Source: Euryarchaeota archaeon UBA438 | GTDB lineage: Archaea; Thermoplasmatota; Poseidoniia; Poseidoniales; Thalassarchaeaceae | Assembly: GCA_002504435.1 (NCBI GenBank) | Contig: DAQP01000043.1 | Location: 16,810 to 80,809, forward strand | DNA length: 64,000 nt | Direction of reading: 5' to 3' | In this document: one piece after another, positions 1-64,000 of the stretch | Numbering within the stretch: the first letter of the stretch is position 1 | Layout of the letters: every line of letters starts with the position of its first letter | The notes under the pieces: model-generated | Databases searched by the model: none | What the model was told of the DNA's origin: nothing | Seen by the model: only the letters and a program-made list of their open reading frames with translations | Program-made: the position numbers and the translations under genes

Positions 1-677
1 AGTCTGTCGAGGACGCAATCCAGGAAGGCGTGTTTGTTGTAGCGGCAGCAGGGAACGATGGTAATGACGATGATGGGGACGTGGAGTCTCCAGGTTCTGT
101 GGAGGACGTGATATGCGTTGGCGGAATTACTAGGACCGGTGCAATCTGGTCAGGTAGTTCCGAGGGCGATAATGACGGGAGGCTTTGGCCGAACCCCATA
201 CTTCCACGACAAGACCCAGACAAGAAGCCAGAATTGGTGGCGCCTGGGCATGAGGTCCCAGTCCTGATGGCGAGCGGGGTTGGAAATGGTGCTTGGTGGG
301 GATGGTCAAGCGGGACATCCGCAGCTACTGCTTGGGTTTCAGGTTCAATCGCTATACTGCTGCAAGCACACCCGGAGTTGCAGAGAGGGGGAGAGCAGGG
401 AGGAACGGGTGCAATTGAGGAAGTGAAAAGTGTCATCATGGAGAGCTCACAAATGAAGGAGGGGCAGAGCGACCATGATTCCCACTACGGGTACGGGCTA
501 CTCGACATGGATTCGTTAATCGATTCTTTCGGGAACTCGAGTGGTGCGGACAAAATGGGGGCCATTCAGATGGATGGCTCTGTAGCAAAGGAGGAGGCTC
601 TGTTTAGGGAGGTTCAAGCAGCCCGTCGAACCACGGCGATAGTCCCGCCGGTAAGCTCAACGAAAGCGAGTGAGTGA
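1..677 (+). CDS. Subtilisin-like serine protease (peptidase S8), C-terminal part. The 5' end lies upstream of the window.
   Basis: The frame is open from nt 3 (SVEDAIQEGVFVVAAAGNDG...). S8 hallmarks are AAGNDG (oxyanion Asn region) and GTSAATAWVSG (catalytic Ser motif GTSxAxP-like). The track ORF begins at an internal GTG. Confidence 0.7.
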   Translation, partial: SVEDAIQEGVFVVAAAGNDGNDDDGDVESPGSVEDVICVGGITRTGAIWSGSSEGDNDGRLWPNPILPRQDPDKKPELVAPGHEVPVLMASGVGNGAWWGWSSGTSAATAWVSGSIAILLQAHPELQRGGEQGGTGAIEEVKSVIMESSQMKEGQSDHDSHYGYGLLDMDSLIDSFGNSSGADKMGAIQMDGSVAKEEALFREVQAARRTTAIVPPVSSTKASE

Positions 678-1372
678 TTGACACTAACTGACTTGGCGAA
701 ATCAATCCATTCGTTGAAGGCGGCCACCTTTCTCTGAGCTTCAGTTGGCTCATCACCGGGAGAGGGCTCTCCAACATCCCCGGTTGGGACCTCGGGCTCG
801 GGAACGATCAGTATTCCCCCTGGGGCAAGAATTTCGAATGCAGATTTGGCAGCACTGGGCCTTTCCGAATCCGGAAGATCGATGATTACCAGATGTAGTC
901 CGGTAGGAATTGATGAAGGCCTTGCTGACTCGGGGAGAGAAGCTGAAGCAGCTGACCACGTCCTTGCCTCGGCCACTACCTCCGACCACTTATTTCCAAC
1001 AACTCTGGCCCAACCTTCTGCATCGTACCTCCTAATCAGGCGGTCGATGATTACACCAAACCTTGCACCTTCCTCGACAATGATGAATGAGTCTGGTTTG
1101 CTACTTTCATCGGGGGTGTCCACGGAGGGGTCGCCGCACCACATGTCAAGGAGCCATGCCGAAAGATGTCCGATGCCGCCCCCAACAAGAACAACGTCTC
1201 CAACTGGAACTCTTGAAGAAATGTCACGAATTCTGGCCCTCATTGACCTCGGCATTGTCCTAAGGCCCATCAGCAACATCTGCTCGCCTATTGATGAAGC
1301 GATCAGTGGTTCCGAATCGCCCCTCTCTACATCCTCAGAGAGTAGTTTCTCCAACATTTCCCTTTCAGACAT
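614..1372 (-). CDS. Class I SAM-dependent methyltransferase (O-methyltransferase-like)
   Basis: VLVGGGIGHLSAWLL is a glycine-rich SAM-binding motif. The C-terminal part (LHLVIIDLP...ILAPGGILIV) is typical of the Rossmann-fold MTase core. The start is placed at the internal MSEREM (M88 of the track ORF), because the first 87 aa are low-complexity and would overlap the neighbouring gene. Confidence 0.5.
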   Translation of the reverse strand: MSEREMLEKLLSEDVERGDSEPLIASSIGEQMLLMGLRTMPRSMRARIRDISSRVPVGDVVLVGGGIGHLSAWLLDMWCGDPSVDTPDESSKPDSFIIVEEGARFGVIIDRLIRRYDAEGWARVVGNKWSEVVAEARTWSAASASLPESARPSSIPTGLHLVIIDLPDSERPSAAKSAFEILAPGGILIVPEPEVPTGDVGEPSPGDEPTEAQRKVAAFNEWIDFAKSVSVNHSLAFVELTGGTIAVVRRAA

Positions 1373-1483
1373 TTGCGGGAGGCCAAAACCACTGGAGCCT
1401 CCTGCCATGTATTGCGGAAGGGTTGCCACTATTGAAAATAGACTGCTCGGTGGCTTCAAGAGAGGCATGCTGACCGCAGGGCC

Positions 1484-2080
1484 ATGGAGGAAGCTGTGGG
1501 GGATGACCAAGTGGCCGACGTTGCACAGTGTCCGGGGTGTTCGGATCTGACCGAGCATGAGGTTCTGAGCAGAGCGGCAAAGGGAGCTGGAGAGGATCTC
1601 CTTGTGAGGTGTGTTTCCTGTTCTAATGTCCATAGGATTAGCCTCAGACCCCCGTCTTCAACTTCGGTTAGGGCAACTCTCTCTGATGGTGCGGATAGCT
1701 TTTCGGCGTTGATTGAGTCCGATGCAGATGAGGAGATCTCAAAGGGTGACCTTTTCCAGTTTGATGATGCCCATTGGCAAGTCACAAGAATAGAAATCGG
1801 GGACAAGATGCCAGTCAATTCTTCGGAAGCGAACAAGATAACATCGATGTGGGCGATCCGCAAGGACGCTTGTGTGGTCAGGCTAACTCTAACTGAGGGG
1901 GAAGTCAGCACACCCTCGAGTATTGAGTGCGATCCTGAGAAAGTTTTCTCGTGTGGGACGGTGATGGTTCTGGATGGTAAAAAGTGGAGGATCAGGGCAA
2001 TTCATACAGGTGCTGGGAGAACCCTGAGAGGCAAGAGAGTTGCTGCAGAAGTTAGGAGAATGTACCTACACTCGATATAG
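1484..2080 (+). CDS. Hypothetical zinc-ribbon protein
   Basis: An N-terminal CPGC...CVSC pair (4-Cys zinc ribbon) is followed by a beta-rich domain. The antisense ORF 1456..1911 is low-complexity. Confidence 0.4.
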   Translation: MEEAVGDDQVADVAQCPGCSDLTEHEVLSRAAKGAGEDLLVRCVSCSNVHRISLRPPSSTSVRATLSDGADSFSALIESDADEEISKGDLFQFDDAHWQVTRIEIGDKMPVNSSEANKITSMWAIRKDACVVRLTLTEGEVSTPSSIECDPEKVFSCGTVMVLDGKKWRIRAIHTGAGRTLRGKRVAAEVRRMYLHSI

Positions 2081-2083
2081 TGA

Positions 2084-3037
2084 TTACCTGCGATTTGTCC
2101 ATGGCATTAACAGAGCTTTCACTACGTGGCTAGCCACTTCTGGGTTCTCTCTGAGCCTCCTGAGTCCATACTCATACCACCTAGTCCCATAGGGAACGTA
2201 GACTCTCGTAAGGTGGCCCTTTGAAGCAAGACCCCTCCTTACATCGCCCCTGACCCCCAAGAGAAATTGGAATTCGTACCCCGGACCCTTTTTCTCTAAT
2301 CCCGTAGAATCTGAGTTGTCCATGCCCCTATTTCTTAATTCGGCCAAGGCGTGATCTATTACTGGAAAATCATGTGAGGCGATTGCTGTATACGCCCCTC
2401 GATCCAACATGGATGTAACTGCTCGATTGGTGGCTTCAACAATGTCAGAGTAATTCGTATGGGCTATGTTCCCAGGCTCCAGATATATTCCTTTACATAT
2501 TCTGAAGTCGGTTTTGTCGGCTAGGGAAGAGCAAATTGAGTCAATATCTGATTCGGTCCTATGTAGCCTCCCCTGCAAGACTACTCCGATGTTTGTAAGG
2601 CCCTTGGAGTGCATGGCCAGCATTACATCGATAGTTTCCTGGGTGACTCTGCTGTCCTCCATGTCCAGCCTTACGAATGAGTCCAGCTTCTGCGCTTTCC
2701 TGGTAATTGACTCTATGTTAGAATAAGCAGAGTCCCTGTTTACGAGTAATCCGAAAGCTGTTGGTTTTATGGAAATATTTGCGTTCAATCCGTGTTCTTC
2801 GATTGCATCCAATAGTCTGGAGTATTCTTCTAGGAAGTAGCTCGCTTCCTCCATGGAACTGATTTCTTCCCCCAAGACGTCGACTGTGAAGCAGGCGCCC
2901 TCCGCTGATAGTTTTCTCATCGTTGCGATTGCGTCAGACATTTCTGATCCTGCCACATATCGCATGGCCACACGCTTTACGATGAACTTCGGAGCCAATG
3001 GCATTGATGCCACGATGAGACGCCCGAACAGTGCCAT
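2084..3037 (-). CDS. Proline dehydrogenase (PutA-type catalytic domain, monofunctional)
   Basis: The roughly 310-aa TIM-barrel PRODH family is indicated by the C-terminal YVPYGTRWYEYGLRRLRENP signature and the upstream VLQGRLHRTESD region. Confidence 0.75.
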   Translation of the reverse strand: MALFGRLIVASMPLAPKFIVKRVAMRYVAGSEMSDAIATMRKLSAEGACFTVDVLGEEISSMEEASYFLEEYSRLLDAIEEHGLNANISIKPTAFGLLVNRDSAYSNIESITRKAQKLDSFVRLDMEDSRVTQETIDVMLAMHSKGLTNIGVVLQGRLHRTESDIDSICSSLADKTDFRICKGIYLEPGNIAHTNYSDIVEATNRAVTSMLDRGAYTAIASHDFPVIDHALAELRNRGMDNSDSTGLEKKGPGYEFQFLLGVRGDVRRGLASKGHLTRVYVPYGTRWYEYGLRRLRENPEVASHVVKALLMPWTNRR

Positions 3038-3070
3038 CTTACCTTCGAGGAGGCAGGAGAGACTTCACGA

Positions 3071-4054
3071 TTACTCTTGAGACAAATCCCTTCCTCTCAG
3101 AACGGGGACTCCATTTTCCTCGAGGAAATTAACCAGAAGCGATCTTTCCCAGCCCCTGAAAGACTTCCTGTCGAGGTGGGCGAAGATTTCTCCCCCGGGG
3201 AATGCGGCTCGTGTCGCCTCTATGGCGGAGGAAGCTGATTCCTTCCAGTTTCCACCGGGAATCTCCGATTCTAATTCCGACTTTTCGAATCTGAGAGAGT
3301 AGTTTGCCAAAACGTGCCCCAGCCAAAAGTCTCCAGATTCGACCACGGACTTGTGCCGCGGCGCGTAGTGGCCCCCGCCAAAACCCACCATGACTGAGCC
3401 ACTGCCGGCCCATTCTCCCTGTGGTTCGGCTCCATTAAGTCCGAGAACATCACAGATTACGGTCGACCAAACCATTGCTGCATCTTTTCTATTCCACTCT
3501 GCCTCAGTAGAGCCTATCTCAATGTACAGGGATGGGGTCTCGAGCCTCGGACCATGGTGCGTAGTCTCCATTGTAAGATCGAAGTCCCCCTCAAGGCCGT
3601 TTTTTCTTGCCACCTCTAGCATCTTCCTGTACAACGATGAAAACCTCGGCGAAGGAGGGACAACGTGCCCATTAACGCCCCCTGCCACCCCTTTCTCACC
3701 TGTTGGGGTGATTCCTGGAAGGCCAATTGCGTGAAGTGTTATTGCGGGCGTATTTGTTGACGAAACGTGCCTAGATAGGACTAGAACTTCGTCGATAGAA
3801 TCGCCGGTCTCATCCATGTGGACCATATCGATTTCATCCGCATGAATATGCAACTCGTCAATCTCTAGGATCGTAACCGGCCTCTCAGAATGACGGCGAA
3901 CTCTTCCGTGATCAAAATTCTCGACGTTTTGCCAGTCCGAAGATTCGACTAACGCTCGAGCAAGATTAATCGAGGCCTCGTCGAGGGTGGAGCTGAGGAT
4001 GAGTGAGGCCATGATTTGGCAAGGCGGGCCATACTTCAATGCTTTCAGCCACAC
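3071..4054 (-). CDS. dtdA: D-aminoacyl-tRNA deacylase, archaeal type (DtdA)
   Basis: ETTHHGPRLETPSLYIEIGSTEAEW and GFGGGHYAPRH match the conserved HHGP...IEIGS.E.EW and GGGHYAPK blocks of the tRNA_deacylase family as I recall them for the Pyrococcus abyssi Dtd. Confidence 0.75.
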   Translation of the reverse strand: MWLKALKYGPPCQIMASLILSSTLDEASINLARALVESSDWQNVENFDHGRVRRHSERPVTILEIDELHIHADEIDMVHMDETGDSIDEVLVLSRHVSSTNTPAITLHAIGLPGITPTGEKGVAGGVNGHVVPPSPRFSSLYRKMLEVARKNGLEGDFDLTMETTHHGPRLETPSLYIEIGSTEAEWNRKDAAMVWSTVICDVLGLNGAEPQGEWAGSGSVMVGFGGGHYAPRHKSVVESGDFWLGHVLANYSLRFEKSELESEIPGGNWKESASSAIEATRAAFPGGEIFAHLDRKSFRGWERSLLVNFLEENGVPVLRGRDLSQE

Positions 4055-4084
4055 CTTGAAGCGGGATGATTAGGACGAGATAGC

Positions 4085-4993
4085 ATGCAAGAGCTGGGGT
4101 TCAACCCTGTCAGGGTCGACAAAGGTGACTCGCTCTCTGTGATAGTTGGTTCCATGGGGGAGATCATGAAGGTTGACTCAGAAGGCCGAACGGTCGGGAA
4201 TTTTTCAGTTCCTTTTCCTTCTCAGCCGACATATGGAACTATTTGTTCGGGAAAGTGGATCGGTGCATGGGTCGACAGGGGATTCAAGAAGGCATGCATG
4301 GGAGCCATCCCTCTCGATGGTGAATTGGACTTCGGAAGAGGGCGTGATTTCCTCAGGACAATGGGTAGTTCGGCCTCTGATGTCCTACCAGACTCTTGCC
4401 TCTGGACCAGGGACATAGAGGGGGAGCCGATGGGGCTGACAAGCAATGGGGGGGAGATAACCTTCGGAGTCCTGAATACTGGGATTTACAGGGTGGATGG
4501 GGGTGCGAATGAAATCTGGAGATCCCCCTACCCCCAATGGCCAGAGCTACAAGATTTCAGCAACGTTGACTCGATTATTGACATGGTCCATACTCCCGAC
4601 GGGATTGCCATTTGGTCGGAATCTGGAGGGGTTTCACTAGTTTCCGAGGACAAAGGGGCCGTCCTGAGATCAGAAGTTCTCAAATTGCCCGAGAGGGTGA
4701 TCGGAGTGAGATTCGATGAAAGTATTGGATGGATGCTGATGATGAGTGGACGTTATGCCGCGATGATGAAGGAGATTGGGTCCGAGCCGTGGATTATCAA
4801 TTTGCCAGGTCCGATGATGGACTGTGTAAATGCGGGCGATGGCAATTGGAAATGGACTGGTTGGAGGCATGATGGGATAATGGAAGAAGGTTCTCCACGA
4901 ATTCTGGAAAGGGAAGATATCGGAGTATCGATTATCGGGGACAGGGTACTAACCAATAGCGGCCGATGGAGGGGTCACGCCTTCACAGAGTGA
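4085..4993 (+). CDS. Hypothetical protein, possibly a PQQ-like beta-propeller repeat protein
   Basis: Coding-like composition. Repeated G-x-W / IW-containing beta-strand motifs (YRVDGGANEIW, IAIWSESGG, WKWTGWRHDG). No confident family assignment. The 3' end overlaps rps27ae by 19 nt in convergent orientation. Confidence 0.4.
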   Translation: MQELGFNPVRVDKGDSLSVIVGSMGEIMKVDSEGRTVGNFSVPFPSQPTYGTICSGKWIGAWVDRGFKKACMGAIPLDGELDFGRGRDFLRTMGSSASDVLPDSCLWTRDIEGEPMGLTSNGGEITFGVLNTGIYRVDGGANEIWRSPYPQWPELQDFSNVDSIIDMVHTPDGIAIWSESGGVSLVSEDKGAVLRSEVLKLPERVIGVRFDESIGWMLMMSGRYAAMMKEIGSEPWIINLPGPMMDCVNAGDGNWKWTGWRHDGIMEEGSPRILEREDIGVSIIGDRVLTNSGRWRGHAFTE

Positions 4994-5142
4994 CCGCACT
5001 TGCCGCAAGACTTCCTGTCGCTATGTACTGCTAGAAATACCCCTGGGCCACAGTTCGGGCATGATTCGCCTCTGACGAGTTGGTCTCCGTCAATTGAATA
5101 CTTGGAGTGCTTGGCGTTCCCATTGGGTGAACCCTGTGGCAT
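4975..5142 (-). CDS. rps27ae: 30S ribosomal protein S27ae (55 aa). Found by hand; absent from the ORF track because it is under 60 aa.
   Basis: Minus-strand translation gives MPQGSPNGNAKHSKYSIDGDQLVRGESCPNCGPGVFLAVHSDRKSCGKCGHSVKA. The CPNCGPGVF[ML]A.H.DR..CGKCG zinc ribbon is the archaeal S27ae signature. The ATG overlaps the rps24e stop (TAATG). This is the conserved operon position after rps24e. Confidence 0.7.
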   Translation of the reverse strand: MPQGSPNGNAKHSKYSIDGDQLVRGESCPNCGPGVFLAVHSDRKSCGKCGHSVKA

Positions 5143-5501
5143 TATTCATCGCCTCCCTCTTCTTGTTCATCGGTTGATTGGGATTCTTCGGGCTTCGCCG
5201 GCTCATCACTTGCTCCATCTTCCCCTCTGAATTTGTTGTGCCTCCCTACGATGTACGAGGGTTCGATGGAAGCAGCCTCTTCTGAGGCGTAGATTAACGC
5301 TAACCCAGTAGTCCTAGGCATACCATACCTTGTGCTTACGTCCTTGACAAAAACCAATTCTGAATTTGCTCCGGGCTCAATTTTTGTTGCTGCGGATACC
5401 ATTTCCTCTAATTTTGGAGTTGAGGAGTTTGGATGATCCCAAACAAACCTAATCTCGACCCTGTCTAGCAGCGGATTGTCCTTCCTTTCGATTACTTGCA
5501 T
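5142..5501 (-). CDS. rps24e: 30S ribosomal protein S24e
   Basis: KDNPLLDRVEIRFVWDHP...TPKLEEM and YIVGRH match the S24e family. There is an acidic C-terminal tail. Confidence 0.85.
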   Translation of the reverse strand: MQVIERKDNPLLDRVEIRFVWDHPNSSTPKLEEMVSAATKIEPGANSELVFVKDVSTRYGMPRTTGLALIYASEEAASIEPSYIVGRHNKFRGEDGASDEPAKPEESQSTDEQEEGGDE

Positions 5502-5509
5502 AATTACAC

Positions 5510-5713
5510 CTACCTGATGTTAACCTTCAACGCATAATTCCCTGGCCGGGTGATGTTGAGCCTCTTTGCCACCTCGGACCTCTCTGGGTTGAGGATTACC
5601 ACAAAACCCTGCCAATCTGTCGTAACAGGGGAGTTCGGGCAGTAGTGGCACTGCCCTTCCCCGTCCGGCAATATTGCATTGCAATCTCCGCATGCGAAAG
5701 GTTGCTTGGCCAT
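5510..5713 (-). CDS. spt4: Transcription elongation factor Spt4 (RNA polymerase subunit E'')
   Basis: 67 aa with CGDC...CHYC zinc ribbon followed by WQGFVVILNPERSEVAKRLNITRPGNYALKV. This is the Spt4/RpoE2 pattern, and it sits between rpoE' and rps24e as in most archaea. Confidence 0.8.
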   Translation of the reverse strand: MAKQPFACGDCNAILPDGEGQCHYCPNSPVTTDWQGFVVILNPERSEVAKRLNITRPGNYALKVNIR

Positions 5714-5714
5714 T

Positions 5715-6263
5715 TTAGTCGGTCTCCTTCAGCCAATCTGCCGCGCCCAGTCCATCCATCTTGCAGTTCAGACCAATCTTGCTGGCCCTGGGGTCATTCT
5801 GATTAATTGCCTTTGAGACAACTCTAGATCGTACATGGGAACCTTCCTCGATATGCTTACCGGTCTGGGATCCTTCAATTCTCCTAACCCCCATATTCAC
5901 TTGGATCGGCTCGTCGAGAATCTGTGATTTGTGCAGTAGTGCTTCGACGGGGCCTATCCTGACGAAAGCGCCATACTCCGAAACATCGGAAACATAGCCA
6001 TCTACGACCTCATTATTTTCCATGTTGAAAAGAAGTGCCTTGAACTTCACTGCCTGGTAGATTGCGCCGTCTCCGTGGATTATCCTGCCTCTCCCCACTG
6101 GTTTATGGTCAAAGGTAAGGACCGTGTAATTCTCATCGGAATCAAATCTGCCTTCGAATGCGTCATTTGCCAAACTGTCAATGTGGTCTTCTAAGCTGTG
6201 ACCCTCTCTGATGTACTCGGCCGGGATGCGAATAGTGTCCTCTCGCTCAATTATGCTGTACAT
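5715..6263 (-). CDS. rpoE: DNA-directed RNA polymerase subunit E' (Rpo7)
   Basis: N-terminal MYSIIEREDTIRIPAEY and a C-terminal S1 domain (GYVSDVSEYGAFVRIGPVEALLHKSQI). The start is moved to the MYSII Met (6263), which has a GAGG about 10 nt upstream; the track ORF extends to 6329. Confidence 0.85.
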   Translation of the reverse strand: MYSIIEREDTIRIPAEYIREGHSLEDHIDSLANDAFEGRFDSDENYTVLTFDHKPVGRGRIIHGDGAIYQAVKFKALLFNMENNEVVDGYVSDVSEYGAFVRIGPVEALLHKSQILDEPIQVNMGVRRIEGSQTGKHIEEGSHVRSRVVSKAINQNDPRASKIGLNCKMDGLGAADWLKETD

Positions 6264-6448
6264 TTTTTCTGCCTCAGTGACGGACCGCTCCAAGCAGCCA
6301 GGACGGGGGGTTTCCCTCCCGTCCGTCATCGGCTAAGCCTCTGGAGGAGAAGTCCGTGCGACCCGGCGACCTGCCACTCCTGTATAAGCGCAACGGACGG
6401 GCAGAAATGGCTGGCGCACCCCGATATATGCTCAGACCGTAGGTCTGA

Positions 6449-9400
6449 GTGAGAATATGGGGCGAACGTTCAAGTGGGTTACGAAAACCAAATTTGACTC
6501 TGATGACAGTTGATGCCACGCAAAAACTCCTTCCCATGAAAGTTGGGGCAGCTTTTGCAGTGTCGATTATGCTAGCTATGTCACTATCACCAATGTTGGC
6601 CACTACAGGGGTTTCGAGGAGCCTAGAAGATTCCAACGAAATGAGGAGTTCCGGAATCGACCCCTGGTCGGACGGTGGCCAAGCCTGGCCACAACCAGGC
6701 AGGACCCCCGATAGGGTTTCCAATCCTCCAGGCCATGTACATTCTTCGGATTCAGGGGGCGGCCTACTTTCAATAGTCGACCCGGTGATAAACTGGGATT
6801 TTGGTTCCGACCCCATAGGTACTGATTCTCTTGGCACACCTATTGCTGATTTCTCCTCGTCCCTAACCACTGACCCTTCCTCGGAAGAGAGGTGCGGAGG
6901 AGACTCGCTTTACACCATAATTGTACAGACTGACTCTGCATCAGGTGAGAGTTACATGAGAATAATTGAGGGGGAGGACTCTGATCTCGCATGGGAAGTT
7001 AGTCTCGGAGTTACAGAGAAAGTCAAGGCCTCACCTGTAGTTGTGGATTTGGATGACGATGGGAAGCCGGAGGTGATAGCGGTGTATGACCAAGGAGGGA
7101 CTCTGAATGTCGATGCGTGGTCGCCCAGGCTATTCTGCTCGGTTACCGGATGGAACCCCGGAGCAGGTAGTTCGCAACAGCCAATCTGGACCTGGGAGGA
7201 TGACGACTTGATGGTGAGTAGTGACGTTGGGGCTTATGTCAGTGGTTGGCTGGGGGGGCACAAGCCAACTGCCCAGCCACTTCTTGCCGACTTGGACCTT
7301 GATGGAGATGCAGAGTTGGTAGTTGCTGCGGTAAACGAGAACAGTGGGGATCCGGTCATTGTTGCACTGAGTCTGCCTTCTAGCGGCTCGCCCGCCACAC
7401 TTTGGGAAAAAACACTGGACAAGGGGAGCCATCCTTCTGACCCTGCTTTTGCACAGACGGATGAGAATACTGGCTATGTTGTACTGACGACCACCGAGTA
7501 CAGCAATGGCGGAATGTGGGTTTGGAGGCTTGACTCGTTGACGGGAGATTCGGGATGGGACGGCCTTAGCCTGAATAACATAGATGGCGACTCTGATGCG
7601 CCTCACATCAGACTCCCTGGTCCAGTTGTAGCCAATCTTGATGATGATGAGACTCCCGAAATTGTAGTAACCATACCTACAGATGCCGACGGATCGGGTG
7701 CTGTTGATGGCGCTGAATTCAGAGGTCTAGAAATCAGCACCGGTGCCGAGATATGGTCATTCGAGGCAGATAATGGGTACGCTGACGCGCCACCCATTGT
7801 TATCGATACAGACGATGATGGGACCATCGAGAGGGTCTGTTGGGTCACTTGGTGGCAAACTGCAACAGCTAGGCACGGAGTCACGGGTTGTCATGATGTA
7901 GATGGATCCAGCCCCGAAGAGGCATGGCACCGGGATCTCGAGCAGAGCAGCGGGGCGCCGAACGACGAGATAGCTGTCTCACCCCCAGTTTGGATGGATA
8001 TTGATGGTAGTGGGGAGCCTGAGCTCCTAGTCGCCTATGGGAGATCACTCTGGGCGTTCGATGGAGCGGAGGGAACTGGGTCTGCCATCAACACTGAGTG
8101 GGCCAATGAGTTGGAGTTGAACCACCGAACTTGGTCTTCACCTGCGTTGGCCGACATCGATGGGGACGGCACACTGGACATCATCATCGGTAGCACCGTT
8201 GTCTCGCTTGAGAGGTCCGACGTTAGACCCCTCCTTGATGGAGGGGGGATAGAGTTGGACCCAACTGCCCCCAGTCCAGGTGAGGAGGTCACGGTTTCTG
8301 CATTTATCGAGAACTCTGGAACAGGGCCCATAGATTCGGAATTTGATGCTGTCCTCTATGCCGATGGAGTAGAAATTGGGAGGAGGACATTCACATCTCT
8401 GGAACCAGTTGAGCCAACGGGATCAGGGTCCTTTGAAACATTCAGTGTTGAATGGTCGGGGCCACTTGGGGACCATGAATTCACATTGGAGCTAGACAGT
8501 TTCGGGAACCTGACTCAGACTAGGACGGACAATGATGTTGCTAGCAAGATTGTATCCATCGTCCCGACGTACAATGCTTCTTTCGAAATTCCGACTGAGC
8601 CCGTCAGGGTATCTCCAGGCAGTAGCACAACTGCTAGCCCGACTGTGAGGTCTACTGGGAGGCTCGCTGGGACATGGTCCCTCAGCATAGATGACTCCGA
8701 ACTTCCTGAGGGTTGGACGTGGTCGGACTCCACGCAGGAAGGAATTAGCAATGTCGAGATTGGAGTGGATGATACTTGGTCCCCTGATCTAACTATAACA
8801 GCGCCTTCGGAGGCACTTGGTTCTGACTCAGGATACCTATCTCTGACCCTGACCCTCGATGAAGACTCGAACGTTTCTGTTTCTGCAAATCTTCCAATAG
8901 AGGCGAATAGAACGAGGGGGCTCTCACTTAGAGGACCCGATGGAACGTCTCAGAGCAGCGGCTACGGACTACCTGGGCAGGATGCAGAAGCATGGTTCAT
9001 GGCCGAGAATCTAGGAAATGCCGAGGAGGACCAGATTCTCCTCTCATGGGACAGCACACCATGGGGCAATGACCTGCGCCTATACGACATGGAAGGGGCC
9101 GAAAGATCAGCGTTAATTTTGGCCCCCGGAGAAGAGTTGGCGTTAGTTGCAACCCTAGCCGTTCCTTCCGACGCACCCGTGGGAGATTCAGTTGGCACGC
9201 CTCTAACCATGTGCGTTGGCACGGGCACGGAAGAAGAGACCTGCCAGACCATACAATTAACATTCCATTCTTCGAACGTTGTTTCTGGAAATCACATCAG
9301 AAGCGTTCCCGCGAATGGACTCGAATGGTCGGTAATTACTGAAATGCCGGCTGAAAGCGGGACAATCACATGGTCACTTTCTGAAATGGGGATGGCGATG

Positions 9401-12133
9401 CCAGGGTGGTCTTGGATCGGAACTGGCGACATCTCAGTTTCAGGCGATATGATAACTATGACCGGCCCCTCTGGTGGAACATCTTCAGGTTCGTTAATTG
9501 CTAACCTCCCCGAGGACGCTTCTCCAGCATTCCACTATTTCTCAGACGCGAGTCAGGAGTCTACGGAACACCACCTAATCATAACATTGGAGGTATTGCA
9601 GATTTTCAGAGCGAATTTGGCTGTAATTTCGCCCCAAGATCAGCCGCATGTGGTTGATGTTGAGGAAGGCTCCCTTGTCGTCCTCAGACTCGAGAATCCC
9701 GGTAACGGCGATGACGTATACTCACTTGGCTATTCGGTGATTATAGACTCCAATATTTCCAGCGACCCTGGAGTAGTTGTGGAATTCTCGGTAGGAGAAG
9801 TCGGACTTACTTCGGGGAGCCTGACAACTATTCCAGTAACGGTAACTCTCCCTGAAAGTACGCCAGCAGGGGTTCCTTTGTGGCTTGAGTTCACCGTAAT
9901 GTCACAAGGCGACCCGGGAGTATCGTCCTCCGACACCGTTGCCCTTGAGGCCAGACAGGACCACAGGTGGGATATCGGCGCTAGTGTCGATTCTGTGCCC
10001 ATGGCCAATGGCAGTATTTTCGTCATTAATCCAGGGGTCTCGTTCTCCTTGGAAGTTGATGCGAAAAATGTGGGTAATCTGGAAGATGGAATCAATCTTG
10101 ATGTGATGACCTCGCTTGACCTAGTGGACGGAGACTCAGCTACAGGATGGAGCGCCACTGGAGACTCGGCGGAAAATGTCGCAGTCAACCAGACTGTTTC
10201 TATGAGCATAGTTTCAGCTGTCGATGCTGAATCATGGAGCGGATCATCCATGACCGTCGTAGTCACCGCATCCTCCCAAGGAGAAGAGGTTTCTACGTTC
10301 TCATTCACTATTGAGGCAGGCCATGTCCCATCATGGAACGCAATAGCTGATCAGGCGAATCTTGAGGTTGACCCATTTGGTTCGCAGATAGAGCTCACAG
10401 TTGTGCAGTCTGGTAACTCGCCCACTAGGGCATATGCTTCCATGTTCATTACAGGGGAGTCAGGGTGGTCCGTAGATGAGCCCGACGAGCTCCCTGTCCT
10501 TTCACCCGGAGAGACCGCGCCACTAATTCTCAACATCACCCCTCCAGAGAATGCGGTCTATGGAAGGGCCGTGGAGCTTCACCTCCGCCTAAGGGAAGGC
10601 GACTCTAGTGTGGTCTCCGAGATAGTTTTCCCACTAAGGGTGGCAGTCACGCATGAGTTCTCTCTTACCGGAGAAGGGGACTGGTTAGTGAGTGATTTGG
10701 GAGGGCACCCATTGGCCATGCTCGAAAACCTTGGTAACGCACCTAGCACCATCTCATTACAAGTTCTAAGTCTTCCACTTGGTTGGTCCGTCTCAGGAAG
10801 AACCGAAGTCGTACTGGGTGTTGGCGAGATAACCGGCGTACCACTAGAGTTGGTTCCTAGTGAAGACTGGGATGGCAGTGTGAAGACCATACGAATTCTG
10901 GCGGAAGATACAGCCGGAAACCAAAGGGAAATAAATCTGGATACCGAGAAGGGAGATTTTTCATGGGCGAGTTCTCCTGTCATAGTGTCCACTAGTGGCG
11001 ATAGCGCGCTTTTGGGAATTCATGGAACTGATTCCGGATCCATTGTCACTGATTCATTTTCAGGGTCACTGATTTGGAGTACCCTTGGCGGTTGGGCATG
11101 GCCGGCGACATCCAGTGGAAGTGGCACTATCTCGGTTTCATCGGGTTCCGACCAAGGAAGTCTGGAATACAAGTCAATAGTGGTGGAGCCAGTCACCAGA
11201 GGGGCTAGTTGCTTGGTTTATGGCAGCATTGGCGAAATTACGGCAAGCTGTTCGATAGGAAATGGTACCGAGCCTTTCGATTACACGATAATTCTAGTCG
11301 ACGACATGGGGGGCATGATGGTTTCCCAATCCGGAACCGTAGGGAGGAATACGACTGCAATAGTCAACTTGACCTCGGAAGAATGGGCTCCACTTCCGGG
11401 CAACAGGGAGATTTCAATCAGATTGCTGGACTCTAGGGGGATCCTAGTTACGTCCCAGTCCCAGATTTTCGAAGTTCGGAGAACGGATTGGAACGTCGGT
11501 TTGGTTCAGCTGGAACTGGATGGACAGGGTGCTAGCCAGAAAATTGAAATTTCCACAAGGAGGGAAAATTACGAACTGCTCCCTTCAGGGACGCAATGCA
11601 GCATAAAAATCGAAGCGGGGCAATACACTTCCGTCCACATGGTGGATATGACATCTGCAAATGCCCTAGCCCCTAAGCCATCTATAGATAGGCCAGATGT
11701 TGAGGATTCAACCGAGATGGTCGCCACGATAAGCTGTGACTTCCCGTGGGACCAGGATTCTGATCCTTCGGATAACGTGGCCAGCGTGATTCTTTCGGGT
11801 GGCGAAGAATTGGATAGTGGAATTAGCGATTCGAGCACGGCAGTTGCCGCGGCTGCCATGGTCATCGGTGCTTCGATTGCACTTTCATGGATGGTCAGCA
11901 ATTACAGAGAAGGCCGAGAGATGATGGAGAAAACCAGGTTGGCGGTAGAGAAGAAGGCCCTTGAGAAAAGGGCCGCTCTCAAGGAGAAAATGGCCGATGT
12001 CGAAGAGGAGGTTTTGCCTGAATCTGCTGATGAAGATAGGGAAAAGGTGGCCTCTGAGGAGCCGCCTGCCTCGGAAATTGGTCAGGACGATTCATTCGAA
12101 AGCCGCCTAAACAGACTCATGGGTGAAAGGTAA
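6449..12133 (+). CDS. Giant surface protein (about 1890 aa). Signal peptide, FG-GAP (integrin-alpha-like) beta-propeller, CARDB and multiple Ig-like domains, C-terminal TM anchor, Lys/Glu-rich cytoplasmic tail.
   Basis: The signal peptide MKVGAAFAVSIMLAMSLSPMLA begins at the internal ATG 6536, which is the likely true start. At least five FG-GAP-like Ca-binding loops (DLDDDGKPEVIAV, DLDLDGDAELVVAA, NLDDDETPEIVV, DIDGSGEPELLVA, DIDGDGTLDIIIG) appear within long W/G-rich strands. A CARDB-like module (PSPGEEVTVSAFIENSGTGPID...) follows. The C-terminal AVAAAAMVIGASIALSWMV helix is followed by EKKALEKRAALKEKMADVEEE. Confidence 0.8.
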   Translation: MRIWGERSSGLRKPNLTLMTVDATQKLLPMKVGAAFAVSIMLAMSLSPMLATTGVSRSLEDSNEMRSSGIDPWSDGGQAWPQPGRTPDRVSNPPGHVHSSDSGGGLLSIVDPVINWDFGSDPIGTDSLGTPIADFSSSLTTDPSSEERCGGDSLYTIIVQTDSASGESYMRIIEGEDSDLAWEVSLGVTEKVKASPVVVDLDDDGKPEVIAVYDQGGTLNVDAWSPRLFCSVTGWNPGAGSSQQPIWTWEDDDLMVSSDVGAYVSGWLGGHKPTAQPLLADLDLDGDAELVVAAVNENSGDPVIVALSLPSSGSPATLWEKTLDKGSHPSDPAFAQTDENTGYVVLTTTEYSNGGMWVWRLDSLTGDSGWDGLSLNNIDGDSDAPHIRLPGPVVANLDDDETPEIVVTIPTDADGSGAVDGAEFRGLEISTGAEIWSFEADNGYADAPPIVIDTDDDGTIERVCWVTWWQTATARHGVTGCHDVDGSSPEEAWHRDLEQSSGAPNDEIAVSPPVWMDIDGSGEPELLVAYGRSLWAFDGAEGTGSAINTEWANELELNHRTWSSPALADIDGDGTLDIIIGSTVVSLERSDVRPLLDGGGIELDPTAPSPGEEVTVSAFIENSGTGPIDSEFDAVLYADGVEIGRRTFTSLEPVEPTGSGSFETFSVEWSGPLGDHEFTLELDSFGNLTQTRTDNDVASKIVSIVPTYNASFEIPTEPVRVSPGSSTTASPTVRSTGRLAGTWSLSIDDSELPEGWTWSDSTQEGISNVEIGVDDTWSPDLTITAPSEALGSDSGYLSLTLTLDEDSNVSVSANLPIEANRTRGLSLRGPDGTSQSSGYGLPGQDAEAWFMAENLGNAEEDQILLSWDSTPWGNDLRLYDMEGAERSALILAPGEELALVATLAVPSDAPVGDSVGTPLTMCVGTGTEEETCQTIQLTFHSSNVVSGNHIRSVPANGLEWSVITEMPAESGTITWSLSEMGMAMPGWSWIGTGDISVSGDMITMTGPSGGTSSGSLIANLPEDASPAFHYFSDASQESTEHHLIITLEVLQIFRANLAVISPQDQPHVVDVEEGSLVVLRLENPGNGDDVYSLGYSVIIDSNISSDPGVVVEFSVGEVGLTSGSLTTIPVTVTLPESTPAGVPLWLEFTVMSQGDPGVSSSDTVALEARQDHRWDIGASVDSVPMANGSIFVINPGVSFSLEVDAKNVGNLEDGINLDVMTSLDLVDGDSATGWSATGDSAENVAVNQTVSMSIVSAVDAESWSGSSMTVVVTASSQGEEVSTFSFTIEAGHVPSWNAIADQANLEVDPFGSQIELTVVQSGNSPTRAYASMFITGESGWSVDEPDELPVLSPGETAPLILNITPPENAVYGRAVELHLRLREGDSSVVSEIVFPLRVAVTHEFSLTGEGDWLVSDLGGHPLAMLENLGNAPSTISLQVLSLPLGWSVSGRTEVVLGVGEITGVPLELVPSEDWDGSVKTIRILAEDTAGNQREINLDTEKGDFSWASSPVIVSTSGDSALLGIHGTDSGSIVTDSFSGSLIWSTLGGWAWPATSSGSGTISVSSGSDQGSLEYKSIVVEPVTRGASCLVYGSIGEITASCSIGNGTEPFDYTIILVDDMGGMMVSQSGTVGRNTTAIVNLTSEEWAPLPGNREISIRLLDSRGILVTSQSQIFEVRRTDWNVGLVQLELDGQGASQKIEISTRRENYELLPSGTQCSIKIEAGQYTSVHMVDMTSANALAPKPSIDRPDVEDSTEMVATISCDFPWDQDSDPSDNVASVILSGGEELDSGISDSSTAVAAAAMVIGASIALSWMVSNYREGREMMEKTRLAVEKKALEKRAALKEKMADVEEEVLPESADEDREKVASEEPPASEIGQDDSFESRLNRLMGER

Positions 12134-12146
12134 TCGGGGTTTCTCA

Positions 12147-12773
12147 ATGTCTAGAGCGCCTCCGACACCTGCATTCTACACATTCGACCCCATTACTGTG
12201 GACTTGATCGATCTTGTGCCCCCAATTCAAGCATCCCTGGGTGGAGATCACCGGGAGCTGCTTTCTATGTGCCCACTGTCTGTTGACATCCAAGGCCTCC
12301 GTCAGGGCCAAGAGGCCCCGTTTGATCCCGCCACATTGCTATACCTAGCTAGCGGGGACTGGGGGCCTAAGGGGGGCATGGCTGAGCCTCTTGACTCGAT
12401 GGCGACTAGAGAGAAGCTCGGCAGATTTCCCAGTGAAGACGGCAATGTGATTTCGTACCTTATCTCGTTCACTAGGCAAAGGGGCGACATGACTGTATTG
12501 CACGAGCTACTTGCTAAGCTTTGTGACGGGCTATCTGAAGAGAATCTTGGAGAACCGGGATTCAGGGATGGTTTCGGTGGAATGTCCCTTCTTGGGTGGA
12601 TTGACCCGCGGGAAGTTAGTGAGTTGAGGTCCTCGATACGTTCTGGAAGATGGACTACGTTGGGAGATGAGCCACTTGATGGAGGGGTAGACTATGGATT
12701 TAGGCACCTTCTGTCAATACTAAGATCGGCAGAAAAAAGGGGATGTGGGATTCTAATGAGAAGGCACTCATAA
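12147..12773 (+). CDS. Hypothetical protein
   Basis: The open frame abuts and overlaps the end of the giant surface-protein gene. No recognisable motifs. The start is placed at MSRAPP; the track ORF starts at 12123. Confidence 0.35.
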   Translation: MSRAPPTPAFYTFDPITVDLIDLVPPIQASLGGDHRELLSMCPLSVDIQGLRQGQEAPFDPATLLYLASGDWGPKGGMAEPLDSMATREKLGRFPSEDGNVISYLISFTRQRGDMTVLHELLAKLCDGLSEENLGEPGFRDGFGGMSLLGWIDPREVSELRSSIRSGRWTTLGDEPLDGGVDYGFRHLLSILRSAEKRGCGILMRRHS

Positions 12774-13685
12774 TCAGAATGTTTTCCCAGTGAGTCTCTC
12801 GTACATCTCGGAGTACAAATTTGCAGTTCTTGAGATGATATCTTCGGGCAGAGAGGGTATGGGAGGCTCTGGCAAACCTGACTCCCTGGCTTGGTAGAGT
12901 TCACTATGGTGTCCAGTGCCCAGATAGTGCTCTCGAACGAATTCCTTCGATAGTGATACTATCTCCCCTCCCTCATATGTTTCAGCGTCCCACCAGCGAT
13001 CCTCGTCCAATGTCCCAAAGGAGTCCACTAGAACTGGTTTCCTTCCAGCCCCCAATGCAAACTCCTTCTTTCCATCAACATGAATTAGACCTCTGGCGGA
13101 GGCTTCCCTCTCGATTATTGCATCTATTGCCAGAACGCACTCGAGGATTGAGTCGAACTCCTCTTCAGTTAGATTTGAGATCTGGAGAGCTTCCTCCCTG
13201 TCGAGAAGCCTGTCGAATTTCTCAAACTTAGTTGACACCTCCAAGTAGGGGCTGGGCAGCTTGACACCCATTTTCAGAGAAAGCCCGGGCTCGAAACCGA
13301 ACTCTTCGGAGCCGACCTCCCCCCTTTCGTACCTCCTCCACCCCGATCCTGCAAGATAATGCCTGCAAATCACTTCTAGGGGCACGAAAACGTTCTCCAT
13401 GTCCCTCGGAATAGCGCCGGGCTCTTTGATGACCTCGAACTTCTTTGCAAGGCACCTATCGGGGGCGTTCATCTCTATCAAATGAGTTTCACATATCCCC
13501 TCTTGTTCAACAAGGTTGAACCAATGACAAGTGGTCCTGTTGAGGCTCTCCCCCTTTCTTGGAACCAAGCTTGGGATGATTTGGTCGAATACGCTAATCT
13601 GATCGGTATATCTGAACTCGATAACTTCGGGGTCATCGGTACTCCATACCTGCTTCACCTTTCCTTGATACATCATCTCCGCCAT
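12774..13685 (-). CDS. purC: Phosphoribosylaminoimidazole-succinocarboxamide (SAICAR) synthase
   Basis: MYQGKVKQVW..TDDPEVIEFRYTDQISVFD...IPSLVPRKGESLNRTTCHWF matches the PurC N-terminal ATP-grasp-like signature (KGKVRDxY...DRISAFD...IPxKGxxLN). This is the long (yeast/archaeal) form. Confidence 0.8.
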   Translation of the reverse strand: MAEMMYQGKVKQVWSTDDPEVIEFRYTDQISVFDQIIPSLVPRKGESLNRTTCHWFNLVEQEGICETHLIEMNAPDRCLAKKFEVIKEPGAIPRDMENVFVPLEVICRHYLAGSGWRRYERGEVGSEEFGFEPGLSLKMGVKLPSPYLEVSTKFEKFDRLLDREEALQISNLTEEEFDSILECVLAIDAIIEREASARGLIHVDGKKEFALGAGRKPVLVDSFGTLDEDRWWDAETYEGGEIVSLSKEFVREHYLGTGHHSELYQARESGLPEPPIPSLPEDIISRTANLYSEMYERLTGKTF

Positions 13686-13731
13686 GTCACGTTTCGGAAG
13701 GGGCACGACGATGAACATTACTGACGTGATG

Positions 13732-14709
13732 TCAGTCCTTTCTGGCCGCTTCCCTCAATATGAATACTGAAAGAAGCAATATTGCAACTATTCTCAAATC
13801 AAAATCGGATTCATCATCCTTGGGCTGATCCGAATCAAATAATTCAGCGGCAGAGTCGATCCCGGGGGATTCAGTGGATGAAAGAATAACGGTCCCTCCG
13901 ACGTGGTAGGGGGAAGAAGAGGTGAATCCTCCGGGAACTTGGTCCGGCGTAACCGAAGCCATGGCGATATCACATAAATCGGATTCGGTCAAGTCGCTGA
14001 GGACATTCTCGAAAACGCCACTGTTGTGGCTGTAAAGAGTGAGTTCCACCTCGTAGTGGCTAGCTATACTATTGGCTATCATTTCTGCCATGTCAACCTC
14101 GAATCCGACCAATTCGCCGCTGGCGCCGAACCTAGTCATGGAGGAGTCTTGGTTCAGCATGCAGACACCGATGTCTCCATCTTCAAACAATATCCTGTGG
14201 AGCGTTCCGCCTTCCGTTGGAGTTGGCCAGGCATCCTCATACTCCTCGAAGTCATAGAAATCTAACTGGGGCCTGTCTGAGAACCAAAGTTGGTGTGTGG
14301 AAATGGCGGTTCCCCTCTGATGAATGTCCGCCAGAGCGGAATTAACTGCATATCTTAGTTCCTCATTCCCCGAATCCTGAGAATTATCTGACCTAATCAT
14401 GGCAATGAAATAATCCGAAATATCGAACATCTCGCCCACAGTAATTGTATTCCACTGAGCAATCATTTCTGAGTCTGTCAATAAATGATGAGGGCCGATT
14501 ACGAAGTCGACCTCACCGTCCCTCAGGGACCTGATAGCAAATTGCATATCCTCAAACTCCATTTCTTGCAAATTTGAATTCTGGGCAACGAAACGAGAGG
14601 AGTCTTCGCCCGAAATAGTGCCAATGGAATAGGACGCTTCGCCTGATGCGGGTAGCCATGAACAAGAAAGCAATATCAGGACAATTAGGATGGCGGCAGT
14701 CCCTCTCAT
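13732..14709 (-). CDS. Membrane-anchored solute-binding protein, probably the polar-amino-acid SBP for the adjacent ABC transporter
   Basis: N-terminal signal peptide (MRGTAAILIVLILLSCSWLPASG) and a C-terminal TM helix (RIVAILLLSVFIL) with a basic stop-transfer. The two-lobe alpha/beta composition is typical of family-3 SBPs. It is divergent from the permease/ATPase genes. The family assignment is inferred from context more than from motifs. Confidence 0.55.
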   Translation of the reverse strand: MRGTAAILIVLILLSCSWLPASGEASYSIGTISGEDSSRFVAQNSNLQEMEFEDMQFAIRSLRDGEVDFVIGPHHLLTDSEMIAQWNTITVGEMFDISDYFIAMIRSDNSQDSGNEELRYAVNSALADIHQRGTAISTHQLWFSDRPQLDFYDFEEYEDAWPTPTEGGTLHRILFEDGDIGVCMLNQDSSMTRFGASGELVGFEVDMAEMIANSIASHYEVELTLYSHNSGVFENVLSDLTESDLCDIAMASVTPDQVPGGFTSSSPYHVGGTVILSSTESPGIDSAAELFDSDQPKDDESDFDLRIVAILLLSVFILREAARKD

Positions 14710-14782
14710 GGAGTAATCAGGGGGCGATTTGACTTAGAATTGGCGGTCCGCCTAGACTATATCCAAGGAAGAATGCCAGAGA

Positions 14783-16978
14783 ATGGGGCTCACCATGTTC
14801 GAAGAGGATTCTCGGCTCTCCGATTCAACAAGAATGAGGGGCGCTGCCCACATAATTTCCATTTCAATAGTAATACTCCTATTGACTTCAGTGAATCCAA
14901 GCCAGGCCTCTGATTTCAAGAGCAGTTGGGAAGTAGTAGAAAGCGGGACTTCTGAGGATCTCCTTACTGCTACTGAAATTGAAGGCGTAATTTGGGCATT
15001 CGGAACAGGGGGTGCGATGCTACACAGTGATGACAATGGAATTACATGGGCTGCCTACGATTCTCCCACTACAAGTGGCATTCTAAACTCGGACTCGGGT
15101 TTTGGGTCCTTGCTGGTTTCGGGAGAAAATGGACTTATGATGCTCAGGAAGAGCGGCGAAGAGCTTTGGACGGACATCCCCCTTCCCGAAGGATCCATTG
15201 TGAATGGAATCTCATTGACCGGGAGTGAAACCGCCGTTGCCGTGGGAGCCCATGGAACAATATGGAATCTTGAGGGGGGGACGTGGGCGGAAACAAACCT
15301 GTCCATAGAAAGTGATCTACTGGGTGTTTCGTTCCTCGATGAGAATCTAGGAATTGTGGTTGGCTCAGATGGGACCATCCTATTTTCCGATGATGGGGGA
15401 GAAAGTTGGGAGTATCGTGAGGCACCCGAAGGAGCGGGTGATGCTGAAATCGTCTCGGTGGAGTTCTACAGCCCCACTAGGATTTACGCCATTACGAATG
15501 ATGGGAGAATTCTAATCTCAATGAGTAACGTAGTGACGGGGACTGATGTAGGGTACATTTGGACACTCGTAGAATTCGAGAGGCACTATCCCGCAGGATC
15601 GAACGAGTATGTCCTTGGTCCGGAGACACTTGACGTCATGCTGACTTCGATTGAGGTAGTAACAACGTCGAAGTTTCTGATGACGGGTGAAGGCGGCTAC
15701 ATCTCAATGAGCATCAATGGTGGGACAATTGTTTCTCAGCAGATTAACCCACTTGGAAACAATAGTGACTTCAACGACATTGTAATGCTGACTGGATTCA
15801 ATGGCGTTGCAGTTGGCGACGGGGGCAAGATACTGTGGACCGAGAATGCTGGTGCAGACGACCAATTAGGATTCGTCGTACCGGAATATGGAAACTTCGG
15901 AGTCTTTGTTGATGAGACTAAGGCAATGTTCCTATCAGGATTCATCGCGACACTGAAAATAGTCGCATTCGGAATTATCCTGGGATTCCTCCTAGGAGTC
16001 ACCCTTGCAATGTGCAAAACATCCCCGACATCACTTAGGTACGTTGTAGAACGTTACGAAGCTAAGTATGTCAGATTGGTTGGGATTCCACTTCTGGCGG
16101 GCGGACTGTACCTATTTTATTCGGCCATACCAGGGGCTAGTAATCTGGGGCTGCAGGGAATTGAGTATGTTTTCCTTCCAGTTGGCGCACCTGTTTCTTT
16201 CGCCAAGATACTTCTGGGAATTGCGCTATTGTTCCTAGGTACACTATTCCTGAGTAATGATGGAAATTTCTCGAAAGTACGGGTTGGACCATTCGCCCTA
16301 AATCCTTGGAGGGTCAGACCGTTGAACGCAATAGCAACCGTTTACACGGACTTCTTCCGTAACACTCCGTTAATTGTCCAGTTCCTATTCATCCATTTCG
16401 GCCTTAGGCTGGGAGCCCTTATCCAGGAACCCGGATTGGAAATTTTTAGCTTCGATAATCTGGAAAATAATCATAACTTCCTGACGGACATTATTGCCAC
16501 ATACGACCATTCTGAAGGCAATTATGGGACGCTGATAGGTGGAGTACTCTACGACTCAGCATTCATCAGTGCCATATGCGCACTAGGATTCAATTCTGGT
16601 GCCTACCAATGCGAAACCATCAGAGGGGCGATTCAGGCAATACCTTCGGCCCAGATGGAAGCAGGAAGGAGCATTGGCCTAACATATTTGCAAACTATGC
16701 GACGAGTCATCATGCCTCAGGCGATTCGGATCTGCATCCCTCCGATGGGAAATGAGATGGTGAATCTGGTATTGAACTCGTCCCTTGCCATGATAATTGG
16801 ATATGCAGAGCTTACTAGGCAGGGCAAGTTGATCGTTGCGAGTACGTTCCAGTATGCATATGCTTGGGGGATGGTTCTGATATCCTACTTCGTGGTCACA
16901 TGGACCCTTGCCCTAATACTAAGGTGGCTAGAGGAAAAAACTAGGATCCCGGGACTAGGGATTACAGGAGGTGAATGA
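14783..16978 (+). CDS. Fusion protein: N-terminal BNR/Ycf48-like beta-propeller ectodomain (about 370 aa) plus polar-amino-acid ABC transporter permease (HisM/GlnP family)
   Basis: N-terminal TM/signal (AHIISISIVILLLTSV). Repeated BNR-type S-x-D-x-G-x-[ST]-W motifs (SDDNGITW, SDDGGESW, DGGKILWT) and 'GT/GS...G' blade strands. The C-terminal half has permease TM helices and the EAA-loop region (IQAIPSAQMEAGRSIGLTYLQTMRRVIMPQAIRICIPPMGNEMVNLVLNSSLAMIIGYAELTRQG). Confidence 0.75.
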   Translation: MGLTMFEEDSRLSDSTRMRGAAHIISISIVILLLTSVNPSQASDFKSSWEVVESGTSEDLLTATEIEGVIWAFGTGGAMLHSDDNGITWAAYDSPTTSGILNSDSGFGSLLVSGENGLMMLRKSGEELWTDIPLPEGSIVNGISLTGSETAVAVGAHGTIWNLEGGTWAETNLSIESDLLGVSFLDENLGIVVGSDGTILFSDDGGESWEYREAPEGAGDAEIVSVEFYSPTRIYAITNDGRILISMSNVVTGTDVGYIWTLVEFERHYPAGSNEYVLGPETLDVMLTSIEVVTTSKFLMTGEGGYISMSINGGTIVSQQINPLGNNSDFNDIVMLTGFNGVAVGDGGKILWTENAGADDQLGFVVPEYGNFGVFVDETKAMFLSGFIATLKIVAFGIILGFLLGVTLAMCKTSPTSLRYVVERYEAKYVRLVGIPLLAGGLYLFYSAIPGASNLGLQGIEYVFLPVGAPVSFAKILLGIALLFLGTLFLSNDGNFSKVRVGPFALNPWRVRPLNAIATVYTDFFRNTPLIVQFLFIHFGLRLGALIQEPGLEIFSFDNLENNHNFLTDIIATYDHSEGNYGTLIGGVLYDSAFISAICALGFNSGAYQCETIRGAIQAIPSAQMEAGRSIGLTYLQTMRRVIMPQAIRICIPPMGNEMVNLVLNSSLAMIIGYAELTRQGKLIVASTFQYAYAWGMVLISYFVVTWTLALILRWLEEKTRIPGLGITGGE

Positions 16979-17746
16979 ATGCCAGAAAAGGTACTAGACG
17001 TGGAAGATCTGCATATGATTTATGCGGGTGGCGTTCATGCTGTCAAGGGCATATCATTTGAAGTAAAACAGGGAGAGTCTGTTGCCATAATTGGATCATC
17101 CGGAAGTGGTAAGTCGACTGTCCTAAGGTGCATAAATCGACTGATAGAACCTACTGACGGCAAGATTTTCTTGAAGGAGGAGCAGGTTAACACCCCTCAC
17201 ACCGATGTAAATGACTTGCGATCCAGGATAGGGATGGTTTTCCAGTCATTCGAGCTATTTGCGCACCTTAGGGTCCTTGACAATATTACATTGGGCCTGA
17301 GACATGTCAAAGGTATGGGCAAGATGGAAGCAGAGGAAGCAGCAATGTCAGTTCTGGAAAGAGTCGATATGCTCGACAGGATTGATGCATACCCGGGTAA
17401 CCTTTCCGGCGGGCAGAAGCAGCGTGTTGCTATTGCCAGGGCCCTTGCCATGAAGCCGGAGGTTCTGCTTTTCGATGAGCCGACCAGCGCCCTTGATCCA
17501 GAACTCATAGGTTCGGTTTTGGAGACCATCCGTGGACTTGCTGACGAAGGAATGACAATGGTCGTAGTGACTCACGAGATTGGCTTTGCCAGGGATGTTG
17601 CTGATCGAATTATCTACATGGACCAGGGAGTTGTGGCAGAAGAGGGGCCTTCCTCCATCATCAACAACCCTCGGACTGAGAGGCTCAAGAAGTTCCTCTC
17701 ATCCCTTCACGAAGATGAGGTCGTGGAGCAAAATGATGTCGATTAA
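16979..17746 (+). CDS. Polar amino acid ABC transporter ATP-binding protein (GlnQ/HisP-like)
   Basis: Walker A GSSGSGKST, Q-loop, ABC signature LSGGQKQRVAIARALAM, Walker B LLFDEPTSALD, H-loop VTHEIGFA. The start codon abuts the permease stop. Confidence 0.9.
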   Translation: MPEKVLDVEDLHMIYAGGVHAVKGISFEVKQGESVAIIGSSGSGKSTVLRCINRLIEPTDGKIFLKEEQVNTPHTDVNDLRSRIGMVFQSFELFAHLRVLDNITLGLRHVKGMGKMEAEEAAMSVLERVDMLDRIDAYPGNLSGGQKQRVAIARALAMKPEVLLFDEPTSALDPELIGSVLETIRGLADEGMTMVVVTHEIGFARDVADRIIYMDQGVVAEEGPSSIINNPRTERLKKFLSSLHEDEVVEQNDVD

Positions 17747-17750
17747 TACC

Positions 17751-20547
<2,797 letters not shown>

Positions 20548-20737
20548 ACCGTTCCCTGCGAGCCTCCGAGAGTATGCTTCCCCTTGAATGGCACTCTATC
20601 TTGAATTTCAGAAAAATTGTACAATGGAAGTGTAGGTCATGCTCATTGTATTTCATATGCATTTCAATTGAGATACAATTAAGACCCCTTGCCTCTCTGT
20701 GCGGCTCGGAGGAAGCAAGTTGGCCGGCCACAGCCCA
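20548..20737. promoter_or_regulatory. AT-rich divergent intergenic region between the HD hydrolase (-) and the RHH regulator (+). It contains nested palindromes CATATG, ATGCAT, CAATTG and TATA-like stretches.
   Basis: ttgtatttcatatgcatttcaattgagatacaattaag lies 50-90 nt upstream of the RHH ATG. GGAGG lies 20 nt upstream of that ATG. This is the only strongly AT-rich patch in the neighbourhood. Confidence 0.3.
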
Positions 20738-21088
20738 ATGGTCTCGCTCAGGATTCCAGAGGATCACCTCTTGGAATTGGACAGGCTAGTAGGCCTCGAC
20801 GGGATGAGGAACAGGTCCGATGTAATCCGGTATGCTGTGAGGCAGTATCTCTCCTCTGAGCATCAAGTTTCGGGAGATAGGGTGCAAGTAGACCTAGGAC
20901 CTGATTTGAGTGCTAGGATTGGCGACTTCTGCAAATTACACGGAGAGAGCCCGGATGTTGTGCTTAGGCAGGCAGCCAGGGAGCATATCAGGAGAGTCGC
21001 GATAGAGGATGCCACGGTTGAGGATCTCCTTTCTGCTCGAATGGATGCCCTACGTGCAAGGTATGATGACGAATCAAACGCTATATGA
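20738..21088 (+). CDS. Ribbon-helix-helix (CopG/NikR-like) transcriptional regulator with two RHH-like units
   Basis: MVSLRIPEDHLLELDRLVGLDGMRNRSDVIRYAVRQYL is a canonical RHH (beta-strand then two helices). A second unit reads VQVDLGPDLSARIGDFCKLHGESPDVVLRQAAREHI. The start is placed at MVSL; the track ORF begins earlier at 20699. Confidence 0.6.
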   Translation: MVSLRIPEDHLLELDRLVGLDGMRNRSDVIRYAVRQYLSSEHQVSGDRVQVDLGPDLSARIGDFCKLHGESPDVVLRQAAREHIRRVAIEDATVEDLLSARMDALRARYDDESNAI

Positions 21089-21129
21089 GGCGAGGGAAAA
21101 TGTGTGAGGACGGGATGCACAGAACCAAC

Positions 21130-21158
21130 GCGGGGGGGCGCTCTATGCGCCCTCTCGC
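21130..21158 (+). other. GC-rich 12-bp stem / 5-nt loop hairpin, 42 nt downstream of the RHH gene stop
   Basis: gcgggggggcgc tctat gcgccctctcgc. Positions 21130-21141 pair with 21147-21158 (two G-U wobbles). There is no T-run afterwards. Confidence 0.3.
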
Positions 21159-21289
21159 ACCAAATTTCGAAGGTCTCTTGGACCGAGCAAGAAAGGCTAG
21201 TTCAACGATGAGCGCCGAGGCCTAGATAGTGTCATTCTCCGTAGTCTGAACCCAATCTTCTTGGTCGTTCTACTGGCAGGGCCCTTTCC

Positions 21290-23311
21290 ATGACCACTTC
21301 CGATACCCCGGATCTGGGAGTTTACCATGCTCATGAGAAGATGAGAGACTCCCAAATCGAGATGATCAGGGACGGAATAGACTCCCTGCAATCGGGGGGA
21401 GCCCTGCTGGCTGCAGCGCCCACTGGAATAGGCAAGACTGCGGCGTCCTTGGCTTCCGCATTGCATGTTGCAAATGATAGGTCCCAAGAGGGTTTGAAGC
21501 CGAAGATTGTGTTCATGACAGGTAGGCAATCGCAACATAGGATCGTTGTTGACACTGTCAAAATGATCAACTCGAGGCTTCCAACGGGAGTTTCGAGAGT
21601 CAAATTAGTTGATATCATTGGAAGGGAGGGGATGTGTGATGTTATCGACAAATCGACCGGCAAATGCAACTGTGAAAAAGAGTCGACGGAGGAGGGCAGA
21701 CAGAGAAAAAGAAACAGGATGAAGGACATTATCCTGTCAGAGCCTCGGCATGTCGAGTGGGGAATAAAGTATGGCAAGCAAGAAAGGGTGTGCTCATGGG
21801 CAGCCGCTAGGGCAGCTGCCAGAGATACAGATGTGTTGGTTTGTGACTATAATCATGTTTTCATCGAGGAAGTCAGAGAAAGCTCACTTCCGGCCATGGG
21901 AATAAATCTAAATGAGTCTATATTGATAGTTGATGAAGCCCATAACCTACCAGATCGAATCAGGAATGGATTAGAAAGAAGGATTACTGATCAGGTATTC
22001 AGAAGGGCGCTGAGTGATGTCCAGGAATACAAGGGAAACCTGGAGAAAGTTGCCTTGCAGTTAGATACTGGTGAAGCATATGGTTTCGGAGACGCTGTAA
22101 AGCTGGAGAAGCAGATTAAGGCCCTCAGAGATGACACTGTACTGAGAAAATGGTTCGACAGCAAGACCGTGGAAAACGAGGAGTCTGACTGGGATGACCT
22201 GCGGATCGAGACAAATGATTTCCTAGATGCCATAGGCAACGCCATAGTCGGGCTTGATGATTCGACGAGCGACCAAATCTCAATTATCCGAGAAATGATT
22301 GGAAACTTGATGAGGGTGAAAATAGATGATGACGACTCACTGGAAGAAGAAGAGCAGAACGATTGCATCAGACTTGCGGAAATGCTGGACGTTTGCATCA
22401 AATACAGAAATAGCGATGCCCTTGCATTAGTGTTCGACAACATATTGGAAGAGCCCCGGATTTCGAGTCATTTGCTGGATCCGGGAGTTGTAGGTGGCCC
22501 CATATTCGAAGAGTGTGCTGGCTCAATTCTGATGTCTGGAACACTATTTCCCCCAATTATGTATTGCGAAATCCTAGGGATAAACGAGGAAGGATATAGG
22601 GGCAAGGAGTACAATTCAGGATTCCCCCCTGAAAATAGACATGTGCTAATTGCCAGCGATGTAACGAGCAAGTTCTCGGAGAGAGAGTCGAGTTTCGGGC
22701 CCATTAGCCAACACATAACTTCCGTTCTGGAAAAAACTCCAGGTAACGTTGCAATTTTCGCCCCCAGCTATTCGATGATGGAACGAATTGCTTCAGAGAC
22801 GGGGTACGTCTTCGGGAGGCATCGCCTGAAGGAGGAAAGAGGCATGTCCAAGCGCTCAGTTGATGGAATGGTCAATAGGCTACACGAACTTAGGTCGATG
22901 GGTAAGAATTCTGTGATTTTCGGAGTATTGAGCGGTAAACTGTCAGAAGGGATAGATTACTCTGACAACATCCTTGATGCCGTGGTCTGCATTGGCCTCC
23001 CATTACCCCCGCCCAGTGCCAAGCAGGACGCACTGTTTGGATACTACACTAGCAGGTTCGGGAGATCAAGGGCATGGAAGTATGCAAGTCTGCAGCCGGC
23101 TGTAAACAGCGTCCTACAGGCTCTCGGGAGACCCATAAGAAAGGCGGAAGATAGGGCTATAGTGGTACTTCTCGAGAAGAGGCTCCTGGAAGGCAGGAGC
23201 AGGGATTGTATGCCTGGGTCAATGGACTCATTAAGGACATCTAGTCCATCTAGAACAGGCAAGCATGTTGAGCGATTCTTCCGGATACCTAAATCAATGG
23301 GTTCATCTTAG
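21290..23311 (+). CDS. XPD/Rad3-family (DEAD_2) superfamily-2 DNA helicase with Fe-S cluster domain
   Basis: Q-motif/Walker A AAPTGIGKTAASL. A 4-Cys cluster (CDVIDKSTGKCNCEKE ... C ... C) lies between motifs I and II. DEAH box reads VDEAHNL. The C-terminal HD2 carries QALGRPIR (motif VI). An acidic insertion reads DDDDSLEEEEQND. Confidence 0.8.
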   Translation: MTTSDTPDLGVYHAHEKMRDSQIEMIRDGIDSLQSGGALLAAAPTGIGKTAASLASALHVANDRSQEGLKPKIVFMTGRQSQHRIVVDTVKMINSRLPTGVSRVKLVDIIGREGMCDVIDKSTGKCNCEKESTEEGRQRKRNRMKDIILSEPRHVEWGIKYGKQERVCSWAAARAAARDTDVLVCDYNHVFIEEVRESSLPAMGINLNESILIVDEAHNLPDRIRNGLERRITDQVFRRALSDVQEYKGNLEKVALQLDTGEAYGFGDAVKLEKQIKALRDDTVLRKWFDSKTVENEESDWDDLRIETNDFLDAIGNAIVGLDDSTSDQISIIREMIGNLMRVKIDDDDSLEEEEQNDCIRLAEMLDVCIKYRNSDALALVFDNILEEPRISSHLLDPGVVGGPIFEECAGSILMSGTLFPPIMYCEILGINEEGYRGKEYNSGFPPENRHVLIASDVTSKFSERESSFGPISQHITSVLEKTPGNVAIFAPSYSMMERIASETGYVFGRHRLKEERGMSKRSVDGMVNRLHELRSMGKNSVIFGVLSGKLSEGIDYSDNILDAVVCIGLPLPPPSAKQDALFGYYTSRFGRSRAWKYASLQPAVNSVLQALGRPIRKAEDRAIVVLLEKRLLEGRSRDCMPGSMDSLRTSSPSRTGKHVERFFRIPKSMGSS

Positions 23312-23336
23312 TCGGGCCATTGGGGGCAACGATAGC

Positions 23337-23816
23337 ATGACGTGGAGGAGAGTTGTAATTGCCGACTCAGACGACGGTGCTGTAACTGAAAATGAATTCC
23401 GAGGAGTCGGCATGGGCCTCGATGTTACCGCCTCGGAAGCGCATTCACAGTTTCTCTCTGACCTACCGCACATGTCTGAGGTTTCGAAGTCCCACGAGGA
23501 ATTCATGGGACAGGTTGGAGACATACCTGAGTCCACCAGGATGGTGAACAACGACGTCACAACTATTGGCGAGATGGTTGCTGATCTAGGAGGTTCAATA
23601 GAGGGCAGCTACATGGAGATTCCAATGCCTTCGGCGAATAGAAGGGGGGTCGTCCTCGAAGTCATGGAGGGCGAGTCAGGCACTATAGCTCGAATTATCG
23701 CGCCCAGTGGTTTTGGAGGAGTTTTGAGGACGTTCAGACTTCCTACTGGGTCATTCATATCGGATGCATCATGGAACGGACACACTTTGGGGTTGTCCCT
23801 TGAAGATCATTCCTGA
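23337..23816 (+). CDS. Hypothetical small protein, possibly with an Hsp20/alpha-crystallin-like beta-sandwich
   Basis: The C-terminal GVVLEVMEGESGTIARIIAPSGFGGVLRTFRLPTGSFISDASWNGHTLGLSLE resembles the ACD strands ('F.R.F.LP..') only weakly. The start is placed at MTWRR; the track ORF starts at 23265 inside the helicase. Confidence 0.35.
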   Translation: MTWRRVVIADSDDGAVTENEFRGVGMGLDVTASEAHSQFLSDLPHMSEVSKSHEEFMGQVGDIPESTRMVNNDVTTIGEMVADLGGSIEGSYMEIPMPSANRRGVVLEVMEGESGTIARIIAPSGFGGVLRTFRLPTGSFISDASWNGHTLGLSLEDHS

Positions 23817-26800
23817 GGGACTATTGAGGCCTCCCTAGATGGAACTTCCTCGAGCTGGTCTATCTCCTGGAGAACTGAGCTCAGTGCCATCTGGGCACTC
23901 TCCCTATGGGGCTCGCCGAGAACGTGGCTTGAGTATCTGGCCTCCTCGAAAATTCTGTCGAGAGACAACAATGCCTGCTCGCTTATTGGGAGTGCGTTTC
24001 TTATTGCTAGCTCGAACTCTCTGACTGTCTCGAAGTCTCTCCTCAGGAAACCTCTGCTCATCAGTATCTGGCAGAGTCCCTCATAGCAGTTGAATATAGC
24101 CTCCCTGACCTCATCCCCTGCTGCCAAGAGCTCTGCTGTGTAGCTGAACACCCCTGCTAGCTCATCGATAGCAGCCTGTTTCCTCCTCCTTAGCACAATT
24201 ACGCCAGCCGCGGCTAGTCCGATTATCACAAGGATGGCTAGTGCGGTCATTGCAGGGCCCACCAATGATGCCCCCTGCTCCGGCTGATATTCTACATCGA
24301 CAACGGCGAACTGTGAGAGTCGGGCAGCGTCAATGGGGTCGATAATATCGGAATCGGAACTGAACTCTACTGACAAGTCCCCCCAGAAGTCCCTGTCCCA
24401 TAGGGGATGGTTCTCATGGAATGACTCGAACTGATATGTGAAGATGCCATTCTGATCTGTGACCCCTACCACAGTGAAATGTGTGCTACTCTCGTTGACT
24501 AGCCTAGCGGTAATCGAAACTCCTTCTATGGCCTCGGCCCTGTCCGTGGCAGTGACATTCACCTTTCCTGACATGGAGCTTTGGCCTATTTCTAGGAACA
24601 AAGAGTCTGGGAGGAACTCAAAGTTCACTGGGACCTTGATTATCACCTCGAACTCAATCTCGCCCCCATTCAGGAACCTTGAGGAGTCGGGATCCACGAC
24701 TATCGACATGCTGGCCACACCAGGAGGCATTGTTGAAATTGCATTCGACTCAACCAGGAACTGCCCTGTTGTCTCATCCCATGTTATCTTCGTATTCGGC
24801 CTCAGAGATTCATCCCAGTATAGCGAGAGGTCCATCTCCTCCATGGTGTTGCCCTCCCCTCCGATCTCAATTATCCTGCCAAGAACCCTAATAGGTCTAT
24901 TTCCATCGCTTCTGACGACCTCGTCCTCAAGGAATAGGATCTCTATCTGAATGTCGGCTCTGGCATACACGGTTGCATTGATCGAGTTGGAAAGGTACAG
25001 CTGTTCGCCAGCGAAAACCAATGAGACGTCGTGTGAACCCCTTGAAATCAGGTAACCCAGTTCATGACTAATGCTGAATGTTCCATCTATGCTTGTAGTA
25101 ATGGTGGAAACTTCTTCGCCATCTAGAAGGAAGGAAAGCACCCTCCCCTCCAAACCCGGATTGCCGGTAGAGTCGGCATCGAATAGCCTACCACTTAGGT
25201 TCCATGCACCACCCCTAGTAACAACATTGTTCTCGACTTGCAGTGTCATTCCGGTGTGATATGCTATTGTCAGGTTTGCCTCTACGGATCCTTCGCGGTG
25301 ATATCCCTGATTCGGAGCTATTACCGTGAGTGTGTGCTGACCCACGTCTAGGAATTCGGACACTACCCAAGAATGGGACCAGGACCCGTCTTCATCCGTC
25401 GTAGTAGTGCCTATCAGAATTCCATCAATAAAGATCTGGAGCGAGTGGTTTCCAAGCCACCCATCCGGAAGGTTATCCTTGACGGAGCCCCTGAGTTGAA
25501 GTACGTCTCCAACAGCGACCGGAACTGGTTGTTCAACACTCACCTCGACTGGACCGAAAACAGTGAAAATAGTGCTAGAGTTAGAGGCGATTACGAACTC
25601 CTCTCCACCAAATTCTATCCTAACGTTCCTTGGCCCGAGAGGCATGTCTGGGGGTACAGGGAAGAATAAGCTAAACGTGCCATTGTCAGACACAGATAGG
25701 GATGTTAGGAATTGGTCGTTCATGTAGACATCTAGATCTCGTCCGGGAAGTACCCTTCCAGCGCCATCAGTCAGCATTCCTTCTATGAGTAGCAGCTCGT
25801 TCCTGTCGACTTCCCCAGGAGGTGTCGTAAGAACGACCTGGGATGTCTGGGTCGCGTTGAATTCCTGTGTTATTGAGGATGGGAGATAGTATTCCGGATT
25901 CAGGGAGTCACCCTGGCCCATCGGGTCGACCCATGTGAAACCGCCAAGGAAGTCGACGGTGAAGGTGTGGTCGCCATAGTCTGTATCAAGCGGTAAATCG
26001 TAAGTGATGCTCCAAATCCCAGTAGAGGAGTTCGAAATTGAAGTGTACAAAGGACCTACGTCGATTCCGTCTATGGAAAGATGGACGACACCTCCCTTTT
26101 CTTCGCCGTCCTCGATCAGGGGTGCACCATGCTCGTCTAGCAGGGTTCCAGTGAACGTGACTGACTCACCTGCGATTGCGGAGCCCGTAATTGAGGTCAC
26201 ATCGAGAACCGTTGGGGCGAGTATCACCACTCTTGTCCATGTCTCATCGCCCAGTAGACCGGTGGTCCCATTGAAGCCAGCAAATGTGGCGGTAATTGTC
26301 ATCGGGCCGGGAGCCCTATTGGAATCGGTCGGGATTACAGTAGTGACAATGCCGTCCTCGTTCGTAAGGCCGGACCATGCTGGTGCCCCATCTATGGAAA
26401 TATCGACCTGGGCTCCTGAGACGAACTGTCCGGAGTTGTCAATCAATGACATGTTGAGTGTGATGTTGTCCCCTCTGACAGTTCTCTCATCAGGGTCCAA
26501 ATCCGTTGGGGAAATTATGGAAAGCATTGAGAAACCTCTGCTGTCAAAGATTCCATCCTCGGAGCTGGCGCCATAGTAGTTGACGGACGGCGTGTATGAG
26601 GCGGTGATATTGTGCGTACCACGTGGGAAGGAAAGATCCAGGAAGATTCTGGCAGACCATGTGCCATTGGCATCTACGGTTCCACCAGTGACTGAGAACG
26701 AGTTAGTGTCCCCATCGATGGCGAAGTTTAGAGTTGGATTCAGGGCATTTCCTGATCTGTCAACTATTCCACTTCCATTACTCGAAGTCAAAGTTCCACT

Positions 26801-29800
26801 AATGTCGAGGAACTCCCCTGCAGCTGGGTTGGAAGTAATTGGGTCGAATGTAATGTTGGTTGGCGACCTGACTGTGATTGTGTTGATTATCGTGGACGAT
26901 GGATGGAGTGTGTCTGAACCATTTGAACCATTGAACATCAGAACTATCGGAATCAAACCGAGAGGGTGCGAATGAGGGACTGAGAATGTGAAGTTGACGA
27001 TACCTTGTCCATTTGTCGGTTGTTCGGGAGTTAGCCACGTATCGTGGAACAATGCGGAAACCGGCATGTCGGAAAGTTGCCTGTCCCCATCGCTAGATTC
27101 TACCAGCTTTGCTCCGAATGTTATGGATGTCCCCCTGTCTACTATTGTATTGAGGAGGGGGTTCCTTTCAGTGAACTGGGTGACGCCTCGAACCAGGATT
27201 GTTTCATTCCCAGAACCGGTAAGGTAGAACGGGGTACTGCCGTTTTCAACGCTTACTATGACAGTCTTGAGGCCGTTAGTCACGCCATCCCCCAGCGGAT
27301 CAGTTGGCACCATTATCGAGAACGATCCGTTAGCTGCGGTGACATGTCCTGTGACCAGAGTCTCACTGGGGTCGTTCAGGAAAAAGACCTCCAGCGTCAT
27401 GGGACCCGATACTGAGCGATTCTGGTCCACTCCATCTAGGACCTGCCCCTGCAGTTGGAAAAACTGCCCGGCGGTGACTTCGGGCAATGGAGCATTGTCA
27501 ATTCTGATGCTACTCGCGACCTGCACGGTGAGGTTCACTGTGCTCTCATTCCCTATCCACCTGCCTGCATTGGGTGTGGTCAGACTATCAGTTAGGTCAT
27601 CCGGTGCGTGTAGGCGGACATCATAGTACCCGGGCGGAGCGTCAGCAGGAATGGTCGGAGTGAACCTTGCGACGCCATCTGAACCCGTGACTGTGGAGTT
27701 GAGTACCTGCTGCAGGGGCCCTCCCCAATCGAAGTAAATGTCGACGGTAGTGTTCTGCAGCCTGTCATTACTCTCCACATCGGTGACTGTGGCATTCGTC
27801 ACCAATGTCTGGCCTGCAATCACGATCGACTGCAATGGCTCTGCCTCCACTACGTACTCGGTCTGTACGCCTGCTTGGAGCACCACTGCACCGGAAACAA
27901 GGTAGTAGGCACCACCCGTGGGGGGGTTCTTCTCGAAATCAAGGATCAGTCTGAGGTCGTAGACACCAGCACCGACACCGCTAGGCATCTGGAATGTAAT
28001 GTTGTACTCGCCGGTAGTGTTGTCTATCCACTGCTCCCCCAGTCTGTAGGTTACTGGTGGTGCTTCCAGGCCATCGGGAGTAGGTGGTTGGTCGGATGGC
28101 ACCTCCATATTCACAATGATGGAAGAGTTGTTTCCTAGAATCGTGCTGTTCAGATTGATGTCCCTGGCGAAACCAGAAATCCAAGATGATTGCCCTCTGG
28201 GAGTCCATTCCGAACCCAGTGTGAATGAGACGTCAGCCCTACCTTGGACTCTGACGGTATCTAACACGCTGTTGGGAAGAAGCCATGTGGAACCGCTATA
28301 ATTCAGCTGCCACGGGTAGTCCCCCGCCTCCACATCTATAGTGGGCCTCCATGTTACCATCACGCGCGGGAGCTCTGGGTCTGACTGATTCCATACCAAC
28401 TCGCCGTTGAAGTCCAATGAGTAGTTCCCAACGAAGCTCGCAACGGAGTTTCCAGTATGGTCTGACAATGTCACTTCTACCTCGGAGTCTGACCCCACGG
28501 GAGCTGGATTCAGAATATAGCTGAAATTTACGTAACTCTTTACTCCGTGCTCATCGATTACCACAGACTCGTCTTTCGCGAAGAGGCCGTCCGCCTCAAA
28601 CTGGTAACGAATCTCTACCAGACCAGCGGGAATGGGGACCTCTGATGCAGAGAAGGACCAATTGACAGCAAATTGCCCGAGGGCCCCCGTCCAATCGGAG
28701 TCGTTAAGATACCATGAATTGAGAGTTGTAAAGGGGCCGTTGGCTGCGGATCTTCGCATCTGTAGTGTAAGGGTGCCATTGAGTGCCTCTGGGATGGTCG
28801 ACCTACTCAGAACGGTGCCGTTGAGGTATATTGGCTGGTCGACCTCAAGGATGGTGTTGTTAGCCCCATGTCCCTCCAGGGTTACGGTAAGGTTGGGTGC
28901 TGGTGTTAGGTTTAGGTTGAATCCGACTGACTGGGGGCGTAAGTGATAGAGGGGGGTGCTTGCATTGTTGAGATCCTCCTCGTGCCAGCCTAGGAAATTC
29001 AAGGTTGCAGCTATCAGCCCCTCCTGTTCAGATTCGTCTATTGGGACGGAGAATTCGTAATAGCCGCCAGCCCCGACGCTGGAGATTAGGCTAACTGGGC
29101 CATCAGCTGTGGTTGTGTAGTTGAGAACCACCTGTAGGCTATCTAGTTGAGTAATGTCATTGTAAGGCTCACTTGAGAGAGAGATCTCGCCTGTTACCGT
29201 AGTGTTCACTCCAATTCCTATCTTTGGCTCGTCCACCGGCTCTGGTTCAGTAATTGACATGTCTACATCGTCAGTGATGTTCATCCTCCAGGGGAAGGTA
29301 ATCCCCTGTGAACCGACGTACCCATTCTCATAAGTTCGAAGAACCAGGGCGCCATATCCTGGATTAATGACCTCTTGGGGCTGCCCTGTTATGTTGAAGG
29401 AGCCATTCTCGTCCGTAATTGCTGTGCCAACGAAATGCTCCTCTAATGCAGCGGAACCGGGGACGTTCTCCGTCTGATTGGATCTTACCAAGTACATGTC
29501 AATGGTGATGTTCGCCACAGAGGTCTGATTTTCAGTGAACCTCAGTATTCCATCCAGGGAAATATTGCCCGATGAAAGGTCCCTGTCGAACCAGATTGGA
29601 CCCCAGCTCTCGTCCACTACCTCGACTGTAGACAGGGATGGACATGCCTCGAAGGGGATCCAGCCGAGATCTGCGTTACCCAGATTGGAGTTTGTCTGGA
29701 GGTGCACCTCTACCCAGGTTGTGAAGTCCTTACCGTAGACCTCGAAAGACGTACCAGTCCACTTCCCTCCAGAGAAACCCGTGACTTTACGGGCAGGGAT

Positions 29801-32770
29801 TCCCGCGGACCTTAGCATCACGGCGAAAAGAGTGCTGAACTGGTCACAGTCACCCTCAAACGAGTTGTTCAGAATCCAATAGGACAGGTCATCCTCGTCA
29901 TCGAGAACCCCGACTTCGGTCCCGTTATGGTTTCTCAGGAAAGAGGTAGTCGAGTTACCATTAATGATGAAGTCCTGGATTGCGGACACCCTGTCCCAAG
30001 CGGAGAACGCCCCTGACTCATTGATTACTGTCATTGTTATTGAGTTGACAAAGCTGGCGGCATTGCCCTTTGCCAGATATGAGCTTGGGAGGTCCGTCGC
30101 ATAACTGCTATTGGAGAACTCTGTTGTATTTTCCCTAATCGCCTGGGTGATCAGAACTTGCGGGGCGGTAACGAAGAGCGTGTCTATGGTTGCACCGTCC
30201 ACTATTGCATCCCTGGTGAAATTCGAGAAGTTGAGGCCAGCATTAGCATCGGTCCATCCAGTATAGTTGACAGCGTTATGGGGTACGATAATTTCCTCGC
30301 CAGGGAAGATCAGTGCCCCTGACTCAAGTGATATCTCCCAGCCAAGGACCTCAGATCCATCCCAGAACTGCTGGTCGGCAACACCCTGTGTGGTCGAGAA
30401 ACCCGGGAACATCTGCGTATTCCCAACGAGACTAGTGTTGACCCCCCAAGAAATCCCGGTATAGAAGTCATAGGTATGCCACCTCCAGTAATGCGTAATA
30501 TTGGGGTCCACCCCCATTGAGGTGTTCATCGCCTCGAAGAACATCATGTTGGGGTCTATATCATCCGTCGGATCCCACGGATTTCCATCGGCGTTCAGAC
30601 AATTAATGTCCCAAAACTCTGATGTGCACTCCTGTCCATCGGGAACTCCCCCTCCATCGGTATCCGGATCCCTCCAGTCAGTGCCCGTAGAGTTCTCAAT
30701 GGTGTCTGGTATCCCATCTCCATCGGTATCTACTGGATTTAGGTCATCGTTAGGATTATTCTGAGGGTTCGTTCCATCCAGATACTCCTGGAAATCAGTA
30801 ACGCCCCCGTTGTCAGTGTCGGTTACATTCCACAGTGTGAAGTAGGTATCAGTAGTGCCGTTTCCACCCAAGTCGCCGAATGCAATCAAGCAAACTGTTG
30901 TATTCTCAAAGTAGTTGTTTAGACCGTCCCCATCTGAATCCAGAAGGTTATCACATGGATTGCTAGGGTCGGTTAGATTGAGTATCTCATCTAGGTCATT
31001 CACCCCGTCCCCATCTGTGTCGGACATGTTCCAATCGGAAAGGAATCCAAAACTCCCAGTAGATTCCTCCCAATCGGCTAGCCCATCCCCATCAGTGTCG
31101 AAATAGTCATCGTCGCATATTGGATCGTTGGAGAAACCTAGGGATTGATCCCAGCACCAAGAGAAGTTGACGAATGTAACAGATGTGGCATCAGGTGGTT
31201 TGTCCGTGTCTATGCCCCTCAATGCATCGCCATTGATGGAAGTGAACCTAAATCCTGTGAGGCTGCCGTTTGTTGATGACACGTAGTATCCCATGGGTTC
31301 GCCATTCTGCCTCCAATCCTCGGGTGTCTGATCGAGTGCGGATGTATCATTTAACGTGAGAATCATGTTTGTGGCATCGAAGTCGACTATTGACAGATTC
31401 AGTGTTTGAAGCGAAGTGCAGGGGTCTGTTCCGTGAGACGGGTCAAGCTCCGAGCCGTCACTAATCCCTCCGCCGTCAGTATCTGCAACATTCCAGAGGG
31501 TACATGTCATGTTTTCCTCCCAGTTGGGTATGCCGTCGTCATCGAAGTCACCGGAATCCTCAATCCTTGTTGGATCCGTCTCATTTTCATCCACAATGCC
31601 GTTCCCGTTGAGGTCCTCCTCTCCGTCGTCAAACTGGTCATCATCCGTATTGTTGTCCCTTGGGTCGCTTGCCAGAGGGGGGTCCCCGTACTGGCCATTT
31701 ACCTCCACACCATCACTAATTCCGTCACCATCGGTGTCAGGGGATGTTGGGTCGGTCAGCAGAACGAGTGCTTCGTAAGAGTCGTTGAGTCCGTCCCCAT
31801 CAGTGTCGTTATTCTGGGGGTCTGTGGAAGTAATGCCGTCGACCTCTGCCGTGAAGATCAGGCACCCACCGGGTCCAAGTTGCAGTACTGGGTTGCAGGG
31901 GGATTCAGTAGCAGTCATGGCTAGTGGGCCTGGTCTGAAGTACTGTGTGGGCGGGGTAGTGGTTCCATTTCGGGTCCCCCAAGCTGGGTTAATGAACTCC
32001 TTCAGGTTCACTAGCCCGTCTCCATCAGGGTCCCCCGATGCCCCATCTTGATTGGTGCGTGAAGTGGGGTCTAGCCCATTTGCAACTTCCCAACCGTCGG
32101 GCATGCCGTCGCCATCGGTATCCCAGCCATTTGGATCCTCATCGATGAGGCCGTCACCGTCATCGTCATCACTTGTGCAGTTCGCATCACCGTCACCGTC
32201 ACCGTCGAAATTGTCGACCATCCCATCCTTGTCATCATCAAATGTGTTGAAGCAAATGTTTCCCCACGGATCCTCATCAGCTCCGTCGGAACCTAGCCCC
32301 TGTATGAGTTGCATGGCGCTTTCCTCGTCCCAGTTACTCACGGGTACAGTGCCATTCCACCAAACGCCGTTGTCCAGCTCATTTGGGGTGTTTGGGTCAT
32401 CCCAGTTCGCAGGTATGCCAAACATCAACTCATTCAGGTTTGAGAGTGAGTCTCCGTCTGGATCGCCCGTGGATCCGTTATCGCCTGTAGATGAGAGTGG
32501 ATTCAGGCCGTACTGCCATTCCCACCCGTCAGGAAGACCGTCATTGTCCGTGTCCCAGTCCTGGGGCTGGGTATTGATGTAGAACTCGAGACCGTAAGAT
32601 AGGCCATCTCCGTCCTGATCGGTTGAAGCCAGCGCCTCCCAAGCAGCGAACTCCAATGCCGAGTACGAAGAAAGGAGCATCAGGGCCGAGAAAATTATGG
32701 CTGACCTGCTCTTCCTGAGGCCGTCCTTGTCCAACCCTGTAGATTGACTAAATGAGTCCATGCTACGCAA
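23807..32770 (-). CDS. Giant (2987 aa) TgpA-like surface protein. N-terminal TM/signal, about 15 thrombospondin type-3 Ca-binding repeats, a transglutaminase-like cysteine-protease core, more than 15 predicted Ig-like/beta-sandwich domains, a TM helix, and a DUF4129-like cytoplasmic tail.
   Basis: TSP3 repeats DxDxDGxxDxxE at residues about 50-715 (DTDNDGLPDGWE, DTDGDGMPDGWE, DTDGDGISDGVE, DTDGDGLADWEE, VDTDGDGIPDTIE ...). The TGase core starts at about residue 970: GDCDQFSTLFAVMLRSAGIPARKVTGF ... TTWVEVHL ... GWIPFEA (Cys-His-acidic). The C-terminal AMTALAILVIIGLAAAGVIVLRRRKQ helix is followed by FLRRDFETVREFE...ARYSSH, which resembles the tail of bacterial TgpA-type transglutaminases. Confidence 0.85.
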   Translation of the reverse strand: MRSMDSFSQSTGLDKDGLRKSRSAIIFSALMLLSSYSALEFAAWEALASTDQDGDGLSYGLEFYINTQPQDWDTDNDGLPDGWEWQYGLNPLSSTGDNGSTGDPDGDSLSNLNELMFGIPANWDDPNTPNELDNGVWWNGTVPVSNWDEESAMQLIQGLGSDGADEDPWGNICFNTFDDDKDGMVDNFDGDGDGDANCTSDDDDGDGLIDEDPNGWDTDGDGMPDGWEVANGLDPTSRTNQDGASGDPDGDGLVNLKEFINPAWGTRNGTTTPPTQYFRPGPLAMTATESPCNPVLQLGPGGCLIFTAEVDGITSTDPQNNDTDGDGLNDSYEALVLLTDPTSPDTDGDGISDGVEVNGQYGDPPLASDPRDNNTDDDQFDDGEEDLNGNGIVDENETDPTRIEDSGDFDDDGIPNWEENMTCTLWNVADTDGGGISDGSELDPSHGTDPCTSLQTLNLSIVDFDATNMILTLNDTSALDQTPEDWRQNGEPMGYYVSSTNGSLTGFRFTSINGDALRGIDTDKPPDATSVTFVNFSWCWDQSLGFSNDPICDDDYFDTDGDGLADWEESTGSFGFLSDWNMSDTDGDGVNDLDEILNLTDPSNPCDNLLDSDGDGLNNYFENTTVCLIAFGDLGGNGTTDTYFTLWNVTDTDNGGVTDFQEYLDGTNPQNNPNDDLNPVDTDGDGIPDTIENSTGTDWRDPDTDGGGVPDGQECTSEFWDINCLNADGNPWDPTDDIDPNMMFFEAMNTSMGVDPNITHYWRWHTYDFYTGISWGVNTSLVGNTQMFPGFSTTQGVADQQFWDGSEVLGWEISLESGALIFPGEEIIVPHNAVNYTGWTDANAGLNFSNFTRDAIVDGATIDTLFVTAPQVLITQAIRENTTEFSNSSYATDLPSSYLAKGNAASFVNSITMTVINESGAFSAWDRVSAIQDFIINGNSTTSFLRNHNGTEVGVLDDEDDLSYWILNNSFEGDCDQFSTLFAVMLRSAGIPARKVTGFSGGKWTGTSFEVYGKDFTTWVEVHLQTNSNLGNADLGWIPFEACPSLSTVEVVDESWGPIWFDRDLSSGNISLDGILRFTENQTSVANITIDMYLVRSNQTENVPGSAALEEHFVGTAITDENGSFNITGQPQEVINPGYGALVLRTYENGYVGSQGITFPWRMNITDDVDMSITEPEPVDEPKIGIGVNTTVTGEISLSSEPYNDITQLDSLQVVLNYTTTADGPVSLISSVGAGGYYEFSVPIDESEQEGLIAATLNFLGWHEEDLNNASTPLYHLRPQSVGFNLNLTPAPNLTVTLEGHGANNTILEVDQPIYLNGTVLSRSTIPEALNGTLTLQMRRSAANGPFTTLNSWYLNDSDWTGALGQFAVNWSFSASEVPIPAGLVEIRYQFEADGLFAKDESVVIDEHGVKSYVNFSYILNPAPVGSDSEVEVTLSDHTGNSVASFVGNYSLDFNGELVWNQSDPELPRVMVTWRPTIDVEAGDYPWQLNYSGSTWLLPNSVLDTVRVQGRADVSFTLGSEWTPRGQSSWISGFARDINLNSTILGNNSSIIVNMEVPSDQPPTPDGLEAPPVTYRLGEQWIDNTTGEYNITFQMPSGVGAGVYDLRLILDFEKNPPTGGAYYLVSGAVVLQAGVQTEYVVEAEPLQSIVIAGQTLVTNATVTDVESNDRLQNTTVDIYFDWGGPLQQVLNSTVTGSDGVARFTPTIPADAPPGYYDVRLHAPDDLTDSLTTPNAGRWIGNESTVNLTVQVASSIRIDNAPLPEVTAGQFFQLQGQVLDGVDQNRSVSGPMTLEVFFLNDPSETLVTGHVTAANGSFSIMVPTDPLGDGVTNGLKTVIVSVENGSTPFYLTGSGNETILVRGVTQFTERNPLLNTIVDRGTSITFGAKLVESSDGDRQLSDMPVSALFHDTWLTPEQPTNGQGIVNFTFSVPHSHPLGLIPIVLMFNGSNGSDTLHPSSTIINTITVRSPTNITFDPITSNPAAGEFLDISGTLTSSNGSGIVDRSGNALNPTLNFAIDGDTNSFSVTGGTVDANGTWSARIFLDLSFPRGTHNITASYTPSVNYYGASSEDGIFDSRGFSMLSIISPTDLDPDERTVRGDNITLNMSLIDNSGQFVSGAQVDISIDGAPAWSGLTNEDGIVTTVIPTDSNRAPGPMTITATFAGFNGTTGLLGDETWTRVVILAPTVLDVTSITGSAIAGESVTFTGTLLDEHGAPLIEDGEEKGGVVHLSIDGIDVGPLYTSISNSSTGIWSITYDLPLDTDYGDHTFTVDFLGGFTWVDPMGQGDSLNPEYYLPSSITQEFNATQTSQVVLTTPPGEVDRNELLLIEGMLTDGAGRVLPGRDLDVYMNDQFLTSLSVSDNGTFSLFFPVPPDMPLGPRNVRIEFGGEEFVIASNSSTIFTVFGPVEVSVEQPVPVAVGDVLQLRGSVKDNLPDGWLGNHSLQIFIDGILIGTTTTDEDGSWSHSWVVSEFLDVGQHTLTVIAPNQGYHREGSVEANLTIAYHTGMTLQVENNVVTRGGAWNLSGRLFDADSTGNPGLEGRVLSFLLDGEEVSTITTSIDGTFSISHELGYLISRGSHDVSLVFAGEQLYLSNSINATVYARADIQIEILFLEDEVVRSDGNRPIRVLGRIIEIGGEGNTMEEMDLSLYWDESLRPNTKITWDETTGQFLVESNAISTMPPGVASMSIVVDPDSSRFLNGGEIEFEVIIKVPVNFEFLPDSLFLEIGQSSMSGKVNVTATDRAEAIEGVSITARLVNESSTHFTVVGVTDQNGIFTYQFESFHENHPLWDRDFWGDLSVEFSSDSDIIDPIDAARLSQFAVVDVEYQPEQGASLVGPAMTALAILVIIGLAAAGVIVLRRRKQAAIDELAGVFSYTAELLAAGDEVREAIFNCYEGLCQILMSRGFLRRDFETVREFELAIRNALPISEQALLSLDRIFEEARYSSHVLGEPHRESAQMALSSVLQEIDQLEEVPSREASIVPQE

Positions 32771-32843
32771 CCCCTTGTACTAGGGCGGAAAGTAGGGCAC
32801 TTAAGAGGAATGGAGCGTCGTTCGGACAATGACTCGCTACTAA

Positions 32844-35777
32844 TCAAACCAGTTCGATGTCGTCATCCTCGTATACATCGTCCTCTTCCTCTTCTATCGA
32901 CACAACTGGAGCGGGTAAATCATCGTCCTCTTCATCTTCCAAATCATCATCTGAATCACTGGAAATTGCATCTAAATATGCCATATGTGCCTTCCACCTT
33001 CTCCTGTTCATAGCGCCTTGGATCCCTGCGATGAGTAGCATTGCTGCAACTATTCCCACGATGTAAGTTGAAAGTCGGGGGTGTGTAATCTCGTTTACAA
33101 GTCTGTCAATTAGTGACGAAATTCCCACTCTCATCACGACGGTCTTCTCAGCCGTAGCATCATCGGGCCAGCTCTGCTGCGTGTCGAATGGGGTTGCCGA
33201 AACTAGGACATCTGCGGTCTCGCCATTGTTTGCAGAGTCGGGTACGTTAACGTCCAATACGAATGTGACTTCTTCGAATGCACCAAGCACTATCAGAACC
33301 GACCCCGACGGGCCGTCGATGTCAACGGACCAACCGGTCCCGTCAACTTCAGCCTCCAAGAGTACGGTGAGAGGACTGTTGCCCAAGTTCTTGACCTTCA
33401 TCTGGATAGGGTATGACTCCCCCGGAACTAGAAGTCGATTGGGCGTTACTTGTACGATTTCCAAGTTGGGGTCATCGGGATCAATCTCAAACACCATTGG
33501 CAAGTCAAAGTACTTGGCATCGTCATCAGTGGTATCTTCGACTATTCTGAGGTAAACTGTGTGATTGCCAAACTCTACCTGATTTGTCAAAGTGATGGTC
33601 ACGAATACCTCGGTTTCATCGCCCGGGGCAAGAGAGACCCTAGGAACGGCATTACCCGACGAGTCCTCAATTCTGAATTGCCACTGACCGTACGCGGCGT
33701 TTCTATCGGTGTTATCGTCCAATGAAGCTGGATTCTGAATCCTCCACCATGTGGCGGATTCGCCGGATGTCATCGTATTGGTGATCTTTGCCCTCAGAGA
33801 TACTTCTGCGTTTCCTGGCCCGGGGTCGCACAGAGAAACCCTGATGTGGCCAAGTGGTGAACCATCGCAGTCATAGGAAACCTCGGCCCTTATTCCAAAT
33901 GTGCGTTGGATAGTGAATAGTACCGTGGACCTCAGAGAGGCGTTTCCAGAACTTACCACCTCTATCTCAACTGGGCCGATGTCGGGGTCTTCTCTGTCGG
34001 CCGAGGGCTTGATCATCAGCCTCAGCGTTTGAGTGTCGTGCCTATCCAAGAGAGCTGTATGGAAAGTGCCGTCACCTTCGTCCTCCAGAATTCTCTGACC
34101 AGTGTCATTATCGTACACGTGAATGATTGACTTGGATCTTTGTAGTACGTCGATCCTGAATGTGTCAGCATCGAAACCGGTGTTGAAAATCTCAAGAAGG
34201 AATGGGGTGAATTGGTCATAGTCGACATACCTAGGTATGGTTGAATCAATGTCATCAGGGCGTGAAGAGTTTGCTATTGGGATGTCATGGTCCTCTGACC
34301 ATATGGATACTTGTGGAGGTTGGTAAACGTCGATCTTCTCCAAGTCAATCTGAAGAGTGTCCTGGTGAACGACGGTAAGTACGCCGTCGACCTCTGCTTC
34401 TGCAACAGCTCTGATATCTATGGAGCCTGGTGCACCTGTAAGATCCTCAGGTGCGGTGAGAGTAAGTATTGGATTCAGAATATCTCCTCCAGCATTGAGT
34501 GTATATCCGCCTGGTGAGTCGAATTCTAGCAACCATGAGCTTGGGAAATTTGTTAGGACCTCTAATTCCACGTCCATCGACTTCGTAGAGTCTCCCCTGT
34601 GAACTAGTTGGAGTGGAACGGGGGTTGTTTGTCCGGGAGCTATGTATTCTGTAGTTCGGTCCAGCCTATGGTTCAATGCAACTCCCCACTGCTCCATTGT
34701 TACAGGTTCATGCTCGATTATGACGCTATTACCTTGGATGTCAGAAACCTCGAGTTCGACAGAATATTCCCCGGATGGGATGCCGCTAGGGTATGACCAG
34801 AGGTACTCTCCAAAGATGCCTTGGCTTGTGTCCTCTATTTCCTCGTCGTCCTCATCGATTACGTGGTCTATCCGGTACATTCCGTCGGGATCCCGCATCA
34901 ATAGCCTTACCGAGTCTACGTCATACCTGCCAAAACTGCTCTTGACATCGAAGGAGAACTGCATAACCCTCTCAGACAGGATGTCATTCGGAAACCATTC
35001 CAACTCTGGCCCCTCTGCGAGTTCTGCACCCTCCCTCTGTAGGAGAACAAGGCTGTTGGATATTGCGTTTGCCTCAATCTCTAGGGTGCTGAATCTGTCG
35101 TCGCCGTCTATCTCATTCCATGCCACCTCGGCCTCGCAACTAGAGCCGAATGGGCTTCCACTACTGTCACAACCAGACATATCGGCATCGACAATTAGTT
35201 CGAGGCGCTCGTCCTTGTCTATAGTGAATCTCTGGTCGTTCCCTAGGTCGATTTCAAATGTCTCATGGTCAAAACTGCAGCTCTGAGTAAGTCCTGGATT
35301 GCATGCATCAGTGCTCCAAGAAACCGAACCGACTTGACTACCTGATGACTTGAGTGTGATTGTCCACTCCACGGAGGAAGTGTCAGGGCCTGTCGCCCTC
35401 ATGAATAGCCCCAGTGGCAAGTAGTAAGATCCGGAGCCTGAGCCATGATTGGGGCGTCCGGCTACATCCAAAGAAGACAGCATAGGACTAGTTCGGAACT
35501 CTATGCTGCTGTCTAGGGCGCTCATCGACTCTTGGCCCCCTGATTCGGGAACCTGTGTTGTGATGTAACCATCACCGCCTGCAGAAGAATTCTGGGAAGC
35601 GAAATACATTGTATAGAGATTCAACTGGACATCTGAGCCTGCTTCCATCCTGGCTTCTTCTGGAAGCTCGTATTGGTGGTTGGAAAGCATGCCAAAGGGC
35701 ATCAACATCAGCAGGGAAAGTGCCAGGGCCAGCCTGAAACGGCGGGACGCGCTATTCGCTATGCTGCTCGCATACAC
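32844..35777 (-). CDS. Large (977 aa) secreted, membrane-anchored surface protein with Ig-like/CARDB-like domains and a poly-acidic cytoplasmic tail
   Basis: Signal peptide MYASSIANSASRRFRLALALSLLMLMPFGM. Long beta-rich ectodomain. C-terminal helix YIVGIVAAMLLIAGIQGAM with RRRWK stop-transfer, then DDDLEDEEDDDLP...EEEEDDVYEDDDIELV. It is co-directional with the giant TGase gene, 73 nt upstream of it. Confidence 0.7.
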   Translation of the reverse strand: MYASSIANSASRRFRLALALSLLMLMPFGMLSNHQYELPEEARMEAGSDVQLNLYTMYFASQNSSAGGDGYITTQVPESGGQESMSALDSSIEFRTSPMLSSLDVAGRPNHGSGSGSYYLPLGLFMRATGPDTSSVEWTITLKSSGSQVGSVSWSTDACNPGLTQSCSFDHETFEIDLGNDQRFTIDKDERLELIVDADMSGCDSSGSPFGSSCEAEVAWNEIDGDDRFSTLEIEANAISNSLVLLQREGAELAEGPELEWFPNDILSERVMQFSFDVKSSFGRYDVDSVRLLMRDPDGMYRIDHVIDEDDEEIEDTSQGIFGEYLWSYPSGIPSGEYSVELEVSDIQGNSVIIEHEPVTMEQWGVALNHRLDRTTEYIAPGQTTPVPLQLVHRGDSTKSMDVELEVLTNFPSSWLLEFDSPGGYTLNAGGDILNPILTLTAPEDLTGAPGSIDIRAVAEAEVDGVLTVVHQDTLQIDLEKIDVYQPPQVSIWSEDHDIPIANSSRPDDIDSTIPRYVDYDQFTPFLLEIFNTGFDADTFRIDVLQRSKSIIHVYDNDTGQRILEDEGDGTFHTALLDRHDTQTLRLMIKPSADREDPDIGPVEIEVVSSGNASLRSTVLFTIQRTFGIRAEVSYDCDGSPLGHIRVSLCDPGPGNAEVSLRAKITNTMTSGESATWWRIQNPASLDDNTDRNAAYGQWQFRIEDSSGNAVPRVSLAPGDETEVFVTITLTNQVEFGNHTVYLRIVEDTTDDDAKYFDLPMVFEIDPDDPNLEIVQVTPNRLLVPGESYPIQMKVKNLGNSPLTVLLEAEVDGTGWSVDIDGPSGSVLIVLGAFEEVTFVLDVNVPDSANNGETADVLVSATPFDTQQSWPDDATAEKTVVMRVGISSLIDRLVNEITHPRLSTYIVGIVAAMLLIAGIQGAMNRRRWKAHMAYLDAISSDSDDDLEDEEDDDLPAPVVSIEEEEDDVYEDDDIELV

Positions 35778-35894
35778 GTCTTGTCGCCCACAGGAGTGGC
35801 GTTAAAGCGTTCGTGCCCTAAGGGCACGTGATATGTCGGTTCGGGGGGTTGCCAAAGCGCTCGATTCAAGGAGTAGGACCCGTGCTCAGGGGTT

Positions 35895-35980
35895 GCAGAG
35901 GTACCCGAGTTGGTCAAAGGGGCCGGACTTAAGCTCCGGTGCAAAGTGCTTCGCAGGTTCGAATCCTGCCCTCTGCACCA
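35895..35980 (+). tRNA. tRNA-Leu (anticodon UAA) with genomically encoded CCA
   Basis: Acceptor GCAGAGG/CCTCTGC. Anticodon stem CCGGA/TCCGG with loop CTTAAGC (anticodon TAA). A 13-nt variable arm (class II). T-arm GCAGG-TTCGAAT-CCTGC. Discriminator A plus CCA. Confidence 0.85.
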
Positions 35981-35981
35981 A

Positions 35982-36404
35982 TCACCTGATACGGGTCATC
36001 GAGCAACCTAGCTCACCGTCAATGCCGACAACTTCTAGCTTCTTCATCGATACTGTGGCAGCAACGACCTCTCCCGGCGACATTATCTCATTCAACAACT
36101 CCGATGCAAGTGTCTCCATGAGGGCGCTCCTCCTCCTCGAAACGACTCTATCGATTGAAGAAGAAAGGAACTCATAATCGAGAACCATGTCAATCTGGTC
36201 TTCCTTCGGCTTGGAGGCGCCATCCATGATTACGTACATATCGAAACTTATCTTCTGAGGGTTACCAATCTCATGCTCGTGAACCCCTATATCGACATCT
36301 CTGACGGAGTTCTCCAGAAACAGAGTTGTGAACTCTTTGGACCCTGATCTTACTAACTCTCTGAGAGCCTCGATGTGTGAATTCAAGCTATCCCTCCGTT
36401 TCAA
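35982..36404 (-). CDS. folB: Dihydroneopterin aldolase-like protein (FolB family)
   Basis: IGVHEHEIGNPQKISFDMYV and DMVLDYEFLSSSIDRVV align with the FolB IGVYDWEQ...Q.L.FD.E / D.ADCLSYADIAE blocks from memory. The size (140 aa) fits. It overlaps the upstream reductase gene by 17 nt, indicating an operon. Confidence 0.5.
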   Translation of the reverse strand: MKRRDSLNSHIEALRELVRSGSKEFTTLFLENSVRDVDIGVHEHEIGNPQKISFDMYVIMDGASKPKEDQIDMVLDYEFLSSSIDRVVSRRRSALMETLASELLNEIMSPGEVVAATVSMKKLEVVGIDGELGCSMTRIR

Positions 36405-37149
36405 AAAATACGTCTCTCTTTCGGGCTAGGAACCTCTCTCCCGAGTCTACGAAAATAGTCTGGCCCGTGATGGACCTTGAGCTCATCAGGAATACGACTG
36501 CATCTGCTATGTCGTCTGGACTAGGGCCAAATCCCAACGGGGATTCAGATTGTGCCCTTGAGAAACCAGCCTGGGTCTGCTCAGAACTAGGTAACGTGTG
36601 GCCCGGCGCCACTGCGTTTACTCGTACTCTCGGTGCCAATCCCCTGGCCAAAGCCTCAGTCACTCCCAGCATCGCAAATCTTGACGCAGTATACGAAAGA
36701 TGATCCGGATTGGGCTGGGCGACCTTCTGGTCGAGTATGTTAACGATGGAACCGCCATTTTCATCGGGCAATCTTCTGACTAATTCCCCGATAAGTAATA
36801 TTGGAGAGAGGGCGTTGACTTCCATGTGACCTGCCCATGACTCTTCCGAAACGGTAGTAATATCATCATGAGAAAACATGGATGCATTGTTGACTAGCCC
36901 GACGACTGGGCCCAATGAATTCTCGGCAATAGAAATTATCTCAGATGCTGACTTGGGGTTTGACAAATCGCACTGTATGTGAGTGGCATTTCCGCCTGAT
37001 GATTGTATCTCAGATACTAGTTCCTTGGCCTCATTCTCGGAAGAAAAATAGTGGACTGCTACTGAGAAACCGCTCTTAGCCAGCGCCAGGGAGATTTGCT
37101 TGCCTATCCTTGCTGCTCCTCCCGTCACAACTACGGTGCCACCAGACAT
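36388..37149 (-). CDS. FolM/PTR1-like short-chain dehydrogenase (pteridine / dihydromonapterin reductase-like)
   Basis: TGGAARIGKQISLALAKSGF is the Rossmann motif. The active-site region NILDQKVAQPNPDHLSYTASRFAMLGVTEALARGLAPRVRVNAVAPG has Asp (not Ser) before the Tyr, as in FolM/PTR1 (NI.D...Y.ASKAAL...LAP.V.VN..AP). Arg replaces the usual Lys. The start is placed at MSGGTVVV to avoid overlap with lipA. Confidence 0.65.
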   Translation of the reverse strand: MSGGTVVVTGGAARIGKQISLALAKSGFSVAVHYFSSENEAKELVSEIQSSGGNATHIQCDLSNPKSASEIISIAENSLGPVVGLVNNASMFSHDDITTVSEESWAGHMEVNALSPILLIGELVRRLPDENGGSIVNILDQKVAQPNPDHLSYTASRFAMLGVTEALARGLAPRVRVNAVAPGHTLPSSEQTQAGFSRAQSESPLGFGPSPDDIADAVVFLMSSRSITGQTIFVDSGERFLARKRDVFFETEG

Positions 37150-37250
37150 GATGCCCCGAGGAAACACACCCCTATTACGGGTTGTTCTCGACGGGCTCAA
37201 GTAGGCCCTCATGAGAATGGTTAATTTCGTACCTCCATCCGAAGGAACTG

Positions 37251-38309
37251 ATGGCCACTCGCCTGCCCCTCGCCAGGGATGCCGCGGATAGTGCAATGGG
37301 ATGTGGCTCGGCGCCCCCCGAAGAAAGAGAATCTAGGAGGTCTAGGGAGAGAAAGAGGCTGCCTAAGTGGTTCAAAACTTCACTCCCGGTTGGCACCTCC
37401 CAAGTAAGGTACAATGAGACAAAGAGCCGAGTAGTTGAGAATGGCCTGAATACAGTTTGTGAAGAGGCTAGGTGCCCCAATGTTCACGACTGTTGGGGCA
37501 GGGGCACTGCAACATTCATGATTGCTGGAGATATTTGTACTCGTGGTTGCAGGTTCTGTGCCATTGACACGGCTAAGAATCCCCCTCCTCTTGATCCTTC
37601 AGAGCCAGAGTCTCTGGCGGATGCGGTCAGTAGAATGGGTTTGAGCCACGCGGTAATTACTGTTGTGAACAGGGATGACCTGCCAGATGGTGGTGCGAAT
37701 CATTACGCTGAGTGCATCAAAGCAATTAATGAGAAGTCTCCTGATGTCGGGCTGGAATTGCTTTCTTCCGACCTAGATGGGGACTTAGATTCGCTTGCTA
37801 GGCTACTAGATGGTCTGCCTCTGAAGGTGTTTGCGCACAATGTTGAGTGTGTGCCTAGGCTAGACTCAGTTGTCAGAGACCCCAGAGCTTCATTTGAACA
37901 GTCCATTTCTATCCTCATGGAGGCCAAGAGAATTAGGCCAGACATCCTGACAAAGAGCAGCATTATGGTGGGCCTAGGTGAAACGGACGAGGAGGTTTCC
38001 GAAGCGATGATGAGGCTTCGTTCTGCAGGAGTAGACATGATTACTCTGGGCCAGTACCTTCAGCCTGGCGACAGGCACCTCCAGGTGGACAGGTTTCCCG
38101 AGCCCTCAACATTCGCGAGATGGGACAAGGAAGCTAGAGAAATGGGGTTCAGTGCTGTTGCCAGTGGGCCTCTAGTGAGGTCTAGTTACAGGGCAGGGCT
38201 GCTTTGGGAAGAGGCGAAAGGCGGGGAGCCCGTAGTAACAAGGGAGTCGACCGGTTCAGCCGTAAGCTACCTGAAGACAAATCAGATTGGCCAAACCCAA
38301 ACAATATGA
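37251..38309 (+). CDS. lipA: Lipoyl synthase
   Basis: CEEARCPNVHDCW (auxiliary cluster) and radical-SAM motif CTRGCRFCAI. The true start may be the internal MGCGS Met at 37296. Confidence 0.9.
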   Translation: MATRLPLARDAADSAMGCGSAPPEERESRRSRERKRLPKWFKTSLPVGTSQVRYNETKSRVVENGLNTVCEEARCPNVHDCWGRGTATFMIAGDICTRGCRFCAIDTAKNPPPLDPSEPESLADAVSRMGLSHAVITVVNRDDLPDGGANHYAECIKAINEKSPDVGLELLSSDLDGDLDSLARLLDGLPLKVFAHNVECVPRLDSVVRDPRASFEQSISILMEAKRIRPDILTKSSIMVGLGETDEEVSEAMMRLRSAGVDMITLGQYLQPGDRHLQVDRFPEPSTFARWDKEAREMGFSAVASGPLVRSSYRAGLLWEEAKGGEPVVTRESTGSAVSYLKTNQIGQTQTI

Positions 38310-38331
38310 GCAAGGAGCGAGTGATTGAAGC

Positions 38332-39573
38332 ATGGGCGGAGACAGTTCTGACATCCCCCTCCACATCCCGGATGCGCCGCATAGGCCAGGAGAAGATGCG
38401 GAGTTTGCGGACTGGCCTTGGAAGCCGGAAGATCTAGGGATGCTAGAAATCGATTGCTCGGCTGAGGACTCGTCGGGACATGCGACGGGGCTAGTCAGAG
38501 TTCTGGGAGATGACAACAGCGCCTCAGGAAAGTGGGATCCGAAGCTTTCTGCTGAAGAGTTGAGGATGGGCCTTGAGCATATGCTAAGACTGCGTATTTT
38601 CGACGACAGGATGATGAAAATGCAGCGTACTGGCAAGCTTTCATTCTACATGAGGTCTTTTGGCGAGGAGGCGGTGGCAATTGCCCAAACAATGGCACTA
38701 GAGAATCAGGATTGGTTGTTCCCTACTTACCGGCAACCCGGCGCTCAGTTCGTTAGGGGACGTGACATGGTAAGCATGATTTGCCATTGCATTGGTAACG
38801 AGAAGGATAACGTAAAGGGGCGGCAAATGCCGGTCCACTACACCTACAAGGAAGGGAGGTTCATCTCAGTCTCGAGCCCCGTCGGGACACAGTTCAGCCA
38901 GGCAGTAGGCGTTGCTCTGGCCTCTAGGTACAAGGAGCTTGACGAGGTCACAATTACATGGATTGGGGACGGGGCCAGTGCAGAGGGCGACTATCATTAT
39001 GCACTGAATTTTGCTGGCATATTCAAAGCTCCCGTGATTCTAAATGTTGTAAACAATCAATGGGCGATTTCGACCCACAGCAACTTCGCTAGCGGTTTGC
39101 AGAATTTCGCCATCCGGGGCATACCTTACGGAATACCAAGCATCAGGGTTGACGGGAATGACTTCCTAGCACTATTTTCTGTAACTAGGTGGGCTAGAGA
39201 GAGGGCATCCAAGGGACTGGGGGCGACACACATAGAGGTTCTAACCTACCGAGCAGGGGCACATAGCAGCAGTGACGACCCATCCAGATACAGGCCCCAG
39301 GACGAAAACGAGCATTGGCCGGGAGGGGATCCAATTGAGAGGTTGAAAGACCACCTAATTAGTATCGAGGAGTGGTCTGAGGAAGATCACGCAGAATTAT
39401 CCGAGAGGCTGGACTCGGAGGTCATGAGTGCTTACAAGGAGGCAGTAAAATTCGGCGATCTTGCAAATGGCCCTTACCCCTCATCGGACGCCATCTTCAC
39501 TGAAGTCTACGAGAGCCCCCCCTGGCATCTAGTGGAACAATGGGACGAGATGAAGAAGTGGAGGGACGAATAA
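38332..39573 (+). CDS. 2-oxoacid dehydrogenase E1 component alpha subunit (branched-chain/pyruvate family)
   Basis: RTGKLSFYMRSFGEEA (BCKDHA-like), the TPP motif region GDGASAEGDYHYALNFA, and YRAGAHSSSDDPSRYR (phosphorylation-loop equivalent). Confidence 0.9.
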   Translation: MGGDSSDIPLHIPDAPHRPGEDAEFADWPWKPEDLGMLEIDCSAEDSSGHATGLVRVLGDDNSASGKWDPKLSAEELRMGLEHMLRLRIFDDRMMKMQRTGKLSFYMRSFGEEAVAIAQTMALENQDWLFPTYRQPGAQFVRGRDMVSMICHCIGNEKDNVKGRQMPVHYTYKEGRFISVSSPVGTQFSQAVGVALASRYKELDEVTITWIGDGASAEGDYHYALNFAGIFKAPVILNVVNNQWAISTHSNFASGLQNFAIRGIPYGIPSIRVDGNDFLALFSVTRWARERASKGLGATHIEVLTYRAGAHSSSDDPSRYRPQDENEHWPGGDPIERLKDHLISIEEWSEEDHAELSERLDSEVMSAYKEAVKFGDLANGPYPSSDAIFTEVYESPPWHLVEQWDEMKKWRDE

Positions 39574-40583
39574 TGCCTAACATGAATATGGTTGAGTCGG
39601 TGAACAGCGCTCTAGACACCATGCTTTCAAATGATAATGATGTAATCATTTTCGGGGAAGACGTGGGGTACTTCGGAGGGGTATTCAGGACTTCTGATGG
39701 CCTTCAGGAGAAGTTCGGCAAGCATCGTGTTTTCGACTCGCCTCTCTCAGAGGGGGGAATTGCGGCTACTGCCTTTGGGATGGGGATCAATGGACTGAGG
39801 CCAGTTGTGGAAATTCAGTTTGCAGACTACATCTTCCCTGCCTATGATCAGATTGTAAACGAGATGGCAAAGATCAGGCACAGGTCAGGAGGGGAATTCT
39901 GGTGCCCAGTCACCATTAGGACCCCCGCGGGAGGGGGGATTAGGGGCGGACATCACCACTCACAGTCCCCGGAAGCGCAATTCACTCACACCCCGGGACT
40001 CAAAGTAGTCTATTGCTCGACACCATACAACGCGAAGGGGCTTCTAATCAGTGCAATTGAAGACAACGACCCTGTTATTTTCTTTGAGCCAAAGAGATGC
40101 TACAGAGGGCCGTTCTATGGTGATCCCCACAATGTTCCGACCTGGAGTGGGCATCCTGAGGCCGAGGTCCCTGAGTCCCACTATTCAGTTCCACTCGGAG
40201 AAGCGCGTCTGGCAATTGAGGGCGAGGATTGCACAGTCATTGCGTGGGGCGCCATGGTGCATGTTTGCGAGCAGGCGATCAAAGATAGTGGCATTTCCTG
40301 CGATCTAATAGACCTTCAAACCCTAGTTCCTTGGGACAGGGAAGCGATTGAGAAGTCAATAACGAAGACTGGGCGTTGTGTGATTGTACACGAGGCCCCG
40401 AAAACAAGCGGTTTTGGGGCAGAAATGGCAGCTTCCATACAAGAAAGATGTTTCTGGAGCCTTGAATCGCCAATTGAAAGAGTGACGGGTTGGGATACAC
40501 CTTTTCCCCATACTACTGAATGGGATTACATGCCCGGACCGGACAGGATAGCCGCGGCGATCGCGAGGACGCAGGAGGAATGA
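39573..40583 (+). CDS. 2-oxoacid dehydrogenase E1 component beta subunit
   Basis: MPNMNMVESVNSALD...EDVGYFGGVFRTSDGLQEKFG and C-terminal transketolase-like domain. The ATG overlaps the alpha-subunit stop (TAATG). Confidence 0.9.
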   Translation: MPNMNMVESVNSALDTMLSNDNDVIIFGEDVGYFGGVFRTSDGLQEKFGKHRVFDSPLSEGGIAATAFGMGINGLRPVVEIQFADYIFPAYDQIVNEMAKIRHRSGGEFWCPVTIRTPAGGGIRGGHHHSQSPEAQFTHTPGLKVVYCSTPYNAKGLLISAIEDNDPVIFFEPKRCYRGPFYGDPHNVPTWSGHPEAEVPESHYSVPLGEARLAIEGEDCTVIAWGAMVHVCEQAIKDSGISCDLIDLQTLVPWDREAIEKSITKTGRCVIVHEAPKTSGFGAEMAASIQERCFWSLESPIERVTGWDTPFPHTTEWDYMPGPDRIAAAIARTQEE

Positions 40584-41866
40584 GCATGGGAAACTACGAT
40601 TTCAAGCTCCCAGATATTGGAGAGGGAGTTGTTGAGGGGGAAGTTGTAACATGGCATGTTTCCGTGGGCGACAAGGTATCCGAAGACGATCCTCTTGTGG
40701 ATGTAATGACTGACAAAGCGACAGTGACCATACCGTCTCCCACTGATGGCGTGGTTTCCTCACTGAGTGGTGAAGTGGGGGATATGATTGCAGTTGGAAC
40801 TACCTTGGTTGAATTCGATTCCGAGGGAAGCCAGGTTAAGCCAGAGGAGGTCGAAGAAAAGGTGGCTGAGGAGCCAGAAGAGGCCCCTGTTGCGGAACCA
40901 GAGCCCGTCGAAAGGGCGCCTGATCCGGCACCCCCGGCGATATCCCCTCCAACTCCAGAGATCAAGGTCCCTGCTGCTACCAAGAAGAAGGGCGGGGCTA
41001 TTTTGGCTAGTCCTGCGGTGCGTAGGAGGGCCCGGGAGTCGGGGGTGGAGTTGTCCAGCCTCAATGGTAGCGGCCCGGCAGGAAGGGTTCGTCATGCTGA
41101 CATTGATGCATTCCTAGCTGGCGGGGGAGCGGTGATGGGAGCTGCTCCAGCTGCTTATTCGACTAAGAGGACGGATGTAACAGAGGTCAAGGTCGTGGGA
41201 CTTAGGAGGAAGATTTCGGAGCAGATGGTCAAGAGTGCCTTCTCCATTCCTCATTTCTCGTATTTCGAGGAGGTGGATGTTACTGAGCTTGAAGAGTTAC
41301 GTCAAATGCTGAATTCGAGCAGGACTCCTGAACAACCGAAGCTGACATATCTGCCATTCATCATGCTGGCACTCTCCAAGATTATGCCAGAACACCCAGA
41401 ATGCAATGGCCACTTCTACGATGAATCAGGGGTTGTGCACAGGCATTCAGCAGTCAATCTTGGAATTGCTACTCAAACGGATCGCGGACTCTACGTACCT
41501 GTCGTTAAGCATGTCGAGTCCCTGGATATATGGAATGCAGCTAGTGAGCTAATCAGGGTTTCAGGGGCGGCTAGAGACGGTACGGCAAGTCTGGATGACC
41601 TGACGGGTTCGACATTCACCATTACGAGTCTTGGAAGGGAGGGTGGCCTAGGTGCCACTCCAATAATCAACCACCCCGAGATGTCGATACTAGGGGTCCA
41701 CAAAGCAAGGGATATGCCAGTGGCCAGAGGCGGGCAGATAGTTGTCAGGAGAATTATGAATTTGTCAAGTTCGTTCGACCACAGGGTGGTTGATGGAGCT
41801 GATGGCGCGAGGCTGATTCAGCACCTGAAAAGGATGCTCGAGCATCCTGCCCTGATCTTCATGTGA
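40580..41866 (+). CDS. Dihydrolipoamide acyltransferase (E2)
   Basis: Lipoyl domain (DVMTDKATVTIPSP around the lipoyl-Lys), Ala/Pro/Glu-rich linker, E3-binding domain, and catalytic domain with SSSFDHRVVDGA (the DHR motif). The start overlaps the E1-beta stop (ATGA). Confidence 0.9.
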   Translation: MSMGNYDFKLPDIGEGVVEGEVVTWHVSVGDKVSEDDPLVDVMTDKATVTIPSPTDGVVSSLSGEVGDMIAVGTTLVEFDSEGSQVKPEEVEEKVAEEPEEAPVAEPEPVERAPDPAPPAISPPTPEIKVPAATKKKGGAILASPAVRRRARESGVELSSLNGSGPAGRVRHADIDAFLAGGGAVMGAAPAAYSTKRTDVTEVKVVGLRRKISEQMVKSAFSIPHFSYFEEVDVTELEELRQMLNSSRTPEQPKLTYLPFIMLALSKIMPEHPECNGHFYDESGVVHRHSAVNLGIATQTDRGLYVPVVKHVESLDIWNAASELIRVSGAARDGTASLDDLTGSTFTITSLGREGGLGATPIINHPEMSILGVHKARDMPVARGGQIVVRRIMNLSSSFDHRVVDGADGARLIQHLKRMLEHPALIFM

Positions 41867-41875
41867 GGATTCGAC

Positions 41876-43312
41876 ATGTCTGAATTAAGAAAGTGTCAGG
41901 TTCTCATCGTCGGCGCTGGCCCTGGTGGCTATGTTGCTGGAATCAGATCCGGTCAACTGGGACTGGACACGATAGTTGTTGAGGGGGACAAGGCAGGAGG
42001 AACTTGTCTGATCAGAGGATGCATTCCTAGTAAGGCAATGATACACGCTGCTGAGCGTTTCGAGTCCCTGAGTCAGCACGCATCGGAAGGAGGGCATATG
42101 GGCATCTCGGTTTCTGAAGGGCCGATGCTGGACATGTCAGCCATGGTTTCATGGAAGGATGAGATTGTTGAGCGGCTGAACAAAGGTGTTGAGTCGTTAT
42201 TGAAAGGAGCGGGTGTTGAACTATTGAAGGGCTGGGCTAATTTCACGTCCCCCAAGAGGTGCTCAGTGGAAACCTCAGAAGGCACCATTGAGATTGAGGC
42301 TGAAAATGTCATACTAGCTACTGGATCAAGTCATATTGACCTGCCTTTCATGCCTTGTGATGAAGAATTCATTCTATCTTCAACCGGGGCTCTAGACCTC
42401 AAGAATCTGCCAAAAAAGGTGGCCATTGTTGGTGGCGGATACATCGGCCTAGAGTTGGGTTGCGCACTGGCCAAACTAGGTTCTGAAGTTACTGTCGTGG
42501 AGGGGATGGATAGCATACTTGGGATATTTGACAAGGAATTGAGGAGGCCCTTGGAAATTTGGCTAAAGAAGCACGGAGTTGTCGTGCACACTAAGTCCCT
42601 CGCCAGAGGGGCCGAAGTGAAGGGCAGGGGCGCCTCGAAAAAGGTCGAGTTGAAGTTCGAAAAGGGAGGGGAGGAACACACCCTGAAGGTCGACAAGGTA
42701 TTGGTAACGGTTGGAAGGAAACCGAACACGAGTGACTGGGGTCTGGAAAAGACTGGTGTTAGGATGGATGCGTCGGGGCGATTCATCAGGATAGACAGGA
42801 AGTGTAGGACTAATGTTCCCGGAGTTTATGCAATAGGGGACGTCTCTGGGGAGCCGATGCTGGCTCACAAGGCTAGCGCACAGGGCGAAATGGTGGCGGA
42901 GATCATCTCCGGCCTTGACAGGGAGTTTGACAAAATCTCAATTCCTGCTATCGTCTTCACCGAGCCAGAGGTGGTTTCTGTTGGGCTCCTCCCAGAGGAG
43001 GCTGAAGAGAGGGGGGAGTCCGTAATTATAGGCAAGTTCCCATTAGCTGCCAATGGTAGAGCCCTAACTCTCGAGGCGGAAAAGACAGGTGGTTTTGTCA
43101 GAGTTGTGGCTAGAGAATCTGATCATGTGATATTAGGAATTCAGGCAGTAGGCAGTCATGTGGCCGAGCTCCATGGGGAATTCGTTCTGGCCTTGGAGAT
43201 GGGCGCACTATTGGAGGACATTGCAGAAACTGTCCACGCTCACCCGACAATGGCAGAGGCTTTCCACGAGAGCGTCTTGAAGACACTTGGACACGCCATA
43301 CATTCGGCATGA
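41876..43312 (+). CDS. lpdA: Dihydrolipoamide dehydrogenase (E3)
   Basis: FAD motif VGAGPGGYVAG. Redox disulfide GGTCLIRGCIPSK. NAD motif VGGGYIGLE. C-terminal HAHPTMAE dimerisation/active-site His. Confidence 0.9.
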   Translation: MSELRKCQVLIVGAGPGGYVAGIRSGQLGLDTIVVEGDKAGGTCLIRGCIPSKAMIHAAERFESLSQHASEGGHMGISVSEGPMLDMSAMVSWKDEIVERLNKGVESLLKGAGVELLKGWANFTSPKRCSVETSEGTIEIEAENVILATGSSHIDLPFMPCDEEFILSSTGALDLKNLPKKVAIVGGGYIGLELGCALAKLGSEVTVVEGMDSILGIFDKELRRPLEIWLKKHGVVVHTKSLARGAEVKGRGASKKVELKFEKGGEEHTLKVDKVLVTVGRKPNTSDWGLEKTGVRMDASGRFIRIDRKCRTNVPGVYAIGDVSGEPMLAHKASAQGEMVAEIISGLDREFDKISIPAIVFTEPEVVSVGLLPEEAEERGESVIIGKFPLAANGRALTLEAEKTGGFVRVVARESDHVILGIQAVGSHVAELHGEFVLALEMGALLEDIAETVHAHPTMAEAFHESVLKTLGHAIHSA

Positions 43313-43315
43313 GGT

Positions 43316-43996
43316 TTGGCAATGAGGGAGATTAGGGTCCTCAGAGCGGGAATGGTCGAGCATTCCCTTGTTTCAAAGGCCATGAAGGAGCTCCAGAAAG
43401 AAAGGATTGAGGATAAAATTCCGGATACACTCATCATTGTAGAGCACCCCGAGGTTGTAACCATAGGGCCAAAGGCCAGGAGGGATGGGGTCGAAGTTGA
43501 TGGCTACCCCACAACAGAGACTGATAGAGGAGGTGGGATAACCTGGCATGGACCTGGCCAGTTGGTGGTTTACCCCATCATTAAGTGGGAAGTAGGGGAG
43601 CAGAGCGTCAGGAAAATCATCGGAATACTGGAGGACTGGTCCATTGCCGCTATGGGAGAATGTGGTGTTGAGTCCTACAAAGATCCGTCAATGCAAGGGG
43701 CCTGGGTAGATGGGTACAAAGTCTGTTCAATTGGTCTGTCATTTTTGCACTGGGTTAGTCGGCATGGCATGTCGATTAATGTCGATACTCCCGGCTCCAG
43801 GGTTGAGAATCTGGAAGGTTGTGGGATGACAAGAGGGACTCATACAAGTCTGCACCAGCTTGGATACACGCATGATGAATCTGGAGAGCCCCTGGACATT
43901 CTCCGATTCGAAGAGGCGTTGCTTGAAACCTGCGAGGAAATTCTGAAAAGGACCCCAATGAGGCCTGAAAATTGGACTCCGGAAGTATTGGCATGA
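43316..43996 (+). CDS. lipB: Octanoyl/lipoyl transferase LipB
   Basis: IIVEHPEVVTIG...RGGGITWHGPGQLVVYPII...KVCSIGL is the LipB signature with the catalytic Cys/Lys context. Confidence 0.85.
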   Translation: MAMREIRVLRAGMVEHSLVSKAMKELQKERIEDKIPDTLIIVEHPEVVTIGPKARRDGVEVDGYPTTETDRGGGITWHGPGQLVVYPIIKWEVGEQSVRKIIGILEDWSIAAMGECGVESYKDPSMQGAWVDGYKVCSIGLSFLHWVSRHGMSINVDTPGSRVENLEGCGMTRGTHTSLHQLGYTHDESGEPLDILRFEEALLETCEEILKRTPMRPENWTPEVLA

Positions 43997-45186
43997 TTCC
44001 TAAGAAGGGGGACTTATCCAGCCACTGGGGCCTCGATGAAGAAACCGTATTTCTGAACCATGGTTCATTCGGAGCGACACCGATTGCTGTATTGGAGGAA
44101 CAGAATAGACTCAGAAGACTGATGGAGGACGATCCTGTATTATTCGTCGAGAGGGTAAGCCGCGACCTTTGGTGGGAATCCATAATTGCAATCTCCAAAT
44201 TCATGAATGCCGATCCCGACGGGATGGCATTTGTCACAAATGCCACCGCTGGCGTCAATACGATTCTGAGATCCTTGGATCTGGAAAAGGGGGATGAAAT
44301 AATTGTTCCAAATCATGCATACCAAGCGTGTTGGAACGCTGTTGATTTCGTTACCTCTAGATCAGGTGCCAAAACAGTGGTTGTTGACATCCCATTCAGG
44401 GTGGAAAGCGAAGAAGAGATTGTCAATCTCGTTATGGGTGCCATAACCGATAGGACTGTTCTAGTGATGATAGATACGGTGACTAGCCCCACGGGACTGA
44501 GAATGCCATTCGAAAAATTGGTTAGGGAAATTCAGGGAAGGGGCGTTGATGTCCTTCTTGATGCGGCTCACGGTCCCGGCATTGTTGAGATAGACATCTC
44601 CGACTTGCGACCGGCCTACATCACTGGCAACTGTCACAAGTGGATTTGTACGCCGAAGGGTTCAGCATTCCTACACATAAGAGAAGACAGGAAGCACCTG
44701 ATTAAACCGCTAAATATCGGTCACGGTTATTCTAGCGACGGTACGGATCAGGAGAAATTCAGATTCGAATTCGATTGGCCGGGAACCCAAGATCCGACTG
44801 CTTGGCTTTGTATCCCATTTGCACTGAAATACATGGAGGGTTTAGTCGATGGGGGGTGGCCAGAGATAATGGAAAGAAACAGGAGGCTTGCCCTGAAAGG
44901 CAGGAATATTATCTGCGAGGCCTTAGGGACGACTCCTCCGACGCCCGAATCTATGATTTCATCACTAGCTGCCGTTGAGTTCCCATGGGAAGGTGAGGTT
45001 GTCGCCCCGGGGATGGAGGGGGATCCTATTCACAATTACCTGTATGACGATTTCAAGATACAGGTTCCCGTGATGGCGTGGGCGCATCACGGCACCAAAT
45101 ACATCAGAATCTCTGCTCAACTTTACAATCACGAAGATGAATACATTTACCTTGGAGAAGCATTGAAAGAAATCCTTGGCAGGTAG
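43993..45186 (+). CDS. Class-V aminotransferase-fold PLP enzyme (isopenicillin-N-epimerase / cysteine-desulfurase-like)
   Basis: FLNHGSFGATP N-terminus and the PLP-Lys context ITGNCHKWICTPKGSAFL, with overall fold-type-I spacing. Confidence 0.65.
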   Translation: MIPKKGDLSSHWGLDEETVFLNHGSFGATPIAVLEEQNRLRRLMEDDPVLFVERVSRDLWWESIIAISKFMNADPDGMAFVTNATAGVNTILRSLDLEKGDEIIVPNHAYQACWNAVDFVTSRSGAKTVVVDIPFRVESEEEIVNLVMGAITDRTVLVMIDTVTSPTGLRMPFEKLVREIQGRGVDVLLDAAHGPGIVEIDISDLRPAYITGNCHKWICTPKGSAFLHIREDRKHLIKPLNIGHGYSSDGTDQEKFRFEFDWPGTQDPTAWLCIPFALKYMEGLVDGGWPEIMERNRRLALKGRNIICEALGTTPPTPESMISSLAAVEFPWEGEVVAPGMEGDPIHNYLYDDFKIQVPVMAWAHHGTKYIRISAQLYNHEDEYIYLGEALKEILGR

Positions 45187-45223
45187 GAAACCATTCAAGT
45201 CCATTGGACGTGGCCCATCATAC

Positions 45224-45802
45224 ATGCCGGAGGCGGTAGTGGCGATAACTGGGGCCTCTGGAGCCAGGTATGGAGTGAGGCTAGTAGAGCAACTGAGCAA
45301 CTGTGGATGGAATGTAGATCTAATTGTTACAGGGGCTGGCGCCATTAATCTCGATCTGGAATGTGGGATGAAACCAGAAGAGCTATCGGAAATCAACGGA
45401 GTTACGCTGCACAGTAATGCTAACCTTGCTGCTAAACCGGCTTCTGGATCAGCGAAGTATGATGCATACATCCTCTGTCCTGCCAGTGGAACCACAATAG
45501 GGAAGGTAGCCTCAGGAATCTCAGATAACTTGGCCACCAGGAGCGCCCTTGTGGCAATTAAGGAGAGGAGAAAACTGATTCTAGTCCCCAGAGAGACCCC
45601 GATGTCAACACCTCATCTCGAGGCTATGGCAAGGATGTCATCATGGGGCGTTGTGATACTTCCGGCAAACCCCGGGTTCTATCACGCTCCAACGACAATC
45701 GAGGAATTGGTGGACTTTGTTGTTGCTAGGATACTCGACCAGCTAGATGTGGAACACGAGTTGGGAAATAGATGGACTGGCGAAGAAGTTTCACAGGATT
45801 AA
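45224..45802 (+). CDS. ubiX: Flavin prenyltransferase UbiX (PAD1 family flavoprotein)
   Basis: VVAITGASGARYGVRLVEQL ... ILCPASGTTIGKVASGISDNLATRSA ... ILVPRETP ... is the UbiX/Pad1 FMN-binding pattern. The start is placed at MPEAVVAITG. Confidence 0.7.
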   Translation: MPEAVVAITGASGARYGVRLVEQLSNCGWNVDLIVTGAGAINLDLECGMKPEELSEINGVTLHSNANLAAKPASGSAKYDAYILCPASGTTIGKVASGISDNLATRSALVAIKERRKLILVPRETPMSTPHLEAMARMSSWGVVILPANPGFYHAPTTIEELVDFVVARILDQLDVEHELGNRWTGEEVSQD

Positions 45803-45828
45803 ACGTCACCTAGGGAATCGTTTTCCAA

Positions 45829-47631
45829 ATGGGTTCAATAGTCAAGAGTGGTCGTAATTTCCCGATGGGAGATGATTCTGATTGGTCGGAGCTTACCGTT
45901 TCAGAACTCAAAGAAGCTCTGAAATCGAGGGGTTTGCCAATTTCTGGTAACAAATCAGAACTCGTGGAGAGGATGCTAGAAAGCGAGGTCATTGATGCGG
46001 AAATAGTCGTCGAGGCTGAATCTACGGAAAATGAGGGGATATTGAGGAAGATTCTCTATTACAACTCGCCTGAAAATGTGCGAAAAGGAATAGGGAGAAT
46101 TCGCGAGATGCCTGTGCAGGTACTCGCAGTAGCAGCGGTGTTGATGGTTGGCGGTGCCGGGGGAGCTCTCCTCTACGGTGACGATATTATTGAGTGGATC
46201 CAGGGGGAGCCAGAATACAGGCTTATTGAGTTCGATCAGAGCCAAGTCAGGGAATATGCACAATCTCTTGTTGATCTTGGCCATCCCGAATGGGAGGGGA
46301 GAATGTCAGGCACTGTAGAAGAGCTGAATGCTGCTGAATCAATAAAAAACAACTTTACTTCGGCTGGGATACCTACAACAATGGATGAATTCGAAGTTCC
46401 AATGTTTGTTATTGGTGAGGAGCCGGAATTGTCTATTTGCGTGCCAGGGGATATTGGAGGGCTAATAGGCGGACCCACCCCCTGTTCGGGAGCGGATGTG
46501 AATAGGGAAGTTACATATTTCACTCATAGAGAAGAATTCGTCATCCAAGGATACAGCGGCTCGGCATCGGTTAGTCATGTCGAGAACATGGAAATCATCG
46601 ACTTGGGGAATGGTAGTTCTGAGGCTGATTGGGGTTCCGCAGCAAGCAAAATAGCAATGGTGTGGCTAGAAGAAGGGACAGATGGGAATACTGCATTACT
46701 TCAGCGAGCCATAGAAAATGACGTATACAGTATGATTACAGTAAACGCTAAACAGAACTGTGATGATTTGGTCATGGGCGATTGCGTACCATACTTCAAA
46801 TCGGTAGACAAAAGCCAATTCGATTTCATTCCAGACAGTTTCGGGTTCATCATGACCTCAAAGAGTGTCGGAGAAACAATTGTTGACATGGTGATAAATG
46901 GGGACGGGAGGTTGGGTATGATGACAGATGTCGATAATCAGGGGGTAGCGACCATACGTGTCCCTTGTGGCGTCATCCAAGGCAAGACCGAATCGGCCAT
47001 AGTTATGGGTGCGCACCATGACACAGTCTACAATGGACCTGGTGCTGTGGACGATACCTCAGGAGTCGCCACACTGCAAGAGATTGCTCGACAGTTTGGG
47101 ATACTTGAGTCTCAACTTGGAGAGCCAGAGCATACGCTATATTTCTGCACGTGGGGAGGGGAGGAGGAAGGCCTCTGGGGATCCAAAGAGTGGGTGGACA
47201 AGTACAGAACTATGCTTGGAGAGAATCTAAGGCTGTATGTGAACCTAGACATGAATCACGTCGATCTTGAGAGGAACACCGGTTTGACCATGTTCGGGAA
47301 CAGTAAGTCTGATGTCGAGTCATTGAGAGGGATTTCCAAGGCATTCTCTGAGTCGTTTCCTGAGCTTTCATCAAAATATGTCATCAACATCAGGGACATT
47401 GATTCGAGCGGGATGCCATATAATTCGGATCATGCGCCATTCGTTTACGAGATTGATAACGAGCCCGACGATGGCATGGAATACGGGAATGCAGTTGTGT
47501 GCTATGGTTCCGGTTCTACTGAATATCACACATATCTAGATAGGATGGACAGGTTCAATGAGGAGAGTTTGGTTGTTTCGGGGGTAATTTTTGGATCGTT
47601 AGTGAGATACCTCTCATATGGCGAGGCCTAG
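45829..47631 (+). CDS. SAP-domain / TM / M28-family zinc aminopeptidase fusion protein
   Basis: N-terminal LTVSELKEALKSRGLPISGNKSELVERM is a textbook SAP helix-extended-helix motif. The TM helix reads VQVLAVAAVLMVGGAGGALLY. The M28 metal-ligand blocks are MGAHHDTVYNGPGAVDDTSGVATLQEIARQF (His, Asp) and EEEGLWGS (Glu-Glu), plus NSDHAPF. Confidence 0.7.
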   Translation: MGSIVKSGRNFPMGDDSDWSELTVSELKEALKSRGLPISGNKSELVERMLESEVIDAEIVVEAESTENEGILRKILYYNSPENVRKGIGRIREMPVQVLAVAAVLMVGGAGGALLYGDDIIEWIQGEPEYRLIEFDQSQVREYAQSLVDLGHPEWEGRMSGTVEELNAAESIKNNFTSAGIPTTMDEFEVPMFVIGEEPELSICVPGDIGGLIGGPTPCSGADVNREVTYFTHREEFVIQGYSGSASVSHVENMEIIDLGNGSSEADWGSAASKIAMVWLEEGTDGNTALLQRAIENDVYSMITVNAKQNCDDLVMGDCVPYFKSVDKSQFDFIPDSFGFIMTSKSVGETIVDMVINGDGRLGMMTDVDNQGVATIRVPCGVIQGKTESAIVMGAHHDTVYNGPGAVDDTSGVATLQEIARQFGILESQLGEPEHTLYFCTWGGEEEGLWGSKEWVDKYRTMLGENLRLYVNLDMNHVDLERNTGLTMFGNSKSDVESLRGISKAFSESFPELSSKYVINIRDIDSSGMPYNSDHAPFVYEIDNEPDDGMEYGNAVVCYGSGSTEYHTYLDRMDRFNEESLVVSGVIFGSLVRYLSYGEA

Positions 47632-47634
47632 TAC

Positions 47635-49377
47635 TCACATTCTCTCCGGACAATCTATCCCCAGTAGGCCCAACCCCAGAGACAACGCCCTAGCGGTTAA
47701 ATCGCACATCGCTAGCCTACTTGATTTGACTTCTTCGTCTTCATCCAATACAAGGCATACCTCATAGAAAGAAGCGAATGAGGATGCAATTGAGTGCAGG
47801 TGCGTACAAAGCCTGTGAGGATAAAGTCCGGCTGCTGAATAATCAACTGCCTCTGAGAAAAGTACCAAGGTTTTCGCCAAATCCACCTCCTCTGGAGTTC
47901 CTAAGTTAATCTGGGATTCTTGGACTGATTCCCTTCCAATTCCCGAACGTGAGAATATGCTGCAGATTCTTGCGTGGGCATACTGGAGATAAGGTGCAGT
48001 ATTTCCCTCAAATGAAAGCATCCTGTCCCAATCAAAAACATAGTCCTTGGTTCTGTCTGAAGACAGATCGGAATATTTCACAGCGCCAATACCAATCATC
48101 CTAGCTGCACTCTCCCTCTCATCCCCACTGAGTCCGGGATTCTTCTCGGAAATTGATGACTCTGCCCTCGATACTGCCTCTCTGAGAAGATCCACCAGCT
48201 TCACAGTCTGGCCCTTCCTACTCTTCAGCATCTGGCCACTAGAATCCAGCACTGAACCAAAGTTAACATGCACGGCACGGTGAGACTGGTCCATGAATCC
48301 GGCCTTTGTAGCGACCTCGAAAACCATCTCGAAATGTTGTTTCTGAGGGGTCCCGACGACATATAGAAGTTCGTCGCAACCAATCCTCTCGACTCTGTCG
48401 ATAATGCATGCGAGATCTGATGTTGAGTAATTGAATCCCCCATCTGCCTTCCTGATCATCACAGGGAATGGTTCACCATCACGGTTGAGCCACTTCCCGC
48501 CGAGAAAGACCACGTCTGCCCCTTCGCTATTCTGGAGCATTCCAGTTTCCGACAATCTGTCAACGACGTTTGGCAGTAAATGCCTATATGCGGACTCCCC
48601 CATGAGATCGTCATCAGTTAGAAGGACCCCTAACATCGAGTAAACATCATTGAAGTAATTTGTCGATACATCCACGAGAATTCGCCAAAGCCTGAGAGTC
48701 TCTTCCTCCTCACTTTGTAACATGACCACCCTGGACCTTGCCCTCTCTGCAAATTCAGGATCTTCATCGAACTTCGTCCTTGCCTCCTTATAGAACAAAT
48801 CGAAATCGGAAATCCCTTTTTCACCGGCGACATTGCCTTCTCCGATGTCAAGAAGGTGCTCAATTAACATCCCAAAGGGAGTCCCCCAGTCACCAACGTG
48901 ATTTTCCCTGTGGACAGTGTGCCCCTTGAATTCCAACATCCTCACGATTGCATCCCCAATTACTGTTGACCTGAGGTGGCCAACATGCATTTCCTTGGCA
49001 ACATTTGGAGCTGAATAGTCAACGGCGATTACCCTGGGCTCGTCTAGCGATACGCCCATCCTTGGATCTGCCGTCAAAACCTCGACCCTTGCTGATAGCC
49101 ATGACTCAGCAGCTGAGAGATTCACGAATCCATTCAGAGAAGATACCTCGGCAATTCCAATGAGGCTGTCAGAAATTGCAGAAGAAATCTCACCAGCTAT
49201 ATCAGAGGGGCTCTTCTTCAATACGGGAGATAGCGAATGGCAGGGCATGGCGACGTCTGCCAAAGAACCGCCGACTGTTGATGGGCCCACTAGCCCCTCC
49301 CAAGTTCCCTCCTCCAGACCAAGTGAAAGGAGAGGGGCGGCCATGAGGGGGAGTGCCTCTCTGATTAGTTGCCTCAT
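47635..49377 (-). CDS. argS: Arginyl-tRNA synthetase
   Basis: DYSAPNVAKEMHVGHLRSTVIGDAI is the class-I HIGH motif. C-terminal DALR anticodon-binding domain ending ...GIDCPERM (C-terminal Met is typical of ArgRS). Confidence 0.85.
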   Translation of the reverse strand: MRQLIREALPLMAAPLLSLGLEEGTWEGLVGPSTVGGSLADVAMPCHSLSPVLKKSPSDIAGEISSAISDSLIGIAEVSSLNGFVNLSAAESWLSARVEVLTADPRMGVSLDEPRVIAVDYSAPNVAKEMHVGHLRSTVIGDAIVRMLEFKGHTVHRENHVGDWGTPFGMLIEHLLDIGEGNVAGEKGISDFDLFYKEARTKFDEDPEFAERARSRVVMLQSEEEETLRLWRILVDVSTNYFNDVYSMLGVLLTDDDLMGESAYRHLLPNVVDRLSETGMLQNSEGADVVFLGGKWLNRDGEPFPVMIRKADGGFNYSTSDLACIIDRVERIGCDELLYVVGTPQKQHFEMVFEVATKAGFMDQSHRAVHVNFGSVLDSSGQMLKSRKGQTVKLVDLLREAVSRAESSISEKNPGLSGDERESAARMIGIGAVKYSDLSSDRTKDYVFDWDRMLSFEGNTAPYLQYAHARICSIFSRSGIGRESVQESQINLGTPEEVDLAKTLVLFSEAVDYSAAGLYPHRLCTHLHSIASSFASFYEVCLVLDEDEEVKSSRLAMCDLTARALSLGLGLLGIDCPERM

Positions 49378-49386
49378 TCAATCACC

Positions 49387-50634
49387 TCAGGATATTGGGT
49401 ACCTTAGCAGCGCCGCTATTCCTCCGAAGGCATCGTACAGTGTAGCTCCCTCCTCCGTATCCATAGAAACAAGTGTAACTGATGCTGATGTATGCCCCGC
49501 TAGAAGGGTTAGTTCGTCGATCAAATCCATTGATCTTTCTTGATCCTCTCTGACGTCCTCGGCGGAACAAGAGTTGCAATCTGGAACTTCGGAGCGGCTC
49601 TTTTGCGTCTGTTCCCACTCATTCCCACAATTCTTGCAAAACCAAAATACCCTCCTCTTGGTGATATTCTCGGACAGGAGTAGCCTATCGACAGCTCCTT
49701 GATCCAAGGCGGTTCTAATCATCACCTCGCCATATGTCGCCTTTGGATGGGCCTGCATTACTTCTCTTAGGAAGGAGTCGACCAGTTTCCTCTCGGCATC
49801 CAATTCAATCTGGTCCATCAATCCCCCAGCACGCTGAATAAGCTCCCTTAGGCCACTCTCGTTGGAGTACCCTACATCGAAGAATGGCTCCCTGATGAGC
49901 TTCTTTATTTCATGATGAAAATAGTCATTCTTGACAACATAATCCTTTGTTGCGCCCGGGCCTCCGATGATTATTCCCTTGAGATCCTCGATCATTGGTA
50001 GCCAGTAAGCACAGGCCCTCTCGGCAGACTTCTTGAAGAATTTATCAGCTGCTTCCTCTATTAGCCTCTCGAATCTCTGAGCGGACTGACCCCCCCTCCC
50101 GTGTTTAGAGGGGACTAGGGAAGTCACGTGCTCCTGGCAATGTAATCGCTTCCCACTGGCAAGCCCATATGCTGACTCTGAACGATCTATTACAAACAAA
50201 CCGTAAGCGGTCCTATCGATCAGCATTTCTTCGAGCTGGCTTAACTCGAATGTGGAACCGCACCTGTATCTGTAAGAGCCGAAGGGTTCTGGTGGATCAT
50301 CAATTACCACATTTACGAGCCTTGTCTTGTTGTTGCCGACTATTACGTACCCAACGAACAATGCCAATCCCCTTTCTCCGGGAGTTTTGTACCTGTTCAG
50401 TGAGGCCATTGCAGATTCAATAGCGTCGGAAACGTGCTTCCTGGTCGACTTGGATTTGATATTGGCGGCCTGTCCGGCCTCGTTTCCTAATTGATGGCGG
50501 ACGTCGCTAATCATTTTATCAGGGGGAATGACCAATGAAACTAGTTCGGTGCCCATGCCCCTCATCGAGGACAAGTCTTCTACCGCCTTCTTCAGTCTGA
50601 GTCTGCGTTGCTGAAGCTCAAGCTCGTCAGACAT
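49387..50634 (-). CDS. prf1: Peptide chain release factor aRF1
   Basis: NIKS motif (AANIKSKSTRKHV) in domain 1, GGQ motif (HGRGGQSAQRFERL) in domain 2, and a C-terminal zinc-ribbon domain 3 (CKNCGNEWE...CNSC). Confidence 0.9.
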   Translation of the reverse strand: MSDELELQQRRLRLKKAVEDLSSMRGMGTELVSLVIPPDKMISDVRHQLGNEAGQAANIKSKSTRKHVSDAIESAMASLNRYKTPGERGLALFVGYVIVGNNKTRLVNVVIDDPPEPFGSYRYRCGSTFELSQLEEMLIDRTAYGLFVIDRSESAYGLASGKRLHCQEHVTSLVPSKHGRGGQSAQRFERLIEEAADKFFKKSAERACAYWLPMIEDLKGIIIGGPGATKDYVVKNDYFHHEIKKLIREPFFDVGYSNESGLRELIQRAGGLMDQIELDAERKLVDSFLREVMQAHPKATYGEVMIRTALDQGAVDRLLLSENITKRRVFWFCKNCGNEWEQTQKSRSEVPDCNSCSAEDVREDQERSMDLIDELTLLAGHTSASVTLVSMDTEEGATLYDAFGGIAALLRYPIS

Positions 50635-50731
50635 ACCTTCCCTCCTGCGGAAGGCCGGAGGGGCAGCATTTCAACCCTTAGACGGTGGTTGGGCATAGGC
50701 ATTGAAAGGGGGCGTCCCGGCCCATTAGTCG

Positions 50732-51436
50732 ATGGCGACGGTTATCGCAGCTATCGGAGGCAGCCTCCTTAGGCCCGAAATAGAGGAGCGTCACGCTTGG
50801 CTTGAAGGGCTAGTATCTGTGATTAGAGACAGGGTTTCAATGGATGACAGGATCGGTATTGTGGTCGGTGGTGGAGCTCCTGCCAGAGAGGGTATTGAAT
50901 TAGCTAGGCCACTAATAGACAATGAAGGTCATCTGGATAAGATTGGAATTGCCGCCACTAGGCTGAATGCCACCATTGTAAGAGAGGCCCTTTCAGATGC
51001 CGGTGTTTCGGTCTCTGGGACCATTCCTTCCAGGGTCGATGAAGCTGTATTGCTTCTTGAAGAGAGGCCGGTAGTTGTAATGGGGGGGACGACCCCTGGT
51101 CACACTACTGACGCAGTAGCGATTCGTTTTGCCGTTGCTTCTGGTGCCGACAGGTGCATAATAGCAACAAATGTTCCCAAGGTCTACGACGATGATCCCA
51201 GAACCAATCCTGATGCTGAGCCCCATGACCTGCTCACGCTCGGGCAGCTGCAGGAAATTGTCGGTCCCGCCGAGCACTCTAGGGCGGGGGCCTCCCAGAT
51301 TGTCGATCCGGTGGGAGTCTCCGAAGCTAGAGAGGCAGGTATGACTCTGAACATTCTTGATGGGAGAAATGTGGGGCTGATTCGTGCTGCAATTATAGGC
51401 GACAATTTTGAAGGAACGTTGGTTGAAGGGGCGTGA
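50732..51436 (+). CDS. pyrH: Uridylate (UMP) kinase, archaeal type
   Basis: Amino-acid-kinase fold: AIGGSLL ... IVVGGGAPAR ... VVVMGGTTPGHTTDAVA ... ATNVPKVYDDDPRTNPDA. The roughly 230-aa length is typical of archaeal PyrH. Confidence 0.8.
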   Translation: MATVIAAIGGSLLRPEIEERHAWLEGLVSVIRDRVSMDDRIGIVVGGGAPAREGIELARPLIDNEGHLDKIGIAATRLNATIVREALSDAGVSVSGTIPSRVDEAVLLLEERPVVVMGGTTPGHTTDAVAIRFAVASGADRCIIATNVPKVYDDDPRTNPDAEPHDLLTLGQLQEIVGPAEHSRAGASQIVDPVGVSEAREAGMTLNILDGRNVGLIRAAIIGDNFEGTLVEGA

Positions 51437-51758
51437 ATCCTTGAGCAGGACAGACAGGATAGCCAAGGCTGCCAGAAGGACCGCGCAGGAAGCCAGGGAT
51501 GCCGCCTCCAAGCGTAGACAAGATGAGAAAAGGAAGAGGGCAAACAGCTCGATGGCCATTGAACCGCATCGCCATTGTGTGGTTTGCTGGTCGCCAATTG
51601 CAATGGAGAGTGATCCAGCAGTCTGCTCAGAGTCTGCATGTATAGAGAAGAACGAGAAAAGGGAGGGCTCTAGAAAGAGGTTGACGATAATGATGTATCT
51701 TTTCCCTGGTATCGCAATCATACTGCTGATGCTGCAGTTGGCCGGAGGGGCCGTTTAA
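51408..51758 (+). CDS. Hypothetical small basic protein with a zinc-ribbon and a C-terminal TM helix
   Basis: HCVVCWSP...CSESAC (4 Cys) and the C-terminal LFPGIAIILLMLQLAG. The basic N-terminal extension overlaps the pyrH 3' end by 29 nt; the true start may be the internal MAIEP Met (51552). Weak support only. Confidence 0.3.
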   Translation: MKERWLKGRESLSRTDRIAKAARRTAQEARDAASKRRQDEKRKRANSSMAIEPHRHCVVCWSPIAMESDPAVCSESACIEKNEKREGSRKRLTIMMYLFPGIAIILLMLQLAGGAV

Positions 51759-51778
51759 GTTTATTCTGAAGTGGTAAT

Positions 51779-52363
51779 ATGAACATGGTAAGGATTCTAT
51801 CTGTGCTTCCCGGGGCCGTTGGTTCAGTGTGCGTATTATTGGTCCTAGGCAGTCTTCTTGGGGTTGGTTTAGACGAGTCTCGGACTGATGTCCCAATAGT
51901 CCCCTGCACTGACGACTCTGTTGGGTGCCTAGTCGGCATGACAACAGAAAACCTCGATGTTCCAACGTCATTCTTTCTCCTTGACATCCAACTTGAAATC
52001 CAGTGGGACGAACCCGATAGGAGTTGGATTGGGGTTGTTGATTCTAAATATGCAGAAAATTGCCCTCCTGATTCCAATGGCTTAACTTCGTGCACGTCTG
52101 AGGACTTCGAGTACGAAGCAGGAGGCCCGGACTCGGACGACGGGGATTTCGAATTCACTTTGAAGCCCGGCAATTATCGCTTTGTTACGGCTGGGAAGGA
52201 CGGGTCCACCCTCGATGAGCAGATTGTCACGATAAATACTGAAGTTCACCTATCTTCATTTGTAGAAATTGTTCTTGCAGGCGTGGGAGTCATGTTACTG
52301 GCGGGTGCAGGTGAGATGGCTTTCCCTATCAAGAGCCTGTGGAAGAAGTTCAGGGACTCCTGA
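51779..52363 (+). CDS. Hypothetical secreted/membrane-anchored protein
   Basis: N-terminal signal/TM (ILSVLPGAVGSVCVLLVLGSLLG), an acidic Cys-containing ectodomain, and a C-terminal TM (FVEIVLAGVGVMLLAGAG). Confidence 0.45.
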   Translation: MNMVRILSVLPGAVGSVCVLLVLGSLLGVGLDESRTDVPIVPCTDDSVGCLVGMTTENLDVPTSFFLLDIQLEIQWDEPDRSWIGVVDSKYAENCPPDSNGLTSCTSEDFEYEAGGPDSDDGDFEFTLKPGNYRFVTAGKDGSTLDEQIVTINTEVHLSSFVEIVLAGVGVMLLAGAGEMAFPIKSLWKKFRDS

Positions 52364-52408
52364 CTTATACACAGTTTCCTTGAATAACTGAATCATAGTG
52401 GGGCACGC

Positions 52409-52528
52409 ATGGCCGCAGAGAAGTGCCCGGTATGCGGATCCAAGATTGACGTGGGCGGCCTACCGGTTTCCATAGGCGGTTTCAATCTCTATTGCACCGT
52501 GTGCGGACACAACTGGCACGTAGAGTAG
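52409..52528 (+). CDS. Putative 39-aa zinc-ribbon mini-protein (below the ORF-track size cutoff)
   Basis: MAAEKCPVCGSKIDVGGLPVSIGGFNLYCTVCGHNWHVE* has CPVC...CTVC spacing typical of a rubredoxin-like ribbon. It fills the gap between two annotated genes. Confidence 0.35.
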   Translation: MAAEKCPVCGSKIDVGGLPVSIGGFNLYCTVCGHNWHVE

Positions 52529-53596
52529 TTACTCCAGAGTATCCTCTCTGGGCCAATTCTCTGGAAGATTTAGTGGGTCTAATACCTCGTCTGCTGCTAT
52601 CATCTCCACCAGTATGGAGCGTAATTCCTCGACTCCTTCTCCACTCTCGGCGCTGACCATCAGAGTGGCCCCTTCCGGTGACGACTGATAGAGGTCTGAC
52701 TTGCTGTGAACAACTAGTATTGGCCTCTCGGAAATAAGTCCCCTGACCTCTTGCAGTAGATGTTCCTGTTCCTCAATGGGTGTTGTTGCTGATTCCGTAT
52801 GGTCAATGAGGAAGAGGAGCACGTCTCCCACATTCTCCAAGGCCGCAATGGCTTGCATCTCTATGCTGTTTCTTTCTGACATTGGACGGTCGAGAAGCCC
52901 CGGAGTGTCTACCATCTGGTACTTTCTCCTCCTGTGTGTGAAATGCCCCAAGTGCAACTGCTTAGTCGTAAAGGGGTACGCGGCGACCTCAGGCTCGCCG
53001 CTGGACAATGCCGTGATTAGGGCTGATTTTCCGACATTTGGCGAGCCGGCGACCACGATACATGGCTCCATGGAATCAATCGAGGGGAGTGCCCTCAATG
53101 TGTCGCGCGCAGCTCCAAGCCACTCTATCTCAGGGGAAACCTGGTCTAGAATTGAGGAGAATCTTCCATAAGCGGCCCTTCTGGCTTGATGGAATCCATC
53201 AACGTCCCGAAGCCTCAGAATCTTCCTCTGGGTATCTCCTGCAATGGATCTGACTCTTTCGGCTGCCCACTGAATTGTCCCCAAACTCCTCCTATATTCA
53301 TCATTACCTACGGCCGCATCCACTAATGCCTGATCAAAGGGCGAGAGGGCGTTCAGGCTAGGCCACAATTCCACATATGCAATCAACGTTGAGTCGATGA
53401 CGGAAGCTGCTGACTGCACCATCTTGTTCATCTGCTTACGGACCCTATGGTACTTGTCTGGATCCTCTACAGTGTCGGGTTGCTTGCTGGCGCGTCTAAA
53501 CGCCTTATCCAGAATCTCATCGGTCCTGAGGACGGTTGGAATCCTGCGCCACTCTACCGATGCCATGTCACCCCTCGGCCGCTTCGCGGTAACCAT
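52529..53596 (-). CDS. NOG1-family (Obg-like) GTP-binding protein
   Basis: NOG1 N-terminal helical domain, then G1 GSPNVGKS, G2 PFTT, G3 DTPG, G4 HSKSD. The architecture is the archaeal Nog1 homolog pattern. Confidence 0.8.
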   Translation of the reverse strand: MVTAKRPRGDMASVEWRRIPTVLRTDEILDKAFRRASKQPDTVEDPDKYHRVRKQMNKMVQSAASVIDSTLIAYVELWPSLNALSPFDQALVDAAVGNDEYRRSLGTIQWAAERVRSIAGDTQRKILRLRDVDGFHQARRAAYGRFSSILDQVSPEIEWLGAARDTLRALPSIDSMEPCIVVAGSPNVGKSALITALSSGEPEVAAYPFTTKQLHLGHFTHRRRKYQMVDTPGLLDRPMSERNSIEMQAIAALENVGDVLLFLIDHTESATTPIEEQEHLLQEVRGLISERPILVVHSKSDLYQSSPEGATLMVSAESGEGVEELRSILVEMIAADEVLDPLNLPENWPREDTLE

Positions 53597-53676
53597 CCCT
53601 CTTCAAGTGAGCAGTTCGCATTATTATTCAATAATCGAAACACACCCCTTTTCTATGACATACCCTACGGAGGGGC

Positions 53677-54129
53677 ATGCCAGACATTGAAGGAGGAGGC
53701 ATGGAGAGCAGTCTGCCAGATTGGGCTCGAAAAATTCACGAAGCCCACGGTTCGCCTTCTTTGGATGAACTTCAGGATGTTTTCCATGGTCCTCTTTCTG
53801 AAAGGAGGGCGGGTCTGAGGAAGGATGATCTCCTAGAGATATTGATTGATTACCGCGCTCTTCCCAAGGGCTCCGATAACTGGGTCAGAGGAATGTTACT
53901 AGGGACAACCAGGAATGCTGTAGAAATTATGGATGAGGAGGGTTCCTTCAGATCCATAGCCAGAGATGTGATTGTAGAAGTTCGACTACTCGCACACATG
54001 AGGCTTCCTTACCTTGAGGACAAGGAGATGATGAAATTCGAGAAGGAAGATATGCGACGTCGTTCCGTGATGCAGGAGAAAGCCGAACAGATGGCTGATG
54101 GAAGACAAGACACCAATCTGTGGGGATGA
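53677..54129 (+). CDS. Hypothetical protein
   Basis: Coding-like frame with no recognised motif. A short beta-rich core (NWVRGMLLGTTRNAVEIMDEEGSFRSIARDVIVEV) is followed by a charged helical tail. Confidence 0.4.
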   Translation: MPDIEGGGMESSLPDWARKIHEAHGSPSLDELQDVFHGPLSERRAGLRKDDLLEILIDYRALPKGSDNWVRGMLLGTTRNAVEIMDEEGSFRSIARDVIVEVRLLAHMRLPYLEDKEMMKFEKEDMRRRSVMQEKAEQMADGRQDTNLWG

Positions 54130-54464
54130 CTATGGAAGACCTTGCTGACAAGAGATGCTTGGCCTGCGAGGGTGGGCAGCCACCCCTCACGGAGGAGCAG
54201 ATTTCCGAACTTTTGCCGGGACTGAGTCAGGACTGGAAGGTTATCGAAAACCACCATCTTCGGAGAGAGTGGGGCTTTTCTGACTTTGCTTCTGCCCTAG
54301 AATTCGTAAATCTGGCCGGAGGGATTTGCGAGGACGAGGGGCATCATGCGGACTTCGAAGTCGGCTGGGGTAGGGTGAAGGCGGAGATTTGGACTCACAA
54401 GATTGATGGCCTAACAGAGTCCGATTTCTACCTGGCTGCAAAGTTCGATAGAATCGAGCGGTGA
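54120..54464 (+). CDS. Pterin-4a-carbinolamine dehydratase (PCD/DCoH)
   Basis: LTEEQISELLPGLSQDWKV...L.REW.FSDFASALEFVNLAGGICEDEGHHADFEVGWGRVKAEIWTHKIDGLTESDFYLAAKFD carries the PCD [EG]HHP/HHA...TH...GLT..D signature. Confidence 0.75.
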   Translation: MGMTMEDLADKRCLACEGGQPPLTEEQISELLPGLSQDWKVIENHHLRREWGFSDFASALEFVNLAGGICEDEGHHADFEVGWGRVKAEIWTHKIDGLTESDFYLAAKFDRIER

Positions 54465-54469
54465 TTTGA

Positions 54470-55036
54470 ATGAGCCATGTCCAGGACACAATTACCTCCA
54501 GGAGAACCATATACAGGTACAGCAGTAAGGAAGTCGATCCTGAATTCCTGGAGATGGGTTTTGAGGCGGCGAGGAATGCGCCGTGTCACAAGAATACTCA
54601 TCCATGGAAATTCTACGTGATGGGAGGGGACTCCAGGAAGGCGCTAATCCCTGAAATTGAGAAGCTAGCCGCAAAGAAGTGCAAAGAAGGAGAGGATTCG
54701 ACTGAAGCAGTAAATAGGGCGATCAGTAAGATTTTGTCCCCACCAGTACTAATTTGCGTTACGACGGCATTGAGCCCCGATGACAGCTTTAGGGAAGAGG
54801 AGGACTACGCTGCTACCGTCTGTGCAACACACAATATGATCCTATCATTATGGGGGAATGGGATAGGTTCCCAATGGAGCACAGGAGCGATTACTCGTTC
54901 TGATCTCGCATATTCAACAATAGGGGCCACTAGGGGCGAAGAGAGGATAATAGGATTCATCAAAATAGGGTACCCTGAGGAAATACCCTCAAAGAGCAAG
55001 AAGGTCATTGAAGAAATCAGGTCCTACCTTCCTTAA
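54470..55036 (+). CDS. Nitroreductase-family flavoprotein
   Basis: SRRTIYRYSSKEV N-terminal FMN-binding RR/S motif, APCHKNTHPWKFYVM and the overall size. Confidence 0.6.
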   Translation: MSHVQDTITSRRTIYRYSSKEVDPEFLEMGFEAARNAPCHKNTHPWKFYVMGGDSRKALIPEIEKLAAKKCKEGEDSTEAVNRAISKILSPPVLICVTTALSPDDSFREEEDYAATVCATHNMILSLWGNGIGSQWSTGAITRSDLAYSTIGATRGEERIIGFIKIGYPEEIPSKSKKVIEEIRSYLP

Positions 55037-55070
55037 TCATAAAAGGAGAAAATTTGTCGTGGTGAGAAAT

Positions 55071-56102
55071 ATGAGAAAGGTTGTCTATCCAAGAACAGGG
55101 GGGGTTGACTCTATCGAGATAATTGAGTGTCCAGAACCCGTTCCAGGGCCCAATCAAGTTAGAGTGGGGGTGCATAGGGCTGGCATTAACTTCGCTGATC
55201 TAATGATGAGGCAGGGGCTATATGGATCAAATCCGGACCCGCCGTTCACGCCGGGCTATGAGGCCTCAGGCGAGATCTTGGAAATAGGTAGTGAAGTTAG
55301 CTCCCTGTCTTGCGGGGACAGGGTTCTCGCTATGACTGGTTTTGGGGGTTACTCTGAGCAGGTAGTTCTTGATTCGAACAGGGTGATCAAGCTACCGGAC
55401 TCGGTGACTTACGATCAAGCAGCTGCAATCCCTGTTACTTACGGTACTGCCTTCCACATGCTTGTACACCTGGGTCGAATTGCCGAAGGAGACACAGTGC
55501 TGGTCCACCACGCTGCAGGAGGTGTTGGAACGGCGGTCGCACAGATATGCAAATCCTACGGGGCTTCATTGGTGATAGGTACCGCTTCCAAGCCAAAGAA
55601 GGAATTTGTGGAGTCAATGGGTGTCAAATTTGTTGACAGTGGCTCGGAGGACTTCGTCAGTGTCTGCAAGGAATTGACTGACGGCAAGGGAGTTCACCAC
55701 GCTTTGGACCCAGTGGGGGGGAACAACCTGATGAAATCATACAAGGCCCTGAGGAGAGGTGGGAAGTTGTATTTCTTCGGTGCGTCTAATGCCGTAAAGG
55801 GCGACAAGCGATCTGTCATTTCTGCTCTGAGAATGTGGAGGAATACTCCCAGTTTCGACCCACTAAAGATGATGAGCAGCAACAAAGCCGTTTTCGGAGT
55901 CCACATGGGACTCCTAGATGACGAGTCAATTTTCAAGGGGCATCTCTCGACACTTTCCGAAATGTTGCTAAATCGGCAGATCGATCCAATTATCGACTCA
56001 GTTTGGAGATTCGAAGATGTTGCAAAGGCGCAAATGCACATGCATGAACGTAGGAATCGCGGAAAGATTCTCCTAGACTTCTCCCCGAGTTCTAGAGCCT
56101 GA
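55071..56102 (+). CDS. Zinc-independent medium-chain dehydrogenase/reductase (quinone oxidoreductase-like)
   Basis: GroES-like N-terminal domain (VRVGVHRAGINFADLMMRQGLY), Rossmann motif VLVHHAAGGVGTAVAQI, and the C-terminal KILLDF ending typical of QOR/MDR. The start is placed at MRKVVYP. Confidence 0.75.
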   Translation: MRKVVYPRTGGVDSIEIIECPEPVPGPNQVRVGVHRAGINFADLMMRQGLYGSNPDPPFTPGYEASGEILEIGSEVSSLSCGDRVLAMTGFGGYSEQVVLDSNRVIKLPDSVTYDQAAAIPVTYGTAFHMLVHLGRIAEGDTVLVHHAAGGVGTAVAQICKSYGASLVIGTASKPKKEFVESMGVKFVDSGSEDFVSVCKELTDGKGVHHALDPVGGNNLMKSYKALRRGGKLYFFGASNAVKGDKRSVISALRMWRNTPSFDPLKMMSSNKAVFGVHMGLLDDESIFKGHLSTLSEMLLNRQIDPIIDSVWRFEDVAKAQMHMHERRNRGKILLDFSPSSRA

Positions 56103-56532
56103 CTGGCCTAGTGGCACCACACGCTTGGCACTTTAACAGAGTTGTTCGATCCTCTTTGATGAACCTTGTATCTGGTGCTTTGCACTGATTACATAGGATG
56201 TAGGTCTTGACATAACTGACTAGTTTCTCCTTAATCCTCTTTGGTGGTACCCGGCCCTTGAGCATGATTCGCGATTGCTCCCTGGTGCCAGAAGTTCCTA
56301 ATTCATTCAGCAGAAACTGATAGACGTGATTTGAGTCCCTGTCCATGGCATCCACGACATCGGAGAAATTTCGAAGAATGGTCTGGCTACCCTCGATCAT
56401 GATTTCTGGTTCTGGCATTGTCCAACGTGATCTCTGGCTGAGTCCCTCGGGTATTCTGTCTCGTGCCCGGTCCAGAAGCTCCTCGTAGTCGAAACCCGTC
56501 ATTGAATCGCCGAAGCTTGGGTCCCTTTTCAC
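56092..56532 (-). CDS. eif2b: Translation initiation factor 2 beta subunit (aIF2-beta)
   Basis: YVKTYILCNQCKAPDTRFIKEDRTTLLKCQACGA is the C4 zinc-ribbon of e/aIF2-beta. The N-terminal helix-turn-helix core fits the roughly 140-aa archaeal protein. Confidence 0.85.
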   Translation of the reverse strand: MKRDPSFGDSMTGFDYEELLDRARDRIPEGLSQRSRWTMPEPEIMIEGSQTILRNFSDVVDAMDRDSNHVYQFLLNELGTSGTREQSRIMLKGRVPPKRIKEKLVSYVKTYILCNQCKAPDTRFIKEDRTTLLKCQACGATRPVRL

Positions 56533-56591
56533 CTCACCGGAGGGACTCTCGCTCAGGCAAGGTCAAAGTGAGGGTGCCTGTTGGGGATGAC

Positions 56592-57041
56592 ATGGGTGGG
56601 GCATTGGAGGTCAAAGTAGCTAGGACCGAAGAAGGAGCGAGGCTTCCTACCATGGGTAGCGAACACGCTGCCGGCTGGGATCTTTACGCCCTTGAAGACT
56701 CAGTTGTGCCTTTCAGGAAGAGTGTGAAATTGCGGACCGGCCTGAAGGTGGCAATTCCGGTTGGATTCGAAGGGCAAGTAAGGGCACGCTCATCTTTGGG
56801 GTCAAAAGGATTGATCCTCCCCCATAGCATAGGCACGATTGATGCGGACTACAGGGGAGAGCTATTCGTACTCATGACATGGATCGGAGAAGGGGATTCC
56901 TATACGGTTAGGGCGGGCGAGAGGATTGCTCAATTGCTCATTTCTCCGATTCCGGAGATCACGTTCAGAGAAGTTGAGGAAAGTGGACTCGGTGAGACCG
57001 AAAGAGGCGAGGGCGGATTCGGCAGTACCGGTCGTTTCTAA
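56592..57041 (+). CDS. dut: dUTP diphosphatase
   Basis: Motifs AAGWDLY, RSSLGSKGLIL, GTIDADYRGEL and the C-terminal GGFGSTG (motif 5). The start is placed at MGGALEV so that it does not overlap aIF2-beta. Confidence 0.8.
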   Translation: MGGALEVKVARTEEGARLPTMGSEHAAGWDLYALEDSVVPFRKSVKLRTGLKVAIPVGFEGQVRARSSLGSKGLILPHSIGTIDADYRGELFVLMTWIGEGDSYTVRAGERIAQLLISPIPEITFREVEESGLGETERGEGGFGSTGRF

Positions 57042-57114
57042 TTCCAATATAACCAACGTTTTCCCATATTCTATTCTCAATAGGTTCATAGCAACCGTAG
57101 TGGGGGAAAGGGCG

Positions 57115-57696
57115 ATGACGAGCAGTGTCGACGAATTACGGGCCAAAGTCGAGCAATATCGCTCAGATGGGCTCAACACCCAACAGATAGCGGATGAGAT
57201 GTCCCTTTCGCAGACTACAATCAAATGGCTCTCCTCAGGGGGAGTCGGGTCCGACGATCGCCCCCAAGACATCAGAGTTGGATGGAGATCGATAGCCGTC
57301 AAGGCTGGAAGAATTGAGGCCATATCATACGTTTTCTGCGATATTATTGAGGAAGAGATAGGCGAAGATGTTGACACCGTAGTTGGAATCAGTATCAACG
57401 GTATCGCTTTCGCACAAGCGGTCGGGGGGCAATTAGACCTAGACATCGCCATCAGCCGTAGCATCAGTGACGATGGAGGTGGGCACATCTCAGAGGTGTT
57501 TGCGGATGTTGAAGGCAAGCGATGTGTCGTCGTTGACGACGTCCTATCTGGGGGAACAACCATGACCAAGACTGTGAACAACCTAAGGGCGGCAGGAGCT
57601 GACGTTAAGCTCTGTTTGGTCCTTGCAAACAAGTCGCACAGGAATGAGGTAGAAGGGGTACCTCTCAGAGGCCTTGTCAGAGTGGTGACCGTCTGA
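57115..57696 (+). CDS. PyrE-like HTH-phosphoribosyltransferase regulator (GfcR-like)
   Basis: N-terminal HTH (GLNTQQIADEMSLSQTTIKWL) fused to a type-I PRTase fold with the PRPP-binding loop RCVVVDDVLSGGTTM. The start is placed at MTSSVDEL. Confidence 0.55.
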   Translation: MTSSVDELRAKVEQYRSDGLNTQQIADEMSLSQTTIKWLSSGGVGSDDRPQDIRVGWRSIAVKAGRIEAISYVFCDIIEEEIGEDVDTVVGISINGIAFAQAVGGQLDLDIAISRSISDDGGGHISEVFADVEGKRCVVVDDVLSGGTTMTKTVNNLRAAGADVKLCLVLANKSHRNEVEGVPLRGLVRVVTV

Positions 57697-57705
57697 GGAA
57701 GAGGG

Positions 57706-59280
57706 ATGCACTGGGCAGACTTTGCAGCACGGAAGCTCTCCGAACGAGAGGGGCCACAAGTAGTGGTATCCGGCATTACCCCCTCTGGAGAATTTCACAT
57801 TGGGCACCTCAGGGAGATTCTATCTGCAGAGATGATTCATAGAGCCTGCCTGGACTTTGGTCTCGAATCTCGATATGTTTTCATTGTCGACTCGATGGAT
57901 CCCCTTCGTAGGGTCTATGACTTCCTTTCCCCCTCTTACGAATCCTACATTGGTGTGCCATTGGCGAATATCCCGGCCCCCGGGGATGATGGAGAGCCCA
58001 ATCCAGAAGGAGGCAGTTATGCCGAATTCTTCCTTCGCCCTTTCCTTGAAGCACTCAAGCAAATTGGGGTCGAGCCTGAAGTAATAATGAATCATGAGAC
58101 TTACCAAAACGGCGAATTTGCGGAAATGATTGATCTTGCAATAACGAATAGGGAAGAGATTAACGGAATCATAGAGTCGGTCTCTGGCAGGGAGCTTCCC
58201 GAGGACTGGTTCCCATACAGTCCAATCGGTTCGAACGGTAGCCTGGACGGAGTCAAAGTGACGGGATACGATAGACCATTCGTCCACTGGATAGACGGAC
58301 AGGGGGTCGAAGGGAAATCAGACATCAGACTAGCTGAGGGGAAGATGCCCTGGAGGATAGATTGGGCGGCAAGATGGGCGATACATGGCGTAACTTGTGA
58401 GCCGGCGGGCAAGGACCATGGCGCTGCGGGAGGTAGCTATGACACGGGAATACCGATTTGCAAACTTCTGGGCGGAAACCCCCCTGAAAAGATGGTCTAT
58501 GAGTGGATTCAGCTCAAAGGGATGGGGCCAATGTCAAGTTCTTCTGGAGTGACCATAGGCCCGATGGAAGCACTTTCCATAGTTCCTCCAGAAATTCTTC
58601 GATATGTCATTGCTAGAAGCAAAATGAATCGTCACATTGAGTTCGACACTGGGGCAATGATGTTTCTTACAGCGGATGAATACGAACGTCTAGTTTCCAA
58701 TCCCCCCAATGAAGAAGAGGGAATGAGCAAGAGGAAGAGGATCTCAGTAGAGACTCGCAGGGGTGCGATGAGGCTTAGCCAGGTTTCTCGGGACTCGGAT
58801 CCTTCTGACTCAGTTGGAGGCGTTTCATTCAGGCATCTCTCAATGCTAGCCCAGATAAAGTCGGACGACGACAGTGTCTGGAGTTCACTGAGGAGAAGTG
58901 GGCATCTTTCAGATGAGCCGGGCACTTCATTGAGAAGTAGGCTGGAGAAGATGAGGAGCTGGATAGGCGGGGACCATTTTCCTGAGGGGTCAAGGATCGT
59001 CATCCAGAGCGAGGTAGGAGAGGAAGCAAGGTCCCAAATCGACGAAGAATCGCGTTCCTTCCTTGAATTGCTAGCTCGGAGGCTTGAGTCTTGCAACTGG
59101 GATGAGGATTCGATTAGTGAAACGGTCCGTTCATCTGCATCTGATTCGGGCCTTAGTAACAGGCAAGCGTACGTATCGCTATACCTAGTAATACTTGGAA
59201 GGGACTATGGTCCGAGAATCAGTTCCCTGATGGCCGAGATGGATAGAGATTCTCTAATTGGGGTCGTTTCTAACATCTGA
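57706..59280 (+). CDS. lysK: Class-I lysyl-tRNA synthetase
   Basis: VVSGITPSGEFHIGHLRE is the LysRS-I HIGH region. KGMGPMSSSSG is the KMSKS-equivalent. The 524-aa size matches archaeal LysK. Confidence 0.75.
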   Translation: MHWADFAARKLSEREGPQVVVSGITPSGEFHIGHLREILSAEMIHRACLDFGLESRYVFIVDSMDPLRRVYDFLSPSYESYIGVPLANIPAPGDDGEPNPEGGSYAEFFLRPFLEALKQIGVEPEVIMNHETYQNGEFAEMIDLAITNREEINGIIESVSGRELPEDWFPYSPIGSNGSLDGVKVTGYDRPFVHWIDGQGVEGKSDIRLAEGKMPWRIDWAARWAIHGVTCEPAGKDHGAAGGSYDTGIPICKLLGGNPPEKMVYEWIQLKGMGPMSSSSGVTIGPMEALSIVPPEILRYVIARSKMNRHIEFDTGAMMFLTADEYERLVSNPPNEEEGMSKRKRISVETRRGAMRLSQVSRDSDPSDSVGGVSFRHLSMLAQIKSDDDSVWSSLRRSGHLSDEPGTSLRSRLEKMRSWIGGDHFPEGSRIVIQSEVGEEARSQIDEESRSFLELLARRLESCNWDEDSISETVRSSASDSGLSNRQAYVSLYLVILGRDYGPRISSLMAEMDRDSLIGVVSNI

Positions 59281-59289
59281 AGGGGTGTA

Positions 59290-60015
59290 TTGATGAGAAC
59301 TGATCATCTTCCATTCCCAATGCCACCCAGAAGTCATGCACTAATTCAGGAATGGAGAAACCTAAGTTTCCTCCACTGGGAAGTGGATCCTGAGAGGCTT
59401 GCCCCTTACATCCCAGAAGGCCTCAAGTTGGATACCTTTGAGGGGAAAGCGTATGTTGGTACGATACCCTTCATGATGACGAACGTAAGACCTAGGCTTA
59501 CTTTCAGTATCCCCGGGATTTCTACTTTCCCAGAATTCAATATCAGGACATACGTGACAAAGGGAAGTAGGTCTGGTGTTCTTTTTATCACGCTTGACGC
59601 GCAGAGCCTAGTTACCTGCAACTATGCCCCATGGGCTTATGGGTTGCCATACAGATATTGCAAAGCCAGATTGGACGTCGATGGATGGACCTACAGTTGG
59701 AATAGTGAGAGGAAGGATGGAGGAGTTGGCATAGAGGGGACATGCAAGGCAATTGGAGAAGTTAGAGAGGCTGAAAGGGGCACTCTCGAAGAATTTCTAT
59801 TTGAGAGATATTGCCTCTACACGGTCCACAGGGGAAAGCTCTGCATCGCACATACGCAGCATGATCCGTGGAAGTTCAGAGAAGGTCGGGCTTCGATTAA
59901 TTCAAACTCGCTGACCGGGATTTATGACTTAGGAATCGAGGATTTACTGAAACCTGATTTGGTCCACATGTCAGAGGGAGTTCTGGTTCATACTTGGTCG
60001 GCAGAGGAGGTCTGA
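59290..60015 (+). CDS. DUF2071/YqjF-like conserved hypothetical protein
   Basis: WRNLSFLHWEVDPERLAPYIPEGLKLDTFEGKAYVG matches the N-terminal block of the COG3361 family. Confidence 0.5.
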   Translation: MMRTDHLPFPMPPRSHALIQEWRNLSFLHWEVDPERLAPYIPEGLKLDTFEGKAYVGTIPFMMTNVRPRLTFSIPGISTFPEFNIRTYVTKGSRSGVLFITLDAQSLVTCNYAPWAYGLPYRYCKARLDVDGWTYSWNSERKDGGVGIEGTCKAIGEVREAERGTLEEFLFERYCLYTVHRGKLCIAHTQHDPWKFREGRASINSNSLTGIYDLGIEDLLKPDLVHMSEGVLVHTWSAEEV

Positions 60016-60410
60016 ACTTGCATATTTCAGAGGGTCGAGATGCCCTCCTATTGGATGGAGACTGTGGCCTATGCCACGGACTGGCTAATTTCATGGATCC
60101 GAGATTACACAAGGAGGCAGACATAGCATACAGGGAAATAGCTTCCAAAGAGGGGGAAGAGTTGATTTCAGGGATGGAGATTTGGAAAAGGGAGGCAGAT
60201 ACTGTCTATCTTTTCAGAGGGGGTGAGGTTTTCGTGAAATCTTCTGCGGCTATTAGGTGCCTACTGTACCTTAAGTGGCATTGGAAAATTTGGTTCCCAA
60301 TTCTTTGGTTGGTGCCACTTCCAATTAGGGACATGGCCTACGACTTAGTTGCAAGAAACAGGCATCGGTTCTTCGCAAGGCCCGAGGTGTGTACATTCAG
60401 GGTAGATTGA
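59994..60410 (+). CDS. DCC-family thiol-disulfide oxidoreductase (DUF393)
   Basis: LLLDGDCGLCHG (CxxC) and C-terminal RDMAYDLVARNRHRFF (the family's YxxVARNRYR motif). Confidence 0.55.
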   Translation: MVGRGGLNLHISEGRDALLLDGDCGLCHGLANFMDPRLHKEADIAYREIASKEGEELISGMEIWKREADTVYLFRGGEVFVKSSAAIRCLLYLKWHWKIWFPILWLVPLPIRDMAYDLVARNRHRFFARPEVCTFRVD

Positions 60411-60432
60411 AAATAATATGGGCGTGGATTAG

Positions 60433-61191
60433 ATGAGGCTTCACCAGTTCCTTTCAAAGTCTGGAGCCTTCAAGTCAAAAAACGATGTGAAGGATGCGAT
60501 TTGGAGTGGCCGTGTTACCGTAAATGGGAAAATTGTCAAGGATATAGCATATGATTTCAACCCGAAGAAGAGGGTTGTTTCGTTCGATGGGGAGCTTATC
60601 GAACTTCTCAGCGAGGACAAATATTTCCTACTCAATAAGCCGGCTGGTGTAATCTGCTCAAGACTTAACGAACAAGAGGCTGAGCTTGGCAAGACTTCGG
60701 TCTTCGAGATTTTCAGAGGCGCCCTCGATTCCAGGACGTTTCATTCACTGGTAACCGTAGGGAGGCTTGATGAGGGAACCACGGGCTTCCTTCTAGTTAC
60801 AACTGACGGAAAAATTGCCCATAGAATCACCGATCCAAGGAGGGGCGTGGGCAAGACGTACAGAGTCGAAACTCAGTCGGTAATAGACGAAGAACAGGTC
60901 AGGTCAATCAGGAATGGCGTCAGAATCTCAGTTTCAGATGGTGAGAAGAGCGAGAATTATATTTCGAAGAAGGCGAAAATTTCCTTGGAAGGTGAATATA
61001 GTGCCTTACTTACCATCGAAGAGGGAAGGAAGAGGGAGGTCAGGAGAATCTTCGAGGCTTTGGGAAATGTGGTGCTTAGCCTACACCGAAAATCCACGGG
61101 TGGCATGGAGTTATCTGATTACAATCTTAGAGAGGGGGAGTTCTGTGAGGTATCCCTGGAGGAAATCTCATCGAGGGTTTTCATCGATTAA
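60433..61191 (+). CDS. RsuA/RluB-family pseudouridine synthase (S4 domain plus catalytic domain)
   Basis: S4 RNA-binding domain (MRLHQFLSKSGAFKSKNDVKDAIWSGRVTVNGK). Catalytic motif VGRLDEGTTGFLLVTTDG with the catalytic Asp. Confidence 0.8.
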   Translation: MRLHQFLSKSGAFKSKNDVKDAIWSGRVTVNGKIVKDIAYDFNPKKRVVSFDGELIELLSEDKYFLLNKPAGVICSRLNEQEAELGKTSVFEIFRGALDSRTFHSLVTVGRLDEGTTGFLLVTTDGKIAHRITDPRRGVGKTYRVETQSVIDEEQVRSIRNGVRISVSDGEKSENYISKKAKISLEGEYSALLTIEEGRKREVRRIFEALGNVVLSLHRKSTGGMELSDYNLREGEFCEVSLEEISSRVFID

Positions 61192-61193
61192 GA

Positions 61194-64000
61194 TTAGCTC
61201 AGAGTGGCGATTTCCAGCAGCCTGGGTTCTGGGGTGCCAATCTGCATCTCGGCAATCGCCTCTACCTCCATCCTTGCTCCTGCCATAGTGGTGACGAAGG
61301 GAATGTTCAACTCTACAGCTAGTCTTCTCATCATATTCCCGTCCAATACAGCTCCCCCTGTAGAACGAGGGGTGTTAATTACCAACTGAATCATCCCCTT
61401 CCTCATCAGGTCAAGAGCGTCGGGGGACATTCTCTCAGCTATCCTATAGCAAGTCTCAACCTCTATTCCGCCCACTTCGCGAAGAACCCTAGCTGTACCT
61501 CTGGTGGCATGCAAACGGAATCCCAAATCGTGAAGTCTTCTGGCCAATTCTATCATTTCGTGCTTGTCCTCATCCTTCACGGTGATGTACACGCCACCGG
61601 TAGTCGGAACGGGAAGCTCTGTTGCAAGTCTCGCTTTGAGATAAGCTGCTGCTGGTCTGACGTGGGACCCCATGACTTCGCCAGTTGATTTCATCTCTGG
61701 TCCCGGGGCCGGATCGAGTCCCCTTAGTTTGATGAATGGGAAAACTGGTGCCTTGACGCAGACTGCTTCCGTCTGAGGTTCGGGGATTTCTAGATCGGAG
61801 AGCTTCTCCCCCAATGCTAGCCTGGCTGCAATCCTGGCCAGAGGGACACCTGTGGCCTTTGCAACAAAGGGGAATGTTCTGGACCCCCTTGGATTGACCT
61901 CCAGCACGTAGAGTACTTCATCGCGAATTGCATATTGAATGTTGAAGCATCCCCTAATCCCTAGCCTAATTCCAATTCTCTTGGTCCATTCCTCAACCTC
62001 CGATAGGATACTCTGTGAAATGTTCTGTGGCGGTATGAAACAAGTGGAGTCGCCAGAATGGATACCAGCCTCCTCTAGGTGCTCCATGATAGCGCCGACC
62101 AATACTTGTTCTCCGTCGCATACGGCATCGACATCCAGCTCCACGGCATTTCCTAGGTACTCGTCAATAAGTAAGGGCCTGTCAGGTGCCAAGTATGCCT
62201 CATTCATGTATGCATCCAACTGACTGTTGTCAGAAAGTATCTCCATACCCCTTCCACCTAGGACATAAGAAGGCCTAATCAGTACCGGGTAGCCAATCTC
62301 GGCCACAGCCCTTCTAACCCCATCGGGATCTATTGCGGTGGAACCCCTAGGCATCCTTAGGCCGTTTCTATCTGCGAAATCCTCGAATCTCTCACGGTCA
62401 CTTGCCTCATCCACGGCTCCCGGGGTAGTTCCCTCGATAACTAGGTCGAGTCCCATTGATGACAAGTGAGGGAGGCTGTCAGCTAGCGGCAATGCTAGGT
62501 TGATTGCTGTCTGGCCGCCAAATTGGAGGAGTATTCCGTGGGCCTTCTCGCGTAGTAATATCTCTGAGACTGATTCCAATGAAAGGGGGTCGAAGTAGAG
62601 TCTGTCGCTGGTGTCGAAATCTGTAGAGACTGTCTCGGGATTGTTGTTTACTATGATGGCCTCATGACCCATGTCACGAATAGCCCCTACAGCGTGAACG
62701 CACCCATAGTCGAACTCTATCCCCTGGCCGATCCTTATTGGTCCTGAGCCGATGACAACGATTCTCTGTTTAATGAAATCATCTAGACCGGGTACGTGAT
62801 CAATACCAGAAGGGGCCGAGCCGCCCTCATAAGTAGCGTAGTAGTAAGGAGTGACGGCAGCGAATTCTGCTGCGCAGGAGTCGACCATTCGGAACCTTGG
62901 GTGAATCCCTAACTGATGCCTTCTGGAGGTGACCGCAGACTCGTCCCTGCCTGCAGGGAGTTCCTTGAATCCCGATGACGGGAAACCTGCCAGTGCGTCC
63001 GCGATATGTAAGTCAGTGAATCCCGCTCCCTTCCAGGACCTCAATTGAGACTCGGGAACCTCGGAAGGCCTTACTCCCATTTCTCCAGCTGCCCGGATTT
63101 CTGTTTCTATAGCAGCCATATTCTCAAATCTATGCAAGAACCACCTTGTCACGCCTCCTGTGAGGTCTCGGACGTCCTCTATCGAATACCCCCTCCTGAA
63201 GGCTTCCATCAATGCACCCATCCTCCTGTCAGTAGGAATTCTCAACCAGTCTTCAAGAATGGCCGTAGGGAGGGATTCAGAGGCCCTCTCATCCATCGTT
63301 TCGCCGCCGGATGCGTCGGCCATAGTAAGGGGTCTTGGGTGTGGCTGTCCGTATTCCAGACTAGCCCATGCCTTGAGGAATGCTTCTTCGAAGCACCTCC
63401 CTATCGCCATAACCTCGCCAGTTGACTTCATTGAAGTGCCAATTACCCTATCTGCTGTCCTGAATTTGTCAAATGGCCATCTTGGAATTTTCACCACGCA
63501 GTAATCTAGTGTGGGCTCAAATGCAGCAGTAGTTCCCTCCCCAGTAATGGGATTTGGAAGCTCATCCAAGGTGTATCCTACAGCTATGAGTGCGGCCATT
63601 CTGGCTATTGGATAGCCTGTGGCCTTGGATGCAAGAGCGGAGGATCTTGAAACTCTCGGATTTACCTCGATGACTCTGTACTGCCCGGTTGATTGCTCGA
63701 CTGCAAATTGAACATTGCACCCACCCTTGATGTTTAGTCTGCGAATCAACTTGAGGGCTGCGTCCCGAAGCATTTGGTGATCCTGATCAGAGAGGGTCTG
63801 CTGAGGTGCTACTACTACTGACTCCCCCGTGTGGACCCCCATTGGGTCTAGATTCTCCATAGTGCAGACAATTATCGCATTGTCCGATGCGTCCCTCATT
63901 ACCTCGTATTCATGCTCCTGCCAGCCCAATATGCTGACCTCGATGAGGACTTGCCCTATGGCGGACTGAAGAAGCCCCTGACTGGCTATCTCGACTAATT
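61194..64000 (-). CDS. carB: Carbamoyl-phosphate synthase large subunit. The N-terminal roughly 200 aa lie beyond the window end.
   Basis: LGWQEHEYEVMRDASDNAIIVCTMENLDPMGVHTGESV matches E. coli CarB residues about 220-260. Both ATP-grasp halves are present, and the MGS-like C-terminal domain ends ...IATLS. The frame stays open upstream to the window edge; the 'M' in the track is a TTG. Confidence 0.9.
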   Translation of the reverse strand, partial: LVEIASQGLLQSAIGQVLIEVSILGWQEHEYEVMRDASDNAIIVCTMENLDPMGVHTGESVVVAPQQTLSDQDHQMLRDAALKLIRRLNIKGGCNVQFAVEQSTGQYRVIEVNPRVSRSSALASKATGYPIARMAALIAVGYTLDELPNPITGEGTTAAFEPTLDYCVVKIPRWPFDKFRTADRVIGTSMKSTGEVMAIGRCFEEAFLKAWASLEYGQPHPRPLTMADASGGETMDERASESLPTAILEDWLRIPTDRRMGALMEAFRRGYSIEDVRDLTGGVTRWFLHRFENMAAIETEIRAAGEMGVRPSEVPESQLRSWKGAGFTDLHIADALAGFPSSGFKELPAGRDESAVTSRRHQLGIHPRFRMVDSCAAEFAAVTPYYYATYEGGSAPSGIDHVPGLDDFIKQRIVVIGSGPIRIGQGIEFDYGCVHAVGAIRDMGHEAIIVNNNPETVSTDFDTSDRLYFDPLSLESVSEILLREKAHGILLQFGGQTAINLALPLADSLPHLSSMGLDLVIEGTTPGAVDEASDRERFEDFADRNGLRMPRGSTAIDPDGVRRAVAEIGYPVLIRPSYVLGGRGMEILSDNSQLDAYMNEAYLAPDRPLLIDEYLGNAVELDVDAVCDGEQVLVGAIMEHLEEAGIHSGDSTCFIPPQNISQSILSEVEEWTKRIGIRLGIRGCFNIQYAIRDEVLYVLEVNPRGSRTFPFVAKATGVPLARIAARLALGEKLSDLEIPEPQTEAVCVKAPVFPFIKLRGLDPAPGPEMKSTGEVMGSHVRPAAAYLKARLATELPVPTTGGVYITVKDEDKHEMIELARRLHDLGFRLHATRGTARVLREVGGIEVETCYRIAERMSPDALDLMRKGMIQLVINTPRSTGGAVLDGNMMRRLAVELNIPFVTTMAGARMEVEAIAEMQIGTPEPRLLEIATLS

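Follow-up and report, generated by a model that had tools for sequence, protein, structure and literature searches.

The locus described here raises the question whether giant cell-surface genes lying close to a tRNA gene form a variable genomic island or belong to the inherited chromosome of their host, and what role the encoded proteins might play in the cell envelope. The window, i.e., the whole stretch of 64,000 nucleotides that was analyzed, contains archaeal informational and metabolic core genes. Its host is a Marine Group II (MGII) archaeon of the order Poseidoniales with the Thalassarchaeaceae/MGIIb as nearest named relatives, and the homologs of the giant proteins are named Thalassarchaeaceae, Poseidoniaceae or MGII. 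MGII are the most abundant planktonic archaea of the surface ocean (PMC6461757) and they are still uncultured (PMC6864105). In the MGII literature that was searched, no description of the cell envelope was found.

In the initial annotation, three giant type-I membrane proteins with different cytoplasmic tails were described as one surface block with about 18 kb of coding sequence adjacent to a tRNA-Leu(UAA). The mechanical ORFs, here termed G1 (6449-12133, plus strand, 1894 aa), G2 (23807-32770, minus strand, 2987 aa) and G3 (977 aa, boundaries as in Table 1), sum up to 17.6 kb, the tRNA gene was located next to them, and ORF calls, Pfam and hydropathy agree on the three giants, their domains and their single-pass topology with tails. 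The likely real starts, judged from orthologs and public gene calls, are position 6503 for G1 (1876 aa) and position 32761 for G2 (2984 aa). While the genes are real, they do not constitute one contiguous block, as 11.7 kb (12134-23806) with a small ORF, purC, an ABC transporter, GDH, an HD hydrolase, XPD and a second small ORF part G1 from G2 and G3. All three proteins show one N-terminal hydrophobic segment, which by hydropathy is a putative signal peptide, and one C-terminal transmembrane (TM) helix followed by basic residues. Their ectodomains are acidic with a D+E content of 15-18%. BLASTP comparison of G1, G2 and G3 for paralogy yielded a 47-aa NEW3-like stretch shared by G1 and G3 as sole match. 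The protein lengths vary little among orthologs, with standard deviations of 32 aa for G2, 18 aa for G1 and 6 aa for G3. TARA contigs match the window with a DNA identity of 99.9-100%; an apparent combination of a 91% identical G2 beside a 100% identical G3 on these contigs is an artefact, as the cluster representative was displayed.

Table 1. Positions of the features of the locus within the window.
Feature	Position	Strand	Description or basis
G1	6503..12133	+	Type-I; FG-GAP beta-propeller region, CARDB/NEW3 Ig-like stalk, TM helix, 78-aa tail
G1 TM helix and cytoplasmic tail	11840..12130 (TM 11840-11896)	+	Hydropathy; alignment of 17 orthologs
Soluble ORF of ~208 aa	12147..12773	+	Conserved; 14 nt past the G1 stop
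G2	23807..32761	-	Type-I; TSP3 repeats, His-less TGase fold, Ig-like stalk, TM, DUF4129
G2 TM helix and 127-aa DUF4129 domain	23810..24247 (TM 24191-24247; domain 23810-24190)	-	Hydropathy, alignment, AlphaFold2
G2 Ig-like stalk	24965..29569	-	Iterative HMM search; Pfam Big_3_5, Big_7, Big_1, MG2
G2 transglutaminase-like core	29645..29884	-	PF01841; family alignment; alignment to TgpA 6g49
G2 TSP3-like repeat region	30644..32620 (aa ~48-706)	-	Pfam TSP3_bac, motif count
28-nt non-coding element GTCCGAACGACGCTCCATTCCTCTTAAG	32800..32827	-	G3-G2 spacer, conserved
G3	32844..35777	-	Type-I, 977 aa; all-beta ectodomain, TM helix, acidic tail
G3 TM helix and acidic tail	32847..33065 (TM 33009-33065)	-	Hydropathy, alignment
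tRNA-Leu(UAA)	35895..35980	+	Divergent from G3; constant syntenic neighbour

Synteny was counted in species-representative genomes, whereby only loci with enough flanking sequence were considered. A full-length G2 directly follows G3 in 62/62 species-level loci, the tRNA-Leu(UAA) is found not more than 1 kb upstream of G3 in 69 of 70 species loci, and LipA and XPD are kept in 62/62 and 56/61 loci, respectively. The tRNA gene, located 117 nt upstream of G3 in the window, shows a uniform distance to G3 across the species loci (118-273 nt). The gene order is the same at a G2 identity of 41% (loci L005 and L090, Poseidoniaceae) and of 31% (L091), the tRNA-Leu occupies the corresponding slot of L001, L005 and L006, and G3 orthologs down to 33% identity occupy the same position. 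The neighbourhood of G1 is kept at 51-53% identity. The composition is that of the surrounding chromosome: GC is flat across the block (0.50-0.52), GC3 of the giants is 0.51-0.57 compared to 0.47-0.59 for housekeeping genes, and the codon-usage distances of the giants fall into the range of the housekeeping genes or beneath it. Among the ORFs scanned around the block no integrase or recombinase was present, as the initial annotation had stated for the integrase, and no att duplicate of the tRNA 3' end was detected, this sequence being unique at up to three mismatches. At 19469-19493 the sequence agrees with the tRNA 3' end in 20/25 positions; this agreement was put down to chance and rejected as an att site, since the position falls within the conserved HD gene and the gene order does not vary.

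The block is ordinary vertically inherited core chromosome and no genomic island, and the tRNA-Leu is no integration site. The tRNA proximity had originally been taken to fit a variable or island region, with conserved synteny in relatives named as the observation speaking against it; as such synteny, including the tRNA flank, was found and GC and codon usage match the housekeeping genes, the island reading falls. An accessory, strain-variable surface island that integrated beside the tRNA-Leu and carries adhesion or sensory genes is thus scarcely credible, although the tRNA adjoins the block and giant surface genes are dense. The MGIIa loci have a single additional surface gene (YHYH/He_PIG) that separates the tRNA from the G3-like gene, which shows that this slot took in a gene at least once, at the family level. 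However, the synteny varies neither among the 62-70 species loci nor in the deeply diverged lineages, housekeeping genes separate G1 from G2, composition and codon usage are native, the spacing of tRNA and G3 is uniform, and neither an integrase nor an att duplicate accompanies the block. Proximity to a tRNA and clustering of giant genes are therefore poor indicators of an island.

The order of G3 and G2 suggested an operon to the initial annotation. Both genes are co-directional, with a gap of 73 nt between the mechanical ORFs and of 82 nt from the ATG of the public gene calls, and gaps of ~110-190 nt are observed in L005, L006 and L090 (public gene calls). This part of the claim stands, while co-transcription is doubtful in view of a conserved 28-nt element in the spacer and of a hairpin with a T-run downstream of the G3-like gene in L005. 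The element includes a TATA-like TTAAG box, ~35-45 nt ahead of the G2 start, and a GTCCGAACG half. It is single-copy at each available G3-G2 junction of Thalassarchaeaceae (85 of 89 loci), at least 90% invariant at most positions (78 unique sequences), and the L005 copy matches it at 19/28 positions. It is unique in the window, where it is no general promoter motif, and probably serves G2 as a promoter or operator of its own with TTAAG as TATA-like box, which makes a simple G3-G2 operon doubtful. A structured RNA was considered and rejected, as no Rfam match was obtained and the fold z-score was +1.08. The promoter and terminator scan used is a bacterial one and uninformative for an archaeon.

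G3 showed sub-threshold NEW3/Ig matches only in Pfam, with one NEW3-like module near the C-terminus, and a profile search against PDB sequences revealed no relative. Its ectodomain is of no known family. The AlphaFold2 model reached a pLDDT of 40.6 with an alignment of 27 sequences of at least 70% identity. G3 homologs comprise 925-986 aa. The TM helix (905-923) is followed by a tail of 54 aa with a net charge of -19, which contains the motifs [LI]P[ADE]PV and, at the C-terminus, DDD[IL]EL[VL], both retained in L005, L006, L090 and L091. A Tat-type signal (SRRFRL) was rejected because the RR pair varies among orthologs. Judged by adjacency, the simplest reading is that G3 would be a partner subunit of G2.

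G1 contains FG-GAP_3 (PF13517, 42.4 bits at a cutoff of 26.9), CARDB (28.5 bits) and NEW3 (34.3 bits) domains and four Dx[DN]x[DN]G Ca loops. Its orthologs comprise 1833-1911 aa with a coverage of 95-100% and identities down to 51%; the retrieved relatives all show at least 51% identity and the named ones belong to Thalassarchaeaceae. In MGIIa loci no G1 was found within 10 kb of G2. By hydropathy, the TM helix (1798-1816) precedes a tail of 78 aa, for which the 17 orthologs show a conserved juxtamembrane helix (N-x-R-E-..-L-M-E), a variable acidic linker and a conserved C-terminal [DE][DE][FY][DE]xR[LF]xRL motif. The latter may be reminiscent of an ESCRT MIM1 motif. The ORF of 208 aa directly after G1 is found at the same position in L007 and L008, belongs to no known family (no Pfam match even at E<=1) and is a candidate for a co-transcribed partner of G1. 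G1 is an independent protein with an integrin-alpha-like layout that is conserved at least across the retrieved relatives.

G2 is the largest of the three proteins and its length is fixed: the best 120 homologs have a median of 2982 aa at a coverage of 99-100% and identities down to 41%, and the protein P0375 is 31% identical over the full length. Pfam assigned Transglut_core (PF01841, 49.3 bits, cutoff 23), TSP3_bac (37.5 bits) and Big_3_5 (73.4 bits). The TSP3 (thrombospondin type-3) region contains 9 strict DxDxDGxxD and 17 relaxed motifs, shows the highest conservation within the ectodomain (0.7-0.8), and is predicted to bind calcium; NCBIfam CglD/MtsD matches to this region are sub-threshold. 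The stalk is built of at least 12 related Ig-like modules of ~90-100 aa (Big_3_5/MG2-like) and the module number is fixed with 10-14 in 28/28 orthologs examined; for the stalk as a whole ~17 modules are estimated. Furthermore, G2 contains 86 N-glycosylation sequons compared to 32.8±5.2 expected (z=10.2). All G2 orthologs have 70-99 sequons, and 47 of the 86 positions are common to at least 50% of the sequences. No sequon enrichment was observed in G1 or G3. This suggests that the G2 ectodomain was selected for dense N-glycosylation.

At the C-terminus of G2 the TM helix (2842-2860) leads into a tail of 127 aa (hydropathy). DUF4129 (PF13559) scores 24.4 bits in G2 and thereby just below the cutoff of 24.8, G2 orthologs carry precomputed PF13559 matches, and a profile of the tail finds Pfam-confirmed DUF4129 proteins at ~1e-20. 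Altogether 2327 proteins were found with the profile, with the domain being C-terminal in nearly all. The tail is among the best-conserved segments of G2 (0.78 compared to 0.35-0.6 for the stalk), with 33 invariant residues in an alignment of 15 sequences including LRRxFETVREFE and ARYS, and AlphaFold2 predicts a five-helix bundle (pLDDT 87.4, pTM 0.78). A fold search against PDB gave no significant neighbour but generic helical bundles only, and the literature search for DUF4129 returned unrelated work only. The view of the initial annotation that the tails matter and differ is supported by these data, since the G2 tail is conserved with a confidently predicted fold and G1 and G3 keep distinct terminal motifs.

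The transglutaminase (TGase) core of G2 is preceded by the N-terminal signal segment and followed by the TM helix, and is thus on the extracytoplasmic side. The best match of G2 among the PDB sequences was TgpA (6g49). TgpA (PA2873) from Pseudomonas aeruginosa comprises 668 aa and has five TM helices at the N-terminus (DUF3488/TgpA_N) and a sixth one after the periplasmic TGase domain (PMC3507681). It has an intact Cys-His-Asp triad, TGase activity was measured for the periplasmic domain, and it is encoded in a four-gene operon, the gene being critical for viability (PMC3507681). The protein P0383 shows a bridging architecture consisting of TgpA_N, TGase, Ig and DUF4129. As judged from its sequence, G2 derives from the TgpA architecture of TGase fold, TM helix and cytoplasmic DUF4129, enlarged to giant size. 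A TgpA_N/DUF3488 multi-TM domain is absent, as PF11992 gave no match and one N-terminal hydrophobic segment only is present. Bacterial genes of the TgpA-like type are, as we take it, typically accompanied by MoxR/DUF58 partners; neither the window nor the related loci contain such partners.

An intact Cys-His-Asp triad is absent from G2. The Cys is invariant, the canonical His is replaced by Thr (T/S/R/Q/W in orthologs), the Asp slot varies between E, Q, D and H, and an extra clade-specific Cys is found two residues past this slot. The latter suggests that the former active-site Cys is now bonded in a disulfide. As the catalytic His is lost while the Cys is kept, the TGase fold of G2 probably binds rather than catalyzes. 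It might also be assumed that G2 is an active extracellular Cys enzyme, i.e., a transglutaminase, protease or amidase comparable to TgpA, PeiW/PeiP or WbmE, which acts on the envelope by cross-linking or remodelling, G3 being its substrate or scaffold. The TGase core scoring above the Pfam threshold, the invariant nucleophile and the activity and importance of TgpA (PMC3507681) are in agreement with this. All MGII-type giants, however, are without the canonical His, which distant tail-bearing relatives keep (HxWxE), and the variable Asp slot, the putative disulfide and the moderate conservation of the core region of just 0.5-0.6 render an active enzyme very unlikely. The invariant Cys of G2 could still serve a non-canonical activity. 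A literature search combining Marine Group II and transglutaminase yielded no paper.

We consider it rather likely that the giants are vertically inherited, lineage-defining surface proteins acting as constitutive components of the MGII envelope, and not products of an island. According to this model, G1, G2 and G3 would be single-pass surface proteins (N-out, C-in) set among housekeeping genes. The distal head of G2 (aa ~45-1060) would consist of ~650 aa of Ca-binding TSP3 repeats and the TGase fold, carried by the stalk with its fixed length and its 12 or more Ig-like modules within a densely N-glycosylated ectodomain. The cytoplasmic five-helix DUF4129 domain of G2 is under the strongest constraint. 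G3, the order-wide invariant upstream neighbour of G2, has its own conserved acidic tail peptide. The giants might thereby build a Ca-stabilized glycoprotein coat or tether, which displays binding heads tens of nm off the membrane and which is coupled by the conserved tails to putative cytoplasmic partners. The envelope or adhesive role, the partnership of G2 and G3 and the coupling by the tails are suggested by architecture, conservation and gene order. In one in-situ MGII metatranscriptome disordered collagen-like surface proteins were dominant and TGase giants are unmentioned (PMC5069720), so that G2 is probably not the coat protein of highest abundance.

An alternative, compatible with the envelope reading, is that the giants are Ca-dependent adhesins for attachment to particles, phytoplankton or each other rather than structural envelope proteins. 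Thrombospondin-annotated genes are reported to be widespread in Poseidoniales and were interpreted as adhesion genes (PMC6461757), Ca-dependent adhesin domains were reported in MGII (PMC4511931), and both were tied to particle attachment. The TSP3 repeats resemble those of Myxococcus MtsD/CglD (sub-threshold), a long Ig stalk with distal head is a typical adhesin geometry, and G1 adds an FG-GAP propeller. The repeats of giant adhesins usually vary and their distribution is usually patchy, whereas length and module number are fixed here, the genes are present in every sampled lineage, and the strongest constraint within G2 falls on its cytoplasmic part. Coastal MGII populations, in addition, are reported to be mostly free-living (PMC6864105). 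Adhesion as the main role is therefore possible but not the expected outcome. The giants could also act as outside-in receptors, in line with the sensory apparatus suggested in the initial annotation, with a ligand or force on the ectodomain being transmitted via TM helix and tail to cytoplasmic effectors. The cytoplasmic parts are indeed highly conserved, the G2 tail is predicted to be folded and continuous with the TM helix, and a conserved soluble ORF follows G1; domain searches, however, revealed no kinase, cyclase, HAMP, PAS or other signalling domain in the tails of G1, G2 and G3 or in the neighbours, which are housekeeping genes, and the fold search for the tail returned generic bundles, so that a receptor function appears improbable.

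A more far-reaching version of the envelope reading is speculative and, in our estimation, doubtful: G2 and G3, perhaps together with G1, might form a transmembrane linkage following an integrin logic, in which DUF4129 docks the acidic C-terminal peptide of G3 or a cytoskeletal or regulatory partner and G2 is the principal S-layer-equivalent coat glycoprotein of MGII. If true, this would be the first functional handle on DUF4129, which is present in more than 2000 representative protein clusters. Under the favoured envelope reading, the supposed island turns into a set of defined lineage-wide envelope candidates, i.e., the TgpA-like G2 of ~2980 aa, its 977-aa neighbour and a conserved promoter-like element. 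These candidates offer targets for metaproteomics and glycoproteomics, for sorting cells by antibody or FISH and for the interpretation of cryo-ET data, and they constitute a natural system for learning the function of DUF4129.

Several known systems share features with these proteins. The TSP3 Ca-binding repeat arrays on a surface protein are reminiscent of Myxococcus CglD, part of the gliding-motility adhesion complex, and MtsD, which acts in cell-cell cohesion. The scores of 79.7 and 53.1 compare to equivalog cutoffs of 400 and 800, respectively, only the repeats are matched, and G2 differs in architecture, anchoring and lineage. G1 shares with integrin alpha the FG-GAP propeller with Ca loops, an Ig-like stalk, a single TM helix and a short conserved tail; its stalk, however, is of CARDB/NEW3 type and not composed of thigh and calf domains, no relative and no solved-integrin match was obtained in a profile search against PDB sequences, and no VWA/beta-I beta-subunit partner is present in the window or the G1 loci. 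With TgpA, G2 has in common the extracytoplasmic TGase-like core and, behind it, a TM helix and DUF4129 at the C-terminus. In contrast to TgpA, G2 comprises 2984 aa with one N-terminal hydrophobic segment and without the catalytic His. It additionally contains ~650 aa of TSP3 repeats and at least 12 Ig modules, and it is encoded beside G3, whose 977 aa match no known family. As in archaeal S-layer glycoproteins, a putative N-terminal secretion signal, a very acidic ectodomain and a single C-terminal TM anchor are found, and G2 is also dense in sequons. The haloarchaeal cell-surface glycoprotein type is much smaller, has few cytoplasmic residues and forms the dominant lattice, and classical S-layer proteins in general are smaller, evolve faster and are without folded cytoplasmic domains, whereas G2 combines a predicted folded cytoplasmic domain of 127 aa with a TGase fold and TSP3 repeats.

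The three giant single-pass surface proteins, termed G1 (FG-GAP/CARDB), G2 (transglutaminase (TGase)/DUF4129) and G3 (acidic tail), were recovered with exactly the positions and lengths of the initial annotation; orthologs and public gene calls place the likely true starts at 6503 for G1 (1876 aa) and at 32761 for G2 (2984 aa). The domains assigned earlier were upheld by Pfam, which matched FG-GAP, CARDB and NEW3 in G1 and TSP3 repeats, a transglutaminase core and several Ig-like families in G2, with DUF4129 being marginal (24.4 bits vs. a cutoff of 24.8) and Ig-like matches in G3 all sub-threshold. A hydropathy scan also agreed with the proposed topology, as each giant has a single hydrophobic segment at the N-terminal end and a single transmembrane (TM) helix at the C-terminal end, and past this helix come basic residues and a tail (78 aa in G1, 127 aa in G2, 54 aa in G3); signal peptides are predicted from hydropathy alone. 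The proteins are strongly acidic (15-18% D+E) and are not paralogs of one another. All three are present in what was described as one block, but they are noncontiguous, with 11.7 kb between G1 and G2 encoding a small ORF, purC, an ABC transporter, glutamate dehydrogenase (GDH), an HD hydrolase, the XPD helicase and a second small ORF.

Features of the window and of two related loci (positions are window positions unless a locus is named)
Feature	Position	Strand	Length or remark
G1 ORF	6449-12133	+	1894 aa (mechanical ORF)
Soluble ORF after G1	12147-12773	+	~208 aa; starts 14 nt past G1 stop
Propeller-permease fusion	14783-16978	+	731 aa
Match to tRNA-Leu 3' end	19469-19493	+	25 nt, in HD-hydrolase gene; rejected as att site
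Small ORF convergent on G2	23337-23816	+	mechanical ORF from 23265; overlaps last 10 nt of G2
G2 ORF	23807-32770	-	2987 aa (mechanical ORF)
GTCCGAACGACGCTCCATTCCTCTTAAG	32800-32827	-	28 nt; G3-G2 spacer, non-coding
G3 ORF	32844-35777	-	977 aa
tRNA-Leu(UAA)	35895-35980	+	
M28 peptidase	45829-47631	+	600 aa
aRF1	49387-50634	-	
Extra surface-protein gene	L005 4416-6839; L090 4709-6928		739-807 aa; PKD, He_PIG, YHYH domains

Archaeal core genes (RpoE'/Rpb7, DTD2, eRF1, NOG1, ArgRS, XPD, CarB), TARA Oceans contigs with 99.9-100% identity across 13-23 kb, and homologs of the giants from marine metagenomes, named, where names are given, Thalassarchaeaceae, Poseidoniaceae, Marine Group II or Poseidoniales, together indicate that the window represents the chromosome of a Marine Group II (MGII, Poseidoniales) archaeon of the Thalassarchaeaceae (MGIIb) type. 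It also encodes a 2-oxoacid dehydrogenase complex with lipoyl synthase. Domain 3 of the archaeal release factor aRF1 contains zinc-ribbon or treble-clef-like matches (residues ~326-362), and the M28 peptidase has, in an odd pairing, a SAP domain at its N-terminus, a motif that normally binds DNA or chromatin. The propeller-permease fusion, an unusual architecture for a binding-protein-dependent permease, combines an N-terminal BNR/Asp-box, Ycf48-like beta-propeller with a C-terminal ABC permease (BPD_transp_1) and is also found in the related G1 locus L008 (795 aa).

The giants had been proposed to form an accessory, variable island at the tRNA-Leu, a reading that fails on synteny, composition and mobility signatures alike. 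GC is flat at ~0.51, GC3 of the giants (0.51-0.57) lies within the housekeeping range (0.47-0.59), and by codon usage the giants are no farther from the remainder of the window than are housekeeping genes of at least 400 codons, so that they do not deviate from their flanks. The scan of ORFs around the block found no integrase, as already noted, and no duplicate of the tRNA-Leu 3' end was found. The stretch within the HD-hydrolase gene shares 20/25 positions with that end, with an exact core of 12 nt, and was judged a chance match because the HD gene and its synteny are conserved.

For the synteny survey one genome per GTDB species was used; G3 relatives occurred in 196 genomes and the best 80 loci were scored. 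Among these best 80 of 196, a full-length G2 ortholog directly follows G3 in 62/62 loci with at least 9.3 kb downstream, the G2 start is seen in 78/78 loci whose downstream flank is 1.5 kb or longer, the tRNA-Leu(UAA) lies within 1 kb upstream in 69/70 at a uniform spacing of 118-273 nt, lipoyl synthase is upstream of G3 in 62/62 and XPD downstream in 56/61. The order PDH, LipA, SDR, tRNA-Leu, G3-like, G2, small ORF, XPD is kept in L005 (1-Mb contig, G2 41% identical) and in L006 (named Thalassarchaeaceae genome, 45%) and, scored without the tRNA, in L090 (named Poseidoniaceae genome) and L091 (full-length G2, 31% identical). The surroundings of G1 (RpoE'-Spt4-S24e-S27ae/G1/~207-aa ORF/purC/ABC transporter) are conserved at 51-53% identity and extend in L007 (53%) via GDH and HD to XPD. 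Because synteny is conserved in relatives, the island idea is refuted. Lengths hardly vary among the 120 best homologs of each protein, with a median of 2982 aa (sd 32 aa) for G2, 1887 aa (sd 18 aa) for G1 and 977 aa (sd 6 aa) for G3. In Poseidoniaceae-type loci the interval between tRNA-Leu and the G3-like gene holds an additional YHYH/He_PIG/PKD surface-protein gene, one that is in no Thalassarchaeaceae locus; this slot has therefore changed at the family level in an otherwise fixed region. A complete MGII G3-G2 locus also occurs in a MAG labelled Chloroflexota bacterium (PBAZ01000027.1), almost certainly a mis-binned contig. The small ORF downstream of XPD is kept in place in all lineages examined (139-158 aa), and its weak, sub-threshold profile matches to small heat-shock proteins (E=0.14-0.38) give a mere hint of an alpha-crystallin-like C-terminus.

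The element GTCCGAACGACGCTCCATTCCTCTTAAG is unique in the window and present in single copy at each Thalassarchaeaceae G3-G2 junction examined (85/89 loci). At nearly all positions it is at least 90% invariant among 78 distinct sequences, while its flanks vary and the adjacent proteins are ~60% identical. The MGIIa-like locus L005 carries a degenerate copy (19/28), preceded by a hairpin and T-run after the G3-like gene. The element matched no Rfam family, and RNA folding gave no stable structure (z=+1.08). It ends 35-45 nt upstream of the G2 start, followed by a conserved purine-rich block, and is probably a dedicated promoter or operator of G2 with TTAAG as TATA-like box. Upstream of G3 lies its own block, cGAACGCTTTAAC, less conserved than GTCCGAACGACGCTCCATTCCTCTTAAG. 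Of the operon suggested earlier for G3 and G2, co-regulation stays plausible, but a simple bicistronic unit is doubtful given the conserved promoter-like element in the spacer.

From its N-terminus G2 comprises a signal segment, TSP3 repeats, the transglutaminase-like core, a stalk, the TM helix and the DUF4129 tail. The thrombospondin type-3-like region (~650 aa; 9 strict DxDxDGxxD and 17 relaxed Ca-binding motifs) shows the highest conservation within the ectodomain: on average 0.7-0.8 of 28 sequences carry the query residue. Among solved structures the core best matches TgpA of Pseudomonas aeruginosa (6g49, E=0.0017), whose catalytic His (DAHAWVEY) is aligned to Thr in G2 (DFTTWVEV). All of 28 orthologs share the nucleophile Cys; they have T/S/R/Q/W in place of the His and E/Q/D/H at the Asp slot. 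The loss of the catalytic His is a derived trait of the giant clade, because distant proteins with a G2-type tail and TGase core retain the canonical HxWxE (HAWAEV, HAWSEV, HTWAEI) while all MGII-type giants lack it. The giants gained a Cys two residues past the Asp slot, and the two Cys may form a disulfide; we infer that the fold now binds and does not catalyze. Iterative HMM searches identified 12 related Ig-like modules of ~90-100 aa in the stalk (aa 1068-2602) and 10-14 in every ortholog; from their spacing, ~17 would fit between core and membrane. The stalk architecture is fixed and not an expanding repeat array. G2 carries 86 N-glycosylation sequons, where its composition predicts 32.8 +/- 5.2 (z=10.2). 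Counts in all 27 orthologs lie between 70 and 99, and 47/86 positions recur in half or more of the sequences; no sequon enrichment was seen in G1 or G3. G2 would thus be heavily glycosylated.

The cytoplasmic tail of G2 (conservation 0.78) is, with the TSP3 region, its most conserved part; 33/127 residues are invariant across the order in a 15-sequence alignment (motif LRRxFETVREFE...ARYS). In the AlphaFold2 model of the tail (pLDDT 87.4, pTM 0.78) five helices form a compact domain that continues the TM helix, and for this domain Foldseek against the PDB returned generic helical bundles alone (best E=0.18). A profile search against 1.84 billion representative proteins matched 2327 of them at E<=1e-3; 322 remained at a threshold of 1e-10 and 24 at 1e-30. 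The top tier consists of MGII giants and their fragments, and the next (E ~1e-20) mostly of 1100-1430-aa Ig-like proteins with C-terminal DUF4129, at least one labelled Thermoplasmata; other forms have ~300 aa or 1900-2650 aa. Only 12/68 long tail-bearing representatives possess the G2-type TGase core, among them P0383, which bridges bacterial TgpA and the MGII giants because it combines TgpA_N, TGase, Ig and DUF4129. The DUF4129-type tail thus serves various proteins as a reusable anchor module at the C-terminus, and G2 is the TgpA-type design in a giant variant. The Thermoplasmatota-type contig L089 (15572-19582 and 1-740), which holds an Ig/DUF4129 protein of 1193 aa, encodes further giant surface proteins as well: one exceeds 3500 aa and combines Peptidase_C11 with numerous PKD domains, and another is a PKD protein of 1211 aa. 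Surface proteins of giant size are hence common in related lineages.

G3 is conserved over its whole length and predicted to be all-beta; it matched no Pfam family, a profile search found no relative among solved structures, and its AlphaFold2 model is not usable (pLDDT 41). Its short, very acidic tail (net charge -19) has two motifs, [LI]P[ADE]PV and, at the C-terminus, one resembling DDD[IL]EL[VL], which persist down to 33% ortholog identity and also in the locus with the 31%-identical G2. The parts of G1 follow the same order as in an integrin alpha chain; no VWA partner was found in the window or in the related G1 loci, nor any relative among solved structures by profile search. In the G1 tail the juxtamembrane helix and the C-terminal motif [DE][DE][FY][DE]xR[LF]xRL are conserved, and the acidic linker is variable. 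The soluble ORF after G1 is conserved, matches no known family and keeps its place in relatives whose G1 is 51-53% identical. Its product ends in the conserved motif CG[IL]LMRRH and is a candidate for a cytoplasmic partner of G1. The conserved motifs of the G3 and G1 tails and the strong constraint on that of G2 support the earlier proposal of distinct, functional tails.

The best-supported reading is that G1, G2 and G3 are constitutive, lineage-defining envelope proteins. G2 would act as a Ca-stabilized, heavily glycosylated coat or tether that holds a binding head far from the membrane, its DUF4129 domain would couple it to a cytoplasmic partner, and G3 would likely be its partner subunit. 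In the literature, widespread thrombospondin-annotated genes (PMC6461757) and Ca-dependent adhesin domains (PMC4511931) of MGII were read as adhesion genes. Such a role overlaps with the envelope reading but is harder to square with the fixed length, universal presence and strongly constrained cytoplasmic domain. That G2 is the most abundant coat protein is disfavored because other, disordered surface proteins dominate one in-situ MGII transcriptome (PMC5069720). The lost catalytic His likewise disfavors an enzymatic role of G2, and a signaling role of the giants lacks domain-level support. No description of the G2-G3 pair was found in the literature searched; with its function inferred, it offers a useful, testable lead on the MGII envelope.

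TgpA (PA2873) is a 668-aa inner-membrane protein critical for viability, whose periplasmic TGase domain has an intact triad and in-vitro activity (PMC3507681). In contrast, the G2 core is without the catalytic His, and in G2 the TgpA-like TGase/DUF4129 membrane-protein design takes a new form that is giant and catalytically degenerate. G2 is fixed throughout the planktonic archaeal order of highest abundance, along with the invariant gene of its likely partner and a conserved, probably regulatory element.

What the first reader, a model, noticed from the sequence alone, without database searches (positions are those of the whole stretch)
14783..16978. ABC amino-acid permease fused to a 370-aa BNR/Ycf48-like beta-propeller ectodomain
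Polar-amino-acid permeases of the HisM/GlnP family normally consist only of the TM domain. Here the N-terminal half (roughly 14783..15900) is a predicted extracellular propeller with BNR-type SxDxGxTW motifs (SDDNGITW, SDDGGESW). It is anchored by an N-terminal TM helix and followed in-frame by a bona fide permease with an EAA loop. The cognate ATPase follows directly. A separate, C-terminally TM-anchored SBP is encoded divergently.
The extra propeller could act as a built-in receptor that captures peptide or glycoconjugate substrates. It would be a transporter-tethered alternative to the SBP, or a sensor. I am not aware of a described permease with this fusion.
Basis: seen in the sequence. 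Interest (0 to 1): 0.65.

Follow-up and report, generated by a model that had tools for sequence, protein, structure and literature searches.

The report
Archaeal amino-acid importer with fused propeller
Marine Group IIb archaea, among the most abundant archaea in the surface ocean, carry an amino-acid-type ABC importer whose membrane subunit has a secreted seven-bladed Ycf48-like beta-propeller fused to its outer end; the architecture is real and conserved, is swapped like a cassette between lineages, and has not been described functionally.

Summary
Window 14783..16978 (+) is one uninterrupted 731-aa ORF with four parts:
- an N-terminal signal or anchor;
- a seven-bladed Ycf48/BNR-type propeller at aa ~45-360 (Pfam PSII_BNR above its cut-off; best solved-structure matches are Ycf48);
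- a short conserved linker;
- a polar-amino-acid (HisM/GlnP/ArtQ-type) ABC permease with an EAA loop, two inserted TM helices and an acidic outer loop.

A GlnQ-like ATPase gene abuts the stop codon.

The fusion is not an assembly artefact. It is continuous in more than 70 species-level Poseidoniales (MGIIb) genomes, including single-cell genomes and a 1.6-Mb long-read contig. The propeller is under purifying selection (dN/dS ~0.07).

New findings:
- No stand-alone orthologue of the propeller was found among 1.84 billion representatives.
- The divergent binding protein is a circularly permuted SBP_bac_3, present in only ~19 of 80 loci.
- Between near-identical loci, the propeller module, with or without the SBP gene, is exchanged with a breakpoint exactly at the domain junction.
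- SBP presence tracks propeller type.

I read the propeller as an extracellular docking or capture module of a homodimeric importer. SBP replacement is the main rival. Only automated annotations exist. Novelty: new variant of a known kind. Interest ~0.6.

The parts
14783..16978 (+). Complete fusion gene (731 aa + stop): signal/anchor, propeller, linker, enlarged PAAT-type permease
   Evidence: One uninterrupted ORF. Both Pfam domains score above their cut-offs. There are 166 homologues with the same two domains, and the fusion is continuous in 80 genome loci.
14783..14908 (+). N-terminal signal peptide or signal anchor (aa 1-42): basic n-region, hydrophobic aa 24-37, conserved SQA|SD motif. 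Start codon could be M1, M5 (14795) or M18 (14834)
   Evidence: Hydropathy and charge counts. 'PSQA' is in the consensus of 30 homologues. The model shows a helix at aa 15-35 followed by a disordered stretch. Cleavage is an inference; no predictor was run.
14915..15862 (+). Seven-bladed Ycf48/BNR-type beta-propeller ectodomain (aa 45-360), very acidic (D+E 47, K+R 9)
   Evidence: AF2 pLDDT is ~85-92, with 7 blades of four strands. Top Foldseek PDB hits are Ycf48 (5ojr, 5oj3, 2xbg), E 4e-14 to 7e-13, TM 0.71-0.74. phmmer against Ycf48 gives E 6.7e-10. PSII_BNR scores 47.3 bits. dN/dS is 0.06-0.08.
15026..15049 (+). Asp-box 1, SDDNGITW (aa 82-89)
   Evidence: Motif scan. D84, G86 and W89 are at least 90% conserved.
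15386..15409 (+). Asp-box 2, SDDGGESW (aa 202-209)
   Evidence: Motif scan. G205, G206 and W209 are at least 90% conserved.
15710..15733 (+). Degenerate Asp-box 3, SINGGTIV (aa 310-317)
   Evidence: Motif scan. S310, G314 and V317 are conserved.
15863..15922 (+). Short conserved linker (aa 361-380, GFxVxDFxxFGxFVDxxK). It is the recombination breakpoint between the propeller module and the permease
   Evidence: Mean conservation is 0.71 against 0.58 for the propeller. Between L013 and L016, identity jumps from ~50% to 97-100% at residue ~367.
15923..16024 (+). Canonical permease TM1 (aa 381-414)
   Evidence: Aligns to ArtQ (PDB 4yms_D) residues 13-46. Hydropathy peak of 2.57.
16025..16309 (+). 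Lineage-specific insertion (aa 415-509): two extra TM helices joined by a conserved outer turn (LGLxGxExxFxPVGxP). Much longer in some relatives
   Evidence: It falls in the gap between ArtQ residues 46 and 47 in the alignment. Hydropathy and the positive-inside rule fit. The alignment shows the conserved turn and variable length, with family members from 683 to more than 870 aa.
16310..16408 (+). Canonical TM2 (aa 510-542), part of the HEQRo 3-TM signature
   Evidence: Aligns to ArtQ residues 47-79. TIGR01726 hit on aa 510-541.
16409..16555 (+). Inserted acidic extracellular loop (aa 543-591; 8 acidic, 1 basic residue)
   Evidence: It falls in the gap between ArtQ residues 79 and 86. Charge count. 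dN/dS is 0.02-0.03.
16556..16975 (+). Core permease TM3-TM5 with the EAA coupling loop (aa 626-645, nt 16658-16717). It is the most conserved part
   Evidence: ArtQ residues 86-215 align at E 5e-26. Most columns are invariant in 30 homologues. dN/dS is ~0.01.
16979..17746 (+). GlnQ/HisP-type ABC ATPase. Its start codon abuts the permease stop codon
   Evidence: ABC_tran scores 131 bits. The GlnQ model scores 284.5 bits, below its equivalog cut-off of 379. It lies directly downstream in every locus long enough to show it.
13732..14709 (-). Divergently encoded, membrane-anchored, circularly permuted SBP_bac_3 binding protein (325 aa: signal peptide, permuted two-lobe fold, C-terminal TM)
   Evidence: Query aa 29-144 matches canonical residues 124-232, and query aa 196-281 matches canonical residues 28-106. 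In-silico un-permutation gives one contiguous Pfam match. AF2 pLDDT is 78 with a PBP-II fold. It is present in only ~19 of 80 orthologous loci.
14710..14782 (.). 73-bp divergent intergenic region with a TATA-like TATAT at 14758-14762
   Evidence: Read directly from the sequence. Promoter function is an inference.

Best explanation
The gene encodes the membrane subunit of a polar-amino-acid-type (TC 3.A.1.3, HisM/GlnP/ArtQ-like) type I ABC importer of Marine Group IIb archaea (Thalassarchaeaceae).

Shown:
- One polypeptide holds a secretion signal, a seven-bladed Ycf48/BNR-family beta-propeller, a short conserved linker, and a five-TM permease core. The core carries an extra TM hairpin and an acidic outer loop.
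- A GlnQ-like ATPase gene follows, apparently translationally coupled.
- Only one permease gene is present.

Inferred:
- The transporter is a homodimer, (fusion)2(ATPase)2, with two propellers outside the cell, held close to the outer face of the membrane domain.
- The propeller is an extracellular docking or capture module. It positions the ligand-loaded binding protein over the translocation pathway, much as the MalF P2 loop does for MalE. It is covalently attached to the membrane domain at the same N-terminal position as the fused binding domains of GlnPQ.
- Where present, the binding protein is the dedicated, membrane-anchored, permuted SBP. Elsewhere it would be a trans-encoded SBP such as the highly expressed AapJ-like protein.
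- The propeller surface is lineage-specific, and the module is exchanged between lineages together with the SBP gene. This would retune partner or substrate choice while the translocator core stays constant.
- The substrate is probably one or more polar amino acids. It cannot be assigned more precisely.
For: - Architecture and topology.
- Extracellular location: it follows from the signal sequence, the positive-inside rule, and the known N-out topology of five-TM ArtQ/HisM-type permeases (alignment to 4yms).
- The fusion is real and ancient within MGIIb: 166 homologues at 34-99% identity, and 153 species genomes.
- The domain is functional: dN/dS 0.06-0.08.
- No free-standing orthologue exists. 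Every full-length single-stretch match among 1.84 billion representatives is a fusion or a fragment of one.
- The linker is short and more conserved than the propeller.
- The propeller co-occurs with lineage-specific extracellular insertions in the membrane domain.
- Partner link: SBP presence sorts perfectly with propeller cluster but not with permease cluster.
- In L013 versus L016 the flanks, permease and ATPase are 92-97% identical. The propeller is 52% identical and the SBP is present versus absent. The breakpoint is at residue ~367.
- The variable surface with a conserved scaffold fits a lineage-specific protein partner.
- Precedents: Ycf48 docks flat on the outer surface of a membrane protein (PMC10403576). 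A Ycf48-like protein is cofit with an RND transporter (10.1101/072470). The AztD propeller hands zinc to an ABC-importer SBP (PMC6689063).
Against: - About 55 of 80 orthologous loci have no adjacent SBP gene. In one such genome the only SBP_bac_3 gene in the stored, truncated annotation table belongs to a separate, complete AapJQMP-like operon. A docking role there needs a borrowed SBP, which is unproven.
- The SBP-propeller association rests on one informative recombinant. The two are also physically adjacent on the DNA, so linkage alone could explain it.
- L004 versus L047 shows nearly the same SBP (84%) paired with very different propellers (41%). This argues against tight SBP-propeller co-adaptation.
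- No contact information is available. The full-length model has pTM 0.48 and a poorly modelled membrane domain.
- No ligand or partner was tested.
Confidence: 0.4

Rival explanations
1. The propeller is itself the primary substrate receptor and replaces the binding protein. It would be a tethered, non-Venus-flytrap receptor that binds the solute (an amino acid, peptide or other small DOM compound), delivers it to the translocator and triggers the ATPase.
For: - Most orthologous loci (~55 of 80) have purC directly next to the fusion gene and no SBP.
- In an MGIIb-O1 MAG the only SBP_bac_3 gene in the stored annotation sits in a different, complete PAAT operon.
- The propeller occupies the same position (N-terminal, extracytoplasmic, before TM1) as the fused binding domains of GlnPQ (PMC8025302).
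- With one permease gene, a homodimer would give two receptors per transporter.
Against: - No residues suggesting a conserved pocket were found. Family-wide conservation is mostly Gly, Trp and Asp-box scaffold, and neither face stands out.
- Lineages that keep a dedicated SBP keep the propeller under the same constraint.
- To my knowledge, known type I importers are activated by the closed form of a two-lobed binding protein, and no propeller does this.
- The census of SBP genes in SBP-less genomes is incomplete, because the table was truncated.
Confidence: 0.2
2. The propeller is an intramolecular cap or stabiliser, acting much as Ycf48 does. It would pack on the outer loops of the enlarged membrane domain (the inserted hairpin turn and acidic loop). 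It would help the domain fold, protect it in a cell with no outer membrane, or gate access, and it would bind no external partner.
For: - Ycf48 binds the extracytoplasmic surface of an integral membrane protein through its membrane-facing side (PMC10403576).
- The linker is very short and conserved.
- The propeller always co-occurs with extra extracellular elements in the membrane domain.
- No conserved external pocket was found.
Against: - In L013 versus L016 a 50%-divergent propeller is combined with a nearly identical membrane domain. The outer insertions are 77-95% identical. This is hard to reconcile with a tight co-evolved interface.
- The Ycf48 Arg patch is absent.
- The domain evolves about 8 times faster than the core.
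Confidence: 0.17
3. The propeller is a surface-exposed binding module for macromolecules (proteins, peptides, glycans or particles). It would couple the importer to extracellular proteolysis or adhesion, or it would simply be exposed to phage pressure, which would drive its diversification.
For: - MGII are inferred degraders of extracellular protein with secreted peptidases (PMC6336850).
- The nearest non-fused relatives are giant multi-propeller 'YCF48-related' proteins.
- The module shows cassette-like replacement and high divergence in otherwise 95-97% identical backbones. This pattern is typical of exposed, niche-specific or phage-targeted surface parts.
Against: - dN/dS is low (0.06-0.08), so there is no sign of diversifying selection in the pairs tested.
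- There is no carbohydrate-binding or catalytic signature, and only weak Asp-box-driven matches to glycosidase models.
- The idea is purely circumstantial.
Confidence: 0.12
4. The fusion is an artefact: two adjacent genes joined by an assembly or sequencing error.
For: One related MAG (L081) has the gene split into two calls.
Against: - That split is a single frameshift in mid-propeller, not at the domain junction.
- The ORF is continuous in more than 70 independent species-level genomes, including single-cell genomes and a long-read 1.6-Mb contig. It is also continuous on hundreds of metagenome contigs.
- No stand-alone propeller or stand-alone permease orthologue was found.
Confidence: 0.01

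Closest known systems
GlnPQ of Lactococcus lactis (and OpuA): ABC importers with substrate-binding domains fused to the membrane domain
   Same: - Same transporter family (polar amino acid type I importer).
- A single permease gene, hence a homodimer.
- An extracytoplasmic domain covalently fused to the N-terminus before TM1, behind a signal sequence.
- A GlnQ-type ATPase.
   Different: [quoted passage not shown]
- A separate SBP gene exists in some lineages.
- The membrane domain carries an extra TM hairpin and an outer loop.
Art(QN)2 of Thermoanaerobacter tengcongensis (PDB 4yms), the closest solved permease
   Same: The five-TM core aligns over TM1, TM2 and TM3-TM5 including the EAA loop (E 5e-30). 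It is a homodimeric translocator.
   Different: ArtQ is 220 aa with minimal outer loops and no ectodomain. The archaeal protein adds ~380 N-terminal residues plus insertions of ~95 and ~50 aa.
Ycf48/HCF136, photosystem II assembly factor
   Same: - Seven-bladed propeller.
- Best structural match (TM 0.71-0.74) and detectable sequence homology.
- An extracytoplasmic protein that works on the outer surface of an integral membrane protein.
   Different: - No Arg patch and no lipobox.
- Far below the equivalog score.
- The host is a non-photosynthetic archaeon.
- It is covalently fused to a transporter. It is a family relative, not an orthologue.
MalF P2 loop of the maltose importer MalFGK2
   Same: An extra extracytoplasmic domain that is part of a type I importer permease. 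It contacts and positions the binding protein (from my own knowledge of the MalFGK2-MalE structures; not tested here).
   Different: P2 is an internal loop of ~180 aa with a different fold. It belongs to a different ABC family (CUT1).
Free beta-propeller accessories of membrane transport or signalling systems: AztD (zinc chaperone for the SBP AztC), COG4447 Ycf48-like protein with an RND exporter, LpqB with MtrB
   Same: An extracytoplasmic propeller that works with a membrane transporter or sensor. AztD in particular feeds an ABC-importer binding protein (PMC6689063; 10.1101/072470; PMC13068155).
   Different: These are separate polypeptides. AztD has a different propeller family and a metal site. 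None is fused to an ABC permease.

Membership tests
PAAT-family (TC 3.A.1.3, HisM/GlnP/ArtQ) type I ABC importer permease | BPD_transp_1 domain above the Pfam gathering score | tested here: met
   67.5 bits against a cut-off of 26.4, aa 510-716.
PAAT-family (TC 3.A.1.3, HisM/GlnP/ArtQ) type I ABC importer permease | His/Glu/Gln/Arg/opine N-terminal 3-TM signature (TIGR01726) | tested here: met
   63.5 bits against a cut-off of 42.2. The match is in two stretches because of the 95-aa insertion.
PAAT-family (TC 3.A.1.3, HisM/GlnP/ArtQ) type I ABC importer permease | EAA coupling loop between TM3 and TM4 | tested here: met
   MEAGRSIGLTYLQTMRRVIMPQA at aa 625-647. It is nearly invariant in 30 homologues and aligns to the ArtQ loop.
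PAAT-family (TC 3.A.1.3, HisM/GlnP/ArtQ) type I ABC importer permease | Adjacent HisP/GlnQ-type ATPase | tested here: met
   16979..17746. ABC_tran scores 131 bits and the GlnQ model 284.5 bits. The arrangement is conserved in all sufficiently long loci.
PAAT-family (TC 3.A.1.3, HisM/GlnP/ArtQ) type I ABC importer permease | Orthology to a permease of known substrate (equivalog-level score) | tested here: not met
   Best scores are GlnP 121.9 against 303, TcyL 118.2 against 300, and EhuC 116.8 against 197. The substrate cannot be assigned.
PAAT-family (TC 3.A.1.3, HisM/GlnP/ArtQ) type I ABC importer permease | Cognate family-3 solute-binding protein | tested here: inconclusive
   Present next door in this window but circularly permuted. 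Absent from ~55 of 80 orthologous loci.
Ycf48/HCF136 photosystem II assembly factor | Seven-bladed beta-propeller with PSII_BNR signature | tested here: met
   The model has 7 blades at pLDDT ~85-92. Ycf48 structures are the top hits. PSII_BNR scores 47.3 against 27, but covers only profile positions 8-106 of 303.
Ycf48/HCF136 photosystem II assembly factor | Equivalog-level similarity (NF010237) | tested here: not met
   48 bits against a cut-off of 326.
Ycf48/HCF136 photosystem II assembly factor | Conserved six-arginine 'Arg patch' that binds D1 (PMC10403576) | tested here: not met
   The domain has only 5 Arg, of which R212 and R233 are conserved, and a net charge of about -38. Arg positions of T. 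elongatus Ycf48 align to non-basic residues. The blade register of that alignment is ambiguous.
Ycf48/HCF136 photosystem II assembly factor | Lipoprotein or thylakoid-lumen targeting in an oxygenic phototroph | tested here: not met
   The signal region has no Cys. All relatives come from Poseidoniales archaea.
ABC importers with fused substrate-binding domains (GlnPQ/OpuA type) | Extracytoplasmic domain covalently joined to the membrane domain | tested here: met
   A single ORF with the topology shown.
ABC importers with fused substrate-binding domains (GlnPQ/OpuA type) | The fused domain has the periplasmic-binding-protein (two-lobe) fold | tested here: not met
   The fused domain is a beta-propeller.
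BNR/Asp-box sialidase (GH33) or related glycosidase | Asp-box repeats | tested here: met
   Three Asp-box-like motifs.
BNR/Asp-box sialidase (GH33) or related glycosidase | Catalytic arginine triad or family-level model score | tested here: not met
   Only two conserved Arg. The F510_1955 glycosylhydrolase model scores 28.8 against 175. The Pfam BNR score of 20.8 is below its cut-off of 27.

The most novel reading that the evidence does not exclude
The propeller is the substrate receptor of a binding-protein-independent type I ABC importer. This would be a new class of tethered, non-Venus-flytrap receptor in the most abundant surface-ocean archaea. Specificity would be re-tuned by swapping propeller cassettes at a conserved linker.
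Probability: 0.2. Interest if true: 0.85.

Novelty: new variant of a known kind. Interest (0 to 1): 0.6.

Why it matters
To my knowledge, type I ABC importers are always fed by two-lobed binding proteins, free or fused. A beta-propeller built into the permease is a domain combination I could not find described in the literature searched.

It is not a curiosity of one genome. It is found in at least 153 species-level genomes, and every one of the 80 loci examined comes from Poseidoniales (MGIIb/Thalassarchaeaceae where named). These uncultured archaea are abundant in surface seawater, and amino-acid and peptide uptake is thought to define their niche (PMC6336850, PMC9723583).

If the propeller docks or replaces the binding protein, that would change how these transporters are annotated and modelled. 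It would also offer a natural example of modular, cassette-like re-tuning of a transporter's outer face.

The sharp recombination breakpoint at the linker gives ready-made chimeras for experiments, and so does the permuted SBP.

Tried and rejected
- Assembly or frameshift artefact: rejected.
- True Ycf48 orthologue or PSII function: rejected. It fails the equivalog score, has no Arg patch or lipobox, and the host is an archaeon.
- Sialidase or glycosidase: rejected. Matches are weak and Asp-box-driven, and there is no Arg triad.
- Stand-alone propeller orthologue: two short hits (P0192, 419 aa; P0254, 357 aa) turned out to be truncated fusion proteins.
- A conserved ligand-binding face: loop-class conservation showed no enriched face.
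- Domain orientation from the full-length AF2 model: not usable. pTM is 0.48, the membrane domain has pLDDT 36-70, and no PAE is returned.
- Foldseek against AFDB50, to look for the same fusion in other taxa: the library was not available.
It was redone with database homologues.
- Census of SBP genes in an SBP-less MGIIb genome: only a truncated supplementary table could be read, so it is not conclusive.
- Literature searches for this fusion, and for a natural circularly permuted binding protein, found nothing relevant.
- The rest of the window was annotated to look for other transporter parts. None was found.
Full report
**1. The observation**

Window 14783..16978 (+) is a single 731-aa ORF with no internal stop.
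- Pfam finds PSII_BNR (Ycf48 family) at 47.3 bits against a cut-off of 27, and BPD_transp_1 at 67.5 bits against 26.4.
- NCBIfam places the C-terminal third with GlnP, TcyL, EhuC and HisM permeases. It also finds the His/Glu/Gln/Arg/opine 3-TM signature above its cut-off.
A third, degenerate one is at aa 310-317.
- A GlnQ/HisP-type ATPase gene (16979..17746) begins on the base after the stop codon.
- A family-3 binding protein with a signal peptide and a C-terminal TM anchor is encoded divergently at 13732..14709.

**2. The fusion is real**

A search of 5.8 billion proteins returned 166 homologues at 34-99% identity. The complete ones listed carry both Pfam domains. They are named Thalassarchaeaceae, Thalassarchaeum or 'Euryarchaeota archaeon'. 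Single 90% clusters hold up to 308 members, seen on dozens of independent contigs up to 180 kb.

A scan of one genome per species found relatives in 153 genomes. All 80 best loci are Poseidoniales. They include single-cell genomes (AG-422-I18, AG-343-E09, AG-457-A01) and a long-read MAG with a 1.6-Mb contig. tblastn matches run through the junction without a break in all of them.

The one short homologue I examined (P0051, L081) has a single frameshift at aa ~189/190, inside the propeller and not at the domain boundary.

The window comes from an MGIIb archaeon. L001 is 98-100% identical across the neighbourhood.

**3. Anatomy**

An AlphaFold2 model built on 30 homologues gives a confident propeller (aa ~45-360, pLDDT ~85-92) with seven four-stranded blades. 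The N-terminal strand closes the last blade. The membrane domain is poorly modelled (pTM 0.48), so I do not use the domain orientation.
- Foldseek against the PDB ranks Ycf48 structures first: 5ojr, 5oj3 and 2xbg, E 4e-14 to 7e-13, TM 0.71-0.74. Generic WD40 propellers follow about five orders of magnitude behind.
- phmmer also detects Ycf48 by sequence (E 6.7e-10).
- The closest solved permease is ArtQ of Art(QN)2 (4yms, E 5e-30).

That ArtQ alignment shows two lineage-specific insertions:
- aa 415-509 lies between TM1 and TM2. It holds two extra hydrophobic helices joined by a conserved outer turn.
- aa 543-591 lies between TM2 and TM3. It is an acidic outer loop.

Hydropathy and the positive-inside rule fit one topology:
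- the N-terminus is inside, as a signal;
- the propeller is outside;
- seven further TM helices follow;
- the EAA loop and the C-terminus are inside.

The hydrophobic N-segment ends in SQA|SD, and 'PSQA' is in the family consensus. A cleaved signal peptide is therefore at least as likely as a permanent anchor. This is an inference.

With one permease gene, the transporter is presumably a homodimer with two propellers.

**4. The propeller as a working part**

Against close orthologues, dN/dS is 0.06-0.08 for the propeller and ~0.01 for the core permease. The propeller is constrained but evolves about eight times faster.

A HMMER search of 1.84 billion representatives with the propeller alone found 20,080 relatives. 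Every full-length, single-stretch match is another fusion permease or a truncated fragment of one. The next relatives are giant multi-propeller 'YCF48-related' bacterial proteins. So no free-standing orthologue was found.

Across 47 non-redundant orthologues the conserved positions are mostly Gly, Trp and Asp-box scaffold, and neither propeller face is clearly more conserved. The 20-residue linker (0.71) is more conserved than the propeller (0.58).

The domain is very acidic (47 D+E, 9 K+R). It has five Arg, of which two are conserved. It therefore lacks both the six-Arg patch by which Ycf48 binds D1 (PMC10403576) and a sialidase-type triad.

**5. The binding protein**

The divergent SBP is circularly permuted.
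- Its residues 29-144 align to canonical residues 124-232 of GlnH-type proteins. Its residues 196-281 align to canonical residues 28-106.
- Re-joining the halves in silico turns a two-piece Pfam match into one contiguous match over the whole profile.
- The AF2 model (pLDDT 78, pTM 0.71) matches type II binding-protein folds only partially, as expected for a permuted chain under a sequential aligner.
- The family is small and isolated: 28 clusters, all 267-328 aa apart from one 222-aa partial sequence.
- It is present in only ~19 of 80 orthologous loci. In the others purC lies 110-250 nt from the fusion gene.

In a published MGIIb-O1 MAG the orthologue is gene 154, labelled 'Ycf48-like protein hcf136_1' by Prokka.
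- It sits between purC and the ATPase, with no SBP.
- It is weakly transcribed.
- The same contig carries a separate AapJ-type operon with a very highly transcribed SBP and two unusually large permeases (PMC9723583).

**6. Modular evolution**

Pairwise identities of propeller and core permease correlate (r = 0.86), but there are sharp outliers.
- **L013 versus L016.** purC, permease, ATPase, gdhA and the HD protein are 92-97% identical, yet the propeller is 52% identical. L013 has the SBP and L016 does not.
- **The breakpoint in that pair.** A sliding window shows identity rising from ~50% to 97-100% at residue ~367, which is the linker.
- **L004 versus L047.** Flanks are 95-97% identical and the SBP 84%, but the whole fusion protein is only 41-48% identical.
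- **Clustering.** SBP presence sorts perfectly with propeller cluster, while one core-permease cluster is mixed.

The outer module (SBP gene plus propeller-coding half) and the translocator therefore have partly separate histories. The domain boundary acts as a natural splice point.

**7. Mechanism**

Shown:
- an extracellular Ycf48-family propeller, covalently held by a short conserved linker on a remodelled PAAT-type importer with its own ATPase.

Inferred (confidence ~0.4):
- The propeller is a docking or capture module for the ligand-loaded binding protein. It would be functionally like the MalF P2 loop, and attached to the membrane domain at the same N-terminal position as the GlnPQ fused domains.
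- Its lineage-specific surfaces are exchanged together with the SBP gene.

Rivals:
- The propeller replaces the SBP as receptor (0.2). This is favoured by the many SBP-less loci. It is disfavoured by the lack of a conserved pocket and by the propeller being retained where the SBP exists.
- An intramolecular Ycf48-like cap or stabiliser (0.17). This is disfavoured because a 50%-divergent propeller works with the same membrane domain.
- A macromolecule-binding or phage-exposed surface module (0.12).
- Artefact (0.01).

The substrate cannot be named. All equivalog scores are far below their cut-offs. The conserved, convergently oriented glutamate dehydrogenase gene next door is only a weak hint towards Glu or Gln.

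**8. Novelty**

Full-text searches found no description of a propeller-permease fusion or of this transporter. MGII genomics papers mention only 'an amino acid transporter' or the SBPs (PMC6461757, PMC6336850, PMC9723583).

Databases carry automated dual labels. The sequence is therefore known but the architecture is unexamined.

I class it as a new variant of a known kind: an ABC importer with a fused extracytoplasmic domain. Interest is ~0.6. It would be higher if the SBP-independent reading proves true.

Noticed in passing
window 13732-14709 (-): The family-3 solute-binding protein is circularly permuted. The canonical C-terminal half comes first, the N-terminal half second, and a TM anchor follows. 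The order is conserved in a small, isolated MGIIb family (28 clusters). I found no described natural precedent in the literature searched.
   Followed up: yes
L013:6001-8118 versus L016:6001-8115 (also L012 versus L015, L017, L018): The propeller-coding half of the gene, together with presence or absence of the upstream SBP gene, has been exchanged between otherwise 92-97% identical loci. The breakpoint is at the propeller/permease linker (window residue ~367).
   Followed up: yes
L004:6001-8190 versus L047:6001-8310 and L052: The backbone genes are near-identical (purC 96-97%, gdhA 96%, HD 95%, SBP 84-86%). The fusion gene is only 41-48% identical and the ATPase 84%. The whole transporter has been replaced by a divergent allele at the same locus.
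   Followed up: partly
Supplement of PMC9723583, MAG SIMO Bin 19-2, genes 91-94: MGIIb carries a second PAAT system. It has an AapJ-like SBP that is among the most transcribed genes, plus two unusually large GlnP-like permeases (~800 and ~577 aa) that may also carry extra domains or TM insertions. The propeller-fusion orthologue (gene 154) is transcribed far more weakly.
   Followed up: partly
L081:3423-5545: In one MAG (BPDT01000019) the orthologue is split by a single frameshift in mid-propeller (aa ~189/190). This is either a sequencing indel or a pseudogene. The purC and SBP gene calls there also look disturbed.
   Followed up: partly
P0184 (872 aa), P0120 (865 aa), P0093 (818 aa); alignment A1 columns ~487-750: The insertion between TM1 and TM2 varies greatly in length across the family, from ~95 aa to more than 300 aa. 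The longest members have several additional predicted TM segments.
   Followed up: no
window 6449-12133 (+), 23807-32770 (-), 32844-35777 (-): Three giant, very acidic predicted surface proteins. The first is 1894 aa with FG-GAP, CARDB and NPCBM_assoc domains. The second is 2987 aa with a transglutaminase core, Big_3_5, TSP3 repeats and DUF4129. The third is 977 aa. The 1894-aa protein has a C-terminal TM-like segment.
   Followed up: partly
window 45829-47631 (+): A 600-aa protein combines an N-terminal SAP domain (normally DNA- or chromatin-binding) with a Peptidase_M28 domain. This is an unusual pairing.
   Followed up: no
window 12123-12773 (+): A 216-aa ORF with no Pfam match overlaps the end of the giant surface-protein gene and abuts purC. 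It is conserved (45-89% identity) near purC in many MGIIb loci.
   Followed up: partly
window 14750-14800: A TATA-like TATAT at 14758-14762 lies ~23 nt before ATG 14783. The transcript may be leaderless or start just downstream, so translation may begin at M5 (14795) or M18 (14834). N-termini of homologues vary accordingly.
   Followed up: no
window 37251-43996 (+): A tidy cluster for a 2-oxoacid dehydrogenase complex: lipoyl synthase, E1 alpha, E1 beta, E2, E3 and a lipoate-protein ligase. The tRNA at 35895-35977 is the only Rfam hit in the window.
   Followed up: partly

Follow-up and report, generated by a model that had tools for sequence, protein, structure and literature searches.

The stretch of archaeal DNA analysed here (64 kb, hereafter the window) carries housekeeping genes for eRF1, class-I LysRS, DTD2, Rpb7, XPD helicase and NOG1, together with one gene of exceptional length on the minus strand. 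Positions 23807..32770 (-) form a single 8964-nt reading frame, uninterrupted, of 2987 codons from a TTG, plus stop. The closest orthologue used for comparison (P0001; 91% identical) has the N-terminus MSSFSQST and a length of 2984 aa, and the ATG at 32761, residue 4 of the frame, is for that reason probably the start in place of the listed TTG; the coding sequence would then be 23807..32761 (-), specifying 2984 aa. Among 5.8 billion proteins searched, more than 120 clusters of full-length orthologues were found, 2937-3017 aa long and 41-91% identical, drawn from ENA, JGI, NCBI, Logan and Tara assemblies and alike in length and domain order. Those with names are called 'transglutaminase domain-containing protein' and assigned to Candidatus Thalassarchaeaceae, Poseidoniaceae or Thermoplasmatota; both Marine Group II families sampled possess them. 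In an alignment with 22 diverse orthologues the gap fraction is no more than 3% in any region. The gene belongs to the core genome of Marine Group II archaea, in which it is single-copy, and the window comes from an archaeon of this group (Poseidoniales). The original prediction, made from the letters of the window, had described one gene of about 9 kb with a particular order of domains and had proposed a search for orthologues in Poseidoniales and other Thermoplasmatota; the unbroken frame, the order of Pfam matches and the full-length clusters bear out the first and answer the second.

The surroundings of the gene are equally constant. We compared five loci: that of the window, two from Poseidoniaceae, one from Thalassarchaeaceae and one encoding a more distant, 3088-aa relative. 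In all five the order is lipoyl synthase, SDR, a protein of 958-981 aa whose Pfam matches are faint or lacking altogether, the giant, a small convergent ORF and XPD helicase, and in all five, hence in both families, the orientation is partner -> giant <- small ORF <- XPD helicase. The upstream partner gene of the window (32844..35777 (-), 977 aa) shares the giant's strand, a gap of 73 nt separating its end from the ORF of the giant, and the two are presumably co-transcribed. Its counterparts at the four other loci are 28-48% identical to it. An AF2 model of the partner (pLDDT 77) has, after an N-terminus resembling a signal, about eight beta-sandwich domains, a transmembrane (TM) helix and an acidic tail, and on this model the partner is a type-I membrane protein with an acidic cytoplasmic tail; the fold matches are to generic tandem beta-sandwiches only (macroglobulin and ciliary ASH-type arrays), with TM-scores of 0.10-0.17.

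The giant begins with what looks like a cleavable Sec-type signal peptide, or else a signal anchor (32627..32761 (-)), as judged from hydropathy and from the N-termini of orthologues. The segment reads MDSF...RKSRS-AIIFSALMLLSS...EALA; a conserved AxA precedes STDQDGDG, so that cleavage would be expected at EALA|STDQDGDG. Its hydrophobic part is weaker than the C-terminal TM helix and is the only one at the N-terminus. Immediately beyond it comes an acidic array of TSP3-type repeats (residues 49-725; 30596..32626 (-)), with 155 D/E against 12 K/R, recognized by Pfam and NCBIfam repeat matches and by its motif, charge and Cys counts. TSP3_bac (PF18884) matches five stretches of it at E 2.1e-9, with 37.5 bits against a cut-off of 25, and the tandem DxDxDGxxDxxE motifs characteristic of TSP3 repeat proteins are present; the HMM search suggested for this family thus gave a match above cut-off. 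The number of repeats originally proposed, about 15, agrees with the 15 DxDxDG motifs counted between residues 51 and 706, but these are not consecutive as had been supposed, non-repeat inserts lying between them. We infer that the array binds many Ca2+ ions. Comparable DxDxDGxxDxxE arrays (TSP3_bac) are found in bacterial surface proteins of adhesion or cohesion, among them CglD and MtsD of Myxococcus. The NCBIfam models for these two match the array of the giant through the repeats alone and score far below their cut-offs (79.7 against 400 and 53.1 against 800), on which grounds we rejected membership of either family: the repeats are what is shared, and the remaining architecture is unrelated.

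Between the TSP3-type array and the membrane lie a transglutaminase-fold module, discussed below, and a long stalk of Ig-like beta-sandwich domains (residues 1066-2830; 24281..29575 (-)). An iterated HMM located 15 such domains between residues 1068 and 2691 at a spacing of about 115 aa, which makes at least 15 for the stalk in total, and Pfam recognizes Big_3_5 (residues 1981-2071, E 2.2e-20) and, more weakly, the other Ig-type families MG2, Big_7 and Big_1; the long beta-sandwich stalk originally predicted is therefore real. It is followed by a strongly hydrophobic TM helix (residues 2839-2860; 24191..24256 (-)), next to which RRRK marks the cytoplasmic side, and by a cytoplasmic tail of DUF4129 type (residues 2861-2987; 23810..24190 (-)), identified by Pfam, a tail HMM and conservation. 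In the single sequence the match of residues 2895-2963 to DUF4129 (PF13559), at 24.4 bits, falls 0.4 short of the curated cut-off of 24.8; PF13559 is, however, precomputed in many orthologues, and an HMM built from 120 orthologue tails matches the extreme C-termini of proteins with TgpA architecture (P0236, for example, at 6.5e-6) as well as those of many giant relatives. The C-terminal helix and DUF4129-like tail that had been proposed are supported on all three counts.

Sequons are distributed as this topology would lead one to expect. All 86 N-x-S/T sequons of the giant are extracellular, at a density of about three per 100 aa in the stalk and zero in the tail; across 119 orthologues they average 85, which is 2.5 times the shuffle expectation, with essentially none in the tail. 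An excess that is limited to the part outside the cell is in keeping with an archaeal surface protein carrying N-glycans and a cytoplasmic tail, and the giant is presumably N-glycosylated. Indirect signs of a possible envelope glycoprotein are found together in it: a signal peptide, a C-terminal TM anchor, an excess of extracellular sequons and synteny within the core genome.

The module (residues 726-1065; 29576..30595 (-)) comprises two subdomains, an N-terminal beta subdomain and a core with the transglutaminase/papain fold. Transglut_core (PF01841) matches residues 963-1042 (29645..29884 (-)) at E 6.7e-13, with 49.3 bits against a cut-off of 23, so that the HMM check proposed for this family is clearly positive, and the motifs GDCDQFS, TTWVEVHL and GWIPFEA on which the original prediction was based all lie where it placed them. 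Residues 725-1075 were folded by AF2 from a 19-sequence alignment, to yield a model with a pLDDT of 83.7 and a pTM of 0.83. By far its best match among solved structures is the periplasmic domain of Pseudomonas aeruginosa TgpA (Foldseek E 4.3e-14 over 314 columns), and it has the features of the transglutaminase-like superfamily: a profile match, a papain-like fold and a Cys at a helix N-terminus. In a profile search of 1.84 billion representatives, canonical proteins of about 730 aa aligned to module profile positions 22-315, and one protein found in this way, P0236, has the full TgpA_N-Transglut_core-DUF4129 architecture by Pfam. TgpA_N/DUF3488 (PF11992), to which the canonical relatives do match, was not found in the giant at E <= 0.1 (Pfam). 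The giant has the other marks of the TgpA family, namely an extracytoplasmic two-subdomain module like that of PDB 6g49 and, beyond a TM helix, a cytoplasmic DUF4129 domain at the C-terminus. The structural match, the canonical profile matches and the tail HMM matches together make the label 'TgpA-like' correct for fold and topology.

The active site is another matter. We extracted the relevant columns by HMM from the giant and 120 orthologues (121 sequences). The nucleophile position, Cys975 in GDCDQFS (29846..29848 (-)), is Cys in 121 of 121 and sits at the N-terminus of model helix 251-264. The canonical His position is occupied by Thr1017 (29720..29722 (-)): in the sequence alignment the TgpA His of 'DAHAWVEY' stands opposite this Thr in 'DFTTWVEV', and the column is T in 68 sequences, S in 18, A in 18, D in 8, G in 4, N in 4 and Q in 1, never His, whereas it is His in 221 of 256 related cores (50%-identity representatives). 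The His that had been taken as catalytic, that of 'EVHL', is residue 1023, six residues past 1017 on the same strand, and is itself variable (H94 R17 Q9 N1). The canonical Asp position, Glu1041 (29648..29650 (-)), is not conserved in the family (E64 D32 Q12 N8 K2 H2 Y1); in the 256 related cores this column is D in 71 and E in 68, so Glu at the third position, which had been thought unusual, is ordinary. Nor is any conserved His to be found among the 24 near-invariant residues of the module in the 121 sequences. A Cys-His-Asp(Glu) triad is accordingly absent from them, in that Cys975 is present, residue 1017 is never His and residue 1041 varies, and the Cys-His-Glu triad of the original prediction does not hold. 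Architecture, fold and loss of the triad we regard as established with high confidence.

With the canonical His never present, an acid column that varies and no conserved His in the module, catalysis becomes the less likely reading; to judge by its sequence the module is probably non-catalytic, and the annotation 'transglutaminase domain-containing protein' very probably does not denote an enzyme here. Invariance of the nucleophile Cys975 would also be compatible with residual or non-canonical thiol chemistry.

A second Cys distinguishes this active site. Cys1043 (29642..29644 (-)), at the position of the Thr in 'DPT', is Cys in all 121 sequences and is specific to the family: of the 256 related cores, 70 have Thr in this column and only 14 have Cys. 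Eleven of these 14 Cys1043 cores lack the His, belong to the giant's clade, and carry Cys975 or are fragments; the exceptions to this covariation are three, P0181, P0201 and P0218. Loss of the His and gain of Cys1043 are on this evidence coupled and define the family.

The two Cys also fall into a wider pattern. The extracellular part of the giant contains exactly 14 Cys, arranged as seven sequence-local pairs (residues 173/198, 292/303, 423/451, 539/552, 606/627, 715/724 and 975/1043), six of them in the TSP3-type array. In 120 sequences each of the 14 is fully or almost fully conserved, the members of the 715/724 pair being lost together in seven; of the 120, 109 have an even number of extracellular Cys. 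The stalk, about 1750 residues, has none in the giant and none in 75 of 119 orthologues. Even counts, local pairs and paired loss fit a protein whose extracellular Cys, the former nucleophile among them, are all disulfide-bonded. Animal transglutaminases conserve the 'DPT' Thr strictly; as Thr360 of TG2 it makes up, together with Trp241 and Trp332, the active-site tunnel around the nucleophile (PMC13073648), and Cys1043, as its equivalent, should adjoin Cys975. Conservation, pairing pattern and tunnel homology thus suggest that Cys975 and Cys1043 are probably a disulfide or redox pair.

Conservation along the protein, taken as mean identity to the 22 diverse orthologues, is highest in the cytoplasmic DUF4129 tail (0.70) and next highest in the TSP3-type array (0.64), and lower in the transglutaminase core (0.48), the core's N-terminal subdomain (0.38) and the stalk (0.35-0.48). 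That tail and array outrank the core is unlike what would be expected if catalysis carried the function.

How the giant stands to its relatives was examined among the 150 nearest 50%-identity clusters. Of these, 67 contain transglutaminase cores and are 1400 aa long or longer; 58 of the 67 have at least one core in which Cys and His are intact, and 23 have a match to the tail. The closest relatives outside the orthologue group are uncharacterised giant metagenome proteins combining Transglut_core, Ig and DUF4129 domains (for example P0138, 2590 aa, and P0202, 1897 aa). Proteins of this type share the giant's layout of core, Ig domains (Big, CarboxypepD_reg or MG types), TM helix and DUF4129 tail; they differ in usually having two to seven cores, in the absence of a TSP3 array (no DxDxDG in most) and in that some keep TgpA_N. 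The nearest relatives include many giants in which transglutaminase cores occur with Ig domains and DUF4129 tails, and the view that such elements are rarely seen together was overstated.

TgpA itself (PA2873; PDB 6g49/6g4h), with the Pfam architecture TgpA_N (PF11992) - Transglut_core (PF01841) - DUF4129 (PF13559), has the same topology, with the module outside, a TM helix and a cytoplasmic DUF4129 tail. It is 688 aa long, its N-terminal domain is multi-TM and its Cys-His-Asp triad is intact; the giant has a signal peptide instead of TgpA_N, some 680 aa of added TSP3 repeats, at least 15 Ig domains between module and TM helix, no catalytic His and an extra active-site Cys. The gene neighbours differ too. 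PA2875 and PA2874 we take to encode a MoxR-type ATPase and a DUF58 protein. Both genes are co-transcribed with tgpA (PMC3507681). The giant has no such neighbours, no AAA/MoxR or DUF58 domain being found in the ORFs scanned across the 64-kb window or within 10 kb on either side of four orthologous loci; its conserved neighbour is the 977-aa all-beta membrane protein. The missing MoxR and DUF58 neighbours remove a possible clue to function without supplying another.

Two further comparisons concern logic rather than descent. In protein 4.2 (band 4.2) of erythrocytes the nucleophile Cys is replaced by Ala. This cytoplasmic member of the animal transglutaminase family, devoid of the catalytic triad, serves as a scaffold of the membrane skeleton (PMC13073648); it has no TSP3, Ig-stalk or DUF4129 parts, and by analogy the giant resembles it in logic, not through ancestry within the family. 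As for long envelope fibres, the likeness is a conceptual one. Tetrabrachion of Staphylothermus marinus is an archaeal surface-layer glycoprotein with a long coiled-coil stalk and a C-terminal membrane anchor. Like it, the giant would be an archaeal envelope fibre of great and fixed length, glycosylated and anchored in the membrane; the stalk of the giant is made of Ig domains, not of coiled coil.

The reading that we favour, by a little better than an even chance, is that the giant is a non-catalytic, N-glycosylated envelope fibre or adhesin made with its 977-aa partner, the module having been repurposed; for an envelope or adhesion role as such, on the sequence evidence, we put the chances at about even. 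The protein would be exported by Sec, with its signal probably cleaved at the conserved AxA, and then held by the single C-terminal helix, so as to present, from outside in, the TSP3 array, the TgpA-type module, at least 15 Ig-like domains, the TM helix and the DUF4129 tail. The array, loaded with Ca2+ and stapled by six disulfides, would stand with the module at the distal end of the fibre, the Ig-like domains acting as a spacer of conserved length. The module, its His gone and its acid unconstrained, would most likely act as a locked binding or structural domain, for which protein 4.2 offers the parallel, the lock being the probable pairing of Cys975 with Cys1043, which stands where the active-site tunnel would be. 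Through its DUF4129 tail the giant would be tied to a conserved cytoplasmic partner, and giant and co-oriented all-beta partner would most likely form a structure of envelope or adhesion that is constitutive. Presence in both families, a length that does not vary and a place in the core genome speak for such a constitutive structure, of the envelope or for attachment, rather than for an adhesin that differs between strains. Widespread 'thrombospondin genes' have been described as adhesion genes in Marine Group II archaea (Rinke et al. 2018).

The original prediction suggested that the giant could be an active extracellular transglutaminase or cysteine protease displayed on a stalk, with a putative signalling tail in the cytoplasm; Cys975 would then be the nucleophile, His1023, or in some lineages His1015, a non-canonical base, and Glu1041 the acid. 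The TgpA fold is indeed kept overall, Cys975 is placed at its helix N-terminus just as in active enzymes, Glu is common at the third position among relatives that keep the His, and the periplasmic domain of TgpA has transglutaminase activity in vitro (PMC3507681). The invariance of Cys975 is what leaves this reading some weight. Against it, the canonical position has no His in any of the 121 sequences; His1023, displaced along the strand by six residues, gives way to R, Q or N in 27 sequences, and His1015 is present in only 26. The acid column accepts even Q, N, K and Y, the module as a whole offers no conserved His, and both the tail and the TSP3 array surpass the core in conservation. We consider cross-linking or protease activity outside the cell unlikely.

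A different use of the two Cys can be envisaged, in which the Cys975-Cys1043 bond is reversible and, by thiol-disulfide exchange at the distal end of the fibre, gates the binding of a ligand or captures partners through mixed disulfides. That both residues are invariant, that the pair is specific to the giant's clade and that Cys1043 occupies the tunnel position all speak for it, as does the regulation of animal TG2 by a redox-sensitive pair, Cys370/Cys371 (PMC13073648). An extracellular Cys pair would, however, be expected to remain oxidised in oxic seawater, and the remaining six pairs look purely structural; we hold this reading to be rather improbable. As for the gene being an assembly chimera or a decaying pseudogene, a reading that its size alone had suggested, a frameshifted chimera being what the original prediction had named as fatal to it, this is scarcely credible, since the frame is unbroken, more than 120 independent clusters of full-length orthologues agree in length and domain order, gene order is constant, gaps are few and conserved residues are spread along the whole length.

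To return to the non-catalytic envelope fibre or adhesin, a bolder extension of it can be stated: that giant and partner together make up the main scaffold of the Marine Group II envelope, with a fixed spacer of about 60 nm when fully extended, and that in addition the module has evolved a new, His-less, two-cysteine active site by which particles or partner cells would be captured covalently through thiols or bound under redox control. We regard this combination as a long shot; if it were true, the two-Cys thiol chemistry of the module would be new chemistry for the transglutaminase fold.

Public databases already contain the family of the giant under a generic name, a member from an HF-series fosmid being entered as 'Putative transglutaminase-like superfamily protein'. 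Our literature search found no paper linking Marine Group II archaea with transglutaminase and no description of the giant, the transcriptome and ecology papers on Marine Group II included; it likewise turned up no characterised archaeal member, as the original prediction had supposed. New in the present analysis are the single core from which the His is gone and in whose active site there is a second Cys, the replacement of the TgpA_N membrane domain by an N-terminal TSP3 array, the conserved all-beta partner, and membership of the core genome in an archaeal order that is very abundant and uncultured.

Among the planktonic archaea of the surface ocean, those of Marine Group II are described as the most abundant, and they have yet to be cultured (PMC6461757). 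In them, a length-invariant surface protein of 3000 residues accompanied by a conserved partner is, on sequence grounds, a strong candidate for a major component of the envelope or of attachment, and metaproteomics, cryo-ET and antibody labelling could be aimed at it directly. The invariant Cys pair in a His-less active site makes a clean, testable case of a repurposed papain-fold enzyme, and the very high conservation of the tail is a lead on the function of the DUF4129 domain.

Directly upstream of the giant, the TgpA-like surface protein gene with TSP3 repeats and Ig domains (23807..32770, minus strand), lies a gene for a 977-aa type-I membrane protein (32844..35777, minus strand), which has no name in databases. 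The N-terminus of this partner protein is signal-like, and the protein further has about 8 beta-sandwich domains, a TM helix and a tail rich in Asp and Glu; two Cys pairs are invariant in it, and its gene is kept beside the giant in all five loci compared, the window and four orthologous loci. A tRNA-Leu with anticodon TAA (35895..35980, plus strand), the sole tRNA in the 64,000-nt window, separates the partner gene from the SDR gene.

The mechanical ORF of the giant begins with a TTG and so takes in three extra codons (32762..32770, minus strand) ahead of an ATG, and it is the ATG that agrees with the orthologue starts; the protein is thus probably 2984 aa long, rather than the annotated 2987 aa. 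At its other end, a 183-aa ORF (23265..23816, plus strand) has a 10-nt overlap with the stop codon of the giant and a 47-nt overlap with the end of the XPD helicase gene. This ORF has no match in Pfam; the equivalent place in each of the four orthologous loci holds an ORF of 139-158 aa, and it is therefore probably a real gene of the helicase operon.

Elsewhere in the window, another predicted surface protein of very large size, 1894 aa (6449..12133, plus strand), has domains of the FG-GAP, CARDB and NPCBM_assoc families and matches EF-hand weakly. A fusion protein (14783..16978, plus strand) joins a BNR/Ycf48-like beta-propeller at its N-terminus to an ABC-transporter permease domain (BPD_transp_1); the gene for the transporter's ATPase follows (16979..17746), and a solute-binding protein gene on the opposite strand comes before the fusion gene. 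An M28 family peptidase (45829..47631, plus strand) has an N-terminal SAP domain, usually a DNA- or chromatin-binding motif, an odd pairing.

Two likewise giant relatives from outside the window, the representative proteins P0127 and P0157, recovered by profile search with the transglutaminase-like module, contain 4-7 transglutaminase-like cores per chain. Many of these cores have Cys and/or His substituted, the residues in place of Cys being K, M, P, A, S or D. It therefore seems that huge surface proteins widely reuse non-catalytic transglutaminase folds as building blocks.
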